A DNA stretch of 64,000 bases from contig NC_092383.1 in the NCBI RefSeq assembly GCF_030028105.1, positions 85,889,921-85,953,920 of the forward strand. The letters are read 5' to 3'. Made by a program: the position numbers and the translations under genes. The notes below the pieces were generated by a model. That model was given only the letters and a program-made list of their open reading frames with translations. It was not told where the DNA came from and did not search any database. Below are positions 1 to 64,000 of this stretch, in pieces. How positions within the stretch are numbered: position 1 is the stretch's first letter; every line of letters starts with the position of its first letter. This stretch comes from Mobula birostris (taxonomy: Eukaryota).

Positions 1-591
1 CTCACAATCAGATGCAGGTTTTTTTAAAAAATGGTTTCATTATTAAACAGACAATTCACAAACAGGACTGTGATGTGTATTTAATATTTTAGTAATATCT
101 GAGTAATCTTGTCAATATGTTGTTGATTAAGCATTTTTGTTTATATAATTAATTACAGATTATATGTAAAAGTAATTACATTAGATACGTCATCACACTA
201 CCACATGGTATGTGCATGCTTCACTTAAAGTAATCTCAAAGTTAGATCCACAATTTGGACTCCCATGTCTTCTGTTGAATTAACTTAATGTTTTTAAGTT
301 ACAAAACATAACACTGGCATAGAGGTAGTTTTAAAACAAGCTTGAGGCGACTACCGACCCATTCAAGCTCAATGTGTATTTCAGGTTTAAAATAGTGCAG
401 CGAGGAATGGAAAACAGAGCAGCAGGTGTACTTTTGAAGTGAAAACATGATCGAGTTTTTGAAAAAAGGCAGTAAATGGAATAAGTCATGGATTCATAAA
501 GAGAAAGGAAGGATTTAAAAGTTCAAAGAGAGAGTATTGGGTAATAATAATCATTAAAAAATCGGAAAGATTGACAAGTTTAATTACGCAC

Positions 592-745
592 GTTACACAC
601 ACAAAATGTTGGAGGAACTCAGAAGGCCTGGCAGCATCTACGTTAAAAGGTCCAGTCGGCGTTTCAGGCCGAAACCCTTCAGTAGGACTGTATCCAGCAT
701 TTTGTGTGTGTTGCTCAGATTTCCAGCATCTGCAGATTTTCTCTT
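592..745. mobile_element. Penelope terminal-repeat-derived short repeat
   Basis: acacaaaatgttggaggaactcag...ccagcatctgcagattt; matches the terminal segment of the GIY-YIG element at 38.9-39.06 kb. Confidence 0.7.
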
Positions 746-1228
746 GCTTACACAATAGGTAATTGGCTCATATATACTGAGCTATCGAAACAGTATTTTG
801 AAGTAAATGAAATAGCCAATGAGAAATGAGTGCCAGTTTTGCTGAGTGCATTGGGTTTAAAGGCATACAGTTTGCTTCAAAGTTTGACTGCTGCAACCAA
901 ACCGCCAGAAGTGAACTTTACTGAGATTGTTGTGATGCACAAATACATAGAATTGAAGCTATTGTTGATTGCAGAGTGCTTTAGCTTTCATAAGTGGAAT
1001 CAAAAAGAAGGGGAGTCCATTTCAACATACTTGGCTGAATTGAAAAAATTGTCTGAGCATTGTCAGATGCACTGAGATTGTTTAGTTTATGGAATCTTAA
1101 AAGAAAGCATTCAAAAACGGTTCTCAACTTATATTCGAAAGAACAGTTTAAACTGCTGTTTCAATGGAAGCCACAGATAGAGACTAAGCATAAGCAAAAT
1201 TGCAGCATCTAAACAGAAACTGCCTTGG

Positions 1229-1881
1229 TTTTCCTTTTCTTTTTTAAATCTTTTTATTAATTATTATTGAAAATCAACAACAGAGAAAAATAAATCAAAA
1301 TAATCAAGACAACATGTCCATATGTAGAATAAGAGTTAAACTATCAACCAGGCTGAACAGTATATCAATAATAATCAAAAAACAAAATGTTAAAGCTTTT
1401 TTTATGGAAAAAAGAAAGAAAGAAAAAAAGAACCCCTACTAACTAAAACAGAAAAAAACCCCTAATAACTAAAAAAACAAGGGGAAAAAGAACACCCATC
1501 TGGAGCACAAACCCGGAGCTATACGCCATATAAGCTTCCATTAAAAAAAAAAGGCATCAAACTGTCAACCAAATCCATGTACCCAAGCATCAGAAAAGGA
1601 CCATCTTTATTAACTCAAGCCAAATGATAATAACAGGCAAAAGAACCCCACCTTTTCTCGAAGTCAAATCTAGGATCAAAAGTTCGACTTCTAATTTTTT
1701 CCAAACTAAGACATAACATCACCTGAGAGAACCATTTTATCAAAGTGGGAGCAGAGGCATCTTTCCATTTTAATAAAACAGCCCTTCTAGCCAATAATGT
1801 GACAAATGCAATTACGTATTGGTCAGATATAGAAATACCGTGAATACGTTGAGGAATTATACCAAACAAAACTGTCAATTT
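1229..1881 (-). mobile_element. 5'-truncated L1-clade LINE (ORF2 C-terminus plus 3' UTR) nested in the Gypsy element
   Basis: ORF 1615-1878 (LLARRAVLLKWK..LEKIR) is nearly the same as ORF 44476-45003. T-rich tail at about 1229. TSD actgccttgg at 1219-1228 and 1882-1891. Confidence 0.85.
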
Positions 1882-2184
1882 ACTGCCTTGGCTAAATAAA
1901 TCGTGTTACTCTTGAGGCAGGGGCTCCCATTCACAAAGCAAACGCAGTTGTAAAGGTGAAACTTGCAGAAAATGCAATGAAGTGGGAGACATACAAAGGG
2001 AATGTCAGGCAGACAAAAATAATTGGACTGCACGGAGAAGAGAAAAACATAAAAAGTCAAGTTGCAATTTCAAAAAAAGCACTAATCTACGTGCTGTTGA
2101 TGAAGAATCTGATAATGATGAGGCTGACTCGGGACTGTATAGCCTTGAGATTTATTATGTGAAAACTAACAATAGACAAGTATG

Positions 2185-2350
2185 CAATACACAGAAAATT
2201 CTGAAGGAACTTAATGCTGATGAAGGGCTTTGGCCCGCAATGTCAGCTGTTTACTCTTTTCCACAGTTGCTGTCTGGCCTGCTGAGCTCTTTCAGCATTT
2301 TGTGTTTAATGCTTGGATTTCCAACATCTGCAGATTTCTCGTGTTTTTGA
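2185..2350. mobile_element. Penelope terminal-repeat-derived short repeat
   Basis: ctgatgaagggctttggccc...ttccaacatctgcagatttctc; same family as 592-745. Confidence 0.65.
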
Positions 2351-2421
2351 ATAGACAAGCAATTTAGCTGACACCAGAAGTGAACAGCAAGTTAATTAAA
2401 ATGGAATTAGACACTGGTTGA

Positions 2422-2902
2422 ATTTGGAAAAAATTAGAGGTGCGGTTTATGACCCTTCCATTAGATTCGAAAAAACTTGGAGGCCATTCATTCAGCATTT
2501 TCATTTGATGTAATTTGACCATTTCCAAACTTGTTTTATTTCTCTGTACTGTTGGTTGAGAGGAGTGGAGTCGTCCACACTAAGGTTTTCTTCTTTCCCA
2601 TTTTCAAGTTGTTAGTATTGCCCAAGTCTTTTAGTTTAGTTGACTAATTCTGTTTAGTTTAGTTTTTTTTGGGGATGGGGTTTGTTTTTTTTTCTTTTTC
2701 TTTTCTTTTTCATGACTTTTCTTCAGTTTTTTTTGCTTTGTATTATTCATTATTATTCTGCACGATTGGGAGCTTTGTTAATTTTTACTATTTGGTTTTA
2801 CAATTACTCACTTTAAATGTAACAATGTATCTCCTACTACTTGTATTTTTGCTTTGTTATGTTTTCATTCTATGAAATTAATAAAAAGATTGAAAAAGAA
2901 AA
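2422..2902 (+). mobile_element. 5'-truncated L1 3' end inserted in the Gypsy protease motif
   Basis: A-rich tail at 2880-2902. 18-bp TSD gaattagac(a/t)ctggttga at 2404-2421 and 2903-2920. Confidence 0.8.
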
Positions 2903-3640
2903 GAATTAGACTCTGGTTGAGCAGTTTCAGTCACTCCACAAAGTGAGTTTGAACAGTGTTTCAAAGATACCAAACTGAAGTCTGCAGATAATCAACTAAG
3001 CACTTATACTGAGGAAATGATAAATCCTGTGGGAATGACATTCGTAACAGTGAAGTACAACAAACAACAAACCAAGTTGAGCTCTTATGTGGTAAAAACA
3101 GAAGGGCCAGCATTGTGGCGACGTGATTGGCTGAGACAACTACAATTTGCTAGGATAACCATACAATTTGCATGCCACATGCCCTGCAATCAGGTCAAAT
3201 GAAAGTGAATTAAGAAAGATATTGGATGCTGTCACAACTGTCTTCATGTCGAACACCATGAATCCAAGAGGACAAACATGTGTTGGTGCCAATCTCTGTG
3301 CCACTGGATGGAAAGCATATTGGACCAAGGAAGGACCATGCTGCTCAGAGGAATTGTGAAAGTGATGAAAGCATTGCCAACTACAACATTTTTGGTAGAT
3401 GACTTACCTGAGATAGCTTCTGATATGTTAATCGGGCAGCTGGAAGAGAGTTCAGGGAGCTTCAGGAAAGTTGCAAACATTCGGCTTTTGCAAGTATAAA
3501 GAATCAGAATCTACTCTGCGTGCATTAAGTGGGAGGCTAAAAGGTGCTTGTAAAAGTAGCTGCAATGACCAAAGCCCAGCTGGATGGATGGATGGCCAAA
3601 AAGAAAGAGAAATATGTAAACAGAGTATTCATCAGATGAT

Positions 3641-3847
3641 AAAAGTTGCTGGTGAACGCAGCAGGCCAAGCAGCATCTCTAGGAAGAGGTGCAGTCGACA
3701 TTTCAGGCCGAGACCCTTCATCAGACGAAGGGTCTCGGCTTGAAACGTCGACTGCACCTCTTCCTAGAGATGCTGCCTGGCCTGCTGCGTTCACCAGTAA
3801 CTTTTATGTGTGTTGTTTGAATTTCCAGCATCTGCAGAATTCCTGTT
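3641..3847. mobile_element. Short Penelope-derived inverted-repeat element with 16-bp TSD
   Basis: 79-bp arms at 3641-3719 and 3727-3805 are reverse complements with 4 mismatches. Flanked by gtattcatcagatgat at 3625-3640 and 3848-3863. Confidence 0.8.
3690..3725 (-). ncRNA. Putative minimal hammerhead ribozyme motif in Penelope terminal repeat
   Basis: Minus strand reads CUGAUGA-agggucucggccu-GAAA-ugucgac-ugca: hammerhead core boxes, a short helix II and a palindromic gucgac helix III. Confidence 0.5.
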
Positions 3848-5361
3848 GTATTCATCAGATGATGTTGTGGATCAGGAAACCAAGAGAAGAGATCGGATCA
3901 AAAAGGGAGCAATAGAAGGATTAATAAGATAATGTTAGTGAATTAAATGCACCTTCCCAAGAACAAGATGCACAAGCTAGAAGATGAAAAAGGAAGATGA
4001 AAGGTGTCCAGAGCTGTCAGAACCTCTTCTTGTAGTCTCAGAATCAACTCACACAACCACCATGAAGGAGGCCCCAGAACCTCAGATTGTTTTCACAGCC
4101 ACAAGTCTCACCTGCTAAGCAGAGTGACCTCCTTTATCAGGAAAGACATTATCCCACAAGAGTAAGACATCCTCCACAGTGATTTAATCTTTAAGCCTCA
4201 ATGGGACAAATTAAAAATTAATATGCCATTGATATCTATATACAGCAGTGTTATTATATAATATATTGTTTATATAGTTGAGATGCATTCTATATTAAGT
4301 TGGAATTTATAGCTAAGCAGGAAGGAGTGTTGAGTATTTCATATATTTCAGTAATATCTGAGTAATATTGCAAATATCTTGTTGATTAAGCATCCTTGTC
4401 TGTTTAAATAATTATGGGTTATATGTATAAATAACATGAATTGCATGGGTGATCATGTTACCTTATGATACGTGTGTGCCTCGCTTAATGTAAACTCGAA
4501 GTTAGACCAGCATTTCGGACTCCCATGTCTTCCTTTGAATTTGTTTAATGTTTTGAAGTTACAAAACATAACAGACTGTAAGTTCTACTGCTGCACATTC
4601 CACAAAGACAGAATGATTTTGCTAGCAAAGTTCCTCCATCGAATAAAAGGTCTTTAAGAGATTTAGATCTACGGCTGCTATTATATCAGGCTATTGTTGA
4701 TCAGAAGGGAGGGGTGACCATACTTACAACATCCTGTTCTGTTAGCTTCCAAACTGGTATGCATATTTGTTGCAGGAGAACAACTCACTGCGAGAAGCAT
4801 CATGACTTCTCCGCCGACAGAACTTCAAGGCGTTACACTCATGACACCACAGCAATGCTTGTTATTCCTTGCCCCTCTCAGTTCTATGTGGCACGTTGAT
4901 GCTTTCTTCTCGTTTATCTGTACCTTAATTACGGAATGCCAAGTGCGGAGGTGTGGAGTTACTTTTCATTCACTGGGTAGAATGAGTCAGAAACAATGGT
5001 GAAGGCAAAACCGCACTACCAAGGTGAAGTAACTGGTTGACCATTTGAAGAACCATGGTCATTAAAGGCTTCAACAAAGAGCTGAACAATGGGACTAACC
5101 TAAAAAAATACCATTTGAACAATGGGCTTGATTAGGAGACAAATTTTCCCTTTCTGGGCTATTTTCCATAAACATGCATTGTATTCACTTAATAAATGCC
5201 CTTTATGAGTCAACATAAATTAAATTCTTGTGATTTGAGTTCCTGATAATGTTTCCTCATTTAATCTGCTGTACAAACAAATCTGAGAGTTGACAGCCAG
5301 GTGACCATTAACAAGTACTGGTCTAACCTTTGCAAGCACAACTTTGTGAATTCTATCCAAA

Positions 5362-5585
5362 ACACACAGAATCCTGGAGGAACTCAGCAAGTAAGGCAAC
5401 GTCTATGGAAATGGTAGTTGACATTTCAGGCTGAGACCCTTCTTCAGGAGTGAGAAGGAAGGGGGATAATGCCAGAATAAAAAGGTAGGGCAGGGGGAGG
5501 AGAAGCAAGCTAGCTAGAAGATGATAAGTGAAGCAGGTAGGTGGGAAAGGTTAAGGGCTGGAGATGAAAGAATCTGATAGGAGAG
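5362..5585. mobile_element. Penelope terminal-repeat fragment
   Basis: aacacacagaatcctggaggaactcagc...gacatttcaggctgagacccttcttcagga followed by a purine-rich segment. Confidence 0.6.
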
Positions 5586-6502
5586 GAAAGTGAACTATCG
5601 GAGAAAGGTCTCTTTCCCTTACGATGTCACCTATTTTATGGCGGTCAATTACAAAAGCATTCTTTGTTGAAACTGGTGTGTTGTACATTGGAATTTAGAC
5701 CTAACCAGAGATGACAAGATAGAATAGATTTGGAAATCTAATGCCATTCAGGAGAATGAGCAGCATCTCAATTGCGTGACATGGTTTTACTTACTTGTTT
5801 AGAATAATTAGTTGAAGATCAAATAACCCAATAGAGGAGAAAAAAAGCACACAACCTCCTTTAATCATGTTCCTCCATGTATCTCATCAACAGATGATGT
5901 AATTATAGAGACGAGCATATGCCTCATATGAGGAATGCTACTATTGAATGTTTCCAGCCTGCTGTTTTACTTTTGGGTTCCTTGCACCTTCTTTGAAAAC
6001 CAAGCAGACTGAGGTGGTGTATTATCTACTCCTACTTCTAGTTCAAAATCTAAAGTAAATTTTTTATCAAAGTACACATTGAATGGCCTGGATAGAGTGG
6101 ATGTGGAGGCCAGGTTATTGGATAGACATACAGTGGAGGTTGGTCAGTTCTTGATTAGTCAGGGCATCAAAGTTTATGGGGGAAGGCAAGACAATAGGGT
6201 TGAGAGCAATAATAAATCAACTATGATGGAATGGCAGAGCAGACTTGATGGGCCAGATGGCCTAATTTTGCTCATTTGGTTTTGACTCCTTTAAGAAAAT
6301 CCCAGAGATTGAATGTGATCTATTGGTATGCATGAAGTTTCATTCTCAACTAAACCAAACAGATAAACTACTACTTAACATCAGGAGTGTTGTATCTTGG
6401 TAATTATCAAGCCCTAGGTTCTTTCAGTAGTTCAATAATGAGTGAAAAAGTTTGATTCTTTCAATCATTTATTTAAAGTTTAAACAAAGGACAACTACTA
6501 AG

Positions 6503-6996
6503 TGTCACAGTCCTTACCGTTGATTTCTCATATTCTCCTAATTCACTTTTCCCCGTGTTCTCCTGGGCTCCTTGATTGCGACACACCTGATTCTCATCTA
6601 AACCTGCAGCATAATTACCCCGGCTTTGCATCCACTCATCGCCAAATCGTTGTTTCAGCCAGTGTGGTAATTCACGTTCCCAGCTGCTTAGGATTGTGTA
6701 TTCTAAGTTTTGTTTCATTACTGAGGTTTGCTTGTGTTAACTCTGTGTCTCCGTGTCAAGAGAAGCATTGCCTGCTGCCAGCCTTTCCGTTCATCCTCCT
6801 GTTTGCCGTTCAGCTCCAGCAACGCTCTGTGTCAAGATAAGTATTGCCTGCCACCTGCCTTTCCGTTCATCCTCCTGTTTGTCGTTCAGCTCCAGTCATG
6901 CTCATGCCCATGTCAGCAATCCCGACTCTATATCCGTGCCAGGGTCTTGTGTTTGGGTTCACCTGTTCTCTGCATCACCAAGCAGACAAAGTAACA
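6503..6996. mobile_element. Probable solo LTR with internal ~70-bp tandem duplication
   Basis: Begins tgtcac and ends gtaaca. The unit tgtcaaga..gcctttccgttcatcctcctgtttg..gttcagctccag is repeated at about 6760-6820 and 6830-6895. No clear TSD. Confidence 0.45.
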
Positions 6997-7849
6997 GTGA
7001 TACCAAGCAGAAGAGAGGCGAGAAATTAAAGATATTCCATAGCTTCAATATTGCAGTTTTGAAAAATCTTTATAATCCAGATAACAAAGATTCCTTAAAG
7101 ATAAATGAATTAAAATGCTACACAATTATGATGTGTATTATGTGCTAACATTTAGCCAATTAAAAAATGAAAAGGTATAATAAACCAGTAAGTAACTGCT
7201 ATATCACTTTCTGCCAGCAAATGGGGATGAACCACCACATACCGTGAAACATGAGTTTGTTAAAGATACAAATTGTTACAAATACAAATTATGTCAGTTA
7301 AAAAGAAACTACAAGTAAAACAATGATTTTGGTCTTGCATTAATTCAACTAATATCTTATAAAAAGTACAAAAAATTACAACGGGAGTTTAAAAAGAATA
7401 ATTTTAATTGATTTATTAGTTACTGGAACATCCAACAACAAGAACCTCAGGGATCTGAATCTATAGAAAAGGGTTTAATAGAGTAAAATGGTCCTAAGCC
7501 GTTCAGAGTCTTGATTGTGTCCTCCCTTCAGAAGAACATGTGCTGTGCTGCTTTTTTATTAAACTTGACCATCTCTGCACATGCTGGGCTACGATTTTTT
7601 TTAACTTGCAGCATTTTTTTTTACTTCAAATCTTTCACTGTGCTTCAATAATGTGGGTCTAACTTCATTCTTCACTTCAAGTGAGGCGTGCATGTATCGT
7701 GTGAATTGTATACGTCATCATGCTTGCTCATATTTATACATATAACTCATAATTTATTATTTAAATGACCAAAAAAAGGTTAATCAAACAAATACACACA
7801 CGCACACAAGATTACTCAAACAGAACTGAAATATTAAATAAGTTTCCAA

Positions 7850-8170
7850 TAATACAGGAGCCTGGACCAAAGGCCAGTCTCATAATGGAGGGACTTCCCT
7901 TTAGAACAGTAATGAGGAGGAATATCCTTTGCCAGAGAGTGGTGAATCTGTGTAATTGATTACCACGGATGGCTGTGGAGACCAAGTCACTGGGTATATT
8001 TAAAGCGAAGGTAGATAGGTTCTTCATTAGTGAGGGTATTAAAGCTTACAGGGAGAAGACAGAGAATAGGGTTCACTAGGATAATAAATCAGCTATGATA
8101 GAATGCTGAAGCAAACTTTACAGGCCAAATGGCCTTATCCTGCTCCTGTGTTTATGGTCTTATGGTCTTG
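7850..8170 (+). mobile_element. CR1 LINE 3' end fragment
   Basis: GLPFRTVMRRN..QRVVNL reading and ggtcttatggtctt tail. A similar fragment lies at 6080-6290. Confidence 0.75.
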
Positions 8171-8843
8171 ATTCCATCAAGAAAATCCAGGAACCTGAAT
8201 GTGATGTGTTCACCATTTATGAAATTTCATTCTCAACTAAACCAAGAGGATAAATTACTTATTAACATCAGCAATTTATTATAAGAATATTAATTGATTA
8301 TTTATTAGTTATTGAAATGTACAACAACAACCTCAGGCATTTGAATCCATAGAACAGCATTTGATAGAGTAAAATGGTCTTAAGCAGTTCACAGCAATGG
8401 TAGGGTTAAAAATTGGTGCTTGTGCAACGAAAAGAAAACATTGTGAAAAGGTGCCATATGATTGAGACCAGTGAGAGTGACATGTTAGAAATGGAATGAT
8501 AAAACAAAAGTTACTGTCTTGAAGTACGGTAACGTTTTTTCACCCTCATGAAGTTAACAATTGTAAGACGAGAGGTTAATTCTCCACAAATGATAAAGCT
8601 GCACAAAGTGGGAAGAAGAATGAATATTTGATCTTTGTGTAAAATTCCAGCACAATCTGTGTGATCCAGGAGCCTTCACTTTACCTTGTAGACCAGTCTG
8701 TGAAGATCTGATTCATCAGGTTTCTGTAAAAGGCAACGGTCAAATCATCAGACTCATCGACATTGGGAACTCTGCTTTAGAGTTGTATCAGGAGCTTTGA
8801 CTCTAATATATTCACATCAAACATTCTGCACACATACAGTGTG

Positions 8844-8864
8844 TTAACATCTTGACAATATCAT
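8844..8864 (-). CDS. Receptor terminal coding exon (MILSRC*), short cytoplasmic tail
   Basis: Acceptor ctatctgcag then ATGATATTGTCAAGATGTTAA. Phase 0 matches the TM exon end. The paralogue at 49030-49050 encodes the same peptide with a TGA stop. Confidence 0.7.
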   Translation of the reverse strand: MILSRC

Positions 8865-8978
8865 CTGCAGATAGCTTTGGATTGACCATTGGATAAGGAA
8901 AGGTAAATGTGTTTAAATGTCTTTCCTCAAATGAAAAGTATATTTGGAAGCAAATTCCACTAATGTCCATTAGCCTAC

Positions 8979-9069
8979 CTTAGTTTCTCTTGTGAACCAC
9001 ATGACTGAACTCGTGCCGATCATCAGGAGAGCGAAGAGTACCCAACGACCCACTTCCCATATCATGAAA
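8979..9069 (-). CDS. Transmembrane exon with Arg (activating-type): FMIWEVGRWVLFALLMIGTSSVMWFTRETK
   Basis: ctttgctcag acceptor and gtaggc donor, 91 bp, phase 2 to 0. Paralogue at 49165-49255 is the same length and open. Confidence 0.85.
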
Positions 9070-9138
9070 CTGAGCAAAGAGGAAGAGATACAGAATTGAT
9101 GAGATGAAATGAGATGGCTTTGTGTTTAAAATATGTAC

Positions 9139-9186
9139 CTCCTGTTTCCTTTGTGGAGTGTGTAATGTTGAATCAGGTTCGTGGGT
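9139..9186 (-). CDS. Stalk exon 2 (PTNLIQHYTLHKGNR)
   Basis: cacttgccag acceptor and gtacat donor, 48 bp, phase 2 to 2 and open. 69-bp intron to the TM exon, the same length as in the 49 kb paralogue. Confidence 0.65.
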
Positions 9187-10717
9187 CTGGCAAGTGAGAC
9201 AGAAAACACTGGCTGCAAATAAATATGTCAATCATTTTTTACAAACAATAAAAATTCTACCAAATATTCATGTTCCCAAGTTACAGAAACTACAAAGTTG
9301 AATCTACAAACACACTTAGCTAAAAGTGCATGCAATGCATACCTTCCCGATGGTTATGTGCACCACTTGCCTTAAACCAAGGAAAAGAGAGCAAGCCTCT
9401 TCCATGTGCTCTTTTATACCCAGGATATTTGACACTGGACACCAGGCTGCTAACCAATGGGAAAAGCAGCTGCAGTTGCTAAACTAACTAATCAGGATGA
9501 AAGTGACTTTTGACAATCAGAATAAGCCCCCCACAGGACACACTACCTCTTGAAAGTTGCAACACCCTGCGATCCAACCCTTGTGACGATGAGGATTACC
9601 TTTGTGAATTCCCTATTAAGTTACATACAAAACGCAGTACAATACAATAGTCGTCCCCCAGTACACGACAGTAGTCCACCAGCCTCCCTGTGCCCCAAAA
9701 GGCCACCAGCACCACCCCAGAGTGTGATAGCTAATGAGCTGCTTACTGAATTAACCAATCACAAAGGAAGCGACTTTCAACAATCAGAATAAGCCACGCC
9801 TGCCACTGGAGAGAGTGGAGCAAGGCAAATAACCAGAGCTAGAGCGGTTCATCTAGAAGAGTAAACTAATGTTAACTGAGGGTGTGGTGGGCAACTGATG
9901 ATCATCAGATACAGACCTAATCACTGGGGCTTGGTCTCGGACAAATTAGATCTTTGAATTAGAAACTGCAAAGTGAAAATGGGTTTAGGAATGATAGAGA
10001 AGTTAATAATGAATGGCCTCCATGATACTGAAATATCATCAAAAATCTGATCACATTATTCTCTGGACAACAGTAGATATAGGGAAATTACATTCAAAAA
10101 TTTCTGTAGGACTCACTCACAACAGAAGGTCTGAAATGCCAATAAGAGACTTTGTAAATTGAGGAAAGAATGGGGTAAATCAATCAGGGCAATGAAAATG
10201 ACCACAATAAAATGCAATTATGATGATCAAAAAGATGGAACCATGTAGGAATAATATCAAATAGTTTCAAGACAATGGCAACATCTTGCATTGCGGTCAT
10301 TCATTGATTCTATTATGGTTATTGTATTTACTGAGTATGCCCGCATGAAAATGAATCCCGGGGTTGTGTATGGTGATATATATATACTTGGATAATAAAT
10401 GGACTTTGAAATTTGAAATCGTTTCTTCAATTCATCCAGTTTATTAACATCTCTTCTTCAGCAGAGAACCAAAACTGAACATAATACTCCAAGTATCATC
10501 TCATCAATTGTCTTAAACAACTGCAACATCACCTTCCAACTTGTCTACTCTGGCTGATGCCTAAAGCCTTCTTCACTACTCTGTCTACCCCTGACTCCAC
10601 TTTCAGGGAACCATGTACCTGAGTCACAGTCAGTGTTTGTGAAGTGTCTGAGTGAGATCTTATTTCACCTCTCCATAGAAGGCTTCAGCACATGTTCTGG
10701 AAGATAGAATTTATATA

Positions 10718-11109
10718 CAGTGCTGTGAAAAAGTCTTAGGCAAATGTAAAATAATTCTGTAAAGTGAAGGTGCTTTCAAAAATAATGAAATGAAAAGCTT
10801 CTAACTATCAAAGAGAAGTAAACAGTAAAAAGCTAAATCAAATCAATATTTGGGTGTGACTACCCTCCACCTTCAAAAGTTCATCAATTCTTTAGGTACA
10901 CTATTGTGCAGTGCTAGAAGAAAATTAGCTGGTAGGTTGTTCCAATCTACTTGGAGAACTTGCCACAGCTCTTCTGCAGACTCTGGCTGTTTCAGTTGCT
11001 TCTGTCTTTCCAGGTATTCCCAGACTGCCTTGATGATGTTGAGATCAGGGCTCTATGGGGACCATACCACATGAAACCATAGGGTGCCTAAGACTTCTGC
11101 ACAGTACTG
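10718..11109. mobile_element. Internally deleted Tc1-like DNA transposon
   Basis: TIRs cagtgctgtgaaaaagtcttaggca and tgcctaagacttctgcacagtactg, each flanked by TA. Confidence 0.8.
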
Positions 11110-11772
11110 TAGTGGATGCCCAATGGAAAGTCTCATGGATTTTGTCCGTGTTGTACGACTCTGGCACCATATGATTCTGTTACACAACAGCATGATGTGA
11201 AACCTGAAGTTTAAAGTTCGAAGAAGATTTATTATCAAAATACATATATGTCACCATATTCAACCCTGGGATTCATTTTCTTGTGGGCATACTCAATAAA
11301 TCTACAGAATAATAGCCACAACAGATTCAATTGAGACCGCCCAACTACAGCATTCAACTAGCGTGCAGAAGACAACAAACTATGCAAAGGGAAAAAGAAG
11401 AAATAGTAATAATAAATAAATAAGCAAAAAATATCGAGGACATGAGATGAAGAGTCCTTAAGGTGAGTCCATTTGTTGTGGGAACATTTCAATGATGGGA
11501 CAAGTGAAGTTGAGTGAAGTTATCCCCTTTGTTTATCATCTATCCATGCCAATAATCTACTTCCAAAATAAATACTAATATCATCTTTCATATCTAAGTC
11601 ATTACAGAATATTTAGAGAGGTTGATTTTTCTTGGATTCTCAGGCTTAAAACATGTAAGAGAGCATTGGTTCTACTATTGGTTATAGAACTGTAAACAAT
11701 ATTCTCATAGGCATTCAGTACAAGGAAATAAAATTGTAATTTCCCCTTAATTATCCCTCATAAAGGAGCAGG

Positions 11773-11916
11773 GCCTCAACAGGTTGTGGATATTCGTATG
11801 AAGATAGCATCAGTAATGAGAACATTGTGTCTTTAAGCAGAACTGGATTAAGTGATTTACCTTGCAGTTGGTTCTACTGGAACATCTTCATACGAATATC
11901 CACAACCTGTTGAGGC
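11773..11916. repeat. Perfect 33-bp inverted repeat with 78-bp spacer overlapping stalk exon 1
   Basis: gcctcaacaggttgtggatattcgtatgaagat (11773-11805) is the exact reverse complement of 11884-11916. Confidence 0.95.
11861..11906 (-). CDS. Stalk exon 1 (CGYSYEDVPVEPTA)
   Basis: Strong acceptor ttttctttccttgcctcaacag and gtaaat donor. 46 bp, phase 1 to 2, bridging a phase-1 C2 exon to phase-2 stalk exon 2. Carries a Cys like the stalk exon at 55.7 kb. Confidence 0.7.
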
Positions 11917-12479
11917 AAGGAAAGAAAATTCATTCTCACGTGTTTTCCAAGTGCTGTCAAGCAAAAGTACATGATTAACATGTGGAAACTCATTCCTTGA
12001 GCAAAGGGCTGATTGGTTACATGAAGGCCAGCTCTAGGAGATTTGCTGTTGGGGTCACAACACTCACCAGAGGGATGAACACTGAGTGCATGTGGAGATA
12101 TTGGGCCAAGTACAATTGTTGATAACTTTGAAGTTTCAGACTGAAACCCTTTCTGATGAAGGATCTTGGCCTGAAATGTCTACTGTTTATTCCTTTCCAC
12201 AGATGCTGTCTGACCTGCTGAGTTTCTCCAGCATTTTGTATGTTTCAAAGGTTTCAAAGGTACATTTAATGTCAGAGAATTGTATGCATCCTGAAATACA
12301 TTCTCTTCGCAACGATCCACGAAAACAGAGGAATGCCCCCAAAGAATGAATGACAGTTAAATGTTAGAACCCCAAAGCCTCCCCCCAACTCCCCCCTCCC
12401 ATGTGTAAGCAGCAGCAAAGCAACGATCCCCCATCTTGTTGCTCTTGTTGTACACCATCTCCAGAATTGCTTCTGTTCC

Positions 12480-13545
12480 TGTTCTAATATTGGTCAGACG
12501 AACGTCATTAAACATACATTATGGGAACAGGCCCTTCAGCTCAACTCATTCACACTGACGAGTGTTTTTAACTAATTTGGTCTCACTTGCCTGCATTTAG
12601 CCCACATCCCTTTTCCAGAAATGTTTTAAAATCATTTCTATGGTATCCACCTCTACCAATTCGTTCAGTAATTTGTTCCAGATTACCCCCCCCCCCGCCC
12701 ACTTTCTGTGTAATAAACCTGCCCTTCAGGTCCCTTTTGTAAATAACATAGAACAGTACAACACAATACGTCCCTTTGGCCCATGATGTTATGTTAGCCT
12801 TAAACCAACTCCACAATCAATTTAACCCTTCCCCCTACACCGCACATAACCATCCATGTGCCAGTCTAAGAGTCCCTTAAATGTACCTGATATATTAGGC
12901 AGCATCACGGTAAATCTCCTCTACAACCTTTAAAGCTCCACATCCTTCCTATAAAGAGTTGACATGAAATGAACACTATTGTCCAAGTGTGGACTACCCA
13001 GAGTTTTATAGAGCTGTAACGTTACCTCATGGCTCTTGACTTCAATACTCTGATTAATGAAAGCCAACACAGCATTCACCTTATTCACCATCTTATCAAC
13101 TTGAATGTTACCTTTGAAGGATATTTGGGTTTGGACCCCAATCTCTTGCCAATAACATTGTACTTTGCCTTCAAATTTCATCTTCCAAAATGTATTGCTT
13201 CATTTTTTTTCCAGATAGAACTCCGTCTGCCACTTCTCAGCCCAGCTCTGCATCCTGTCAATGTCCCATTGTAACCTATAACCTATGACAATCTTCTGCA
13301 CTTTCCACTGCACCACCAACATTTGTGTTCTCTGCAAACATGTTAAGCAATCCTTCCACTTCCTCGGTCAAGTCCTTCACTAAAATCACAAAGAACAGAG
13401 GATCCAGAACAGGCCTTCATTAATCAGAGGATTGAGGTCAAGAGTCACAAGATAATTGTGTAATACCAGTGGTCGTCACCACCTGGCAGAATACATTATT
13501 AACTACCACTGTCTGACTTCTGTGAGCAAACCAATTTCAATTGTT
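12480..13545 (-). mobile_element. CR1 LINE ORF2 3' fragments
   Basis: ORF 12930-13181 (AVLAFINQSIE..LQLYKTL..PHLD) is the CR1 RT C-terminus. Confidence 0.75.
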
Positions 13546-14505
13546 AGAGCATCTCAAATGATAAGGCATAGTAACAAGATTAGAATCGGCTAATTTAAAA
13601 TTAGATGCACAGGAGCTTCTTCACAATCCTTGGAATTCTCCACCTGGAAGGTTGTGGAGGCTGGATCAGTGGGGATACTCAAATAAAAACTAGATTTTTT
13701 TGATATACTTCAGGGAATGGAGGACTGTGTGAAAATGGCACAGAATAGCAGAGAAGGCCTGGTATAGATCAGCCAGGATTATATTGAATAATGGACTAGT
13801 CTTCAGAGACCAGCCAGCCAGCAGTGCCCATTCTTCCAGAGTTCTTACACTAACTGCATGTGGCTTAGCCAGTACAATTCTCCCTATTTTCCATGAAACA
13901 AATCACTGGAAACCATTTACAAATCCAAAAGGATCGAGTTTGGGTATTTGCTGTTTTCTAAAGATAAGAAAATCTCAGTCAGCAACCAGAAACATCATCC
14001 ATTTAGACAAAAAGCCACCATTGTCAGCAAGAGCATTTTGCAGACAGGATGCTCTCTGGTGAGGGACTCACTTCTCAGCTACTGAACATGGCATGCTATT
14101 CTCCACAAGACTTGTCACAGTGGAGACAGAATAGTCTAGAAATGTCAGAATGCAGCCTTGAGAGCAAAAGAGATTAACACTCCCAACTCTCCACAACCCC
14201 CACCACCGCTACTTTATCATTTCATGTCAGCCACCGTATGTACAAACACTCCTGTGCCCAGTGTCACTTTATTGGCATACAATCAATGTATATAAGCTAT
14301 CTTATGTATTTATAATTATTGTGTTACTTTATTATTGTGTTCTATATCTTATTGTGTTTTTTGTGCTCCACTGGATCCAGAGTAACAATTACTTTGTTCT
14401 CCTTACACTTGTGTATTGGAAAGAACATTAAGCAATCTTGAATCTTGAAAACGGTACATGATACTCAATCAATCTCCCTAATGATTCACACCCTCCACCA
14501 CTTAT

Positions 14506-14826
14506 CAGTGCTAGTGAATTGAATCACAAAGCTGCAATTGTCTCCTCTGTTGTAGATGGACATGTTCACTATTTCACTAGACTTTGCTCCATGAGTATTC
14601 GAGGCTGTGCAGTAATATTGATGGTGTTGGTGTTTGAAGGATTGGCAACATAGATCCAGTTTACTGGTGTCAGAGATCTTTGAATCCACTGATGAGATGT
14701 TTTCATACCATGCGTATTGAATGGGAAGGGATCCCTGGACAGACTCACAGGACACTGACACGGAGCTCCCACCACACGAGACATTTGCAGGAGACAGAAA
14801 TTGAAGCACAGGAACAGGCACCGGTT
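14506..14826 (-). pseudogene. Ig C2-type exon, open frame but 5' splice site mutated (GT to AT)
   Basis: EPVPVPVLQF..VSCESVQGSLPIQYAWYE..YYCTASN. Acceptor ttccacag is intact. The donor position reads ataagt where paralogues have gtaagt (19812-17, 59068-73). Confidence 0.85.
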
Positions 14827-15329
14827 CTGTGGAAAAGAATCAGTGAACATCAGAAAATCAATAAAGATTTCAGCAGCTCTGCATCTCAGCCAGGGCCTGC
14901 AGGTGGTTGTCTCACCTCTAAATCCATCTGTGTGTCTGCATCCTCCCAGATGCCTGAACCGCCACATCTGCCATTATCCCAAAACACAACAAGACTCTGG
15001 ATCAGGACAGCAGTGATGATACTGAGAATGTGATGTGTCAGTGTGAAAATCAGGGTGCAATCTCTCTCAGCAACAAGGAGACAGTCTCCAGTGGAGTTTT
15101 TAAAAAAATCAATGCAAATATTGTTTTAAGCTGAGAGGTGGGCAATTTAAAGGAGATTTGTGAGACAAGTTCTTTAGCTACAGTGGTGACTGACTGTCAG
15201 GTGAATAGGTGGAACAGATATAACAGCAATATTTAAAAGGCATTTAGACTAACCCACAAAAAGGTAGGCACTGGAATGATTATGGACAATTGCAGGCAGA
15301 TGGAATTAGCTTAGACTGACATCATAAGA

Positions 15330-15830
15330 TCATAGAACTATAAGACATAGGAGTAGAATCAGGCCATTAGGCCTATTGAGTTTGCACCGCCACTCAATAA
15401 TGTTGATATGTTTTCCCTCTCAAGCCCATTCTGCCTCCTTCTCCGTGAAACCTTTGATATCCTTACTAATCAAAAATCTATCAACCTCCACTTTAAATAT
15501 ACCCAATAACTTGTCTTCCACAGCCTTCTGTGGCAATGAAATCCACAGAATCATCACCCTCTGACTAAAGAAATTTCTCCTCTGCTGTGTTCAAAGAGAA
15601 TGTCCTTCTATTCTGAGTCTTTTTCATCCCAGTCTAGACTCTTCCACTGCTGGAAACATACTGTTCATGTCTACTCTATCTAGCCTTTCAATATGCTGTA
15701 CAATGCTGTAGGTTTTGATGAGATCCCATCTCATTCTTCTAAATTCTAGTGAGGAAAGGCTCAGTGCCATCCAACATAGCTCATATATTAACCCTTTCAG
15801 TTCAGGGAACATGTTCAGTGGAACCATGAT
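15330..15830 (-). mobile_element. CR1 3' end in the V-C2 intron
   Basis: EFRRMRWDLIKTY reading. A related CR1 end sits at the equivalent position of the 59-62 kb copy (59880-60330). Confidence 0.75.
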
Positions 15831-16251
15831 GGGCTGAAGGGTCTGATTCTGTGCTGGCTGTTCTTCTTCTGTAATTCATTGCTGTATTTTCCATATGGGA
15901 ATGAGAGAGAGAGAGAAAGAGGGAGGGAGAGAAAATATCCCTGGGGTGAGGTTGGTGTCACTTCTCTGTGATAGTAGGATTATTGGCTTTAGCATGAATG
16001 CAAACCTCTAACAGGGTGACATTTCATACAGTTCAGAGTCAGGAAAATATGCTGAACCTCCCGCTGGAAATCGGTGTCCAGTCAGTGGGACAGACAATAT
16101 GAGTAGGGTTTCCCGACCCCTGCCCACTCAGCACAGGGTTCTTGCACATCTGCTGAGCCTCAGTGTATTCCTGCTGCCCTGACACTCCCCAGAGAAAACA
16201 TGAATCAGACCATCTCGGTGGAGACATCAAGTCAATCAATGAGAAACCTAC

Positions 16252-16566
16252 CGTCAGATATGTTTAGATACACGTCAAACACTGGATGATTTCGAGATAT
16301 TGTAATTCCATATCTGTAAATTCCTGTATCATTAGAGACAAGATTCTTGATAGTAACAGTAAATATTCCCTGGGATGTGTTATCTCTGATTGTCATTCTT
16401 CCATACTGCTCATTTTGCCCCTTTGTATTCTCTGACGATGTGCATCGGCGATCCCACATGCAGCACAAATACTTTGTGTGTGAATGGTACACTGGTGCAT
16501 AGTGACAATCGATTGTGACTGCTCTTCCCACAACTCCTCTTACTTTATCTTCTGCCCATAAAGCAC
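16252..16566 (-). CDS. Ig V-type (CD300/pIgR-like) exon, second canonical Cys replaced by Tyr; possibly non-functional
   Basis: 315 bp, phase 1-1, tttcag acceptor and gtaggt donor. GALWAEDKVRGVVGRAVTIDCHY..KYLCCMWDRRC..DTGIYRYG. Confidence 0.85.
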
Positions 16567-17039
16567 CTGAAACTGAGGGAGAAGTTATTCGGAAAATGGA
16601 CAGGTAAAGTCAAATTTACACAAGATTATTTAATGTCATTTCCTGTACACACGTGTAAGGGAGAACAAAATCATTGTTACTCTGGATCTGATGGAGAACA
16701 AAAAAGTAGAGCTTGGCACATGGAGATTAGCAAGAACTTTGAGAAAGTCTCACATAGTAGGCTGATCTGTAATGTGAGATCATATGGTAACCTAGCTGGA
16801 TGGATACTGAATAGGGTTGGTGGAAGGAGTCAGATTGTGGTAGTGGAGTGTTGGTTTTCTGACAACATCAGACTTTATCACGAGTGGTGTACCATTGAGA
16901 TCAGTGCTGTTATTTGTCATCAATATTGATAATTTGTAATGATAATGTAGGTGGCACAATTAATAAGTTACGGGTGACACTGTAGTGCGTTGGACAGTGG
17001 AAAGAGTGGTCGAAGTTCACAATGGGATCTGGTAACGAA

Positions 17040-17520
17040 ACCAGTGTTCAGACCCATTACTCTGTGCCAACACGATTCCCCCACCTGAGCCCATCCTGTT
17101 TGCTTGTATTTAACCCGTCTCCCTCTCTTTTCGCTACTATCAACAGGTCAAGTTCAAATTCAAGCTTAATTGATATTCAACCATATGAAACAGCGTTATT
17201 CCGGGGCAAAGATGTAAAACACAGTACCAACAGTCACACATAGCACAAGGAACATATAAGATATCAGTAAGATACAGTCACACAAATTATGTAGTCCAAG
17301 ATGCTGAGTCCATGAATGTTGCAGAAATACAGCTTGTTTTCTGTTGAGTGAACAGCGGGGGTCAGCACTGACTTCAACTTGGACACAATGCTACTCCTCT
17401 TCGGGTGGTGCCGACATACTCCAATGCCTTTCTCCTGGATGGCCGTAATGAGGTAACACTGTGTGCTGAGGCTTAGTCTTTGTTATGAGCCAGGCCACGC
17501 TTCTCCCCTGCTATCCACTA
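17040..17520. mobile_element. Rex1/Babar-like LINE fragments
   Basis: The segment cccattactctgtgcc..cccccacctgagcccatcctg recurs upstream of the other V exons (35830, 62940). The rest resembles the Rex1-like sequence at 26.0-26.7 kb. Confidence 0.5.
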
Positions 17521-19530
17521 ATAAATCAGTGAATTGGACTTGCAGCATTCCACATTAATAATGTCCAACATTATATTTATTGAAAAGTGCATGACCAAGC
17601 ATTTTCCAACATTGTATTTCATTTACCACTTTCTTAATCTGTCTAAGTCCTATTGCATCCTGCCTGTTTCCTCAACACTACCTGCCCTTCTGCCAATCTT
17701 TGTATCATCTGCAAACTTGGCAACAAAGCCATCTATTCCATCATCTAAATCATTTATATACAGCATAAAGAGAAGTGGTTCCAAAACTGACCCTTGTGAA
17801 ACACCTCTAGACTCAGCAGCCAACCAGAAAAGGATCCTTTTATTCCCACTTGCTGCCTCCTACCAATCAGTCAATGCTTTAACCATTTTAGTAACCTTCT
17901 TGTAATACCATGGGCTCTTAACTTGGTAAGCAGCCTCATGTGTGGCACCTTGTCAAAGGCCTCCTGAAAGTCCAAATATACTACATCCACTGCATCCCCT
18001 TTATCTATCCTACTTGTAATCTCCTTGAAGAATTCCAACAGGTTCATCAGACAGGATTTTCCCTGAAGGAAACCATGCTGACTTTGTACTATCTTGCCTT
18101 GTGTCACCAAGTACTCCATCACCTCATCCTTAACAATTGACTCTAACATCTTCCCAACCACTGAGGTCAGGCTAACTGGTCTATAATTTCCTTTCTGCTG
18201 CCTTCCTCCCTTCTTAAAGAGTGGAGTGACATTTAGAGTATATCCTTGCTTTTATATTCTAATCCTCTTGAAATGAATGCTAATATTGTATTTATTTTCC
18301 CTACCATCAACTCAACATACAAGTTAACATTTAGGAACTTCTAAATCCCTTTGCACCTCAGATTTCTGAATTTTCTTCCCATTTAGAAATAGTCTGTACC
18401 TTATTCCTTCCACCAGAGTGCACGAGAATACATTTCCCAACAGTATCTACCACTTCTTTACCCATCCTCCTAATCTGTCTAAGTCCTTCTGCAGTTACCC
18501 TGATTCCTCAGCACTACCTGCCCCTCAGCGTAACTTTGTATTGTCTGCAAACTTGGCCACAAAGCCGTCAATACTGTCACCCAAATTATTGACATGTAAC
18601 GTGAAAAGATGCAGTCCCAACACCGGCTTCTACGGAATACTAGGAGTCACTGACAACCAAACAGAAAGGCCCCCCTTTATTCCCACACATTACTTCCAGC
18701 CAGTCAGCCAATCTTCTGTCCATGCGAGTATCATTCCTGCAGTACCATGGGCTCTTACCTTGTTATAACTGTCTCATGTGCAGCACCTTGTCAAAAGACT
18801 TCTAAAGAATCCAAATAAATAACATCCATTGGCTCTTTCTCATCTATTCTGCCCGTTGTTCCTCAAAGGATTCCAACAATTCTTTCAGGCAAAATTTTCC
18901 CTCTAGAAAATCATATATCTCCAAGTACCCTGAAACTTCGTCCTCAAAAAGGGCTCCAACATCTTCCCAGCCTTTGAAGTCAGGTGACCTGTTCCATAAT
19001 TTTCTTTCTTCTGCATTCCACCCTTCATAAAGAGTGGAGAGACATTGGCAATTTCACAATCTTCCAGAATGATTCCAGAATCTAGTCATTCCTGAAAGAT
19101 CACTAGTAATGCCTCCACAATGTCTTCAGCTATCTCTTTCAGAACTCTGGGGTGTAGTCTATCTGATCCAGGTGATTTGTCTCAGCATCTCAAGCATCTT
19201 CTCCTTAATAATAGCAACCACACTCACTTCGACCCCCTGATATTTTTGTAGTTTTGGCTTACTGCTTGTGTCTTTCACAGTCACAACTGACACAAAATAC
19301 TTAAAGAGTTCATCAGGCTTTTCTTTGTCCCCCATTATTATCTCTCCAGCATCATTATCCAGTGGTCTGATATCCATGCTTTCTTCTCTTTACTCTTCAT
19401 GTTTCTGAAACTATTTTGGTACCCTCTTTTATATTATTGTCTAGTTGGTTTTTAAAAGTTTCCCAATTCTTTAACTTCCCACTAATTTTTGCTATATATG
19501 TCCTTCCTTTTGTTTTTATGACAATGTCAT
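17520..19530 (-). mobile_element. CR1 LINE ORF2 fragments (RT)
   Basis: ORF 17871-18161 QHGFLQGKSCLMNLLEFF..VDVVYLDFQEAFDKVPH. Confidence 0.85.
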
Positions 19531-19817
19531 TGTTTTCCAACTCAACACTCTTTCCAGCATCTTCAATGCAGAAGGCAGAAGTATGAATAGAATGCTCCCA
19601 ATTTGTCTGGATGTGCAAGTACAACTGTGTTTGAGATACTCCACATCTTCCAGGTGAAGTGACAGACTAAACTGTTCACAACACTTTATTTCTATCTCAT
19701 GGTGACTGCAATGTGTAGCTTCTACAAATGCAAAGAAATTCCTTACCCTCAGTAGAAGTATAAGAGCAACTGTAACAGAGTAATAAAAAGAAACACTTAA
19801 ATGAAATTAGGACTTAC

Positions 19818-20138
19818 TGGTGCCATTGATTTCTGTCATATAACTGCAGTTCTCTCCTTTGTTGAAGACTGTCACTGTAACTGTTCCCCTGTATTTTTCT
19901 CCAAAGCTATTTGAGGCTTTGCAGTAATAACAATGGTGCCGGTGGTCAAAGGATTGACAACCTAGAGTCAGTTCATTGCTACCTGAGACATTTGGACGCC
20001 CAGATGAGGTTATTTCATGCCATGTGTACTGAATGGGAAGGGATCCTTGGACAGACTCACAGGACACTGACACTGAGCCCACGAGACATGAGACATCTGC
20101 TGGTGACAGATATCGAATCACAGGGGCAGACACACGTT
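19818..20138 (-). CDS. Ig C2-type exon, intact
   Basis: 321 bp, phase 1-1, ttccacag acceptor and gtaagt donor. ERVSAPVIRY..VSCESVQGSLPIQYTWHE..YYCKASN..NCSYMTEINGT. Confidence 0.9.
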
Positions 20139-20588
20139 CTGTGGAAAGAAATTAAGCATTTAGACACTGAATGAACATTTGAAAAACTTCTTCTTCTTCT
20201 TATTCTTCTGCTGACTTAATAGCAGTTGGCCGCCCAACTTAAAGGTGCTTTACTGCCACCAACGAGACTGGAGTGTGGTGTAGAGAATTGGGAAATAGAA
20301 CCCTTACTACTACTTTTCAAATGAAAGCTAAATTACCCTGAAACGTCCTATAGCTTGTAAGTAGTGAAAGTTAATGTTGTGAATTAAAGTTACTCCCATA
20401 ACTTAATAACGTTTTAAATGAAAACTATCAACCCTCTGAGATTATAATAAAGCCTGCATTTGATTTCTTTCAAACTTATATGCTTTACTATATAATAATA
20501 TGTGTTCAAGTTTCATAATGATGGCAAAACCTACACAGCCTAGAGTGATGTTTTCCAACAAGATACAAGGAATAATTAAGCATAGTAT

Positions 20589-21998
20589 TGTCATGGTCTG
20601 GTCCGTGAAATCCGCATTCTGGTTCACGGTCCGGTCCATGTTCCTTATTCCAGGTTTTTCCGGTTTTCCCCAGTTTCTGTTGAGGCAGCTGATTCTCGTT
20701 TGGGCTGGCCTCATAAATAACTTCAGGATTCAGCCTCTGGTTGCTGGATTGTTCCTGTCCAACCTCCCTGTTTGAATCCCTTCCCCTCCCCTTCCTTTTG
20801 TTGCCTTGCCTTGCCTTGCCTTGCCTTGCCTTGCCTTGCCTTGCCTTGCCTTGCCTTGCCTCGCCTTGCCTTGCCTCGCCTTGCCTTGCCTCGCCTTGCC
20901 TTGCCTCGCCTCGCCTCAAGCCTCACCTGTAACCCTCGCCTGCACTGCTGTCAAGTTCCATTGCCAGAGCAAGATAAGGAACTGTCTATCATTGTTTTGA
21001 ACTCTCTCTGTGTCCTCACCTTCACTAGGTAGGTCTGGCCATTTGCAGCTACCTAGTGTTGGGAACTGTCTCTGTATCCATGCCTTTGCTAGGTAGGTCT
21101 GGCCGTTTGCCGCTACCTTGTGTTGGGAAACTGTCTCTCTGTGTTCTATGTACGAGTCCCGGCCCTACAACCTGCTCTCTAGGAGGGGTCCCGGCTCTGT
21201 GTTCCAGGTCTCTGCGTTCCTGTCTCTCCCTCGACCAAGGCTCTGCATTCCTGGCTTTCCCTCAACCAAGGCTCTGCGTTCCTGGCTTTCCCTCAACCAA
21301 GGCTCTGCGTTCCTGGCTCTCCCTCGACCAAGGCTCTGTGTTCCTGGGTCTGCGTTCCTGTCTCTCCCTTGACTAAGTCAAGGCTTCAGGGTCTCATCCA
21401 GTCCTAGCCACGTCCAAGAACCTTGTCCTGTCCAAGCCATGGCTTTGTGTTCTTGTCTTATCCATGTGTCTCACCCAGCCCAGTAGTACCTTGCCCAGCC
21501 TGGTGCTGGGGTTCCCTCGTCCTGTGCTGGGGTTCCCTTGTCCTGTCCAGGAGTCTCACGTCCAGTCCTATTGCCACTCCTCGTCCTGTAGCCACGTCTT
21601 GTCCTAGCCTAGTTCTGGAGTCCGAGCCCAAGTCAAGTCCCAGATTCTGGGTCCTTGCCCAGTTTCTGGCTTGGAGTCCATACCCAAGCCTCGTCATGTC
21701 CTCGCCTAGTTCCGGGGTCCGAGCCCAAGCCAAGACCCAGGTTCTGGCTCCTCGTCCAGTCTCTGGCTCGGAGTCCAAGCCCAGGCTCCTTGTTCCCAGC
21801 TCCATGTCCTGGTTCCGCTATCCTAGTCAAGTCCTAGCCTAGGCCCTTTATCCTTGTCTCATCCAGGGCCTGTGTCATGTCCAGCATTCTTTCTTCCCCA
21901 CTTCCCTTGCTTGCTTAACTCTAGTAGTAGTCCTGTTCCTGGTACTTCAGTGTCTGTGTCTTGTATTTGGGTCTGTTCCCTGCACCCACCTTATGACA
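20589..21998. mobile_element. Solo LTR (1410 bp) with 5-bp TSD
   Basis: Termini TGTCAT..ATGACA, flanked by agtat on both sides (20584-88 and 21999-22003). Internal short tandem repeats. Confidence 0.85.
20803..20916. repeat. (CCTTG/CCTCG)n pentanucleotide microsatellite
   Basis: More than 20 tandem pentamer units. Explains the ARQGK and LPCLA ORFs. Confidence 0.95.
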
Positions 21999-22069
21999 AG
22001 TATGCCTAATTTTAAGTCAAGTCAATATAATTTCTTTCCAAAATGATGGCAAACAATTTTACTGTACGT

Positions 22070-22380
22070 ACGTGTTGGCATGTGGTCAAGTGGTTAAGGC
22101 ATTGGTCTAGTGACCTGAAGGTCGCTAGTTCGAGCCTTGGCTGAGGCAGCATGTTGTGTCCTTGAGCAAAGCACTTAACCACACATTGCTCTGTGATGAC
22201 ACCGGTGCCAAGCTGTATGAGTCCTAATGCCCTTCCCTTGGACAATATCGGTGGCGTGGAGAGGGGAGACTTGCAGCATAGGCAACTGCCGGTCTTCCAT
22301 TCAACCCTGCCCAGAGCTGCGCCCTGGAAACCTTTCAAAGCGCAAATTCATGGTCTCACAAGACTAACGGATGCCCATAT
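22070..22380 (+). mobile_element. tRNA-derived SINE
   Basis: A-box tggtcaagtgg and B-box gttcgagcc, followed by the core gtgtccttgagcaaagcacttaacc. Confidence 0.7.
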
Positions 22381-22719
22381 AACTGATAAATCATTAGTAA
22401 GATATTTATTTATTGTTACCTACAATCTAGGCACGAAAAGAGCCAGACCAACATCCCCAGTTAAATTATCTTTTGATCCATCCATAAAAATGGTTGACAT
22501 ATCATAATAATTTTCCTTAATATATTGATGAACCAACAGACTGTCAGGCATAAGACAGACTTTATTAAATCATGTAGCCTGAAATTAACTAAATTCAATG
22601 GAAAAAACCAAGATGGGATTACAGAGTAAGGTGCAGTGGGACATATTGCATTATCCAACAAACCCATATTCCTAGAGTGATAAGTACCCAGCCACTCAAA
22701 CTAAATCTTGTGATGTTCT

Positions 22720-22990
22720 CAAAAGTCTTCCAGCATACCTCTAAAAGGATTATCATTTCTTTGCCCCTTCAATTTAATCCAGTAGGCTATCAGCAGCATC
22801 AACCTCTGCAATTGTAAGGGTGATTGTTCCATTTCAACCAAAAAAGCAGTAACCTTATTGCACCACAATGTAACCTTAAAGCCTGTACTTCTATCACATC
22901 CAAGCATTTTAAAGTTGAAGATGAAGCTAATCTATAAGCCACACAAAGATCATCAAGAGCAGATCTAATTAAACAAATATAAAGGGTCAA
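22720..22990 (-). mobile_element. LINE ORF2 post-RT fragment (Nimb/I-like, tentative)
   Basis: IRSALDD..AYRLASSSTLKCLDVIEVQALRL..GAIR followed, after a frameshift, by EMEQSPLQLQR. Confidence 0.45.
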
Positions 22991-23074
22991 CAAAGATTTT
23001 CATGTAACTTCCCAAGAATATCCACATGGACACCTGAGAATATTTTATGCTCAGTCCATAAAAGCATGCAGACA

Positions 23075-24665
23075 TGGTCAATATGCTGATGTGAACAAGT
23101 GCAGAGATACAAATCATCTTCAGTGAAGCATTTTTGTTTCAGCAACTTGATCACTGAACGTCTATAACAATTTGGTGAAGAGGAGTATAAAGGCCATTTA
23201 ACCAATGTGTTTAACCTAATCCAAATCCTGTGCACACCTGTAAATACAATGATGGAATCATAATTTTTTTTTCCAGTCGGTTGCTGGGAAGTTATTCAGG
23301 AACTGAGGATTGATAAGATATTAGTCAGACCGCTCTTGGAATATGGTGAACAGTTTTGGAACCCCTATCTATGAAAGGAGGTGCTGTATTTGGAAAGGGT
23401 CCAGAGGAGGTTCATGAGAATGATCACAGAAATGAAAGGGTTAACATATAAGGAGTGTTTAAAGGCTCTTGGCCTGTACCTGCTGGAGTTTGGAAGAATG
23501 AGGGGGAAATTTCATTGAAACCTCCAGAGTAGTGAAGGGCCTGGAACCTTGATGGAGTGTGTCTGGAGAGGATGTTTCCATTGGTGGGAAGTCTCAGACC
23601 TGATGACACAGCCTCAATACAATAACATCCCTTGAGATCAGAGATGAGGTGAAATTCCTTGGTGGTGAATCTGGGAAATGCATTGCCACAGAGGCCAAGT
23701 GATTGGGTATATTTAAAGTGGATGTTGATAGATTCTTGATTGTCGTAGGTTATGGGGAGAATGGGGCTGATGTGGATAATAAATCAGCCATTATAGATTG
23801 GTGGAGCAGACTCAATAGGCTGAATGGCCTAATTCTGTTCCTGTTGTATCGTTTTGTGGTCTATGGCCTTAAGTGATGGAGCAATGCAAGAAGGTGATGC
23901 AACAACTTGTTGACGTGAGGCATCCATTGGAACTACCCTGAATACTGTCTCATGAGCTCAAAAGTTCCAGCCGTATCCTTTGTGGATTGCTTTGAGATGT
24001 CCTTGGAAAGGAAAGGAGTCCCTTTCAGAATCAGAATCAGGTTTATTTTCACTGTCTTCTGATGTGAAATTTGTAGTTTTGCAGCAGAAAATATATAGCA
24101 AGTTCTATCCCTCAGACCATTAATGAGCTTGGGTGAAACAGGTCTGGATTCACAAGTGGGAGCACTGCATCTAGAGCTATCTGCAGATAATTAACACCTT
24201 GTAGATAACCCTGACCTGAAGAGCTCATGAGCTCCATCAGGTTCCGGTGTTTTTGCTTCACATCCTCACACAGCAGGTGAAGGATATTGTGCCATATTCC
24301 TCCTTGTCAGTGAGGCATTTCAAAGTTCAAAATACAAATTAAATGTATTATCAAATTATGAACATGTCATACATGTCACACTACTATACAGTTCACCTTC
24401 TCTCCTTTTCAAGACCCTTTATTTTACATTAGTGGGTCACCGTCACAGATAGGAACTGAGAAAAGTTACTCCTTCTATTTGCAGATTCACGTCCTGATGA
24501 CCAAAGCAAGCTGCAATAATTTGCAGCTTACTCGTTTTATTCAGCACCCAACTTTTATTTCCATTGCTTGTCTCCTTTAAGACCTTTGTATAGTGACTGG
24601 AAATTTTCATGCTAGTGTCTCTTTCTCATTCCATTTCTACAAAATAGGACAAGTAGGAGATTCTG
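23075..24665. repeat. Segmental duplicate of the block upstream of the leader exon (paralogous to about 36520-37930 plus 39580-39845)
   Basis: Colinear similarity, e.g. aatatgctgatg.gaacaagtgcagaga, a shared CR1 end, and gtttttgcttcacatcctcacacagcaggtgaag at about 24250 and 37730. Confidence 0.85.
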
Positions 24666-25999
24666 TGCCTATCCAAACTTCTCTTAAACATTGTAATCAA
24701 GCTTGCGCGGACCTTTGTGCTGGCAGCTCATTCCACACTCTCATGACCCTCCGAGTGAAAAAGTTTCCCCTCATGTTCCCCTGAAACTTCTCGTTTTTCT
24801 CTTTTTAACCCATGACCTCTGCTTGTACTCCCACCCCCAACCTCAGTGGAAAAAGCCTGCTTGCAAATACATGTAATTATTATACAATTACATCCTTCCA
24901 CAAATTAATGTTTCCTAGGCAGGAACATTCTCTGCAAAGATTATCCTCACCACTGGTGCCAGACCAAGATGTGTCTTCAGCTCTGTTCTCTCCTGCCTAA
25001 ACACTCACTACTGTAGTTTGGATTCTGCTCCTTTCCTCCCCCAACTCTCCAGCCCTGTAGCAGGGCTTCCAGCTGGAAAACCTTTTGCCTCCATGGATAC
25101 TATTGGACCCATGCAGTGTGTCTGTCGTTCTACACCCCAATATTGCTGAATATGCTGTATTTATGAGTATTTTCTGTCTTTACATATCTGCACATACTTT
25201 TCCATTTCTGCTACAGAAAGGTTGCACTAAACCCAAAACACTGATCATTCGAATGAACAAGAAAATGGCAGATGTTGGAAATCTAATACATAAACAGAAC
25301 GTGCTGGGAAATTTGTGTATGTCAGGCAGAATCTCTGGGAGATGAAACAGGGTTATCGATTTAAGTCAAAGGGTGTCAGGTCTGAAATATTCACTGTTTC
25401 CATTTCCACAGTTGCAGCCTGACCTGCTGAGTATTTAGACCATAAGAAATAGGAGTAGAAGTGGGCCATTTGGCCCATCAATTCTGCTGCACCATTCAAT
25501 CATGGCTGAACCAATTCTTCCACTCATCCCCACTCCCCTGCCTTCTCCCCATACCCTTTAATGCCCTGGCTAATCAAGAACCAATCTATCTCTGCCTTAT
25601 ATGCACCCAATGACTTGGCCTCCACAGCCGCTTGTGGCAACAAATTCCACAGGTTTACCACCCTATGACTAAAATAATTTCTCTGCATTTCCAGCATTTT
25701 CCGGTCTCTGTAATGTCCCGTGCCTACTGTTGCCCACATTGCAGGCTTCCCCTCTCCAGCGGCCTCACAAGAGTTGCCAATCAGCATTGAACTCAGCATA
25801 GGACTGGAATAGGGACACCAGGCTCTGGATACTTCCCAAGCCTTACCCATGAGTGAGTGTAGCTGCAGGGCAGCAGAGGTTTGAGTTGTGGAGTCTTCCA
25901 GAGGAAGTGATTGAGGCAGGTACAAAGTACTATTTAAAAAACACTTGGATAGATACATGAAGGGGCAGAGCTCAGAGATATGTGGGCTGAATGTAGGAA

Positions 26000-26700
26000 A
26001 TCAGAATCAGAATCACATTTAATATCACTGCCCTATGTCATGAACTGGGTTGTTTTGCATCAGAGGTACATTGGTATACATAATAATACAAAACTGTAAA
26101 TTGCAAGAAGTATATATGAAGAAAATAAAATTAAATAAATAATGCAAAAAGAGAAAAAAAAATAGTGAGGTACTGTTTATGGGTTCATAGTCCATTCAGT
26201 AATCTGATGACAAAGGGGAAGAAGCTGCTTCTGAAACTTTGAGAGTTTGCCTTAAGGCTCCTGTACCTCCTCCTTGATGGTAGCAATGAGAAGTAGGCAT
26301 GTCCTAGGTAATGGGGGTCCTTAATGATGGATGCTGCCTTTTTGAGGCATTGCCTTTTGAAGGTGTCCTCAATGCTGAGGAGGCTGCTGCCCATGATGGA
26401 GTTGCTTTTGATTACAACATTCTGAAGATTTTTTGGATCCTGCGTTATGGCCCCTCCATACCAAATGGTGATGCAACCAATTAGAATACTCTCCACCATA
26501 CATCTGTAGAAATCTGTGAGTGTCATTGATGACATACCAAGTGTCCTCAAACTTCTAATGTCATGCCTCCTTTGTAATTGCATCAATATCTTGGGCCCAG
26601 GATAGATCTTCAGAAATGTTGGCACTGAGGAACTTGAAACTGCTCATCCTTTCCACTGCTGATCCCTCGCTGTGCACTGGTGTGTGTTCACTAGACTTCT
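26000..26700 (-). mobile_element. Rex1/Babar LINE 3' ORF fragment
   Basis: ORF 26185-26625 TLTDFYRCMVESIL..IWYG..FSLLPSRRRYRSL..SFFP. Confidence 0.8.
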
Positions 26701-26954
26701 CCTACCTGAAATGGGCCCTGCTGGGGGGTTCCTGTGGTCAGCATGGACAGGCTGGGCGGAAAGGCCTTTATCCACGCTGTGTTGCTCTGTAACTCTACGA
26801 GATCGTTGTGAGTGCTGAACTGAACCACATGGAAACTGAACGTGTGAGATACGAAAGAAATTTATTCAACACAGCAGATCTAGAGAACCTACTTCTGCTC
26901 TCTTCAAACATCAGTACAGTGATGTTTCATACTTTGTAAACAAAAAGACGACAA

Positions 26955-29310
26955 TACGAGGGGTGATTGATAAGTTCCCTGGCCTAAGGTAGGAGTCAAT
27001 TTTAGAAAACCTAGCACATTTTTTTTTTGTAATTTATTTTTTATTGAATTTCATCATCAAACATTTCCATAAGATGTATTTCAGATACTGTACATATATA
27101 TCATATAATCATAATTGTCACATATCTCCACATTATATTTATCTGAGGTATACACTTATAGAAAGGAGAGGAAAGAAAGAACAATTGAAAGAAGAAATCT
27201 ATGTACAAAGTAGGCAGTGATCTTTTTTTACAACATATTCATTGACTTGTGAGAATAAAATCAGGCCTATGAGGTGTTATGTAGTTAAACCATTTTTTCC
27301 AGTTTGAATAAAATTGTTCCAACTTATGATTAACAGATGCTGCTGTCTTCTCCATTTTGTAAATGTCCATCATAATTTCCATCCATACATTTAAAATTGG
27401 GCTCTCCTGTGATAACCATTTCCTTGTAAGTGTCTTTTTACTAGCCACCAGCAGTACATTCATTGAATATTTATCTCTTTTCCACTATTCTTGAGGTACA
27501 TACCCAAAATATATGGTCTTACTCTCCAAGAGTATTTCACATTTAAAGATGTCTTGTAGGGCATTATGTATTCCGCTTCAATAGTCTTTGATAATGGGGC
27601 ATTCCCAGAAAATATGATAATGGTTTGCATTTTGATTTCCACAATTTCTCCAGAAAACGGCGGGGCGGGGGGGGAGGTTACTATCATAATGGGATTTCTG
27701 AGAGGGTGTAATAAAATATCTTATCAAGTTTTTCCACCCGAACTCCCTCCATTTCTGTGAACTGGTAGACTTCCATTGATATCTCCATATTATTGTCCAG
27801 ACTTCCTCAGATATTATTATCCCTCCTTCCTTCTCCCATTTTGTTTTAATGTATGAAGTCAAATGTGTTTTAAGATTTGACACGCTTGAAATTATTTTAC
27901 TACCATTGTCTGAATTATATGCTTTTCTAAATAGCTCTATCAGACATGTACTTGCCTTGGTTACATTTTTAACCATCCTATTAACATGCTGTCACATCTG
28001 TAAATACCGGTAAAAGTCTTGTTTTTCTAATAAGTGTTTCTCTTTGAGCATTTCAAACTGAACAATGTTCCTTCTTTCATTACATTGCAAACAGCTTTTA
28101 TTCCTTTAGCTGTCCAGTCCTTAAATCTAGCATCCACTTTATTTGGCGTAAAATCCAAGTCATATGCACACCATTTAAGAATTGCAGTGTCTCTCTCTAG
28201 TTTATATTCTTTTATAATAGCTTTCCATATTTTAAGAGTCCATTTCACCCACTGGTTGTCAATATTATTTATGTAACTTTGTAGGTTGTTATCAGCCAAA
28301 ATTGTCTGTATGGGGATGGAAAGTATCCTCTCCTCAATGTTTTTCCATTGAGCGTTATATGATGGGTTGCACCAGCTCTCACCTCTCACCTGTGCTGCAA
28401 AATAGTAATCTCTACGAGAAGGTAGGCCTCATCCCCCCGCCCCCCTTTTCCTTGGCTAATTGCAAAGTTTTGAGACAAATCCTAGACCTTTTACCTTGCG
28501 ATATATACCTTGATAGCATCTTGTTCCATTCATTGAATTGATTTTGGTTAATCTTTATTGGTAGGGTCTGAAAGAGATATAGTAGTCTGGGCAGTATATT
28601 CATTTTTATAGATTCAATCCTTGAACTGAGACCAAGAAAAGGAATTGGGTTCCATGTTGATATATCTTCCTTAATTTTTTTTTTATATATAGGCTGATAA
28701 TTACATTCTGATAATTTTGCCAAATCTTTTGGCATAATGATGCCCAAATATTTGATAGACTCTGTTTGCCATGCCCAAGGATATCTACTTTCAATTTTTC
28801 TTGGTGGGCTATAGTTATATGAAAGTAGTTGTGTTTTATCTATGTTGATCTTTTATCAATTTAGGATTGCATCAATTTAGGTAAAGAGTATGTTGGTTGC
28901 CCTAGATAGATCAAAATGTCATCCACGTAACAGGCCAATTTATGCTCTGTCCCTTTAATAGTAATTCCCCTGATATCTTTATTTCGTCTGATGTATTGAG
29001 CTAATGGTTCTAGATATAATGCGAAGAGTAGTGGTGACCATGCGCAACCCTGTCTCGCGCCCCTTCGCACATTTATTTTTCAACATAGTTCCCTCCTACA
29101 TTTACATACTTCGTCCAGCAGTCGTGGAGCATATGGATCCCTTCTTTGTAGAACTCGGCGCCTTGGACCTCCAGAAAGTGGTCCACAGCAGGGGTGATTG
29201 ACAAACTCATGGCCTAAGGTAGAAGGAGATGAGTTATACAGCTCTTGTTACATGCATGTGCAGTTCAACTCTTTGAGCGATTATGCAGAAAGTTTGAAAT
29301 TAATAACTCA
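26955..29310. mobile_element. Non-autonomous mariner-like element split by an L1 insertion
   Basis: Starts tacgaggggtgattgataag. An uninterrupted copy lies at about 60360-60655. Continuity is broken at gcacattt (27015-22 and 29068-75). Confidence 0.65.
27023..29067 (-). mobile_element. 5'-truncated L1-clade LINE (RT to 3' end, frameshifted)
   Basis: ORFs 28861-29070 ([21 protein letters not shown]), 28412-28747 and 27578-27976. Poly-T at 27020-30 and gcacattt TSD. Confidence 0.9.
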
Positions 29311-29319
29311 TCTCCTTCT

Positions 29320-30170
29320 GCAACTCTCCAATCCTAGGGAACCTCTCCCATTCCCTTTGATGAGGCAAAAATCATTGCCAGAAGCTCAGCAGTCTCCTCC
29401 CTTGCCTCCCACAGTAGCCTGGGGTATATCTCCTCTGGTCCCAGTAGTTTATCCAACTTGATGCTTTCCAACAGCTCCAGTACATCCTCTTTCTTAATGT
29501 CTATATGCTCAAGTTTTTCAATCCGCTGTAAGTCATCCCTACAATTGCCAAGGTCCTATTCTATAGCGAATACTGAAGCAAAGTATTCATTAAGTACCTG
29601 TGCTGCCTCCTCCGGTTCCATACACGTTTTTCCACTGTCATACTTAATTGGTCCTATTCTTTCACGTCTTATCCTCTTGCTCTTCATATACTTGTAGAAT
29701 GCCTTGGGGTTTTCCTTAATCCTGCTCGCCAGGGACTTCTCATGGCCCCTTCTGGCTCTCCTAATTTCATTCTTAAGCTCCTTCCTGCTAGCCTTATAAT
29801 TTTCTAGATCTCCATCATTACCTAGTTTTTGGAACCTTTGGTAAGCTTTTCTTTTCTTCTTGACTAGATTATCAACAGCCTTTGTACACCACGGCTCCTG
29901 TACCCTATCATCCTTTCCCTGTCTCATTGGAACATACCTATGTAGAACGCCATGCAAATATCCCCCGAATATTTGCCACATTTCTGCTGTACATATCCCT
30001 GAGAACATTTGTTCCCAATTTATGCTTCCAAGTTCCTGTCTGATAGCTTCATGTTTTCTCTTACTCCATTTAAACATTTTCCTAAGTTGTCTGCTCCTAT
30101 CCCTCTTCAATGCTATGGTAAAGGAGATAGCATTGTGATCACTGTCTTCAAAATGCTCTCCCACTGAGTG
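29320..30170 (-). mobile_element. CR1 LINE ORF2 fragment (endonuclease-RT linker)
   Basis: ORF 29556-30182 (GEHFEDSDHNAISF..KENPKAFYKY). Confidence 0.85.
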
Positions 30171-31844
30171 ACCCACATGCACGAGGTGTTACATTTTGGG
30201 AGGTCAAATGCAATACAAAATTATGTTGTGACTGGCAGGACCCTTTGGAGCACTGATCTACAATGGGATTGTGGCATGCAAGTCCACAGCTCCCGAAAGT
30301 AACAATGCAAGTGAACAGGGCAGTAAAGGCAGTGTATGGCGTGCTTGCTACCATTGAGTATGAAAGTTGGGAAGTCATGTTGCAACTGTGTAAAACTTTA
30401 TCAACATTTGGAGTAATTGAGTGTAGTTTTGGTCTTCACACTGTAGAAATTATGTGGAGGCTTCGGAGCTGGTGCAATAGAGGTTAACCATGGTTTGGCC
30501 TGGATTAGTGTATAATAGCTATATGGAGAGCTTGGACAAGTTGGAGTGTCAGAGCCTGAGGGGTGAGCTAGTGGAAGAGTATAAAACTATGGAAGGTATA
30601 GATAGGGGAGATAGTCATGGTAAAAGTCTAAAATACCAAAGGACTTACATTTAGGCGAGCAGTAGAAAACTTTGAAGGAGATGTAGGAGGCATTTTTTGA
30701 TACACAGGGAGTATAAATAGCACCTGGAATGGTCTACCAAGGGACGTGGTGGAAGCAGATACAATAGCAACATTGAAATGGTATTTAAACAGACACATGG
30801 ACAGGTAAGAACATGTGTGGGCAGATGGGATTAGTTAGATTGGAATAATGGTCAGCACAGACAGGGTGAACCACAGGGCCTTTCCCTGTGTTATACCCTG
30901 TATGACCTATATTCTATATTCTTTGTTTCACTGAGATTGCCTCTAAGTTGAGAAAGTAGAATTCCAAGCAGTCTCATACAGCAATCTCTCATTATATAAC
31001 AGATTCAAATCCCCAAGAATTTTTCTGGGAAATCTTTGCTGTACTCAATCCATTGTAGGTGTATCCTTCCTTAGGTGGGAAGAACCAGACTTGTACAAAG
31101 TGGTCCAGATGCAGTTTTACCAAAACTCTATGTAATTAGGACAAGATAAATGCCTGAAAGAAATTATGATTGAAGAGGGGGTGGTGGGAGTGGGGTGTCA
31201 GGGTGGATATTGTAGAAGTCAGAATGAGGGACAAGAGCGTTTTGACATTTGTAGAAATGATCTAGCCTCCGAGAGGACTACAACCTTGCTGTGGTTTGTA
31301 GGTATGTGTGCCACAATGACCCCAAGAGCTATGTTGACTGGAGTCAAGGCATTATGCTTTGCCTCTTGATAGGGTCACCTATGTCAAACAGGTTAAAGTG
31401 TGGAGGACAGACTCACAGTGGTCCACTGGTCCTCCAGTTTTGGGGATCCAGCTCAGGGCTAAGAACACTGACTGGCGAAACAAAATTGTTACGGAAAGAG
31501 CAATGAAGTTTCCTTCTACATCTGAGTACGATGGTATTCCAGAGCCTCCAGCGGGACTTGCATGGCTGATGGCAGTGAAGACCATGGGGAGGCTACCGAC
31601 ATGATGAAGGAAGCCCTGAAAATCATGAGAGATGGAGGACCTTCATTGCTGCTCTAAATGCCAGCGGTATATTGGGCAGTAACATATCGATGATCCAGAC
31701 TCAGACCCTCATTGCCAGTTGGTTATACTTGCTGATGAAGGGGAACTGGAAAAGTGTTGGGGGTGGGGGAAGCGTGTGTGGAAGAAGCATTTCAGAATAA
31801 GCTTGACAAAGTTATTATGTGGCTAGATTAAAGCAGAAGAATTA

Positions 31845-32770
31845 CACTCAGTGGCCACTTTATTAGATACAACTATACACCAAATCGTTAATGCAAATAT
31901 CTGATCAGCCAATCAGCCAGTCAGCAACTCAATGCAAAAAATGCATTGCATAAAAGCATGCAGACATGGTCAAAAGATTCAGTTCTTGTTCAGATCAAAC
32001 ATTGGAATGTGGAAGAAATGTTACAGAACAAAAAACATCCAGTGAGCGGCAGTTCTGTGAGTGCAAAAGTTTGCTAATGAGAGAGGTCAGAGGTGTTGGA
32101 AACCACTGCTTTTTAAAATAACACTTTTATAGAAGATTTGTACTTTTCAACAACTCATGTATTTTTCACAGTATGTGGTGATTCATCACTACTCACTGGC
32201 ACTTATTGGCAGAAAGCGGTATAGCAGTTAAGCTAACGGTGTATCAGCTTTCTCATTTTTCATTGGGCTAAGTATTAGCACATTACCAACATGATGTAGT
32301 CTATAAATTAGTTTATCTTTATCTGAGAAATTTTCCTTAACTATAAAAGTGATGGGTATTTCAGAGGCACAATTTTCTTGTCTTTACATTCTTTGCTGTT
32401 CATTTACCTCTTTGCAATGTTTCTCCACTCTGTATTTAGTTTGCTGAGTATTTGTATGTGTGCTTGTACTTTAAAATAGGTGATCATTAGAATTAAGATT
32501 GCTCATCATTCCTGACCCCCAGAAGAACCCTAAGGATCAGAAAATAAACAGAGGTCCGATAGAGGACAATGGCCAGACTGGTTCAAGCTGACAGGACAAC
32601 AACAGTAACTTAAATAACCATGCGTTACAACAGTGGTATGCAGAAGTACATCTCTCAATGCACAGCACATCAAATGTTGAAATGGATGGGCTACAGCAGC
32701 AGAAGCCTACAAACATACATTCAGTGGCCACTTTATGAGGTACAGGAGGTACCTACTAAAGTGGTCACCA
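31845..32770. mobile_element. Tc1-like non-autonomous element with an internal LTR-like insertion (about 32095-32530)
   Basis: cactcagtggccactttattag start and a palindromic cagtggccactttatgaggtac..gtacctactaaagtggtcac end. Confidence 0.5.
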
Positions 32771-32888
32771 AATATATAATACAACAATAAGTCAAGGATG
32801 GAGAAATAAACAATGTAGATTGAAGTAAGCAATTTCCCTAAAAATCAACACAAGTTTCCTGTGCAGTACCAGGAGAGAAAGCTTTCTG

Positions 32889-33101
32889 TTAGGGGTTTGC
32901 GGGTTGGTTTTGAAATTTGATATCTGCATCGATAACGTTGTCCTCATCAGTAACGGAGTGTACTGCTCTTGATTACCTTTTATATTTCACGTCTGCATAC
33001 ACAATTCAATTTTCATTGTTAGCCAATTGGGCAGCTGCCTCAGCGTTTTGAACATGGTGTAGATCTGTATAAATGATATTTTCTTCCAACGTGGCTACTT
33101 C
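32889..33101 (-). pseudogene. Orphan ITIM-bearing cytoplasmic terminal exon of an inhibitory receptor
   Basis: Acceptor ttctttatttcag. Phase 0 reads EVATLEENIIYTDLHHVQNAEAAAQLANNEN*IVYADVKYKR*SRAVHSVTDEDNVIDADIKFQNQPANP*: two ITIM consensus motifs, a degenerate third, and 2 internal stops. Confidence 0.8.
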
Positions 33102-34312
33102 CTGAAATAAAGAATAAATTCACAATGTATCTATGACTGATGGATGTGAAAGGTTACAGGGAAAAGGCAGGAACATGAGATGAAAAGATAAACAAATCAG
33201 CCATGATTGAGGGGCAGAGCTCGAAGGGCCGGAAGTGCCTATTCTCTGCTGTAGCTCAATTTAAATCAATCTATAAATATAGGAATAAATATTGCCTGGA
33301 TTGGAGTGTATTAGCTGTGGGCAGAAGTTGGACAAACTCAGATTGTTTTTGCTGGAGTGTTGGAGAGATCTGTGAGAAGTCTAAAATGTTATAGAAGGTA
33401 TAGATAGGGAAGATAATAGGAATCTTTTTTCCAGGGTTGAAATATTAAATAATGGTATTAATAATAATAGTTTGAGGGTGATCGTGGGAAAGTTTAAAGG
33501 ACGTTTGCGAGACAAGTTTTGTTTTACACTGCGGGTGGTGACTGCGTGGAATGCACAGTCAGACCCGCTGGTGGAAACAGAGACAATAAGGTGCTTTTGG
33601 ACATGGACATGAAAAGAGAAGGTTTGGAGGGATCCGGACCACATGAATTAGCTTAGAATCACTTCATGGTCAGTGCAGACATGGTGGGTCATGGAGTCCA
33701 TTCTTGTGCTGGACTGTGTCCCAAGTTCTCTCTAATTCCATTGCCCTATTTCCCACCAGGAATCGGTCTGATGGCGAGTCTGGCTGCCGGGAAATGGATG
33801 GTCAGTGGGTGCTGGGGGGTGGAGTATTGGAGCACATTGATGGGGACAGATAAAAAGAGCACAGAATAAGGGACGGGGTGACTGATCCATGAAACAGGGA
33901 TGGGATGTGGAATAGTCTGCCCTGGGAGGACTGAACACAGTCTGTTTAGCGCTGAGAACTGATTCCCTTTTTATGATTTTCAAGTTATTTAGATCTTGAG
34001 TAACACTTGCTTCTCATCGACCTGTTATTGTTGGATTACTACTTTTCTGAATGTAAATCTTTGACATTTCATACAGTTCAAAGACAGGAAAATATGCTGA
34101 GTTTCCTACTGGAAATTGGTATCCAGTCAGTGGGTCAGACCCCACACTTAGTGAAAGAAACATGGCTGGAGTTTCCCGACTCCTGCCCACAGCCTGCAGT
34201 GCTCTGAATGGCTGTGGAGCTTCAGGATATCCATGCTGTCCTTACCTTTCCCAGAGAAAATATGAATCAGACACTTCAGTGGGGACATCAAGTCAATCAA
34301 AGAGAAACCTAC

Positions 34313-34627
34313 CGTCAGATACTTGTAGATGCACGTCATACACTGGATGATTGCCAGATGTTGTAATTCCACATCTGTAAAGTCCTGTATCATTAGAGAC
34401 AAGATTCTCCATAGTAACAGTAAATATTCCCTGGTATGTGTTATCTCTGATTGTCATTCCTCCATACTGCTCATTTGTCCCAATTGTATTCATTAACAAT
34501 GTGCATTGGCGATCCCACATGCGGCACAAATACTTTGTGTGTGAACGGTACATTGGTGCATAGTGACAATCGATTGTGATTGCTCTTCCCGCAACTCCTC
34601 TTACTTTATCTTCTGCCCATAAAGCAC
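34313..34627 (-). CDS. Ig V-type (CD300/pIgR-like) exon, intact
   Basis: 315 bp, phase 1-1, canonical splice sites. IDCHY..KYLCRMWDRQC..DTGLYRCG has both Ig Cys plus the CD300-type C-C' Cys pair. Confidence 0.92.
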
Positions 34628-35049
34628 CTGAAACTGAGGGAGAATTTTTTCAGAAAATGGATAGGTAAAATCAAATTCACTCAAGCAGATTCTAGATAGT
34701 TTAATGTCACTTCCAGGACCTAAGTGCAAAGGAGGACAAAATACTTGTTACTTTGGATAGAATGCTGCTCACAAAAATAAGCACAATTGATAAAGAACAC
34801 AATGTGAAAAGTTGTTTTATTTAAAGCTGTCACTGCATTCTAAGGAATCTACCCGCTGTCAATTGGTACAATTGAATTCCACATTAAACTTAGAAGACAA
34901 CAGCATTGTCCCTCATCACGTGCTCACAGCTCTTCATAAGTAATGATTTTTATTTGATTGGAGTCATCATTATCACTGCCTACTAATGTCTCGGTGTGTT
35001 TCTACATTTCTGAGTCAATAGATTACTGATCCAGTCCCATTCCAGGCAG

Positions 35050-35800
35050 GTGAGCATAAGATCAGTGGTGGGTAACTTACTGGAGGTGATTGTGTGAAAC
35101 AGGATCTACCTGAAATTGTAAAGGCTAGATCTGATTTTGGATTGTCAACATGGTTTTGTGCTTGAGAGATTGTGTCTCAAAAAAAATGGACTGAGTTTAT
35201 GTGAAGAGGTGACCAAAAGGACTGATGAGGACAGGGAGAGGGTTCAGAGAAGATTCACAAGAATGATTGCAGGAATGAAAGGGTTACTATATGAGGAACA
35301 TCTGGCAGCTCTTGGGCTGTATTCCCTGGAGTTCAGGAGAATGAGGAGGGATCTCATAGAAACATTCCGAATGTTAAAAGGCCTGAACAGATTAGGTATG
35401 GCAAAGTTATTTCCCATGGCAGAGCAGACTCGATGGGCCAAATGGCCTACTCTGCTCCTATATCTTACGGTCTTATGACAATAGAGGTTAGCACACGGAG
35501 ATCAGCAACGTCTTTGAGAAAGTTTCACATAGTAGACTGGTCTGTAATGTGGGATCACATGATAAGCCAGAAGGATGGATACTGAATAGGTTTGGTGGAA
35601 GGAGCAGATTGGTAGTGGAACGTTGTTTTTCTGACAACATCAGACTTCATCACCAGTTGCGTGTTGTCGGAATCAGCGTTCTTATTTATTAACCAGATAT
35701 TTATCATCTATATTGATAATTTGCAATTGTAATGTAGGTGGCATGATTAATAAATTGTGGGTGATATTGTAGTGCAGTGGAAACAGCAGAAGTTTACAAT
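35050..35800 (+). mobile_element. CR1 ORF2 fragments with a younger CR1 3' end nested at about 35230-35480
   Basis: SVVGNLLE..QHGFV reading. The older part is shared with 62400-62880 and partly 16690-17010; the nested piece is absent there. Confidence 0.7.
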
Positions 35801-36423
35801 AGGATCTAGAAAATAAACCGGTGTTCAGCCCCATTACTCTGTGCCAGCACGATCCCCCCACCTGAGCCCATCCTGTATGCCTGTATTTGACCCATCTCCC
35901 TCTCTTCTCAGTACTACCATCGAGAGGGAGGAGCAGGATCCTGGGTCCTATGCCAGGACCAGTGTCACCCTCCTCTGCACTGAACTGACTCTGCAGCTGT
36001 GGACTCAGTTTCGGGGACTCTGAGATCATGTTCCATGTATTATTTATTTACATATTTTTATTATTTGCATGATTGATCCTCTTTTGCACATTGGACATTT
36101 GTCAGCCTATGTTGTATGCTGTTTGTCATGGATTCTATTGTGTTATTTTGTTTTGTGGATGTCTGCTAGAAGATGAATCTCTAGGTTGTTTATAGTCATA
36201 GTCATACTTTATTGATCCTGGGGGATCACTTTGGGTTTGTTACATTTGTTTCAGGGGAAAGCAGTGCAGTATATTAGCCATGAATGTATATCTGCTTAAA
36301 TTCTGTACATTGGGATATAGTATGAGAGCTGACTCTGTTGCATCAGTCACTGCTGTCCTCTGTGTAATTTTCACCCTCAGCAAAAGATGTGGTTCGAACT
36401 TCTGTCTTCTTTATTTATCTTAC

Positions 36424-36499
36424 CAAAGAAGATACAGAGAAGTACCAGTAGATGCAATATATAAACAATTTGTTCCACCCTCTTCCTGCATTGCCCCAT
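36424..36499 (-). CDS. Signal-peptide (leader) exon MGQCRKRVEQIVYILHLLVLLCIFF(G)
   Basis: ATG in gcgATGg context, basic n-region plus hydrophobic h-region, gtaaga donor. Phase 1 gives ..CIFFG-ALWA-EDKV with the V exon 1.8 kb downstream. Confidence 0.75.
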
Positions 36500-37969
36500 C
36501 GCTTCTTGGAAAACTTCTCAACAACCATGGTGCAATATGCTGATGAGAACAAGTGCAGAGATGCAAAATATCTTCAAATAGCCATTTTTGTTTCAGCAAG
36601 ATCACTGAACAACAATAACAATTCCATGAAGTAAAGGCCTTTTGACCTTTGTGTTTAAAATTAATCCCAATTCTGTGCACAGCTGTAAATGCAACTATGG
36701 GATCATAAAATGTTTTCCAGTCGGTTTTTGGAAAGTTATCAAAGAACTGAGGCTTTATAAGGTATTGGTCAGACTGCACTTGGAATATGTTGAACAGTTT
36801 AGGAAACCCTAGCTATGAAAGCATGTGCTGTATTTGGAGAGGGTCCAGAGGAGATTCATGGGAATGGTCCCAGGAATGAGAAAGGTTAACACATGAGGAG
36901 CATTTGGTGACTCTGGGCCTGTACTTGCTGGAGTTTAGAAGAATGAGGGGGAAATTTTATTGAAACCTCTTGAATAGTGAAAGGCCTGGATGGAGTGTAT
37001 GTGGAGACGATGTTTCTTATCATGGGGGAGTCTCGGACCAGAAGGCACAGCTACAATACAATGACATCCCTTTTGAACAGAGATGAGAAGGAATTTCTTC
37101 AGTCAGAGTGGTGAATCTGTGGAATTCATTGAAAAAGAAGGCTGTGGAGGCTACGTCATTGTGAATATTTAAAGTGGATGTTGGTGGTTCTTGACTAGTA
37201 AGGGTGTCGAAGGTTATGTGAAGAATGGGGCTGAGGTGGATAATAAATCAGCCATTATAGAATGGTGGCACAGATTGATGGGCTGAATGGCCTAATTATG
37301 TTCCTGCAATATCGTCTTCTGGTCTTATGGTCTTAAGTGATGGAACAATGCAGGCAGATGTTGGAACAATTTGTTTACATGAGGTATCCATTGGTACTTC
37401 CTTAAATTCTGTTTTGTAAGTCAAGTAAAGAGCACAGAAGTTCTCAGCATATCCACTGAGAATTGCTTTGGGATGTCCTCAGAAAGGGAAAGAGCCCCTT
37501 TCAGAATCAGAATCAGGTTTGTTTTCACTGTCTTCCGATGTAAAATTCCCTGTTTTCCAGCAGAAAAAAAAAACGAGCAAGTTCATTCCCTCAGACTATT
37601 AATAAATTTGGGTTTAAAAGGACCAGATTCACAAGTGGGACCACTGTAAATGAAATTATCTCGGGCTAATCAAATCCCATCAGATAACCCTGACCTGTAG
37701 AGGTCAAGAGCTCCTAACAGACGCTAGTGTTTTTGCTTCACATCCTCACACAGCAGGTGAAGACTATTGTGCCATATTCCTCCTTGTCATTGAGGCATTT
37801 CAAAGTTTAAAATTCAAATTAAATTTATTATCAGAGTACATATATGTCACCATATACTACCCTGATTGTAGTTACAATAATGAAGTTCACCTTCTGTTTT
37901 GTTTCCAAGACATTTTATTCTATGTATGTACATTTATGGGTTACAGGCACATGTTAGTACTGAGAAAAG

Positions 37970-39060
37970 TTGCATCTGCTCTCACTCCATCCTCCTGCCA
38001 CCCCACTAGGAATAGGGTTCCCCTGGTCCTCACCTACCACCCCACCAGCCTCCGGGTCCAACATATTATTCTCCGTAACTTCCGCCACCTCCAACGGGAT
38101 CCCACCACTAAGCACATCTTTCCCTCCCCCTCTCTCTCTGCATTCCACAGGGATCGCTCCCTACACAACTCCCTTGTCCATTCGTCCCCCCCATCCCTCC
38201 CCACTGATCTCCCTCCTGGCACTTATCCGTGTAAGCAGAACAAGTGCTACACATGCCCTTACACTTCCTCCCTTACCACCATTCAGGGCCCCAAACAGTC
38301 CTTCCAGGTGAGGCAACACTTCACCTGTGAGTCGACTGGGGTGATATACAGCGTCCGGTGCTCCCGATGTGGCCTTTTATATATTGGCGAGACCCGACGC
38401 AGACTGGGAGACCGCTTTGCTGAACATCTACGCTCTGTCCACCAGAGAAAGCAGGATCTCCCAGTGGCCACACATTTTAATTCCACATCCCATTCCCATT
38501 CTGACATGTCTATCCACGGCCTCCTCTACTGTAAAGATGAAGCCACACTCAGGTTGGAGGAACAACACCTTATATTCCGTCTGGGTAGCCTTCAACCTGA
38601 TGGCATGAACATCGACTTCTCTAACTTCCGCTAGGCCCCACCTCCCCCTCGTACCCCATCTGTTATTTATTTTTATGCACACATTCTTTCTCTCACTCTC
38701 CTTTTTCTCCCTCTGTCCCTCTGAATATACCTCTTGCCCATCCTCTGGGTCCCCCCCCCCTTGTCTTTCTTCCCGGACCTCCTGTCCCATGATCCTCTCG
38801 TATCCCCTTTGCCAATCACCTGTCCAGCTCTTGGCTCCATCCCTCCCCCTCCTGCTTTCTCCTATCATTTTGGATCTCCCCCTCCCCCTCCAACTTTCAA
38901 ATCCCTTACTCACTCTTCCTTCAGTTAGTCCTGACGAAGAGTCTCGGCCTGAAAAGTCAACTGCACCTCTTCCTACAGATGCTGCTTGGCCTGCTGCGTT
39001 CACCAGCAACTTTGATGTGTGTTGCTTGAATTTCCAGCATCTGCAGAATTCCTGTTGTTT
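37970..39060 (+). mobile_element. Penelope-like element 3' part: GIY-YIG endonuclease plus terminal repeat
   Basis: ORF 37936-38634 VIYSVRCSRCGLLYIGETRRRLGDRFAEH with no internal stop. Terminal repeat at 38930-39060. Inserted in a copy of the 24.4/39.6 kb unit. Confidence 0.9.
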
Positions 39061-39844
39061 GCACTGTCTGTTTGCAGGTTTACACCCTGATGACCAATGC
39101 AAGCTGTAATAATTTGCAGCTCACTCATTTTAATCAGCACCAACTTTATTTTCATGCTTGAGTCTCTTTCTCACTCCATTTCTTCAACATGCATTACAAT
39201 AGGACAGTAGTCGTGCACCTTATCAAAGTTCAAAAAGAGCTGCTGCGCTCTTGTTAGAGAAACGTCACTCTGAGACAATATCCCCTGCACCATCAGTCTT
39301 CAGGACGGATATGTCACTCAGAGATTTGCACTGATATTATTATTATCATTATTATTTATTTTTGTGTATCTATGTGCTTTTTTAACTATATGTGTTGTGT
39401 GATGTGTGCTGTGTGTAACTGTCTTCTGTGTTTTTCACCTTGGCTCCGGAGGAACATTGTTTTGTTTAGCTGTTACATGTGCATGGTTGAATGACAAATA
39501 AACTTGAACTTCCAATTGAACTTGAAAAGGAGTGAATAGTCCTTTGCATTTTCTAACTTCATGATTATAACGACAATATTGCAGTTCACCTCTTATTTTC
39601 AAGAACTTTTATTATACGTTCATGGGTTACAGTCACAGATCAGTACTGAGATAAGTTACACCTTCTATTTGCAGATTCACACCCGAATGACCGAAGCAAG
39701 CTGTGATAATTTGCATCTCACTCATTTTATTCAGCACCCAACTTTTATTTCCATAGCTCATTCTCCTTTAAGACCTTTGTACAGTGACTGGAAATGTTCA
39801 TGCTAGTGTCTCTTTCTCACTCCATTTCTACAAAATAGGACAGA

Positions 39845-42310
39845 CAGGGGATTCTGCAGCAGCAAAAGAGACAGCAGGATAGTGTGTTGCCTCCTGTGTG
39901 CTAGGGTTCAGGATGTCTCAGAGTGGTTGAAGAATATTCTTGAAGGGGAGGGTGAGCAGCTGGAGGTCACAGTACATGTTGGTACCAATGACATAGGCAG
40001 GAGAGGGGTAGAGGTTCTGCGTCGTATATTTAGGGCGTTAGGAAGGAGGCTGAAGAGCAGAACCTCCAAGGTGGTAATCTCCAGATTACTCCCAGTGGCA
40101 CGAGCTAGTGAAGGTCAGAACAGGAAGATAACGCAGATGAATGAGTGGCTGAGGAGATGGAGCAGGAGGCAGGGTTTCAAGTTCTTGAATCATTGGAACC
40201 TTTTCTGGAGAAGGGGTGACCTGTACAAGTGGGATGGGTTGCACCTGAACTGGAGGGTAACCAATATCCTGGGAGAGAGGTTTGCTCATACTATTGGGGA
40301 GGGTTTAAACTAGATTTGCAGTGGGGTGGGAACCGAAGTGAAGAGGCAGAGGATGTGGTAGTGGCGCAAAAGTCGAGACAGCCTGTAGGGAGTTTGTGAG
40401 GGAGGAGAAACAGATGATAGAGCAAAGATGCATTCAGCCAGATGGTTTGAGATGTGTCTATTTTAATGCAAGGAGAATTATAAGCAAGGCAGATGAACTT
40501 AGAGCGGGGAGCAATATGTGGAATTATCATGTTGAGGTGACTACAGAGACTTGGATGTCTCAGGTGCAGGAATGGCTGCTGAGTGTGCTGGGCTTTAGAG
40601 GTTTTAAAAAGGACTGGGAGGGAGGCAAAAGAGATGGGGGAGAAGCATTGCTAATCAGGGATAGTATTACGGCTGCAGAAAAGGATGAAGTCATGGAGGA
40701 ATTGTCTACTGCGTCATTGTGGGTGGAAGTCAGAAACAGGAAGGGGGCAAAAATTCGACTGGGTGTTTTTTATAGACCGTCACCCAATAGTGACAGAGAC
40801 ATCAAGGAGCAGATAAAGAGGGAGATTCTGGAATAGTGCAAAAATATAAGGGTTGTTGTGATGGGTGATTTTAACTTTACTAATATTGACTAGCATTTCC
40901 TTCGAGCAAGGGGTTTAGATGGGGTGGAAGGAATTTATTAGGTATGTTCAGGAAGATTTCCTGACGCAATACGTAGATAAGTCAACTAGAGAAGAAGCTG
41001 TACTTGATCTGGTATTGGGAAATGAACTGTCAGGTGTCAGATCTCTCAGTGGGAGAGCATTTTGGAGATAGTGATCACAACTCTTTCTGCTTTACCTTAG
41101 CGCTAGAAAGGGACAGAGGCAGACTATTTGGAAAAACGTTTAATTGAGGTAGGGGGAAATATGATGCTATTAGGCAGGAACTTGGGAACATAAATTGGGA
41201 GCTGATGTTCTCAGGGAAATGCATGGCAAAAATGTGGCAAATGTTCAGGGAAAATTTGCATGGCGTTCTGCATGGGTATGTTCCATTGAGGCAGGGAAAG
41301 AGTGGTAGGGTAAAAAAGTTATGGTGTACAAAGGATGTAGAAAATCTAGTTAAAAAGTAAAAAAAAAACTTACAAAAGGTTCAAGAAACTAGGTTAGAGC
41401 CGAAGAAAATTACAAGAGTGCCAGAAAGGAGATCAAGAATGAAATTAGGAGAGCAAGAAGGGGCCATGAGAAGGCCCTTGTAAACAGGATGAAGGAAAAC
41501 CCAAAGGTGTTCTACGAATACGTGAAGAACAAGACGATGAGCCATGTGAGAATAGGACCAATCTGGAGTGATAGTGGAAACATGTGTATGGAGTCGATGG
41601 AGGTAGCCGATGTACTAAATGAATGCTTTGCTTCACTATTCACCAATGAAAAGGACCTTAGCAATTGTGGGCGTGACATACAGCAGATTGAAACACTTGA
41701 GTGTATAAACATTAAGAAAGAGTATCTGCTGGAGCTTCTGAAAGGTACTAAGTTAGATGAGTCACCAGAACAGATCGTGATATACCCCAGGCTACTGTGG
41801 AAAGCGAGGAAGGAGATTGCTGAGCCCCTATTGATGATAGTGTATATAAATTTTAGTAAGAATTTGATAAGGTTCCCCCTGCAAAGCACATTCAGAAAAT
41901 ATTGAGGCATGGGATCCAAGGAGACCTTGATTTGTGAATCCAGAATTGGCTTGCCCACAGAAGGAAAAGAGTGGTTGTATATGGTTTGTATTCTGCATGG
42001 AGGAGGGTGACCAGTGGTGTTCCACAGTGATTTGTTCTGGGACCCCTCCTCTTTGTGATTTTTATAAATGACCTGGATGAAGAAGTGGAAGGGTGGGTTA
42101 GTTAGTTTGCTGAGGACACAAAAGTTTGGGGTGTTGTGGATAGTCTGGAGGGTTGTCAGAGGTTACAGTGTGATTACGATAGGATGCAGAACTGGACTGA
42201 GAAGTAGCAGATAGACTTCAACGCAGATAAATGTGAGGTGATTCATTTCAGGAGGTCAAATTTGAAGACAGAATATAATGTTAACAGTAAGACTCTTGGC
42301 AGTATGTGGG
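39845..42310 (+). mobile_element. CR1 LINE (ORF1 esterase-like part plus decayed ORF2)
   Basis: VTVHVGTNDIG..WDGLHLN (SGNH-type), CVYFNARRI endonuclease start, KENPKVFY. Confidence 0.85.
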
Positions 42311-45300
42311 ACGTCAGGGACAGCAGAATTGTCCCTGATGACTACACCTGTAAAAAGTGCATCCAGCTGCAGCTCCTGACAAATCGAGTTAGGGAACTGG
42401 AGCTGGAGCTGGATGAACTTTGGATCATTTGTGAGGCAGAGGCAGAAGTAGACAGTAGTTTCAGGGAGACAGTCTCCCCTAAAAGTCAAGAGCCAGGTAG
42501 CTGGATGACTGTCAGGAGAGGGAAAGGAAGTAGGCAGAAAGAGCAAAGCACCCCTCTGGCCATTCCTATCAGCAATAAGTATACCATTTTGGTTACTGTT
42601 GGTGGGGCAACCTACCAGGGACAAGTTGTAATGGTCACATCGCCGACACCGAGACTGGAACCTCAGCTCAGAAAGGAAGGAGGGAAGAGAGGAGAGCAGT
42701 AGTGATAGGGGATTCGATAGTTAGGGGGGCTGTTAAGAGGTTCTGTGGCAAAGATCGAGAATCCCGGATGGTCTGTTGCCTCCCTGGTACCAGGGTCCGC
42801 GGTTTCTCGGATCGAGTTCTCGGCATTCTCAGGAGGGAGGGTGAGCAGCCAGATGTCGTGGTCCATGCAGGGACCAATGATGTGGATAGGAAGAAGGAGG
42901 AGGTCCTGCAAAGAGAGTTTAGGGAGTAAGGTGCAAAGTTGAAGGACAGGGCCTCCAGGGTTGCAATCTCAGGATTGCTACCCATGCCACATGCTAGTGA
43001 GGCTAGAAATAGGAAGATAATGCAGCTAAATACGTGGCTGAGGAGATGGTGCAGGAGGGAGGGCTTCAAGTTTCTGGACAATTGGGCTTTGTTCCAGGGA
43101 AGGTGGGACTTGTTCCAACGGGACAGTTTGCACCTGAACTGGAGGGGGACTAACATCCTTGCGGGTAGGTTTGCTAGTGCTACTCCAGGAGTGTTTAAAC
43201 TAGATTTGCAGGGGGAGGGGAACCAGAATGTTAGAGCAGATAGTGAGGTGGAGGAGGATAAAGGTTATGCGAGGTCTGCATGTACAGCCAGAAATCAAAG
43301 GTTTGTACGTGATAGAAATGTTCTCAGGTGCATCTATTTCAATGCAGGGAGTATTGTAGGTAAGGCAGATGAGTTTAGGGCGTGGATTGGCACGTGGGAT
43401 TATGACATTATTGCTATTAGTGAGACTTGGTTGCAGGAAGGGCAGGACTGGCAGCTTAATGTTCCGGGCTTCTGTTGTTTCCGACATGATAGAGGGAGGA
43501 GGTGTGAAAGGGGAAGGATTGGCATTACTAGTCAGGGGAAATATCACAGCTGTGAGTAGACAGGACAGCCCGGAGGGCTCATCTACAGAGGCCATATGGG
43601 TGGAGCTGAGGAACGGGAAAGATGTGACCACACTAATAGGGTTGTATTATAGACCACCCAATAGTCAGAGAGAATTGGAGGAGCAAATCTGTAGAGAGAT
43701 AGCAGACTGATGTAAGAAGCAGGAAGTTGTAATAGTAGGGGATTTTAACTTTCCACATATTGACTAGGACTCCCACACTGTGAAAGGGCTGGATGGCTTG
43801 GAGTTTGTCAAATGTGTTCAGGAAAGTTTTCTAAATCAATATATATATAGGTGCTAACGAGAGAGGATGCAATTCTTGATCTCCGGACTAGGGAACCAGA
43901 CAGGTCAGGTGACAGAAGTATGTGTAGGCGAACATTTTGGGTCCAGTGACCATAATGTCATTAGTTTCAAGTTAATTATGGATAAGGAATGGTGTGGTCC
44001 TCGAGTTGAGGTTCTAAATTGGAGAAAAGCCAATTTTGTGGAAATGAGAAAGGATCTAGGAAGAGTGGATTGGGATAAGTTGTTTTCTGGCAAGGCTGTG
44101 TTCTTGGAAGGTCGTCAAAGGCGAAATTTTGAGAGTGCAGAGTTCCTTCATTTTTAAAATCTTTTTATTGATATATAATCTTCTACAGCTATAAAAAACA
44201 AAAGTTCAACAAATTAGTATATATATAATTAATAAAGCTGATGAAAAAAAACTTATATATGCTAATGAAAAAAAAATATAAGAAAAAGAAGGAAAAAAGA
44301 AAACCCCAACTGACTAAAAAAAACCCCGCTAACTACAAAAGAGAAAAAACCATTAGGAACCAACTCCCGGAGCAATACGTCTTACAATCATCTATATATA
44401 TAAAAGAAGAAAAAACAACAACTGCCAAATCACACTTATATAACATAAAATTGGAAGGAAACCATATAAATTAATTCAAATTAAATGATAATATTTGGCA
44501 AAAGAGCCCCACCTTCTCTCAAAATTGAATCGGGGATCAAAAGTTCTATTTCTAATTTTTTCCAAACTAAGGCATAACATTACTTGGGAAAACCATTGAA
44601 TTAGTGTAGGAGCAGAAGTATCTTTCCACTTCAATAAAATAGCTCTTCTTGCCAACAATGTAACAAATGCAATTACATGTTGGTTTGAAAATGAAATACC
44701 CCCAAAATGATGTGGAACTATTCCAAATAGAACAGTCAATGTATTAGGTTGTAAATTAATTTTTAAAGCTTTAGAAATTGTAGAGAATAAAGATTTCCAG
44801 AAAGATTTCAATGAGGAACATGACCAGAACATATGTGACAAAATAGCTGCTTCATTTTTACACCTATCACAGTAGTTGTCTATATTAGGAAATATTTTAG
44901 ATCGTCTCTCCTTTGTTAAATAATAACGGTGAACAATTTTAAATTGAAGTAAACAATGATTGGCACATATCGAATAAGAATTAACCATTTTCAGAACTTG
45001 CAACCAATCTTCATTAACAAAAGTTATATTAAGTTCTCCCTCTCAATCTTATTTAATCTTTAGTGAGAGGTTATTATGATTATGATTATGAGGACACGCA
45101 GTCCTCTTTTATTGTCATTTAGTAATGCATGCATTAAGAAATGATACAATAGCAAATTTCGAAATACAGGGCTAGAGAATTTAAATTGTTTAAAAGTAAA
45201 AGAGTTGCGAAACTGAAACCAAATCCGTAAGGACTGTTTAATAACAGGGTAGAGATTTAAATTGGGAGTTTTAGCAAGTTGTAAAGGTAATGGAGCTCCT

Positions 45301-48300
45301 AATAATGTTTAATGAAATTGTTTAATAGCTTTTAATTCCAAATCAGTCCAAGCTGGTTTTTGGCTCTTATCGAGCCAATATAACCAAAAACATAGTTGTC
45401 GAATATTAACAGCCCAATAATACAATCTTAAATTAGGTAGCGCAAGTCCACCATCTTTTTTGAATTTTTGTAAATGAAACTTATTAATTCTTGGTTTTTT
45501 ATTATTCCAAATAAAGGACGAAATAGTAGAATCAATTTGATCAAAAAATTTTTTAGTTAGAAAAATAGGTATATTTTGAAAAATATATAAAAATCTAGGT
45601 AAAATCATCATTTTCACGGCATGAATACGACCTATAAAGAAAGTGTAAGAGGATTCCACTTAGAAAACAATTGTTTAATAGTGTCCAATAAAGGAACTAC
45701 ATTAACTTTAAAAAGATCTTTATTTTTATAATGATAATACCCAAATATTTAAAAGAATTCACAATTCTAAATGGGATATAATTATATATAAAAACAGGAA
45801 CATTTAAAGGGAACAATTCTCTTTTATTTAAATTAAGTTTATATCCTGAAAATTTTCCAAAATCATTTAATAATTCCAGAAGATTAGGAATAGATTCTTC
45901 AGGATTCGAAATATAAACCAAAAGATCATCTGCATAAAGAGAGATCTTATGTGTGGTCCCATTTATAGAGATACCATGAATGTTTTTAGCTTCACGAATT
46001 ATTATAGCCAAAGGCTCCAGTACGAGATTAAATAATAAAGGGCTTAATGGGCACCTTTGTCGAGTACCTCGTGAGAGTGAAAAAAAAGGAGACCTGAGAT
46101 TATTAGTAATAACTGTAGCGATAGGGTTCTTATAGATCATTTGAATCCACTTAATAAAATTATTACCAAAGCCAAATTTCTCCAATACATTAAACAAATA
46201 AGCCCACTCAACTCTATCAAATTCCTTTTCTGCATCCAGAGAAATAACACATTGGTGTGTTTTGGATAATGGTGAATATATAACGTTCATCAATCTCTGA
46301 ACATTAGAAAAAGAATAACGGCCTCTAATAAAGCCTGTTTGATCCATAGAAATAATTTTAAATAAAATGTTTTCCAAGCGATTAGCCATTATGTTAGAAA
46401 GAATTTTAGCATCCACATTTAATAACGAAATAGGTCTGTAAGATGAGCATTCAGTAGGATCTTTATCTTTCTTAAGGATTAAAGAAATAGAAGCTTCATA
46501 AAAAGAAGGTAAATTACCTTTCTCAAAAGATTCATGAAGTATTTCCAAAAAGTATGGAGAAAGTAATTTTTCAAATTTTTTGTAAAATCCTACTGAATAA
46601 CTGTTGAGTCCAGGAGCTTTACCTGATTGCATTGACCATATAGCTTTCTGAATTTCACGCTCAACAATTGGAACATCAAGGGTCTGTTGATCTTCAACAG
46701 TAATTTGAGGAACTTGAATCTTATATAAAAATGCCTTCATTTTGGAGGGATCTGCAGGAAACTGAGATTTATAAAGATTGGAATAAAAATCCCAAAAAAT
46801 ATTATTAATATCTTCATAATTACTTACGATATCTCCATTATCTTTACAAATCTTTAAAATTTGTCTTTTAGCTCTAGCAGACCTTAATTGGGAAGCTAAG
46901 AGTGCCAAGTTCCTGCCTGGATTAAAGGCAAAGTTAACAGGCATAGGGAATCTTGGTTTTCAAGGGATATTGGCGATCTAGTTAAGAAAAAGAGAGAGGT
47001 GTATAGCAGGTATAGGCAACAAGGAACAAATGAGGAACTTGAAGAGCATAGAAAATGTAAGAAAATACTAAAGAAAATCAGGAAGGCAAAAAGAAGACGT
47101 GAGGTTGCTTTGGCAGATAATGTGAAGGTAAACCCGAAGGGTTTCTACAAGTATGTTAAGAGTAAAAGAATAGTAAGTGACAAAATTGATCCCCTTGAAG
47201 ATCAGAGTGGTCGTCTATGTGTGGAGCCTCAGGAGATGGGGACATCTTAAACAGTTTTTTTGCATCAGTATTTACTCAGAAAACTGGCATAGTGTATATG
47301 GAAGGAAGGGAAACAAGCAGTAGTGTCATGGAACATATAGAGATTAAAGAGGAGAAGGTGCTTGCTGCCTTACAGCGAATAAAGGTAAATAAATCCCCTG
47401 GGCCTGACAGGATATTTCCTCGGACCTTGAGAGAGACTAGTGTAGAAATTGCAGGGGCCCTGGCAGAAATACTTAAGATGTCCTTCGCCACGGGTGCGGT
47501 GCCGGAGGACTGGAGGGTAGCTCATGTTGTTCTCAGACTGGAGGCCTGCGACTAGTGGTGTGCCTCAGGGATCTGTGCTAGGACCATTGTTGTTTGTTGT
47601 CTATATCAATGATCTAGATAATAATGTGGTAAATTGGATCAGCAAGTTTGCTGATAACACTAAGATTGGAGGCGTTGTGGACAGCGAGGAAGGCTTTGAT
47701 AGCTTGCAGTGGAATCTGGACCAACTGGAAAAATGGGCCAGAAAATGGCAAATGGAATTTAATGCAGACAAATGTGAAGTGTTGCATTCTGGAAGGACAA
47801 ATCAAGGTAGGGCATACACAGTAAATGGTAGGGTACTGAGGAGTGCAGAGGAACAAAGGGATCTGGGAGTTCAGATACATAATTCCCTGAAAATGGCGTC
47901 ACAGGTAGACAGGGTTGTAAAGAAGGCTTTTGACATCCTAGCATTCATAAATCAAAGTATTGAGTATTGGAGTTGGGATGTTATGGTGAGGTTGCATAAG
48001 ATTGATGAGGCCAAATTTGGAGTATTGTGTACTGTTCTGGTCACCTAACTATAGGAAGGATATCAGTAAGATTGAAAGAGTGCAGAGAAGATTTACTAGG
48101 ATGTTGCTGGGTCTTCAGGAGTTGAGTTACAGGGAAAGATTGAACAGGTTAGGACTTTATTCCTTGGAGCATAGAAGAATGAGGGGAGATTTGATAGAGG
48201 TTTACAAAATTATGAGGGGTACAGACAGAGTAAATGCGAGTAGGCTCTTTCCACTTAGATTAGGAGAGATAAATATGAGAGGACATGGCTTTAGGGTGAA

Positions 48301-48550
48301 AGGGGAAAGGTTTAGGGGGAACTTCTTCACTCAGAGAGTGGTGGGAGTGTGGAACGAGCTGCCATTTGACGTGGTGAATGCGGGCTCACTCTTAAGTTTT
48401 AAGAATAAATTGGATAGATACACGGATTGGAGAGGTCTGGAGGGTTATGGACTGGGTGCATGTCAATGGGACTAGCGGAATAAAGTTTTGGCACAGACTA
48501 GATGGGCCGAATGGCCTGTTTTCTGTGCTGTTGTGTTCTATAGTTCTATA
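42310..48550 (+). mobile_element. Second CR1 LINE (ORF1 zinc/coiled-coil plus SGNH esterase, ORF2), interrupted by L1
   Basis: DYTCKKCIQLQLL, IGDSIVRG..HAGTND, CIYFNAGSI, GVPQGSVLGPLLF..KFADNT, and 3' tail gttctatagttctatag. Confidence 0.9.
44146..46910 (-). mobile_element. 5'-truncated L1-clade LINE nested in CR1
   Basis: 415-aa ORF 45697-46944 with RT motifs (YRPISLLNVDAKI, SLDAEKEFDRVEW, LYADD) and C-terminal ORF 44476-45003. agttcct occurs at both ends. Confidence 0.9.
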
Positions 48551-49029
48551 GAGTAAAATAATCTTAAGCAGTTCACTGCCATGATAGGGTTAAAAATTGT
48601 TGCTTGTGCAATGAAAAGAAAACATTGTGAAAAGGTACCATATGATTGAGATCTGTGGAGGTGACATGTTGGAAATGGAATGCTAAAAAGAGTCAATGTC
48701 CTGAAGTATGGTAACATTATTTCTTCACCTTCATGAAGTTGATAATGAATGATAAGAGAAGTTAATTCTCCACAAATGTTAAATTTGCACAAATTCTGAA
48801 GAAGTATGAATATTTGATCTTGCTGCGAAATTCCAGCACAATCTGTGTGATCTAGAAGCCTTCAGTTTACCTTATAGACCAGTCTGGGAGGAGCTGATTC
48901 ATCCGGCTTCTGTAAAAGGCAATGGTCAGATCATCAGACTCATCGACACTGGAAACTCTGCTTTAGAGTTGTATCTGGAGCTTGGACTCCAATATATTCA
49001 CATCAAGCATTCTGCACACATACGGTGTG

Positions 49030-49050
49030 TCAACATCTTGACAATATCAT
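49030..49050 (-). CDS. Terminal tail exon MILSRC* (second copy)
   Basis: Acceptor ctatctgcag, TGA stop. Confidence 0.6.
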   Translation of the reverse strand: MILSRC

Positions 49051-49164
49051 CTGCAGATAGCTTTGGATTGACCATTGGATAAGAAATAGTCAATGTGTTT
49101 AAATGTCTTCCCTCAAGTGATCAGTATACTTGAAAGCAAATTCCACTGACGTCCAGAAGCCTAC

Positions 49165-49255
49165 CTTAATTTCCCTTGTGAACCATGAGACTGAAATAGT
49201 GCAGATCAGCAGCAGAGTGAAGAGCAGCCAACGACCAACCTTCCATATCATGAAA
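49165..49255 (-). CDS. TM exon (second copy): FMIWKVGRWLLFTLLLICTISVSWFTREIK
   Basis: 91 bp, phase 2 to 0, canonical splice sites, open frame. Confidence 0.75.
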
Positions 49256-49669
49256 CTGAGCAAAGGGAAAGAGATACAGAACTGATGAGACAAAACGAGA
49301 TGGCTCTGTGTTTGAAACATTTACCTCCTGTTTCCTCTGTAACCTTAGTGGAGTGGAGCTCGGTAGATAAGCAGAGGCAGATGAGTTCAATTAGAAGAGT
49401 AAACTAGTGTTGACTGAACGATGAGCTGGAGAAAGGAGAAAAACCTGATTATCATTTGGAACAAAACCAGATTTTCTTGAGGCAGTGGCAACATCTTGCA
49501 TTACAGTCATTCATTGATACTATTATGATTGTTGGAATTACTGTGTATGCCCGCGAGAAGATGAATCTCAGGGTTGTATAATAAATTTATTTTGAGCTTT
49601 GAAATCTTTTCTGCATTACATCTAGTTCAATAACATCTCTTTTTTTCGCAGAATACCAACTTCTCCTCT

Positions 49670-49850
49670 CATGTGTCATCTCTGATTATTATTCTTCCAT
49701 ATTGTTCACTTTGCCCATTTGTATTCACTAACAATGTGCTCTGGCGATCCTACATGTGGCACAAATACTTTGTGTGTGAACTGTATATTGGTGCATAGTG
49801 ACAATCGATTGTGATCACTCCTCTTATTTTATCTTCTGCCCATAAAGCAC
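49670..49850 (-). pseudogene. Truncated V-exon pseudogene
   Basis: Acceptor tttcag changed to ttttgg, 12-bp deletion, TGG to TAG stop, and the 3' half is deleted after ..IRDDT. Confidence 0.88.
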
Positions 49851-50924
49851 CCAAAACTGAGGGAGAAATTCTTCAGAAAATTTACAGGTAAAATCAAATT
49901 TACACAAGTAGATTCAAGATTGTTTAATGTCATTTCTTGTATACAAATGTAAAGGAGAACAAAATCATTGTTCCTCTGGATCTGAAGCAGCACAAAAACA
50001 AAAGAATGATAAAGAAAGCAACAATATTAATAAAAGATGTTTTATTTAAGGCCTCTTTTGCACATTGGACTTTTGTCGGACTTTGTTGTGTGTGGTTTGT
50101 CATGGATTCTATTGTGTTTCTTTCTTTCGTGCATGTGTGAAAGAAGATGAATCTCCAGGTTGTTATGGTGTACATACTTTGATAATAAGTTTACCCTGAA
50201 TTTTGAACTTGGAAAGCGGCTAATGGAATGACTGATGGAATTGAACTCAGGCAGTGTGAAATGATGAATTTTGGGAAATTGAACAAGGGCAAAACTTACA
50301 CAGTAGGGAACTAGGTATGCAACTACACAGGTACCTGAAAGTGGCAACACAGGCGGACAAAGTGCTGAACAAGGTATATGACCAGCTTGCCTTCATTGAA
50401 TGGGGCATTAAGTACAGTTGCAATGGCATGTTAGAGCTATAAAGGACATTGACAAGACCTCAACTTGACTACTCTGTGTAGTTCCATAGGAAGAGTTTGA
50501 TTAAATTAGAGAAGGTACAGAAAGCATTCACAAAGATGCTGCTGGGACTGGAGGGTTTGGGTTATGGACAGGCTCGGACAGTTTGAAACTTGGATGTGCA
50601 AGTTCAACTATGTTTGAAATGCTCCACATTTGAATGGAGTAAGTGACAGATTATAACATTGCATTAAGGTAGTACAAGGGGAAACAGTAAGAGAATGCAG
50701 AATAAAGTGTTACAGTTACAGAGAAAGTGCCATGCAGTAGGCAATAAGCTGCAAGCCCAGTTAGATTATAAGATCAAACACCCATTTTATCATACTATGA
50801 GAGCATGCAATAGTTTTGTAACAGTGAGAAAGAAGCTGTCCTTGAAGCTTGTGGTACATGCTTCCAGACTCTTGTAATTTCTGCCCAATAGGAGGGGAGA
50901 GGAAGAGAGTACGTCCGTGGCTAA

Positions 50925-53605
50925 AAGACGGCTGCTATTGAGAGCTGAACGTCCAAGGATATACAGTGTATCGGAAAGATAGGTTAGTAGGCAGAAGGGG
51001 TGATGTGACCCTGTGTGTAAAAAATAATATTAAATCATTAGAAAGGGATGACATAGGATTGGAAGGTGTAGGGTCTCTATGGGTTGAGTTAAGAAATGGC
51101 AAGGGTAAAAGGACCCTAATGGCAGTTGTGTACAGACCTTCAAACTGCAGCTGGGATGTGGATTACAAACTTCAGCAGGAGATAGAAAGGGCATGTCATA
51201 AGGGCAATGTCATGATTTGGGGATTTTAACATGAAAGCGGATTGGGAAAACCAGGTCAATACTGGACCTCAAGAGAGAGGATTTGTAGAATGTCTAAGGA
51301 ATGGCTTTTAGAACATCTTGCTGTTGAGCCCACGAGGCTGTGCTGGATTGGGTGTTGTGCAATGATCCGCAGGTGATAAGAGAGCTTAAGGTTAAGGAAA
51401 CCTTAAGGAACAGTGATCACAATATGATCGTTCACTTTGAAATTTGAGAAGGAGAAACTAAATTCAAATGTGTTTGTATTTCAGTGGAATAGAGGAAATT
51501 ACAATGGCATGAGAGAGGAACTGGCCAAAGTTGATTGGAAAGGAAGGACAGCAGAGCAGCAATGTCTGGAGTTTCTGCGAAAAATGAGGGAAGTGCAAAG
51601 CAGATATATTCCAAATAAGAAGAAATTTTTGAGTGAAGAAGGACACTACCATGGCTGACAAGTGAAGTCAGAGCCAAAGTAAAAGCAAAAGAGAGGGAAT
51701 ACACAAAGAAGCCAGAGCTAGTTGGGAGATGGAGGATTGGGAAACTTTTAAAAACTTGCAGAAGGAAACTAAGAAGGTCATTAGGAAGGAAAAAATGAAT
51801 TATGAGAGGAAGCTGGTAACTAATATCAAAAAAGATACTAAAAGCTTTTTTAAGTATATGAAGGGTAAAAGAGAGTCGAGGGTAGATATAGGAGCAATAA
51901 AAATGATGCTGGAGATATTGTAATGATAGACACAGAGATGGCATATTTTGCATCAGTTTTCACAGTGGAAGACATCTGCAGTATACCGGATATTCAAGAG
52001 TGTCAGGGAAGTGAAATATGTGCAGTGAAAATTATGACTGAGAAGGTGCTCGGGAAGCTTAATGGTTTGAAGGTGGACAAATCTCCTGGACCTGATAGAA
52101 TGTACCCTTGGGTTCTGAAGGAAGTAGCTGGAGAGATTGTGGAGGCATTGGCAATAATCTTTCAAGAATAAATAGATTCTGGCATTGTACCAGATGACTG
52201 GAAAATTGCAAATGTTATTCTGCTATTTAAGATGGGTGGCAGACAGCAGAAAGGAAACAATAGACCTGCTAGCCTGACATCAGTGGTTGGGAAGTTGTTG
52301 GAATTGATTGTTAGGGATGAAATTACAGGGTACCTGGAGGCATATTACAAGATAGGCCAAAGCTAGCATAGTTTCCTGAAAGGAAAATACTGCCTGACTA
52401 ACCCACTGCAATTTTTTGAAGAAATTACAAGCATGGAAAGCAAAAGAGATGCAGTGGATGTGGTGTACTTGGATCTTCCGAAGGCCTTTGACAAGATGCC
52501 GCACATGAGGCTACTTAGCAAGATAAGAGCCCATGGAATTACAGGGAAGTTACTAGCATGGGTGGAGCATTGGCTGATTGGCAGAAAGCAGAGAGTGGGA
52601 ATAAAGGGATCCTATTCTGGCTGGCTGCCAGTTACCAGTGGAGATCCACAGGGGTTGGTGTTGGGACTGTTGCTTTTTACGATGTATGTACATGATTTAG
52701 TCTATGGGATTTGTGGCTAAATTTGCTGATGATACAAAGATAGGTGGCGGAGTGGGTAGCGTTGAGGAAACAGAGAGCCTGCAAAGAGACTTAGATAGTT
52801 TAGGGGAATGGGCAAAGAAGTGGCAAATGAAATACAATTTTGGAAAGTATGGTCATGCAGTTTGGTGGAAGAAATAAATGGGCAGGCTATTATTTAGATG
52901 GGGAGAGAATACAAACTGCAGAGATGCAAAGGGACTTGGAAGTCCTTGTGCCGGATACCCTAAAGGTTAACCCCCAGGTTGAGTCAGTTGTGAAGGCGAA
53001 AGCAATGTTGGCATTCATTTCTAGAGGTATAGAATATAAGAGCAGGGATGTGATGTTGAGGGTTTATAAGGCACTTATGAGATCACACTTGAAGATTCAC
53101 AAGAATGAATCCAGGAATGAAAAAGTTACTGTATGAGAAACATCTGGGAGCTCTTGGGCTATATTTCCTGGAGTTCAGGAAAATAAGGGGGGGGTTCTCA
53201 TAGAAACATTCCGAATGTTAAAAGGCCTGAACAGATACAAAATGGCAAAGTTATTTCCCATGGTAGGGGAGTCGAGGACAAGAGGGCATGACTTCAGGAT
53301 TGAAGGATGTCCATTTAGAACAGAGATGCAGAAAAATTACTTTTCAGAGAGTGGTAAATCTGTGGAATGTTTTGCCATGAGCAGCTGTGGAGGCCAAGTC
53401 ATTTGGTATATTTAAGGCAGAGATAGATAGGTTCTTGATTAGCCAGGGTAATCAAGAGCTATGGGTAATAAAGGGTATGGGGAGAAGGCAGGCGAGTGGG
53501 GATGACTGGAAGAATTGGAGCAGCCCATGATTGAATGGCGGAGCAGACTCGATGGGCCAAATGGCCTACTTCTGCTCCTATACCCTATGGTCTTATGGTC
53601 TTATG
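50925..53605 (+). mobile_element. CR1 LINE ORF2 (endonuclease-RT), decayed
   Basis: MYRKDR..SLWVELRNGKG..VYRP, VDVVYLDLPKAFDKMPH, and ggtcttatggtctt tail. Confidence 0.88.
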
Positions 53606-55699
53606 GATAGTTGGGTCTTCAAGTTGATTGGCTGCTTTACCATGTCAGTGAAGAGTATTAAAATCGATTAAAAATATAAATTATTACAAATATCCATAAA
53701 GTATAATTATGTATGTATGAACACATGTGTATAACAATCAGGATGTGGGGAGAAGCTGAGGTAATATCTACAGATCCTTCTGCACTCACAGTAAAGGATC
53801 TAATAAAGGAAACACTGCATCTGCTTAAAACTAGCTCTCCTACAAAAGTCAACTCCCTCCAAATCCCACACTGGTTTGGACATTGATTGTTGAGTTCTCA
53901 CTGGTGTCATGTCAAAATCTTTTCTCCTCTGGACTGTGGAACATCTCCAACAGACCCAGCAGAAAGCCTGCAGTGAATGCAAGACCAAATGCTCTCAAAT
54001 TGGACCCTACAATTAGTGCTAATCAGGCATCCACTTAAGTAATACAAGTAACATGGAATTCCTGAGCCTATTAAGATAAGCTTAACAAGTTTAAACAGAA
54101 AGCACCAGGGTTCATATTACAAAGAGTGAGTCACTCAATAAATACCCAAGGATCTCGAAAGGATTAATGACTCTTGTCAAACTACAATTAAGTAATTCAG
54201 GTGCTCTAAAAACTTCGAAGCTCAATGGTCTCCGGCTCCCCACACAGGCACAATGAGCTCATTACAGACAGAAAGGATTAATGAGAGTAGGGCAGTGGAT
54301 GTTGTCCACATGAACCTTAGTAAGGCCTTTGACAAGGACCCAGATGTACATTACTCCAGAGGTTTAGATCAACATGGGATTCAGGATTCAGATTCAGGTA
54401 CCAAATTAAATATAACAGTGGCTTGGTGGAAGGAGTTAGCAGATTGTAGTGGGGTTTTTCAAATTGGAGGTATTGGATTTTAATAAGGTAAACCAGGGCA
54501 AGGCATACACAGTAAAATGGTAGGAGAATGTTCTAGAAAAGAGATCGAGGCTTCCAGGTACATTGTTACCTGAAAGTGGTGTCACAGGTAAACAGGGTAC
54601 TGAAAAAGGCATTTGGTACATTTACTTTGTTGTCCAGGATGGTGAGTACTGTACAAGATTATTATATGATGTTATGGCTGTATAAGATGTTAATGAGATA
54701 TCATTAGACTGGAAAGGGTGCCGCAGAAAAATCATGAGGAAAATCCTGAGAATGGAGGGCTAGAGTTATAATGGAGGGTTGGATAGGCTGAGACTTTTGT
54801 CCTGGAGCTTAGAATGCTGATGGGTCATTTAACAGAGGTATATAAAATCATGAGGGGCATCGATAAGGTGAATGATCACTGTCATTTTACAAGGGGAGGG
54901 GACAGTAAAGTGAGCAGGTCCAGGCTAAAATTGAGTAGGGAAAGGACCTAAGGAGCAACCTTATATACAGAGGGTCTTGGGTATATGGAACAAGCTGCCA
55001 CATCAATCCATAGAAATGGATACAGTTACAAAGGTTAAAAGACATTTTGACAGATATGTGAATAGGAAAGGCTTAGAACAGGGCCTCACAAACTTTTTTA
55101 TGCCCTGGACCTGACAATACATAATTCAGGCACTTCAGTTTATTAATGTGTAATTAATCTGTAAATTTCATTCTCACTTTCATAGGTTATTATGCATACT
55201 GCAGTGCTTTACACCTTGGTTTGGAGAAACATTGCCTCACTGGACAGTATACATGTATGTAGTTAAATGACAATAAACTTCACTTGACTGGACTGGACTG
55301 GACTTGACCCCAGGTTGGGAGCCCCTGGCAGAGAAGGATATGGAATAAATAAAATTAAATGTGCTCAACTTAGATGGACATCCTGGTTGGCTTGGACGAG
55401 TCAGGCTGAAGGGCCTGTTGATCTAATATATAACAAAGACATTACAATTCTATACATGAGCTTCAACTGCTATGCTTAAATTATTAAATAATTTGGGAAA
55501 ATAAATTTATCTTTGATCTCAGGCTTGACACATGTTCAACAAAATCAGGAATGCTCAGTTTCCAAGATATGAGTTTGTTGAAGTTAATCATGTCAAATAT
55601 GATAAACACTAGTTAAAGAGAAACAAATTTCTCTCCCAACTGGTTCTACTTGGAAGCAGTAGCAGTGAAACCACCTGCAGAGAAAACCTTATACTTTAC

Positions 55700-55778
55700 A
55701 TTTGAGCTGAAGTAGTTTCTTCCCTTTGTGCAGTTGTCATCAATTCTGTCACAGTCTTTTCACAGAAATCAATTGGCC
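55700..55778 (-). CDS. Stalk exon (GPIDFCEKTVTELMTTAQREETTSAQ) of the 59-62 kb copy
   Basis: Very strong acceptor ttttattttattttcttttaacag and gtaaag donor. 79 bp, phase 1 to 2, Thr/Glu-rich with a Cys, in unique sequence. Confidence 0.7.
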
Positions 55779-56074
55779 CTGTTAAAAGAAAATAAAATAA
55801 AATTTCATCTGCATTGTACTTGCAAGAACAAGAGATCACAATTGTTAGACCAATAGGTACTTGAGCATGGAGGACCAAAGGTGATCTATTACCTGATGAA
55901 CACTTAAAGGTTAAAGATGAGATTTATTTGTCTCATGTACATCAGATCATACAGTGAAATACATTGTTGACAACAGTGACCAACAGCGTTTGTGGTGGGG
56001 GCAGCCTGCAAGTGTTCCATGCTTCTCGCACCAAAATGGCTTCCTCAGGATTTACTCATCCTAACCTGAATTGA

Positions 56075-56720
56075 GTCAGTAGTGAAGAAGGCGAATGCAA
56101 TGTTGGCATTCATTTCTAGAGGAATAGAGTATAGGAGCAGGGATGTGATGTTGAGGCTCTATAAGGCGCTGGTGAGACCTCACTTGGAGTACTGTGGGCA
56201 GTTTTGGTCTCCTTATTTAAGAAAGGATGTGCTGACGTTGGAGAGGGTGGAGAGAAGATTCACTAGAATGATTCCGGGAATGAGAGGGTTAACATATGAG
56301 GAACGTTTGTCCGCTCTTGGACTGTATTCCTTGGAGCTTAGAAGAATGAGGGGAGACCTCATAGAAACATTTCGAATGTTAAAAGGCATGGACAGAGTGG
56401 ATGTGGCAAAGTTGTTTCCCATGATGGGGGAGTCTAGTACGAGAGGGCATGACTTCAGGATTGAAGGGCGCCCTTTCAGAAACTTTTTTAGTCAGAGGGT
56501 GGTGAATCTATGGAATTTGTTGCCACGGGCAACAGTGGAGGCCAAGTCATTGGGTGTATTTAAGGCAGAGATTGATAGGTATCTGAGTAGCCAGGGCATC
56601 AAAGGTTATGGTGAGAAGGCGGGGCAGTGGGACTAAATAGGATAAAATGGATCAGCTCATGATAAAATGGCGGAGCAGATTCGATGGGCCGAATGGCCTA
56701 CTTCTGCTCCTTTGTCTTAT
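56075..56720 (+). mobile_element. Young CR1 3' end
   Basis: Uninterrupted 184-aa ORF 56082-56636 (LYKALVRPHLEYC..ELRRMRGDLIETF). Confidence 0.9.
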
Positions 56721-58199
56721 GGTCTAACCTGTGCATCTCTGGAACATGGGAGGAAACTGTGGCACCCGGAGGAAACCCATGCAGTCACTGGGAGAACGTA
56801 CAAACAACTTGCAAACAGTGGTGGGAATTGGACCCTGATCACTGATCACTGATGCTGTAATACTGTTACAGTAATTGCTGTGCTCCTGTGCAACCTATTA
56901 CATTTACTGGCAATTTGGATACAAGGAGATAATGGTTCAAGTACACTTTTTATCCAACAGGATAATGCAGGAGGTTTTCTCAATGAAAAAGCAAGGTCAC
57001 TTTTTTCTCATGTCTCTTGATGTCTCAACCTCTGAGAAAAATAACTCAATCTTTCTTGAATACAGGTTCACCACATTCTGGGAGAAGAAATCTTTCCTAA
57101 TCCCAGTCTTAAGTGTCTCACCCCTCAGATTATTTCGAAGATTCCAAGCTTACTTACTTACTGTCCGTTACACCACTGGTGTTTAGGGCAGCAATGAAGG
57201 TCTCCTATCTCTGGCAGTGTTCGGGGCTTCCTTCATTGTGTCAATAGATTCCTCTCGGTTTTCACTGCTGTCAGTCATGCAAGTCCCAGGTAGAGACTGA
57301 GCAATACCATCAAACTCTGATGGAAAAGGATTTTTCATTCCTGTTTCCATGACAATTTTGTTTAACCAGTCAGGCCTGTCAGTCCTGAGTGAATCCCCCA
57401 AATCTGGAGGATTGGGGGACCACTCTAAGTCTGGCCTCTACCCTTTGACCTCTTTGGCATGGGTGACCTGATGAACAGCCAAAGCATAAAGCCCTCACTC
57501 CAGCCAACGTAGCTCTCTGGGTCATTGAGGCATGCAAACCTCCAAATCTAACAAGTTTGTGGTTCTCTCGTGGTAAGACTCCATAGACTATCCTGTATCC
57601 CCTGGCACTGGAAGCATCCTACCTGCATCTGTATTACCCTGTTAAAATATTGCTCATTTCTATGTGATCACCTCTCAGCCTGCTGAACTCCATCAAATAA
57701 ACCCAATCAACCAAATCTCTGATCTTGTGTCAATTGTGGCATTCCAGAAATCAGTCTGGTGATCCTTTGCTTGCCTTCTTTCTTAACAAGAACATCTTTC
57801 ATTGAACCAAATCTGCTGACAATGCTGGTGGCCCAAGAGTGAGGCTCGAGTTAATGTTTGACCGATTTAAGCTTCAGGCCAGAAAGGAAAGATCGGGTAT
57901 GGGCCAAATCGAGGCGGTGAGTCCCGGGCACAAGAGCGTGTCAAAACAGCAAGAGCCCCTACCATCCAAGCCATGCTCTCTTCTTGCTGCTGTCGGTACA
58001 AAGGAGTTGCAGGGGGCTTAGATCCCGTATCACCAGGTTCTGGACCAGTTAATATCTTCAACCTGTAGGCTCCTGAAACATCATGGATAAATTCACTCAC
58101 CAACACTGAACTGATTCTGCAACCAATGGACTCACTTTCAAGGATTCTACAGTTCATCTTCTCAGCATATATTTATTTATTTATTTATTTATTTATCTC

Positions 58200-58585
58200 C
58201 TTTACCTTTCCCCATTCCCCTTTCCCTCTCTCACCATTCTGCAAACCTGCCCATGACCTCCCCCTGGTGCTCCTCCACTTTCCCTGCTTTCCATGGCCTT
58301 CTGTCCCCTCCTGTCAGATTTCCCCTTCTCCAGCCCTTTATCGCTTTCATCTTTACTTCACCCCTCCCACTCTCTTGATTTCACCTATCACCTATTACCT
58401 TGTACTTCTCCATCTCCTCCCACTGACTTTCTTACTTTGACTTCTAATCTGCTTTTCTTTCCAGTCCTGATGAAGGGTCTCAGCCCGAAATGATGACTGA
58501 TGTCTCTTTTCAGTAGATGTTGCCTGGCCTTCTGAGTACCTCCAGAAATTTGTGTGTAGTGCTTCCAGCATCTGCAGGTATTCTC
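58200..58585 (+). mobile_element. Penelope terminal-repeat fragment
   Basis: Pyrimidine-rich segment, then cctgatgaagggtctcagcccgaaatg and ccagcatctgcag. Confidence 0.65.
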
Positions 58586-59073
58586 TTGTTAATTATTTAT
58601 CTATTATTTGTTTCTTTTGTATTTGCACAATTTGTCTTATTTTGCACATTGATTGTTTGACATTTTTGATTGTGTGTAGTTTTACATTGAGTCTGTTGTA
58701 TTCATTTGTATCTACTGTGAATGCCTGCAAGAAAATGGATCTCGGGGTAGTATATGGTGACAAAAACGTAATTTATTTTCAACTTTGAAGTGGTTTAACT
58801 TGGAAGAACTATATTAATGAATGGCCAGAAATATTACCAGATGAGACACATTCACACCCAGCCAGCGAGAGTCAGATCAGAGACAGGAGACCCTGTGCTG
58901 AGAGACTCACATTTGAATGGCTGTGCCGAAAAGCTTTTCATTCTCTGAAACATGGTGACAACATACACTTAATGCTGCTGAGTGAAGTTCCAACAACACA
59001 ATATCCAGCACACATCAGTCATTCAGTTGTACTCCATCGACCATCATAAAGATTCAAACCCTCCAGCACTTAC

Positions 59074-59391
59074 CCGTACTGTTGACTTCAATCACATTTC
59101 TGCAGGTGATGACACTGTTGGAGATGGACACACTGACCATTCCACTGGACTTTGTTCCATTAACATTTGAGGCATTGCAATAATACATATGATTGCTGTA
59201 TTTTATGGATTGGCAATGTAGATCCAGTTTATTTGTGTCAGAGATCTTTGAATCCTCAGATGGCGTCTTTTCATACCATGAGTACTGAATGGGAAGGGAT
59301 CCATGGACAGACTCACAGGACACTGACACGGAGTCCCCACAACTTGAGCCACTTGGTGGTGAAAATCGAAGCAAAGGAACAGACACGGGTT
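59074..59391 (-). CDS. Ig C2-type exon, intact
   Basis: 318 bp, phase 1-1, ttccacag acceptor and gtaagt donor. EPVSVPLLRF..VSCESVHGSLPIQYSWYE..YYCNASN. Confidence 0.9.
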
Positions 59392-60359
59392 CTGTGGAAA
59401 ATAATCAGTGAACATCTGAAAATCAAACACACTAAACATTTCAGCAATTCTGTATCTCAACCGGGAGCCACCAGTTTGGAATCTCAGCAGCTCATCTACT
59501 CCACAGTGTCTCGTCATCCTCGCAGCTGCCAGAACATCCATGTCTGTCAGTATCACCGAAAACAGCAGGACTCCTGATCAGAACAACAGTGGTGACACAG
59601 AGTGTGTCAGTGTGAAAATCAGGACTTCAGTCTCTCTCAGCAGTGGGGAAACACTCTAAAGTGAGACCAAACAGTTTGACTCTGGAATGGCAGCATTGGT
59701 GGATGTTCTGGAAAACTCTCCATAGGTTGAAAGCAGGAAATTGTCAGATACATACAAAATGAATGGTGACTTTAAGGAGAGAGTGATTGGTTTCAGTAAC
59801 CTACAGCAGGAAGGGAATCTATTGGTATTGATATTGACATGAAGCCAACAAGGAATCAGGTGAGACCTGAGAACCAGAAAGACGATAAATCATAAGACCA
59901 TCAGACATAGGAGCAGAATTAGGCCATTCAGTCCATTCATGCTGCTCTACCATTCAATCATCGCTGATTTATTGCTCCTCTTCATATATTCTCCTGCCTT
60001 CTCTCTGTAACCATTGATGCCCTTACTTATCAAGAACCTATCAACTCTCCCTTAAATATACCCAAGGATTTAGCCTCCACAGCTTCCTGTGGAATTGAAT
60101 TCCACAGATTCACCAGCCTCTGGCTAAATAAATTACTCCTCATCTCTCTTTTAAAGAGATGTCCGTCTATTCTGAGTCTGTGCCCTTTGGTCCTAGAGGT
60201 CCACACTATAGGAAATATCCTCTCCACAACCACCAGGCATTTCAATGCTGGATAATTTTCCATGAAATCCACCCCCATTCTTCTAAATTCCTGCAAGGAC
60301 AGGCCCAGAAACTTCAAACGCTCCTCATACATTAGGGGAGTTTGACATCACCTGGACTT

Positions 60360-60655
60360 TATGAGGGGGTGACTGATAATTTTGTGGCCTAAGGTAGAAG
60401 GAGTCAATTAGAAAAGCTAGCACATTTATTTTCAACATAGTCCCCTCCTACATTTACACACTTAGTCCAGCGGTCATGGAGCATACGGATCCGTTCTTTG
60501 TAGAAGTCGGCGTCTTGGACCTCCAGAAAGTGGTCCACAGCAGGGTTGATTGATAAGTTCATGGCCTAAGGTAGAAGGAGATGAGTTGTACAGCTCTCGT
60601 TACATGCACATGTAGTTCAACTCTTTGAGTGATTATGCAGAAAGTTAATTACTCA
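60360..60655. mobile_element. Non-autonomous mariner-like element (uninterrupted copy)
   Basis: Matches the two halves at 26955-27022 and 29068-29310. Confidence 0.6.
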
Positions 60656-61693
60656 TTTCCAGGATTGAAGTGTATTAGCTATGGGTTGAAGTTCAACAAA
60701 CCAGAATTGTTTTTGCTGGTGTACAGGAGAGACCTGTGAGAAGTTTATAAAATAATTGAAGTCATATGTAGGGAAAATAGTCATAACCTTTTTCCCAGGG
60801 TTGAAATATCAAATAATAGTGAATATAGTTTTAAGGTGATCTGGGGGAAAGTTTAAAGGACATTTGTAAGACAAGTTTTTTTACAAGTTTTTTTTACACT
60901 AAGAGTGGTGACCCTATGAAACACACAGTCAGACTGGCTGTAAGAAAGGGATATCATAACAATATTTAAGAGGCTTTTAGATGAGGACATGAAAAAGGAG
61001 AGATTGGAGGGATATGGACCATATGCAATATGATGGAATGAGCTTAGAATGACATCATGATCAGTGCAGACATGCTGGGCCAAAGAGTCTATTCTTGGTC
61101 TGGAATGTGTGCTAAGTTCCCTCTAGTTCCATTGCTCCATTTCTCACAGCAATGGGTCAGATGGAGAGTCTGGCTGCCAGGAAGTGGATAGTCAATGGGT
61201 GTTGAGAGGTGGATTACTGGAGCACATTGAGGGGGACAGAGAGAAAGAGCACATGGTAGGGGAGGGAGTGAGTGATACTTGAAGCAGGGATCGGAAGTGG
61301 GATAGCCTGTCCTGGGAGGAATGAACACAGGCTGTTTTCATCTGGATTTGATTGCCTTTTTATGATTTTTGAGGTATTTAGATCATGAGTAACACTTGTT
61401 TCTCATTGACCTGTTATTATCAGATTATTAGATTTAGTCTGAATGTAAACTTCTGAGAGTGTGACATTTCATACAGTTCAGAGGCAGGAAAATGTGCCGA
61501 GCATCCCACTGGAAAACAGTGTCCAGTCAGTGGGTGAGAGCTATATGAGCGGGGTGTCCCGGCCCTCACCCGCTCCCTGTGAGATTCTGTACCTCTACAG
61601 AGCCTCAGGATGTCGGTGCTGCCCTACGCATTCCCAGAGAAAATATGAATCAGACAATTTGGTGGAGACACCGTCAATCAAGGAGAAACCTAC

Positions 61694-61991
61694 CGTCAGA
61701 TATGTGTAGATACACGTCAAACATTGGACATTCCACATCTGTAAATTCCTGTATCTTGAGAGACAAGATTCTCCATAGTAACAGAAACTATTCCCTGGGA
61801 TGTGTAATCTCTGATTGTCCTTCTTCCATACTGCTCATTTTTCCCATTTGTAATTACTAATGATACGCATAGGAGACCCCACATGCGGCACAAATACTTT
61901 GTGTGTGAACGGTACATTGGTGCATAGTGACAATCAATTGCGATCGCTCTTCCCACAACTCCTCTTACATTATCTTCTGCCCATAAAGCAC
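61694..61991 (-). pseudogene. Ig V-type exon with a 17-bp frameshifting deletion near the 3' end
   Basis: 298 bp versus 315 bp in paralogues. Reads ..DTGIYRCGMSNV*. Splice sites are canonical. Confidence 0.88.
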
Positions 61992-62929
61992 CTGAAACTG
62001 AGGGAGAAATTCTTCAAAAAATGGAAAGGTAAAAGCAAATTTACAGAAGCAGATTAAAGATTATTTTGTGTCATTTCCAGCACACGAGTGTAAAGGAGAA
62101 CAAAAAAAAATTGTTACTCCAGATCCAATGCAGCACCAAGAAGACAGAAATGATAAAGAACGTGATAATAATGAATAAGGATATTTTATTGAAAGCTGTT
62201 ACTGTGTTCTAAGGAAACAGCCCACACTGTCTATGGGTATAATTGAATTCCAGGGAAACTGAGAAGACAACAGCATCGTTCCTCATTACATACTCAGAGC
62301 TCTTCACAAGTTATTTGATTGGAGTCAACATTGTCACTGCCCACTAATGTCTCAGTGTGTTTCCACATTTCTGAGTCAGTCCCAATCCAGGCAGGTGAGG
62401 AAAAGATCAGTGGGGGGGGGGTAACTTACTGGAGGCAATTGTGTGAGACAGGATTTGCCTGAATTTGTAAAGACAAGATCTGATTTGGGATAGCCGACAT
62501 GATTTTGTGCATGAAAGAACCTCTCTGAAATGAAATTGACTGAGTTTTTTTGAAAGGCTGACCAAAGGGACTGATGAGAGTAAGGAGTTTAGCAAGGCTT
62601 TTGACAGGGTCTCACATTGTAGACTGATCTGCAATGTGAGATCACATGGGATGCTAGCTGGATCGATACTGAATAAGCTTGGTGGAACTAGTTAGCTTGG
62701 TAGTGGAGTGTTGTTTTTTTGACAATATTAGACTTCTTCACCAGTTGAGTGCTGCTGGGATCAGTATTCTTATTTATTAACCAGTTACTTTCACCTATAT
62801 CGATAATTTGTAACAATATTGTAGGTGTCATGATTAATAATTTGTGGACGTCACAGTAATGTAGTGGACAGTGAAAAGAGTTGTTGAATTTTACAACTGG
62901 ATCTGGAAAATGAAAAAGTGTTCAGTCCC

Positions 62930-63340
62930 ATTTCTCTCTGTCAGCAAGATACTCTGCACCTGTGCCCATCCTGTCTGCCTGAATTTGACCTGTCTCCTGC
63001 TCTTCTTGCTACTACCATTGGGCAGGAGGTGGAGGAGTCTTGGGTCCCACACGACCGGCTCCTGGACCAGCTTCATTCACCTCAGCACCGAACTGACTCT
63101 GAAGCTGTGGATTCACTTTTGGGGACTCTGCGATTCATGATCTATGTATTATTTGTTTACATATTTTTAGTATTTGCATGATTCATCTTCTTTTACACAT
63201 TTGATATTTGTCAGCCTTTATTGTGTGTGGCTTGCCGTGGATTCCATTGTGTTACTTTGTTTTGTGGGTGTTTGCAAGAAGATGAATCTCTAGTTTGTTT
63301 GTGGTGTACAGACTTTGATAATAAATTTACCTTGAACTTT
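62930..63340 (+). mobile_element. Rex1/Babar-like 3' fragment, shared with upstream of the other V exons
   Basis: Similar to 35830-36190 and 17040-17170; tail gaagatgaatctc..gataataaattt..gaactttgaac. Confidence 0.55.
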
Positions 63341-64000
63341 GAACTGGGAAAGTTGCCAATGAAATAAATGGCTGGAATTGAATTCAGGCAGTGTGAGGTG
63401 TTGTATTTCGGGAAATTAAACAAGGACAGTAGAGAACTAGGTGTGTAACTAAATGGGTCTCTGAAAGTGGCATCGCAGGTGGACAAAGTGGTGAACAAGG
63501 CAGATGCCATGCTTGCCTTCAATGGATGAGGCAATAAGTACAGTTGGGATGGCATGTTACAGCTATAAAGAACACTGTCTAGACCTCACCTCAATTGCTG
63601 TGTGCAGTTCCAGAGGAAGGGCATGATTAAATTAGAGAGAGCGCAGAAAACGTTCACATAGACCGACCCCTGCAGAACACCATGAGTCACTGATAGAAAA
63701 CAGAAATGCCCCCATTATTCCCACTCTTTGCCTCCTGCCAGCCAGCTAATCTTCTATGCACATGAGTATCTTTCCTGTGGTACCACGGATGCTTATCATG
63801 TTCAGCAGCCTGATGTGTGACACCTTGTCAAAGGCCTTCCAAAAATCCAAGTAAACAACATCCACTGATTTTTATTTGTCTATCCTGCCTGTTATTTCCT
63901 CCAAGAATTCCAACATCCTTTTCAGGTAAGATTTCCCCTTGAGGAAACCATATTTTCTCATATGCATCCAAGTACCCCGAAACATCATCCCTAATAATGG

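Follow-up and report, generated by a model that had tools for sequence, protein, structure and literature searches.

Does this stretch of ray DNA hold a working activating receptor, stitched together from the surviving exons of broken gene copies, or the remains of an ordinary gene? The window, meaning the whole 64,000-nt stretch analysed here, comes from Mobula birostris (GCF_030028105.1, NC_092383.1, 85,889,921-85,953,920), and all positions below are window coordinates. Exon and protein similarities place the span in a tandem cluster of genes of the cartilaginous-fish MDIR family, which carries the RefSeq label 'polymeric immunoglobulin receptor-like'. The exons and related elements of the locus are as follows.

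36424-36499, minus strand: leader or 5′ exon, with ATG at 36499 and a GT donor at 36423-36422
34313-34633, minus strand: V34k, an intact V-set exon of CD300/pIgR type (Pfam, PDB and family matches)
32856-33104, minus strand: relic ITIM cytoplasmic exon of an inhibitory-type gene (translation and family tail matches)
19818-20138, minus strand: C2A, an intact C2-type Ig exon of the first-position C2 type with a GT donor, ending in ...CSYMTEINGT and matching FcRL5
16252-16572, minus strand: V16k, a V-set exon with open frame and acceptors at 16566 and 16572
14506-14826, minus strand: C2B, a C2-type Ig exon with open frame and donor AT at 14505-14504
11861-11906, minus strand: 46-nt stalk exon, homologous to the family GREYSCETFTTVS stalk
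11773-11916, minus strand: perfect 33-bp inverted repeat (arms 11773-11805 and 11884-11916, 100% complementary)
9139-9186, minus strand: second stalk exon of the first-pass annotation, without family homologue and probably not real
8979-9069, minus strand: transmembrane (TM) exon of activating type, with the invariant GRW motif and its Arg within the membrane span
8844-8864, minus strand: tail exon of the first-pass annotation (MILSRC-stop), unsupported, within the intron that separates TM exon and conserved tail exon
8676-8723, minus strand: conserved terminal coding exon, KPDESDLHRLVYKVK-stop, phase 0, intact, acceptor TTTTACAG

The first-pass annotation joined seven of these (leader, V34k, C2A, both stalk exons, TM and the 8844-8864 tail) into one receptor. 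Their positions and lengths are correct, and AG acceptors and GT donors flank all the internal ones. Joined, they make 918 nt and a 305-aa frame that opens with the ATG at 36499, closes with a stop and has G/E/S/R/S as its junction residues. All seven exons are open, but the stalk at 9139-9186 and the tail at 8844-8864 lack support. It had further been argued that an open receptor results only from splicing across broken paralogues and skipping the damaged exons. This does not hold, since all nine exon paths built are open and skipping is unnecessary for an open frame. A 512-aa path in full genomic order (leader-V-C2-V-C2-stalk-TM-tail) keeps both damaged Ig exons, a 405-aa path skips just C2B with its dead donor, and a 298-aa path drops the second stalk exon. 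The V exons (315 nt) and C2 exons (321 nt) are without exception phase 1-1, and the proposal that they can act as interchangeable cassettes is borne out as far as phase is concerned. Such cassette use is the already described 'modular domain' property of the MDIR family and nothing new; the 305-aa product is one among many in-frame paths through these exons.

The 46-nt stalk exon at 11861-11906 changes phase 1 to phase 2 and is therefore required by every in-frame product. Neither the second stalk exon at 9139-9186 nor the tail at 8844-8864 has a homologue among 251 retrieved family proteins, and the former is one of 87 open, phase-keeping AG..GT mini-exons within the same 2.8-kb intron. Omitting it preserves the frame and joins stalk 11861-11906 directly to the TM exon, reproducing the family junction ...A-S-FMIW. 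The conserved tail exon at 8676-8723 is followed by AATAAA signals at 8306 and 8280. These two exons of the 305-aa product are probably not real. That exactly this isoform is the main product is highly improbable: it is mechanically open, with AG/GT at all junctions, but stands against an intact conserved tail and a family-like direct stalk-TM join, and it has no RNA support in the contigs and runs examined. The GRW motif of the TM exon returned 34 matches, which fall mostly in TM segments of family proteins, with a variable K/E position before the motif. At the other end of the path, V34k has tandem acceptors, 34627 (used in the first-pass annotation) and 34633. The site 6 nt further upstream in the two V exons (34633, 16572) is the one used by family proteins and paralogue RNA contigs, and it yields the conserved '(V/I)SG' junction.

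Members of the MDIR family combine a CD300/pIgR-type V domain with FcRL-type C2 domains, and both types are recognizable here. V34k matches Pfam V-set at 2.7e-9, and the V domain matches pIgR (7.7e-45), CLM-1/CD300F (1e-14) and TREM2 (5e-6) in the PDB. The C2 domain matches FcRL5 (2.4e-27), with Pfam Ig_3/Ig_2 matches below gathering scores. The best matches overall are 'pIgR-like' proteins of rays and sharks, together with skate MDIR5 (P0170) and MDIR2 (P0198), the latter matching the V, C2 and ITIM exons. Canonical members are arranged as L-V-C2-V-C2-stalk-TM, and the exon order V-C2-V-C2 is that of P0153, P0155, P0157 and P0170. From one end to the other, the 512-aa model can be aligned with four-Ig activating members (P0153, 69% over 508 aa; P0155, 67%) and with MDIR5 at 54% identity over 502 aa (MDIR5 residues 1-501, E = 2e-180). 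V34k is 86-87% identical to the second-type V of P0171 and P0003, the ITIM relic is 69-72% identical to the tails of P0171 and P0008, C2B is 79% identical to P0153, and for C2A none of the retrieved proteins exceeds 70% identity. Over all Ig exons of the span, identity to the retrieved proteins does not go beyond 87%. Two signalling ends are present, the TM exon with GRW (predicted activating) and the stop-broken ITIM exon. The leader exon encodes MGQCRKRVEQ followed by a 15-residue hydrophobic core and is colinear with the first 27 residues of Hemitrygon P0190 (MGQSRKRVEE..., 44% identity); where the family leader has its two canonical Met residues, this exon reads I and V.

The remaining elements are a duplicated block and a neighbouring gene copy.

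39734-39829, minus strand: relic of the family's alternative 3′ tail exon with two stops, 62% identical to the C-terminus of Mobula hypostoma P0155/P0083
36526-37971, minus strand: upstream (intergenic or promoter-side) block of the upstream unit, 77% identical to and colinear with 23073-24467
23073-24665, minus strand: second copy, an alternative-tail relic (24543-24638) plus upstream block, recognized by similarity to the 36.5-39.9 kb copy
48868-62009, minus strand: neighbouring upstream paralogue, activating type, decayed (exon homology)
61695-62009, minus strand: V of the paralogue (V62k), with a 17-nt deletion
59075-59386, minus strand: C2 of the paralogue
55702-55782 and 55282-55341, minus strand: stalk pieces of the paralogue
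49672-49857, minus strand: V fragment of the paralogue (V49.8k), containing a stop
49165-49257, minus strand: TM of the paralogue
48868-48912, minus strand: tail of the paralogue

The alternative-tail relic and upstream block occur as a unit at 39.9-36.5 kb and again at 24.7-23.1 kb, with 86% identity between 39582-39856 and 24389-24665; an interspersed repeat lies inside the first block at about 36750-37340. The relic at 39734-39829 marks the end of the preceding gene. Homology of the two blocks stops at 36526/23073, 27 nt ahead of the leader ATG. The copy at 23073-24665 is an ancestral gene boundary, now within the proposed 14-kb intron. Between 24.4 and 20.1 kb no leader and no first-type V exon were found, and a complete receptor therefore needs the 36.4-kb leader. 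The stretch from V34k to the ITIM exon is without a TM exon, and one of inhibitory type was found nowhere in the window. The view that the open exons derive from more than one ancestral gene unit is thus upheld by the duplicated boundary block and the leaderless downstream unit. The fusion of three tandem copies is not: the span holds just two units, C2A-V16k-C2B-stalk-TM-tail being the normal 3′ body of one canonical gene.

It could be asked whether any fusion took place. A single ancestral four-Ig gene might later have gained, in its long second intron, a segmental duplication that brought in the ITIM exon together with the alternative-tail relic and upstream block. The exon order does equal that of a canonical protein end to end, long family genes exist (the P0171 gene spans 23 kb in Mobula hypostoma), and relatives P0152 and P0005 also have a second-type V in first position. 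Against this, the ITIM exon sits directly behind V34k as in inhibitory P0171 (V-TM-ITIM), and the duplicated block breaks off at exactly the point at which a leader is expected, resembling a truncated gene start and not a random insert. Moreover, the intron upstream of V34k is homologous to those preceding every other second-type V exon, among them the one located behind a C2 exon. We consider a history free of fusion improbable.

With two units accepted, the upstream unit lacks a working 3′ end, which favours read-through, and the downstream unit has no alternative leader. Both points fit a live fusion gene, in which transcription would start at the 36.4-kb leader, cross the old gene boundary and splice V34k to the downstream C2 to give at least one working activating receptor. 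Were this so, the main product would most likely be V-C2-V-stalk-TM (405 aa), with C2B skipped and the conserved tail exon last, a layout known from Hemitrygon P0152 (V-C2-V-stalk-TM). The required 14-kb intron, which contains a relic 3′ exon and an upstream block, weighs against it.

The state of the coding exons bears on the same question, and each of the three lesions named in the first-pass annotation was confirmed. Two in-frame stops interrupt the ITIM exon, between its ITIM-like motifs IIYTDL and IVYADV and behind them. V16k, otherwise open, has lost its second Ig cysteine through TGT to TAT (Cys-to-Tyr) at ~16311. The C2B donor reads AT instead of GT, both paralogous C2 exons having GTAAGT. 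In canonical order the eight exons (513 codons) contain no stop and no frameshift, while the window's other relic exons, namely the ITIM exon, V62k, V49.8k, both alternative-tail copies and an inverted leader copy, are broken. Open canonical exons amid broken relics fit either selection or very recent loss, and they count in favour of a live gene.

So does the way in which the two V exons have diverged. Between V34k and V16k there are 28 base differences, each of which falls in an amino-acid-changing codon; the derived amino-acid changes split 11/12 between the lineages with no synonymous change (P ≤ 0.004, neutral simulation). From these counts, their divergence looks like evolution under protein-level selection. 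A dN/dS comparison had been suggested for telling retained from skipped exons, but the retained and skipped V exons are not separated by it (11 and 12 derived amino-acid changes, none synonymous). The missing cysteine of V16k speaks against a working product, as does the perfect 33-bp inverted repeat, which surrounds the acceptor, the entire exon and the donor of the obligatory stalk exon 11861-11906 and folds as RNA into a hairpin of −70.3 kcal/mol (z = −11).

The RNA evidence, which is weak, consists of contigs assembled from four runs, three from the species itself and one from a close relative, tissue not stated, and assembly drops rare variants. Among the joints and loose ends listed for the contigs of these four runs, neither a leader-to-V joint (36424 to 34627/34633) nor a V34k-to-C2 joint (34313 to 20138) is found, although paralogues reach depths of hundreds in the runs tested. 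At the V34k diagnostic positions listed (34371, 34381, 34435), every covering same-species contig has a foreign letter, and the contigs end at 34633-34635. V16k shows foreign letters at most positions listed, some contigs keeping the window's letter at 16393 and 16413; the covering contigs are assigned to paralogues because they carry 12-15 foreign letters per 124-179 nt. The listed loose ends decode to a paralogue C2 end (SYVTEINGT, against SYMTEINGT in the window) and a paralogue stalk (GREYSFTTVS). The window's own leader or C2 letters appear in no row among those listed, RNA depth over the ITIM exon is zero, and words from 8400-9200 (TM/tail/3′UTR) occur in none of the four RNA-labelled runs listed for that stretch. 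The idea of a 'rescued' chimeric gene is consequently unproven, as the contigs contain only paralogue transcripts and no unit-joining transcript among the listed joints. We regard the live fusion gene as a tentative possibility.

Because no RNA from the locus was found in the runs tested, an ordinary gene, recently disabled or hybrid, is most likely. The evidence on balance leans towards a deletion-made hybrid of two units that is now inactive or nearly so. The upstream unit (36.5 to about 24.5 kb) would have been of inhibitory type and reduced to its 5′ exon, one V exon and the dead ITIM exon. The activating-type downstream unit, from about 23 to 8.3 kb, would have lost its own leader and first V while keeping C2-V-C2-stalk-TM(Arg)-tail with all frames open. 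Read in genomic order, the open exons recreate the canonical four-Ig activating layout of the family in 512 aa. The dead C2B donor, the lost V16k cysteine and the strong hairpin over the obligatory stalk exon may mark the loss of activity. We infer the deletion history and present inactivity as the most likely account; a hybrid locus is plausible in itself, within a family already known.

The closest known system is the modular domain immune-type receptors (MDIR) of the clearnose skate, first described by Cannon et al. (2006, Immunogenetics 58:362), as cited in PMC3031540 (ref. 35). The locus shares with them the two domain types (CD300/pIgR-like V and C2) in the same alternating modular order, and membership of one multigene family with both activating (charged TM) and inhibitory (ITIM) forms. 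Its ITIM relic aligns with the MDIR2 tail and its 512-aa model with full-length MDIR5. Unlike MDIR, it lacks the usual type of leader and first V, a second-type V sits first, and it has a dead C2 donor, a lost cysteine, a relic gene boundary inside a long intron and no own-locus expression seen in the RNA contigs of four runs.

The mammalian CD300, pIgR and FCAMR genes are related through V-domain similarity and, like this family, include activating and inhibitory members in pairs. A single V is found in CD300 proteins and V-like domains only in pIgR, whereas the ray locus interleaves FcRL-type C2 domains, which those mammalian genes lack. A likeness of another kind is offered by human FCGR2C, an unequal crossing-over hybrid with a 5′ end like inhibitory FCGR2B and a 3′ end like activating FCGR2A that is often a pseudogene, and by KIR hybrid genes, which likewise arose from unequal crossing-over in paired-receptor clusters. 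As in such hybrids, the ray locus has the 5′ end of an inhibitory-type unit ahead of an activating-type body, lies among many dead relics of a tandem cluster, and has a coding state on the border of gene and pseudogene. The ray locus differs in that no transcript is known and the old gene boundary persists within an intron, so that joining the units would need read-through splicing and not a clean recombinant junction.

The most far-reaching version of a functional locus is that of a live, newly born activating receptor, in which a gutted inhibitory gene contributes the 5′ end that drives read-through into an activating gene lacking a leader, and the GT-to-AT death of a donor is in the course of removing one Ig domain. 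We consider this rather doubtful. If true, the locus would be a natural snapshot of 'modular' receptors gaining and shedding domains, and the wholly non-synonymous divergence of its V exons would reflect ongoing ligand-driven selection within one gene.

The V exons in the window match the Pfam V-set domain and the solved structures of pIgR (7.7e-45), CD300F/CLM-1 (1e-14) and TREM2, while the C2 exons match FcRL5 (2.4e-27). A word-index search and an exhaustive profile search return ray and shark proteins named 'polymeric immunoglobulin receptor-like' (Hemitrygon, Hypanus, Mobula, Rhinoraja, Amblyraja), together with the clearnose-skate proteins modular domain immune-type receptor 5 and 2 (MDIR5 and MDIR2). 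The top identities are to Mobula proteins, and the TM exon of the neighbouring upstream paralogue shares 97% identity with M. birostris P0156 (P numbers designate the 251 retrieved family proteins). PMC3031540, which cites Cannon et al. 2006, presents MDIRs as receptors encoded by multigene families, with both activating and inhibitory members and with V domains resembling those of CD300, TREM and pIgR.

Full-length activating members (P0153, P0155, P0157, P0158 and the skate MDIR5, P0170) are about 500-560 aa long. They start with a leader, a first-type V and a C2 ending in ...CSYVTEINGT, followed by a second-type V, a C2 ending in ...NCSFVI..., the stalk GREYSCETFTTVS, the TM segment ...FMIWKVGRWLLF... 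and the tail KKPDESDPPRVVYKVK. Inhibitory members, such as P0171, whose gene spans 23 kb in Mobula hypostoma, are arranged V-C2-V-TM-ITIM. Shorter natural forms are P0195 (305 aa, V-C2-TM), P0152 (V-C2-V-stalk-TM) and P0003 (C2-V-V-stalk-TM). Since domain order varies among natural forms, cassette-like use of Ig exons is already a hallmark of the family and carries no novelty here. The locus is a member of this known family, and its exons, taken in order, specify an ordinary four-Ig activating receptor. Two candidate lesions were rejected: the E that replaces K ahead of GRW in the TM exon, a site at which family members have K, T, E, S, N or M, and a lost stalk cysteine (GREYSCE to GCGYSYE), which is also absent in P0003, P0151 and P0152. 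The receptor exons and the intervening elements are arranged as follows.

Features of the window
62.0 kb, 59.2 kb, 55.7 kb and 55.3 kb, minus strand: decayed activating-type gene, 5′ part (V with a 17-nt deletion; C2; two stalk pieces)
49.8 kb, 49.2 kb, 48.9 kb and 39.8 kb, minus strand: the same gene, 3′ part (V fragment with a stop; TM; tail; alternative-tail relic)
37.97-36.53 kb, 36.4 kb, 34.3 kb, 33.0 kb and 24.6 kb, minus strand: upstream unit (upstream block; 5′ exon; V; ITIM relic; alternative-tail relic)
24.47-23.07 kb, 19.8 kb, 16.3 kb and 14.5 kb, minus strand: downstream unit (upstream block; C2; V; C2)
11.9 kb, 9.0 kb, 8.70 kb and 8.3 kb, minus strand: downstream unit, 3′ end (stalk; TM; conserved tail; AATAAA)
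45697-46944 and 44476-45003, minus strand; 37936-38634 and 42939-43559, plus strand: transposon ORFs
6099-6273, 7857-8169, 15320-15620, 23625-23862, 25437-25691, 37027-37334, 53294-53605, 56478-56725 and 59885-60193, both orientations: copies of a ~300-bp repeat

The upstream paralogue at 62-48.5 kb also looks dead, despite its closely matching TM exon. Its V exon at 61695-62009 (minus strand) carries the 17-nt deletion, and the V fragment at 49672-49857 (minus strand) contains a stop and a 12-nt gap and is truncated in its 3′ half. Transposon remains are abundant in the rest of the window, including a LINE reverse transcriptase, a Penelope-like GIY-YIG ORF and a CR1-like ORF. One ORF of 415 aa holds a complete RVT_1 domain (9.6e-39) and a zf-RVT piece; others hold GIY-YIG (Penelope-like) or GDSL-lipase and endonuclease (CR1/L2-like) pieces. 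The ~300-bp repeat is SINE-like, occurs at at least nine sites and is very deep in RNA-labelled contigs (e.g. 15370-15563). An inverted, stop-containing copy of the 5′/leader exon (MEQCRQMLEQFVYMRYPLVLP-stop-ILF, 52% identical) lies at 37340-37414 on the plus strand, ~840 bp upstream of the real 5′ exon and bordering an interspersed repeat.

The first-pass annotation proposed that a 305-aa activating receptor is assembled from leader 36424-36499, V 34313-34627, C2 19818-20138, stalk exons 11861-11906 and 9139-9186, TM 8979-9069 and tail 8844-8864. All seven minus-strand exons are present, every internal one with an AG acceptor and a GT donor, and the path gives 918 nt and 305 residues with junction residues G/E/S/R/S and one stop, the terminal one. 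The damage in the three exons so described is likewise confirmed. At 32856-33104 the ITIM exon reads ...EENIIYTDL...NEN-stop-IVYADVKYKR-stop..., with two stops; the V exon at 16252-16566 reads YRYGI for the YRCGI of its paralogues and is otherwise open; and the C2 exon at 14506-14826 ends in ...CACTG/ATAAGT, against GTAAGT in the other two C2 exons. V exons measure 315 nt and C2 exons 321 nt, in phase 1-1 throughout. The description is correct at base level but over-read.

That such a receptor could be built only by splicing around the damaged exons is not borne out, as all nine exon paths built are open. Besides the proposed path, these include a 298-aa version that drops its second stalk exon and takes the conserved tail, a 405-aa path retaining the V exon at 16252-16572 (V16k) and, at 512 aa, the full genomic order. 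End to end, the 512-aa model is 69% identical to the four-Ig member P0153 over 508 residues, 67% identical to P0155, and 54% identical to MDIR5 across all 501 MDIR5 residues. Because many such paths exist, an open frame that runs through phase 1-1 Ig exons says little about whether a transcript is made. The second stalk exon has no counterpart among the 251 family proteins; its intron holds 87 open, phase-keeping AG..GT mini-exons including the proposed one, 13 of which have a reasonable pyrimidine tract, and its omission yields ...EPTA-S-FMIW..., a junction typical of the family. The 21-nt tail exon likewise has no homologue among the family proteins, and the conserved tail exon (KPDESDLHRLVYKVK-stop, preceded by TTTTACAG) is intact at 8676-8723. 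The family V acceptor lies 6 nt upstream of the annotated one and gives '(V/I)SG-ALWAED'; paralogue RNA contigs end at 34633 and 16572, matching these upstream acceptors. Tandem acceptors 6 nt apart (CTCAG/TTTCAG/GT) precede every second-type V exon (34633/34627, 16572/16566), and the upstream member of the pair is the one used by family proteins and RNA contigs. Two exons of the 305-aa product are doubtful and its path is arbitrary; it is hardly credible that this exact form is the main product of the locus.

The origin proposed for the locus, three fused tandem copies, reduces to two truncated units; it stands insofar as neither unit alone supplies a complete receptor, which must take its front part from one and its body from the other. 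The alternative-tail relic and ~1.4 kb of upstream sequence occur in two copies in the same order, at 39856-36526 and 24665-23073. The first copy is split by a Penelope-like insertion, and the 5′ exon starts 27 nt further on. In the second, homology ends at exactly the equivalent point, with no leader remnant after it. Neither a leader nor a first-type V can be detected from 24.4 to 20.1 kb, and no inhibitory-type TM exon is found in the whole window. The duplicated boundary block and these missing exons therefore identify two truncated, complementary units, and the locus is a two-unit hybrid or relic. Set beside this duplicated boundary, the alternative that it was always one gene, with the relics inserted later into its intron, is improbable. 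Within the downstream unit, C2(19.8k)-V(16k)-C2(14.5k)-stalk-TM-tail is colinear with the paralogue that lies upstream at 62-48.5 kb; these six exons, the V included, do not come from different copies, as had been supposed, and form the normal body of one gene.

The alternative tail exon (…HEHFQSQYRGLKGEQGMEIKAGC), used by Mobula hypostoma models, has minus-strand copies at 39734-39829 and 24543-24638; the same in-frame stop interrupts both, which places the breakage of the exon in this lineage before the block's duplication. A tandem-repeat cluster at 20801-21781 (periods 5, 31, 50, 64 and 97) occupies the expected site of the downstream unit's leader and first V. A search from the leader to the V exon at 34313-34633 (V34k) for a canonical signal-peptide exon gave a 'WISNLL' match at 35016-35033, which falls within a 16-nt insertion that the paralogous copy lacks and was dismissed as chance.

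Several signals speak against an inactive locus. Over 513 codons, the eight canonical-order exons contain neither stops nor frameshifts, while five further relic exons of the window are broken. V34k and V16k are 91% identical within the exon (16253-16564 vs 34314-34625) and about 58-75% in the flanks. All of their differences (28 of 28) fall in amino-acid-changing codons, with an NG86 dN/dS of about 8; under random hits, an absence of synonymous-only codons arises in 0.07-0.4% of simulations (neutral P <= 0.004). This pattern argues for protein-level diversifying selection or conversion from selected paralogues, and looks like exon-limited gene conversion combined with diversifying selection. 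Polarised with the upstream paralogue's V exons (62k and 49.8k) as outgroups, 11 changes fall on V34k and 12 on V16k, so that dN/dS, proposed as a means of telling retained from skipped exons, gives no separation. Skipping the donor-dead C2 leaves V-C2-V-stalk-TM, the natural layout of P0152.

The 46-nt stalk exon shifts the frame from phase 1 to phase 2 and is therefore obligatory for every in-frame product. It is enclosed by a perfect 33-bp inverted repeat, which in the pre-mRNA is computed to fold at -70 kcal/mol (z = -11) with the acceptor and exon start paired. This hairpin may block stalk-exon splicing and would then be a further obstacle.

DNA runs match the window to its species with a share of 0.87, and RNA-labelled runs X8-X11 belong to that species. 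The RNA comes from unspecified tissues, one run may be DNA, and the evidence consists of assembled contigs, from which rare variants are dropped. Contigs were mapped at 90% likeness on 14400-20200 and at 95% on 32800-34740. V16k contigs carry 12-15 non-window letters per 124-179 nt at 90% likeness; the listed positions mostly show a non-window letter in every contig, and some contigs match the window at 16393 and 16413. The sole C2-to-V joint among those listed, 16572 to 19820, has junction letters that mismatch the window. At 95% likeness, RNA depth is zero across the ITIM exon and intron, and V34k is covered by short contigs only, with non-window letters at 34371, 34381 and 34435 in 3/3 same-species runs. 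The listed upstream loose ends decode to SYVTEINGT, where the window has SYMTEINGT, and the listed downstream ones to G-REYSFTTVS, a stalk absent from the window. These RNAs are transcripts of paralogues elsewhere, which bear out C2-to-V and V-to-stalk splicing in the family. Among the listed loose ends and joints, none carries the leader end or C2 start of the window itself, and the word index lists no RNA-labelled run for the TM/tail/3′UTR stretch 8400-9200. Any joined transcript is so far hypothetical.

The locus is probably inactive or nearly so, and we think it rather unlikely that some joined isoform is made. Expression would make it a clear example of an activating immune receptor whose front derives from an inhibitory gene and whose body derives from an activating one, in one of the oldest lineages of jawed vertebrates, and it would illustrate how a domain is lost through splice-site mutation. 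As the evidence stands, it mainly represents ordinary birth-and-death turnover in a known ray/shark receptor cluster.

What the first reader, a model, noticed from the sequence alone, without database searches (positions are those of the whole stretch)
8844..62000. Tandem cluster of V-C2 CD300/pIgR-like (MDIR-like) paired immune receptors undergoing birth and death
Seen in sequence: 4 V exons, 3 C2 exons, 3 stalks, 2 Arg-TM plus short-tail pairs, 1 ITIM exon and 1 leader, all on the minus strand. Each local copy has lost exons or carries lesions. Established knowledge: V domains with a second C-C' Cys pair and DTGxYxC are CD300/pIgR/TREM-type, and skates have MDIRs with activating and inhibitory forms. 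Inference: this is a non-rearranging paired-receptor complex made of about five decayed paralogues.
Basis: partly seen in the sequence, partly recalled or inferred. Interest (0 to 1): 0.7.

Follow-up and report, generated by a model that had tools for sequence, protein, structure and literature searches.

The report
Decayed ray MDIR immune-receptor gene remnants
This stretch of ray DNA holds broken, front-less leftovers of three or four genes of the MDIR family of paired "on/off" innate immune receptors, known from skates since 2006.

Summary
The exons are real, and all lie on the minus strand: 4 V, 3 C2, 2 stalk, 2 Arg-transmembrane, 2 short-tail and 1 ITIM exon. A third stalk and a leader could not be confirmed.

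The family is the skate MDIR family. Named MDIR2, MDIR3 and MDIR5 proteins are direct homologues (V 62%, last C2 64-67% identity). The V domain is closest to pIgR D1 and CD300f. The C2 domain is closest to FCRL5.

- **Gene plan.** The family's plan is leader-V1-C2a-V2-C2b-stalk-TM. All four V exons here are the internal V2 type, never leader-proximal in 62 relatives. The window has no leader, no V1 exon and no inhibitory TM exon, so no copy is complete.
- **Number of copies.** I count three to four remnants, not five. Exons at 62.0-48.9 kb are colinear and in frame with a Mobula birostris activating gene model (P0173).

Lesions are a 17-bp deletion, a truncated V with a stop, a Cys-to-Tyr change, a GT-to-AT splice donor and two stops in the ITIM tail. 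RNA contigs showed only paralogue transcripts.

One extra observation: V exons differ at 1-6% of silent sites, against 20-24% in flanking introns, with dN/dS of 2-8. This suggests exon-limited gene conversion.

The scan already found intact MDIR genes in eight other windows of this genome, 0.33-1.44 Mb away.

The parts
61694..61997 (-). V2-type V exon (V61). It is 304 nt because of a 17-bp deletion near 61730, which shifts the frame in the FG loop and gives a stop four codons later. Splice sites are intact.
   Evidence: V tree (end branch 0.31).
59074..59391 (-). Membrane-proximal C2b exon (C59), 318 nt. The reading frame is intact, with an AG acceptor and a GTAAGT donor.
   Evidence: In the C2 tree it sits in a 99% clade with the last C2 of P0010, P0163 and P0173. 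It is 87% identical to Mobula P0152 and P0232.
55700..55778 (-). Stalk exon (GPIDFCEKTVTELMTTAQ...), 79 nt, phase 1 in and phase 2 out, with good splice sites.
   Evidence: It matches the stalk of M. birostris P0173 at 16 of 18 residues.
49672..49856 (-). 5' half of a V2 exon (V49). It has a 12-bp deletion and a TGG-to-TAG stop near 49752-49750. It is cut off at 49672 and joined to intron DNA homologous to 10270-10472, upstream of the other TM exon.
49165..49255 (-). Arg-containing transmembrane exon (FMIWKVGRWLLF...), 91 nt, phase 2 in and phase 0 out, intact.
   Evidence: It matches M. birostris P0173, P0257 and P0259 at 30 of 31 residues.
48862..48909 (-). Short cytoplasmic tail exon (KPDESAPPRLVYKVN, then a stop), intact.
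34313..34633 (-). V2-type V exon (V34), 321 nt. It is fully intact: all four cysteines, acceptor and donor are present.
   Evidence: End branch 0.069 and 89% identity to M. hypostoma P0184 V2.
32856..33101 (-). ITIM tail exon. The first ITIM (IIYTDL) is intact. In-frame stops follow at 33008-33006 and 32975-32973, and the third tyrosine motif has changed from Y to D.
   Evidence: It is 72% identical to the P0184 tail.
19818..20138 (-). Membrane-distal C2a exon (C20), 321 nt. The frame and splice sites are intact, but the branch is long (0.39).
   Evidence: C2 tree.
16252..16572 (-). V2-type V exon (V16), 321 nt. The frame is open, but the canonical F-strand Cys is Tyr (TAT at 16312-16310, YRYG).
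   Evidence: end branch 0.28.
14506..14826 (-). Membrane-proximal C2b exon of the activating type (C14), 321 nt. The frame is open, but the splice donor is ATAAGT instead of GTAAGT.
   Evidence: In the C2 tree it groups with the last C2 of the Arg-TM receptors P0096, P0195, P0198 and P0190.
11861..11906 (-). Activating-type stalk exon, 46 nt (GCGYSYEDVPVEPTAS against the family's GREYSCETFTTVSTVS). The conserved Cys is replaced.
8979..9069 (-). Arg-containing transmembrane exon (FMIWEVGRWVLF...), 91 nt, intact.
   Evidence: 81% identical to M. birostris P0201.
8676..8723 (-). Short cytoplasmic tail exon (KPDESDLHRLVYKVK, then a stop), intact.

Best explanation
The window is a decayed, retroelement-riddled edge of a myliobatiform ray's MDIR gene cluster. 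Earlier scan notes call the genome Mobula birostris. MDIR stands for modular domain immune-type receptor.

MDIRs are germline-encoded, non-rearranging type I membrane receptors. They are built from alternating pIgR/CD300-type V domains and FcR-like C2 domains. Each ends either in an Arg-bearing transmembrane segment with a short tail or in a plain transmembrane segment with ITIM tails. By analogy (inferred), the first kind pairs with an ITAM adaptor and activates, and the second recruits phosphatases and inhibits.

The window holds only back halves of such genes:
1. **62.0-48.9 kb.** V2, C2b, stalk, a half pseudo-V2 in the intron, Arg-TM and tail. This is colinear and in frame with the M. birostris activating gene model P0173, but its V2 carries a 17-bp frameshift.
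2. **34.6-32.9 kb.** An intact V2 joined by a deletion to an ITIM exon that holds two stops. The TM exon is missing.
3. **20.1-8.7 kb.** C2a, V2, C2b, stalk, Arg-TM and tail, with a Cys-to-Tyr change, a dead splice donor and a changed stalk.

No copy has a leader or a V1 exon inside the window. The copies arose by tandem duplication and were disabled by deletions, LINE insertions and point lesions (birth and death). Their V2 exons appear to have been kept alike by exon-limited gene conversion.
For: - **Family.** Named skate MDIR3, MDIR5 and MDIR2 are among the homologues of the nearest ray proteins. They hit the window's V, C2, Arg-TM and ITIM exons directly: V 62%, last C2 64-67%, E 1e-30 to 1e-35.
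- **Domain types.** The V exon's best solved relatives are pIgR D1 and CD300f, with the C-C' cysteines aligned. The C2 exon's best is FCRL5.
- **Architecture of relatives.** It is (V-C2)n with n of 1 to 4.
- **V type.** All four window V exons fall in a 99% clade of internal V domains, next to a clade that holds skate MDIR3 V342 and MDIR5 V233. None of 62 leader-proximal V domains is of this type.
- **C2 subtypes.** They match the TM type that follows each.
- **Missing exons.** There is no leader, V1 or inhibitory TM exon.
- **Lesions.**
- **Deletion junctions.** Taken from self-alignment.
- **The P0173 match.** Stalk 16 of 18, TM 30 of 31, tail 12 of 15, with compatible phases.
- **Retroelements between exons.**
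- **RNA.** Only contigs 4-10% different, that is paralogue transcripts, lie on the C59 exon.
- **No RSS.**
- **V exon substitution rates.** dS is 0.006-0.07, against 0.20-0.24 mismatches in flanking introns (Fisher p 1.6e-5 to 5e-3). For the C2 exons dS is 0.45-0.49.
Against: - Several exons are individually intact, with short tree branches (V34 0.069, C59 0.078, C14 0.093). Part of the locus could therefore still be used.
- The 5' exons of the 62-49 kb unit could lie beyond position 64000, which I could not read.
- The RNA test used four small runs kept as contigs, which cannot show absence.
- Single-base lesions (Cys to Tyr, GT to AT) rest on the assembly alone.
- The gene-conversion inference rests on three or four short exons within one window.
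- The adaptor and phosphatase mechanisms are by analogy with mammalian paired receptors and were not tested.
Confidence: 0.85

Rival explanations
1. At least one live gene. Exons at 62.0-48.9 kb would be the 3' part of a functional P0173-like activating MDIR, whose leader, V1 and C2a lie just beyond position 64000. The frameshifted V2 exon (phase 1 at both ends) would be skipped, as in the natural V2-less model P0257.
For: - C59, stalk55, RTM49 and tail49 are intact, colinear and in frame.
- They closely match P0173 and P0257: TM 30 of 31, stalk 16 of 18.
- P0257 shows a V1-C2b-stalk-TM form.
- C59 has a short branch.
Against: - V61 keeps both splice sites, so it would normally be included and shift the frame.
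- No RNA contig on C59 has this locus's own letters. Every contig there differs at six or more fixed positions.
- A half pseudo-V and LINE pieces fill the 6.4-kb stalk-to-TM intron.
- The 5' exons are unseen.
Confidence: 0.18
2. One reading: about five independent two-domain V-C2 paralogues, each separately decayed.
For: - Local V-then-C2 order occurs at 62-59 kb and 16.5-14.8 kb.
- V-C2 forms exist in the family, for example skate MDIR2 and P0079.
Against: - In V-C2 family members the V is the leader-proximal V1 type. All four local V exons are the internal V2 type.
- C20 is the C2a type, which precedes a V2.
- The 55.7 kb stalk and the 49.2 kb TM match one annotated gene layout.
Confidence: 0.1
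3. The exons belong to another Ig family: a true pIgR or CD300 orthologue, FcRL, CEACAM or NITR.
For: - RefSeq pipelines name the relatives pIgR-like, FcRL5, CMRF35-like or A33-like.
- C2's best solved match is FCRL5.
Against: - Per-domain similarity to pIgR, CD300 and FCRL5 is only about 20-58 bits. Similarity to named MDIRs is 104-136 bits.
- The alternating V and C2 build, the Arg-TM exon and the ITIM tail match MDIR2, MDIR3 and MDIR5 end to end.
Confidence: 0.03
4. An assembly artefact, such as collapsed or duplicated haplotigs or chimeric joins.
For: The region is repeat-rich, and the copies resemble one another.
Against: - The copies are only 72-91% alike in DNA, far below haplotype level.
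- Four DNA runs hold 82-84% of the 31-mers of 32850-34650, although they come from one sample, which may be the assembly's source.
Confidence: 0.02

Closest known systems
Skate modular domain immune-type receptors (MDIR1-5; Cannon et al. 2006, Immunogenetics 58:362, cited in PMC3031540; UniRef-named MDIR2, MDIR3 and MDIR5 of Rostroraja eglanteria)
   Same: - The same two domain kinds alternate: a pIgR/CD300-like V and an FcR-like C2.
- The same Arg-TM motif (WKVGRWLLF in MDIR5) and the same ITIM tails (MDIR2, MDIR3).
- V is 62% and the last C2 64-67% identical to MDIR3 and MDIR5.
- The window's V exons lie next to the clade that holds MDIR3 V342 and MDIR5 V233.
   Different: - These are genomic remnants in a stingray or manta lineage, not expressed cDNAs.
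- No copy is complete in the window.
- Leader, V1 and inhibitory TM exons are missing.
- Lesions are present.
RefSeq gene models of Mobula birostris and M. hypostoma, Hemitrygon akajei and Hypanus sabinus named 'polymeric immunoglobulin receptor-like' or 'Fc receptor-like protein 5' (for example P0173, P0163, P0184, P0195, P0201, P0010)
   Same: - Exon-for-exon layout.
- Exon sizes of 321 nt for V and 318-321 nt for C2, with phase 1 at both ends.
- 80-89% identity in Ig exons and 97% in one TM exon.
   Different: - No listed model is encoded by this window. The best exon identity is 97% over 31 residues, and 89% or less for Ig exons.
- The window's copies are truncated and damaged paralogues.
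Mammalian CD300 (CMRF35-like) family and pIgR domain 1
   Same: - The V fold type has a second C-C' disulfide and the DxGxYxC motif.
- CD300f scores 57.8 bits and pIgR D1 41.8 bits.
- CD300 is also a paired activating/inhibitory family with charged-TM and ITIM members (established knowledge).
   Different: - CD300 has a single V and no C2.
- pIgR has only V-type domains and binds polymeric Ig.
- Identity is only about 35-40%.
- Neither has an alternating V-C2 build.
Paired receptor clusters that evolve by birth and death with gene conversion (KIR, LILR, SIRP and Ly49 in mammals; NITR in teleosts)
   Same: - A tandem same-strand cluster with activating and inhibitory forms that share similar ectodomain exons.
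- Pseudogenes and hybrid genes.
- Ectodomain exons more alike than their introns, with an excess of replacement changes.
   Different: - A different domain family and lineage.
- Conversion is inferred here from one window only.
- Ligands are unknown.

Membership tests
MDIR (modular domain immune-type receptors of cartilaginous fish) | Significant end-to-end sequence similarity to the named skate MDIR proteins | tested here: met
   - MDIR3, MDIR5 and MDIR2 hit the nearest ray protein P0010 at E 1.4e-234, 8e-173 and 2e-106.
- They hit the window's own exons at E 1e-24 to 1e-35.
MDIR (modular domain immune-type receptors of cartilaginous fish) | Ectodomain built from modules of two Ig subfamilies (CD300/pIgR/TREM-like and FcR-like) in variable number | tested here: met
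   - Relatives are (V-C2)n with n of 1 to 4.
- The window holds 4 V and 3 C2 exons, each with phase 1 at both ends (V 321 nt when whole; C2 318-321 nt).
MDIR (modular domain immune-type receptors of cartilaginous fish) | Activating forms with a positively charged TM residue and inhibitory forms with cytoplasmic ITIMs | tested here: met
   - There are two Arg-TM exons.
- There is one ITIM exon with IIYTDL and IVYADV.
- Signalling itself was not tested.
MDIR (modular domain immune-type receptors of cartilaginous fish) | Complete, expressible gene (leader through tail) | tested here: not met
   - There is no leader, V1 or inhibitory TM exon in the window.
- Lesions are present.
- No own-locus RNA was seen.
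- The copies are therefore filed as remnants or pseudogenes of the family.
MDIR (modular domain immune-type receptors of cartilaginous fish) | Large multigene cluster | tested here: inconclusive
   - All family members of each ray species sit on one chromosome-sized contig.
- Earlier scan notes place intact genes 0.33-1.44 Mb away.
- I did not read that DNA.
CD300 / CMRF35-like molecules | V domain with canonical plus C-C' disulfide | tested here: met
   The alignment to CD300f and pIgR D1 keeps all four cysteines.
CD300 / CMRF35-like molecules | Single V ectodomain followed directly by stalk and TM | tested here: not met
   V exons are followed by C2 exons, and relatives are multi-domain.
Polymeric Ig receptor | Tandem V-type domains only, with a long cytoplasmic sorting tail | tested here: not met
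   C2 domains alternate with V domains. Tails are a 15-residue stub or carry ITIMs.
FcR-like (FCRL) | Ectodomain of C2-type domains only | tested here: not met
   The C2 exons resemble FCRL5 domains at only 12-21 bits per domain, and V-set exons are present.
Rearranging antigen receptors (Ig/TCR/NAR) | V segment ending in an RSS, with a separate J | tested here: not met
   The G strand is inside the V exon, which ends in a GT donor. There is no RSS near any V exon.

The most novel reading that the evidence does not exclude
The dead V2 exons may not be inert. Their silent-site divergence (1-6%) is four- to fifteen-fold below that of their own introns (20-24%) and of the neighbouring C2 exons (45-49%), while replacement changes run at 11-13% (dN/dS 2-8).

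This would mean that V2 exons across activating, inhibitory and pseudogene copies exchange sequence by exon-limited gene conversion. It would also mean that the ligand-binding domain is under diversifying selection. Pseudo-exons would then serve as a donor or partner pool for an innate, germline receptor family in a cartilaginous fish.

A smaller variant of this reading is that the 62-49 kb unit is a live hybrid activating gene.
Probability: 0.3. Interest if true: 0.5.

Novelty: new member of a known kind. Interest (0 to 1): 0.27.

Why it matters
On its own it matters little. It adds pseudogenes and gene fragments to a receptor family described in skates in 2006 and already annotated, under misleading pIgR-like and FcRL5 names, in several ray genomes.

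It is useful in three modest ways:
- It shows what the decaying edge of an elasmobranch paired-receptor cluster looks like: deletions that join a V exon to tail exons, LINE invasion, and a colinear hybrid unit.
- It warns annotators that lone intact V2 exons here are not single-V genes.
- It gives a small but clean signal that V2 exons evolve in concert and by amino-acid replacement. If this holds across the 1.5-Mb cluster, the KIR/LILR-style evolutionary mode of paired receptors would reach back to cartilaginous fish.

Tried and rejected
- **Leader search.** I tried the family motif and then any Met followed by a hydrophobic run on the minus strand. Nothing family-like turned up.
- **Inhibitory TM and juxtamembrane exons.** I used 35 homologous segments at E up to 20, then motifs. 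Nothing was found.
- **Third stalk exon.** A motif scan found none.
- **Apparent extension of C2b homology past 14506.** This is only alignment run-on through stop codons.
- **Match of the P0096 tail to 39829-39734 and 24638-24546.** This is a repeated element, not a receptor exon.
- **RNA evidence.** Two run searches and one laying of four RNA-like runs on 55690-61689 gave only retroelement coverage and paralogue-derived contigs. This is neither support for nor proof against expression. The 6000-letter limit kept stalk55 and RTM49 out of one stretch.
- **DNA of M. birostris paralogues.** I wanted it for exon-versus-intron comparison. One protein was not on record and the other had no DNA served.
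- **Original MDIR paper and a review by the same group.** Neither is held. What I say of the abstract is from memory and from PMC3031540.
- **A V34-to-ITIM33 splice.** It would be out of frame (phase 1 into phase 0) and there is no leader. I did not pursue the 'secreted decoy' idea noted elsewhere.

Full report
**What is there**

The window is vertebrate DNA, about 40% G+C, full of LINE and Penelope-like retroelement ORFs.

Taking the six Ig-like ORFs as queries, tblastn within the window finds four V loci and three C2 loci, all on the minus strand and with no others. Self-alignment shows these lie in duplicated blocks 72-87% alike.

Exact exon limits come from splice sites shared between copies:
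- V: 61997-61694, 49856-49672, 34633-34313 and 16572-16252.
- C2: 59391-59074, 20138-19818 and 14826-14506.
- Stalk: 55778-55700 and 11906-11861.
- Arg-TM: 49255-49165 and 9069-8979.
- Tail: 48909-48862 and 8723-8676.
- ITIM exon: from 33101.

Intact V exons are 321 nt and C2 exons 318-321 nt. All have phase 1 at both ends.

**Family**

- **Pfam.** It calls the V exons V-set, above threshold. The C2 exons score as Ig_3, Ig_2 or C17orf99-Ig, below threshold.
- **Solved structures.** The V exon is nearest to pIgR domain 1 and CD300f, then other CD300s, TREM2, FcμR (listed as Fas apoptotic inhibitory molecule 3) and NKp44 (listed as NK cell activating receptor). The canonical cysteines and the extra C-C' pair all align. 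The C2 exon is nearest to FCRL5 domains.
- **Exhaustive profile-free search.** A search with the intact V exon gave 2031 relatives. The best are multi-domain proteins of stingrays, mantas, sawfish, skates and sharks.
- **Named MDIRs.** A search with the closest full-length one (P0010) returned skate 'Modular domain immune-type receptor' 3, 5 and 2 at E 1e-234, 8e-173 and 2e-106.
- **Direct hits on the window.** These three proteins hit the window's exons: V34 is 62% identical to the third V of MDIR3. C14 and C59 are 64-67% identical to the last C2 of MDIR3 and MDIR5. The Arg-TM exons match the MDIR5 TM, and the ITIM exon matches the MDIR2 tail.

**Gene plan and what is missing**

Relatives are built as leader, then (V-C2) repeated one to four times, then stalk, TM and tail.

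A V-domain tree puts all four window V exons in a 99%-supported clade. That clade holds only internal V domains of stingrays and mantas. Its neighbour is a clade of skate internal V domains that includes MDIR3 V342 and MDIR5 V233.

Among 62 leader-proximal V domains in 267 fetched proteins, none is of this V2 type. All 56 V2-type domains are internal.

The C2 tree gives three placements:
- C20 is the membrane-distal C2a type.
- C14 groups with the last C2 of Arg-TM receptors.
- C59 sits in a 99% clade of last C2 domains shared by ITIM receptors (P0010, P0163) and Arg-TM receptors (P0173).

The window has no family-type leader, no V1 exon, and no inhibitory TM or juxtamembrane exon. No copy can therefore be complete inside the window.

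**The remnants**

1. **62.0-48.9 kb.**
   - V61 has a 17-bp deletion that shifts the frame after YRCG.
   - C59, the stalk at 55.7 kb, the Arg-TM exon and the tail are intact.
   - Their phases fit: 1 to 1, 1 to 2, 2 to 0, then 0.
   - Their order and sequence match the 3' end of M. birostris models P0173 and P0257: stalk 16 of 18, TM 30 of 31, tail 12 of 15.
   - In the 6.4-kb stalk-to-TM intron lie LINE pieces and half a V2 exon. That half-exon has a 12-bp deletion and a TAG stop. It is cut at 49672 and joined to DNA homologous to the pre-TM intron of the third remnant.
2. **34.6-32.9 kb.**
   - V34 is fully intact.
   - About 1 kb of V2-C2b-type intron follows (homologous to 60655-61677). 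The ITIM exon then begins within about 190 bp.
   - In the ITIM exon the first ITIM survives. Two in-frame stops follow, and the third tyrosine is lost.
   - The closest model is the conserved inhibitory gene P0184/P0186/P0187, whose plan is V1-C2a-V2-stalk-TM-ITIM. Its stalk, TM and juxtamembrane exons are absent here.
3. **20.1-8.7 kb.**
   - The order is C2a, V2, C2b, stalk, Arg-TM, tail, like P0195 and P0201.
   - V16 has Tyr in place of the F-strand Cys.
   - C14 has an AT in place of the GT donor.
   - The conserved Cys of the stalk is replaced.

**Expression**

DNA runs of one sample hold 82-84% of the 31-mers of 32850-34650. RNA-like runs of the same and a sister organism hold about 10% of the words of 55690-62000.

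When those runs were laid on 55690-61689, the coverage turned out to be retroelement tails. On the C59 exon, every contig differed from the window at fixed positions (4-10% different). Paralogues are therefore transcribed, but this copy was not seen. Contigs cannot prove silence.

**Mode of evolution**

| Comparison | Result |
|---|---|
| V exons, DNA identity (gapless columns) | 89-91% |
| V flanking introns, identity | about 76-80% |
| V exons, silent-site divergence | 0.006-0.07 |
| V flanking introns, mismatch | 0.20-0.24 (Fisher p 1.6e-5 to 5e-3) |
| V exons, replacement divergence | 0.11-0.13 |
| V16 against V34 | 1 silent and 27 replacement changes (binomial p 0.008); dN/dS 4-20 by four methods |
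| C2 exons, dS | 0.45-0.49; dN/dS about 0.6-0.8 |

The change in identity at the V exon borders is sharp.

The simplest reading is that short-tract gene conversion keeps V2 exons alike across activating, inhibitory and dead copies. The differences between them would then be mostly replacements inherited from, or selected in, working genes. This is inference from one window. I could not obtain DNA of the intact paralogues.

**Mechanism, marked by basis**

- *Shown:* domain types, TM arginine, ITIM motifs, germline-joined V exons, no RSS.
- *Inferred from mammalian paired receptors:* the Arg-TM forms signal through an acidic-TM ITAM adaptor. The ITIM forms signal through SH2 phosphatases.
- *For this window:* the most likely state is non-functional remnants (0.85), with an 18% chance that the 62-49 kb unit is still a gene.

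**Context and novelty**

Earlier notes of this scan, which I did not re-test, name the genome Mobula birostris. They describe intact MDIR genes in eight windows 0.33-1.44 Mb beyond this one.

My trees agree that Mobula proteins are the nearest for most exons. No listed protein is encoded here.

In the held literature the family is mentioned only in a carp SITR paper that cites the 2006 description.

The finding is sound but ordinary: new, decayed members of a known family.

Noticed in passing
window 11773-11805 and 11884-11916: A perfect 33-bp inverted duplication. One arm covers the acceptor and the first 23 nt of the 46-nt stalk exon (blastn-short, 100% over 33 nt).
   Followed up: partly
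window 16252-16572, 34313-34633, 61694-61997 and flanks: V2 exons are far more alike than their introns, with sharp borders at the exon edges. Silent sites differ by 1-6% against 20-24% in introns, and dN/dS is 2-8. The neighbouring C2 exons show no such effect (dS 0.45-0.49).
   Followed up: yes
window 59079-59392 (RNA-like runs X19, X23, X25, X26): Contigs 90-96% identical to the C59 exon are present in runs of two related organisms. Some stop near the exon borders. Closer, transcribed paralogues of this exon therefore exist elsewhere in the genome.
   Followed up: partly
window 6096-6384, 7857-8271, 15320-15812, 23324-23862, 25435-25691, 36748-37334, 53091-53606, 56079-56727, 59885-60329: A LINE 3'-end repeat is present in at least nine copies on both strands. 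It encodes ...RFTRMIPGM..LGLYSLE.RRMRGDLIE... It is extremely abundant in the RNA-like contigs, with summed depth up to 1e5.
   Followed up: partly
window 37936-38634 (+), 39882-44157 (+), 45697-46944 (-), 47217-48475 (+), 50966-53136 (+), 26185-30182 (-): Retroelement debris lies between the receptor exons.
- A GIY-YIG (Penelope-like) ORF.
- Two diverged tandem copies of a LINE 5' part with esterase and endonuclease domains (39946-41065 against 42835-43940, 65% alike).
- Several reverse-transcriptase ORFs (RVT_1, E 1e-38).
   Followed up: partly
window 20801-21781: A G+C-rich block of satellites just upstream of the C2a exon. It holds (TTGCC)x23 and arrays of 64-, 31-, 21-, 97- and 50-bp units. 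Local G+C is 0.50 and the strand skew is strong.
   Followed up: no
window 39734-39829 and 24546-24638; 57152-57278: The C-terminal 32 residues of the M. hypostoma model P0096 and the N-terminal 42 residues of the Hypanus model P0005 match repeated, non-receptor DNA here. Some RefSeq models of this family therefore seem to include repeat-derived or intronic sequence.
   Followed up: no
proteins P0163 and P0173 (M. birostris, not in the window): An ITIM receptor and an Arg-TM receptor share nearly identical leader-V1-C2a parts and the same C2b clade. This looks like a textbook activating/inhibitory pair with a shared ectodomain.
   Followed up: no
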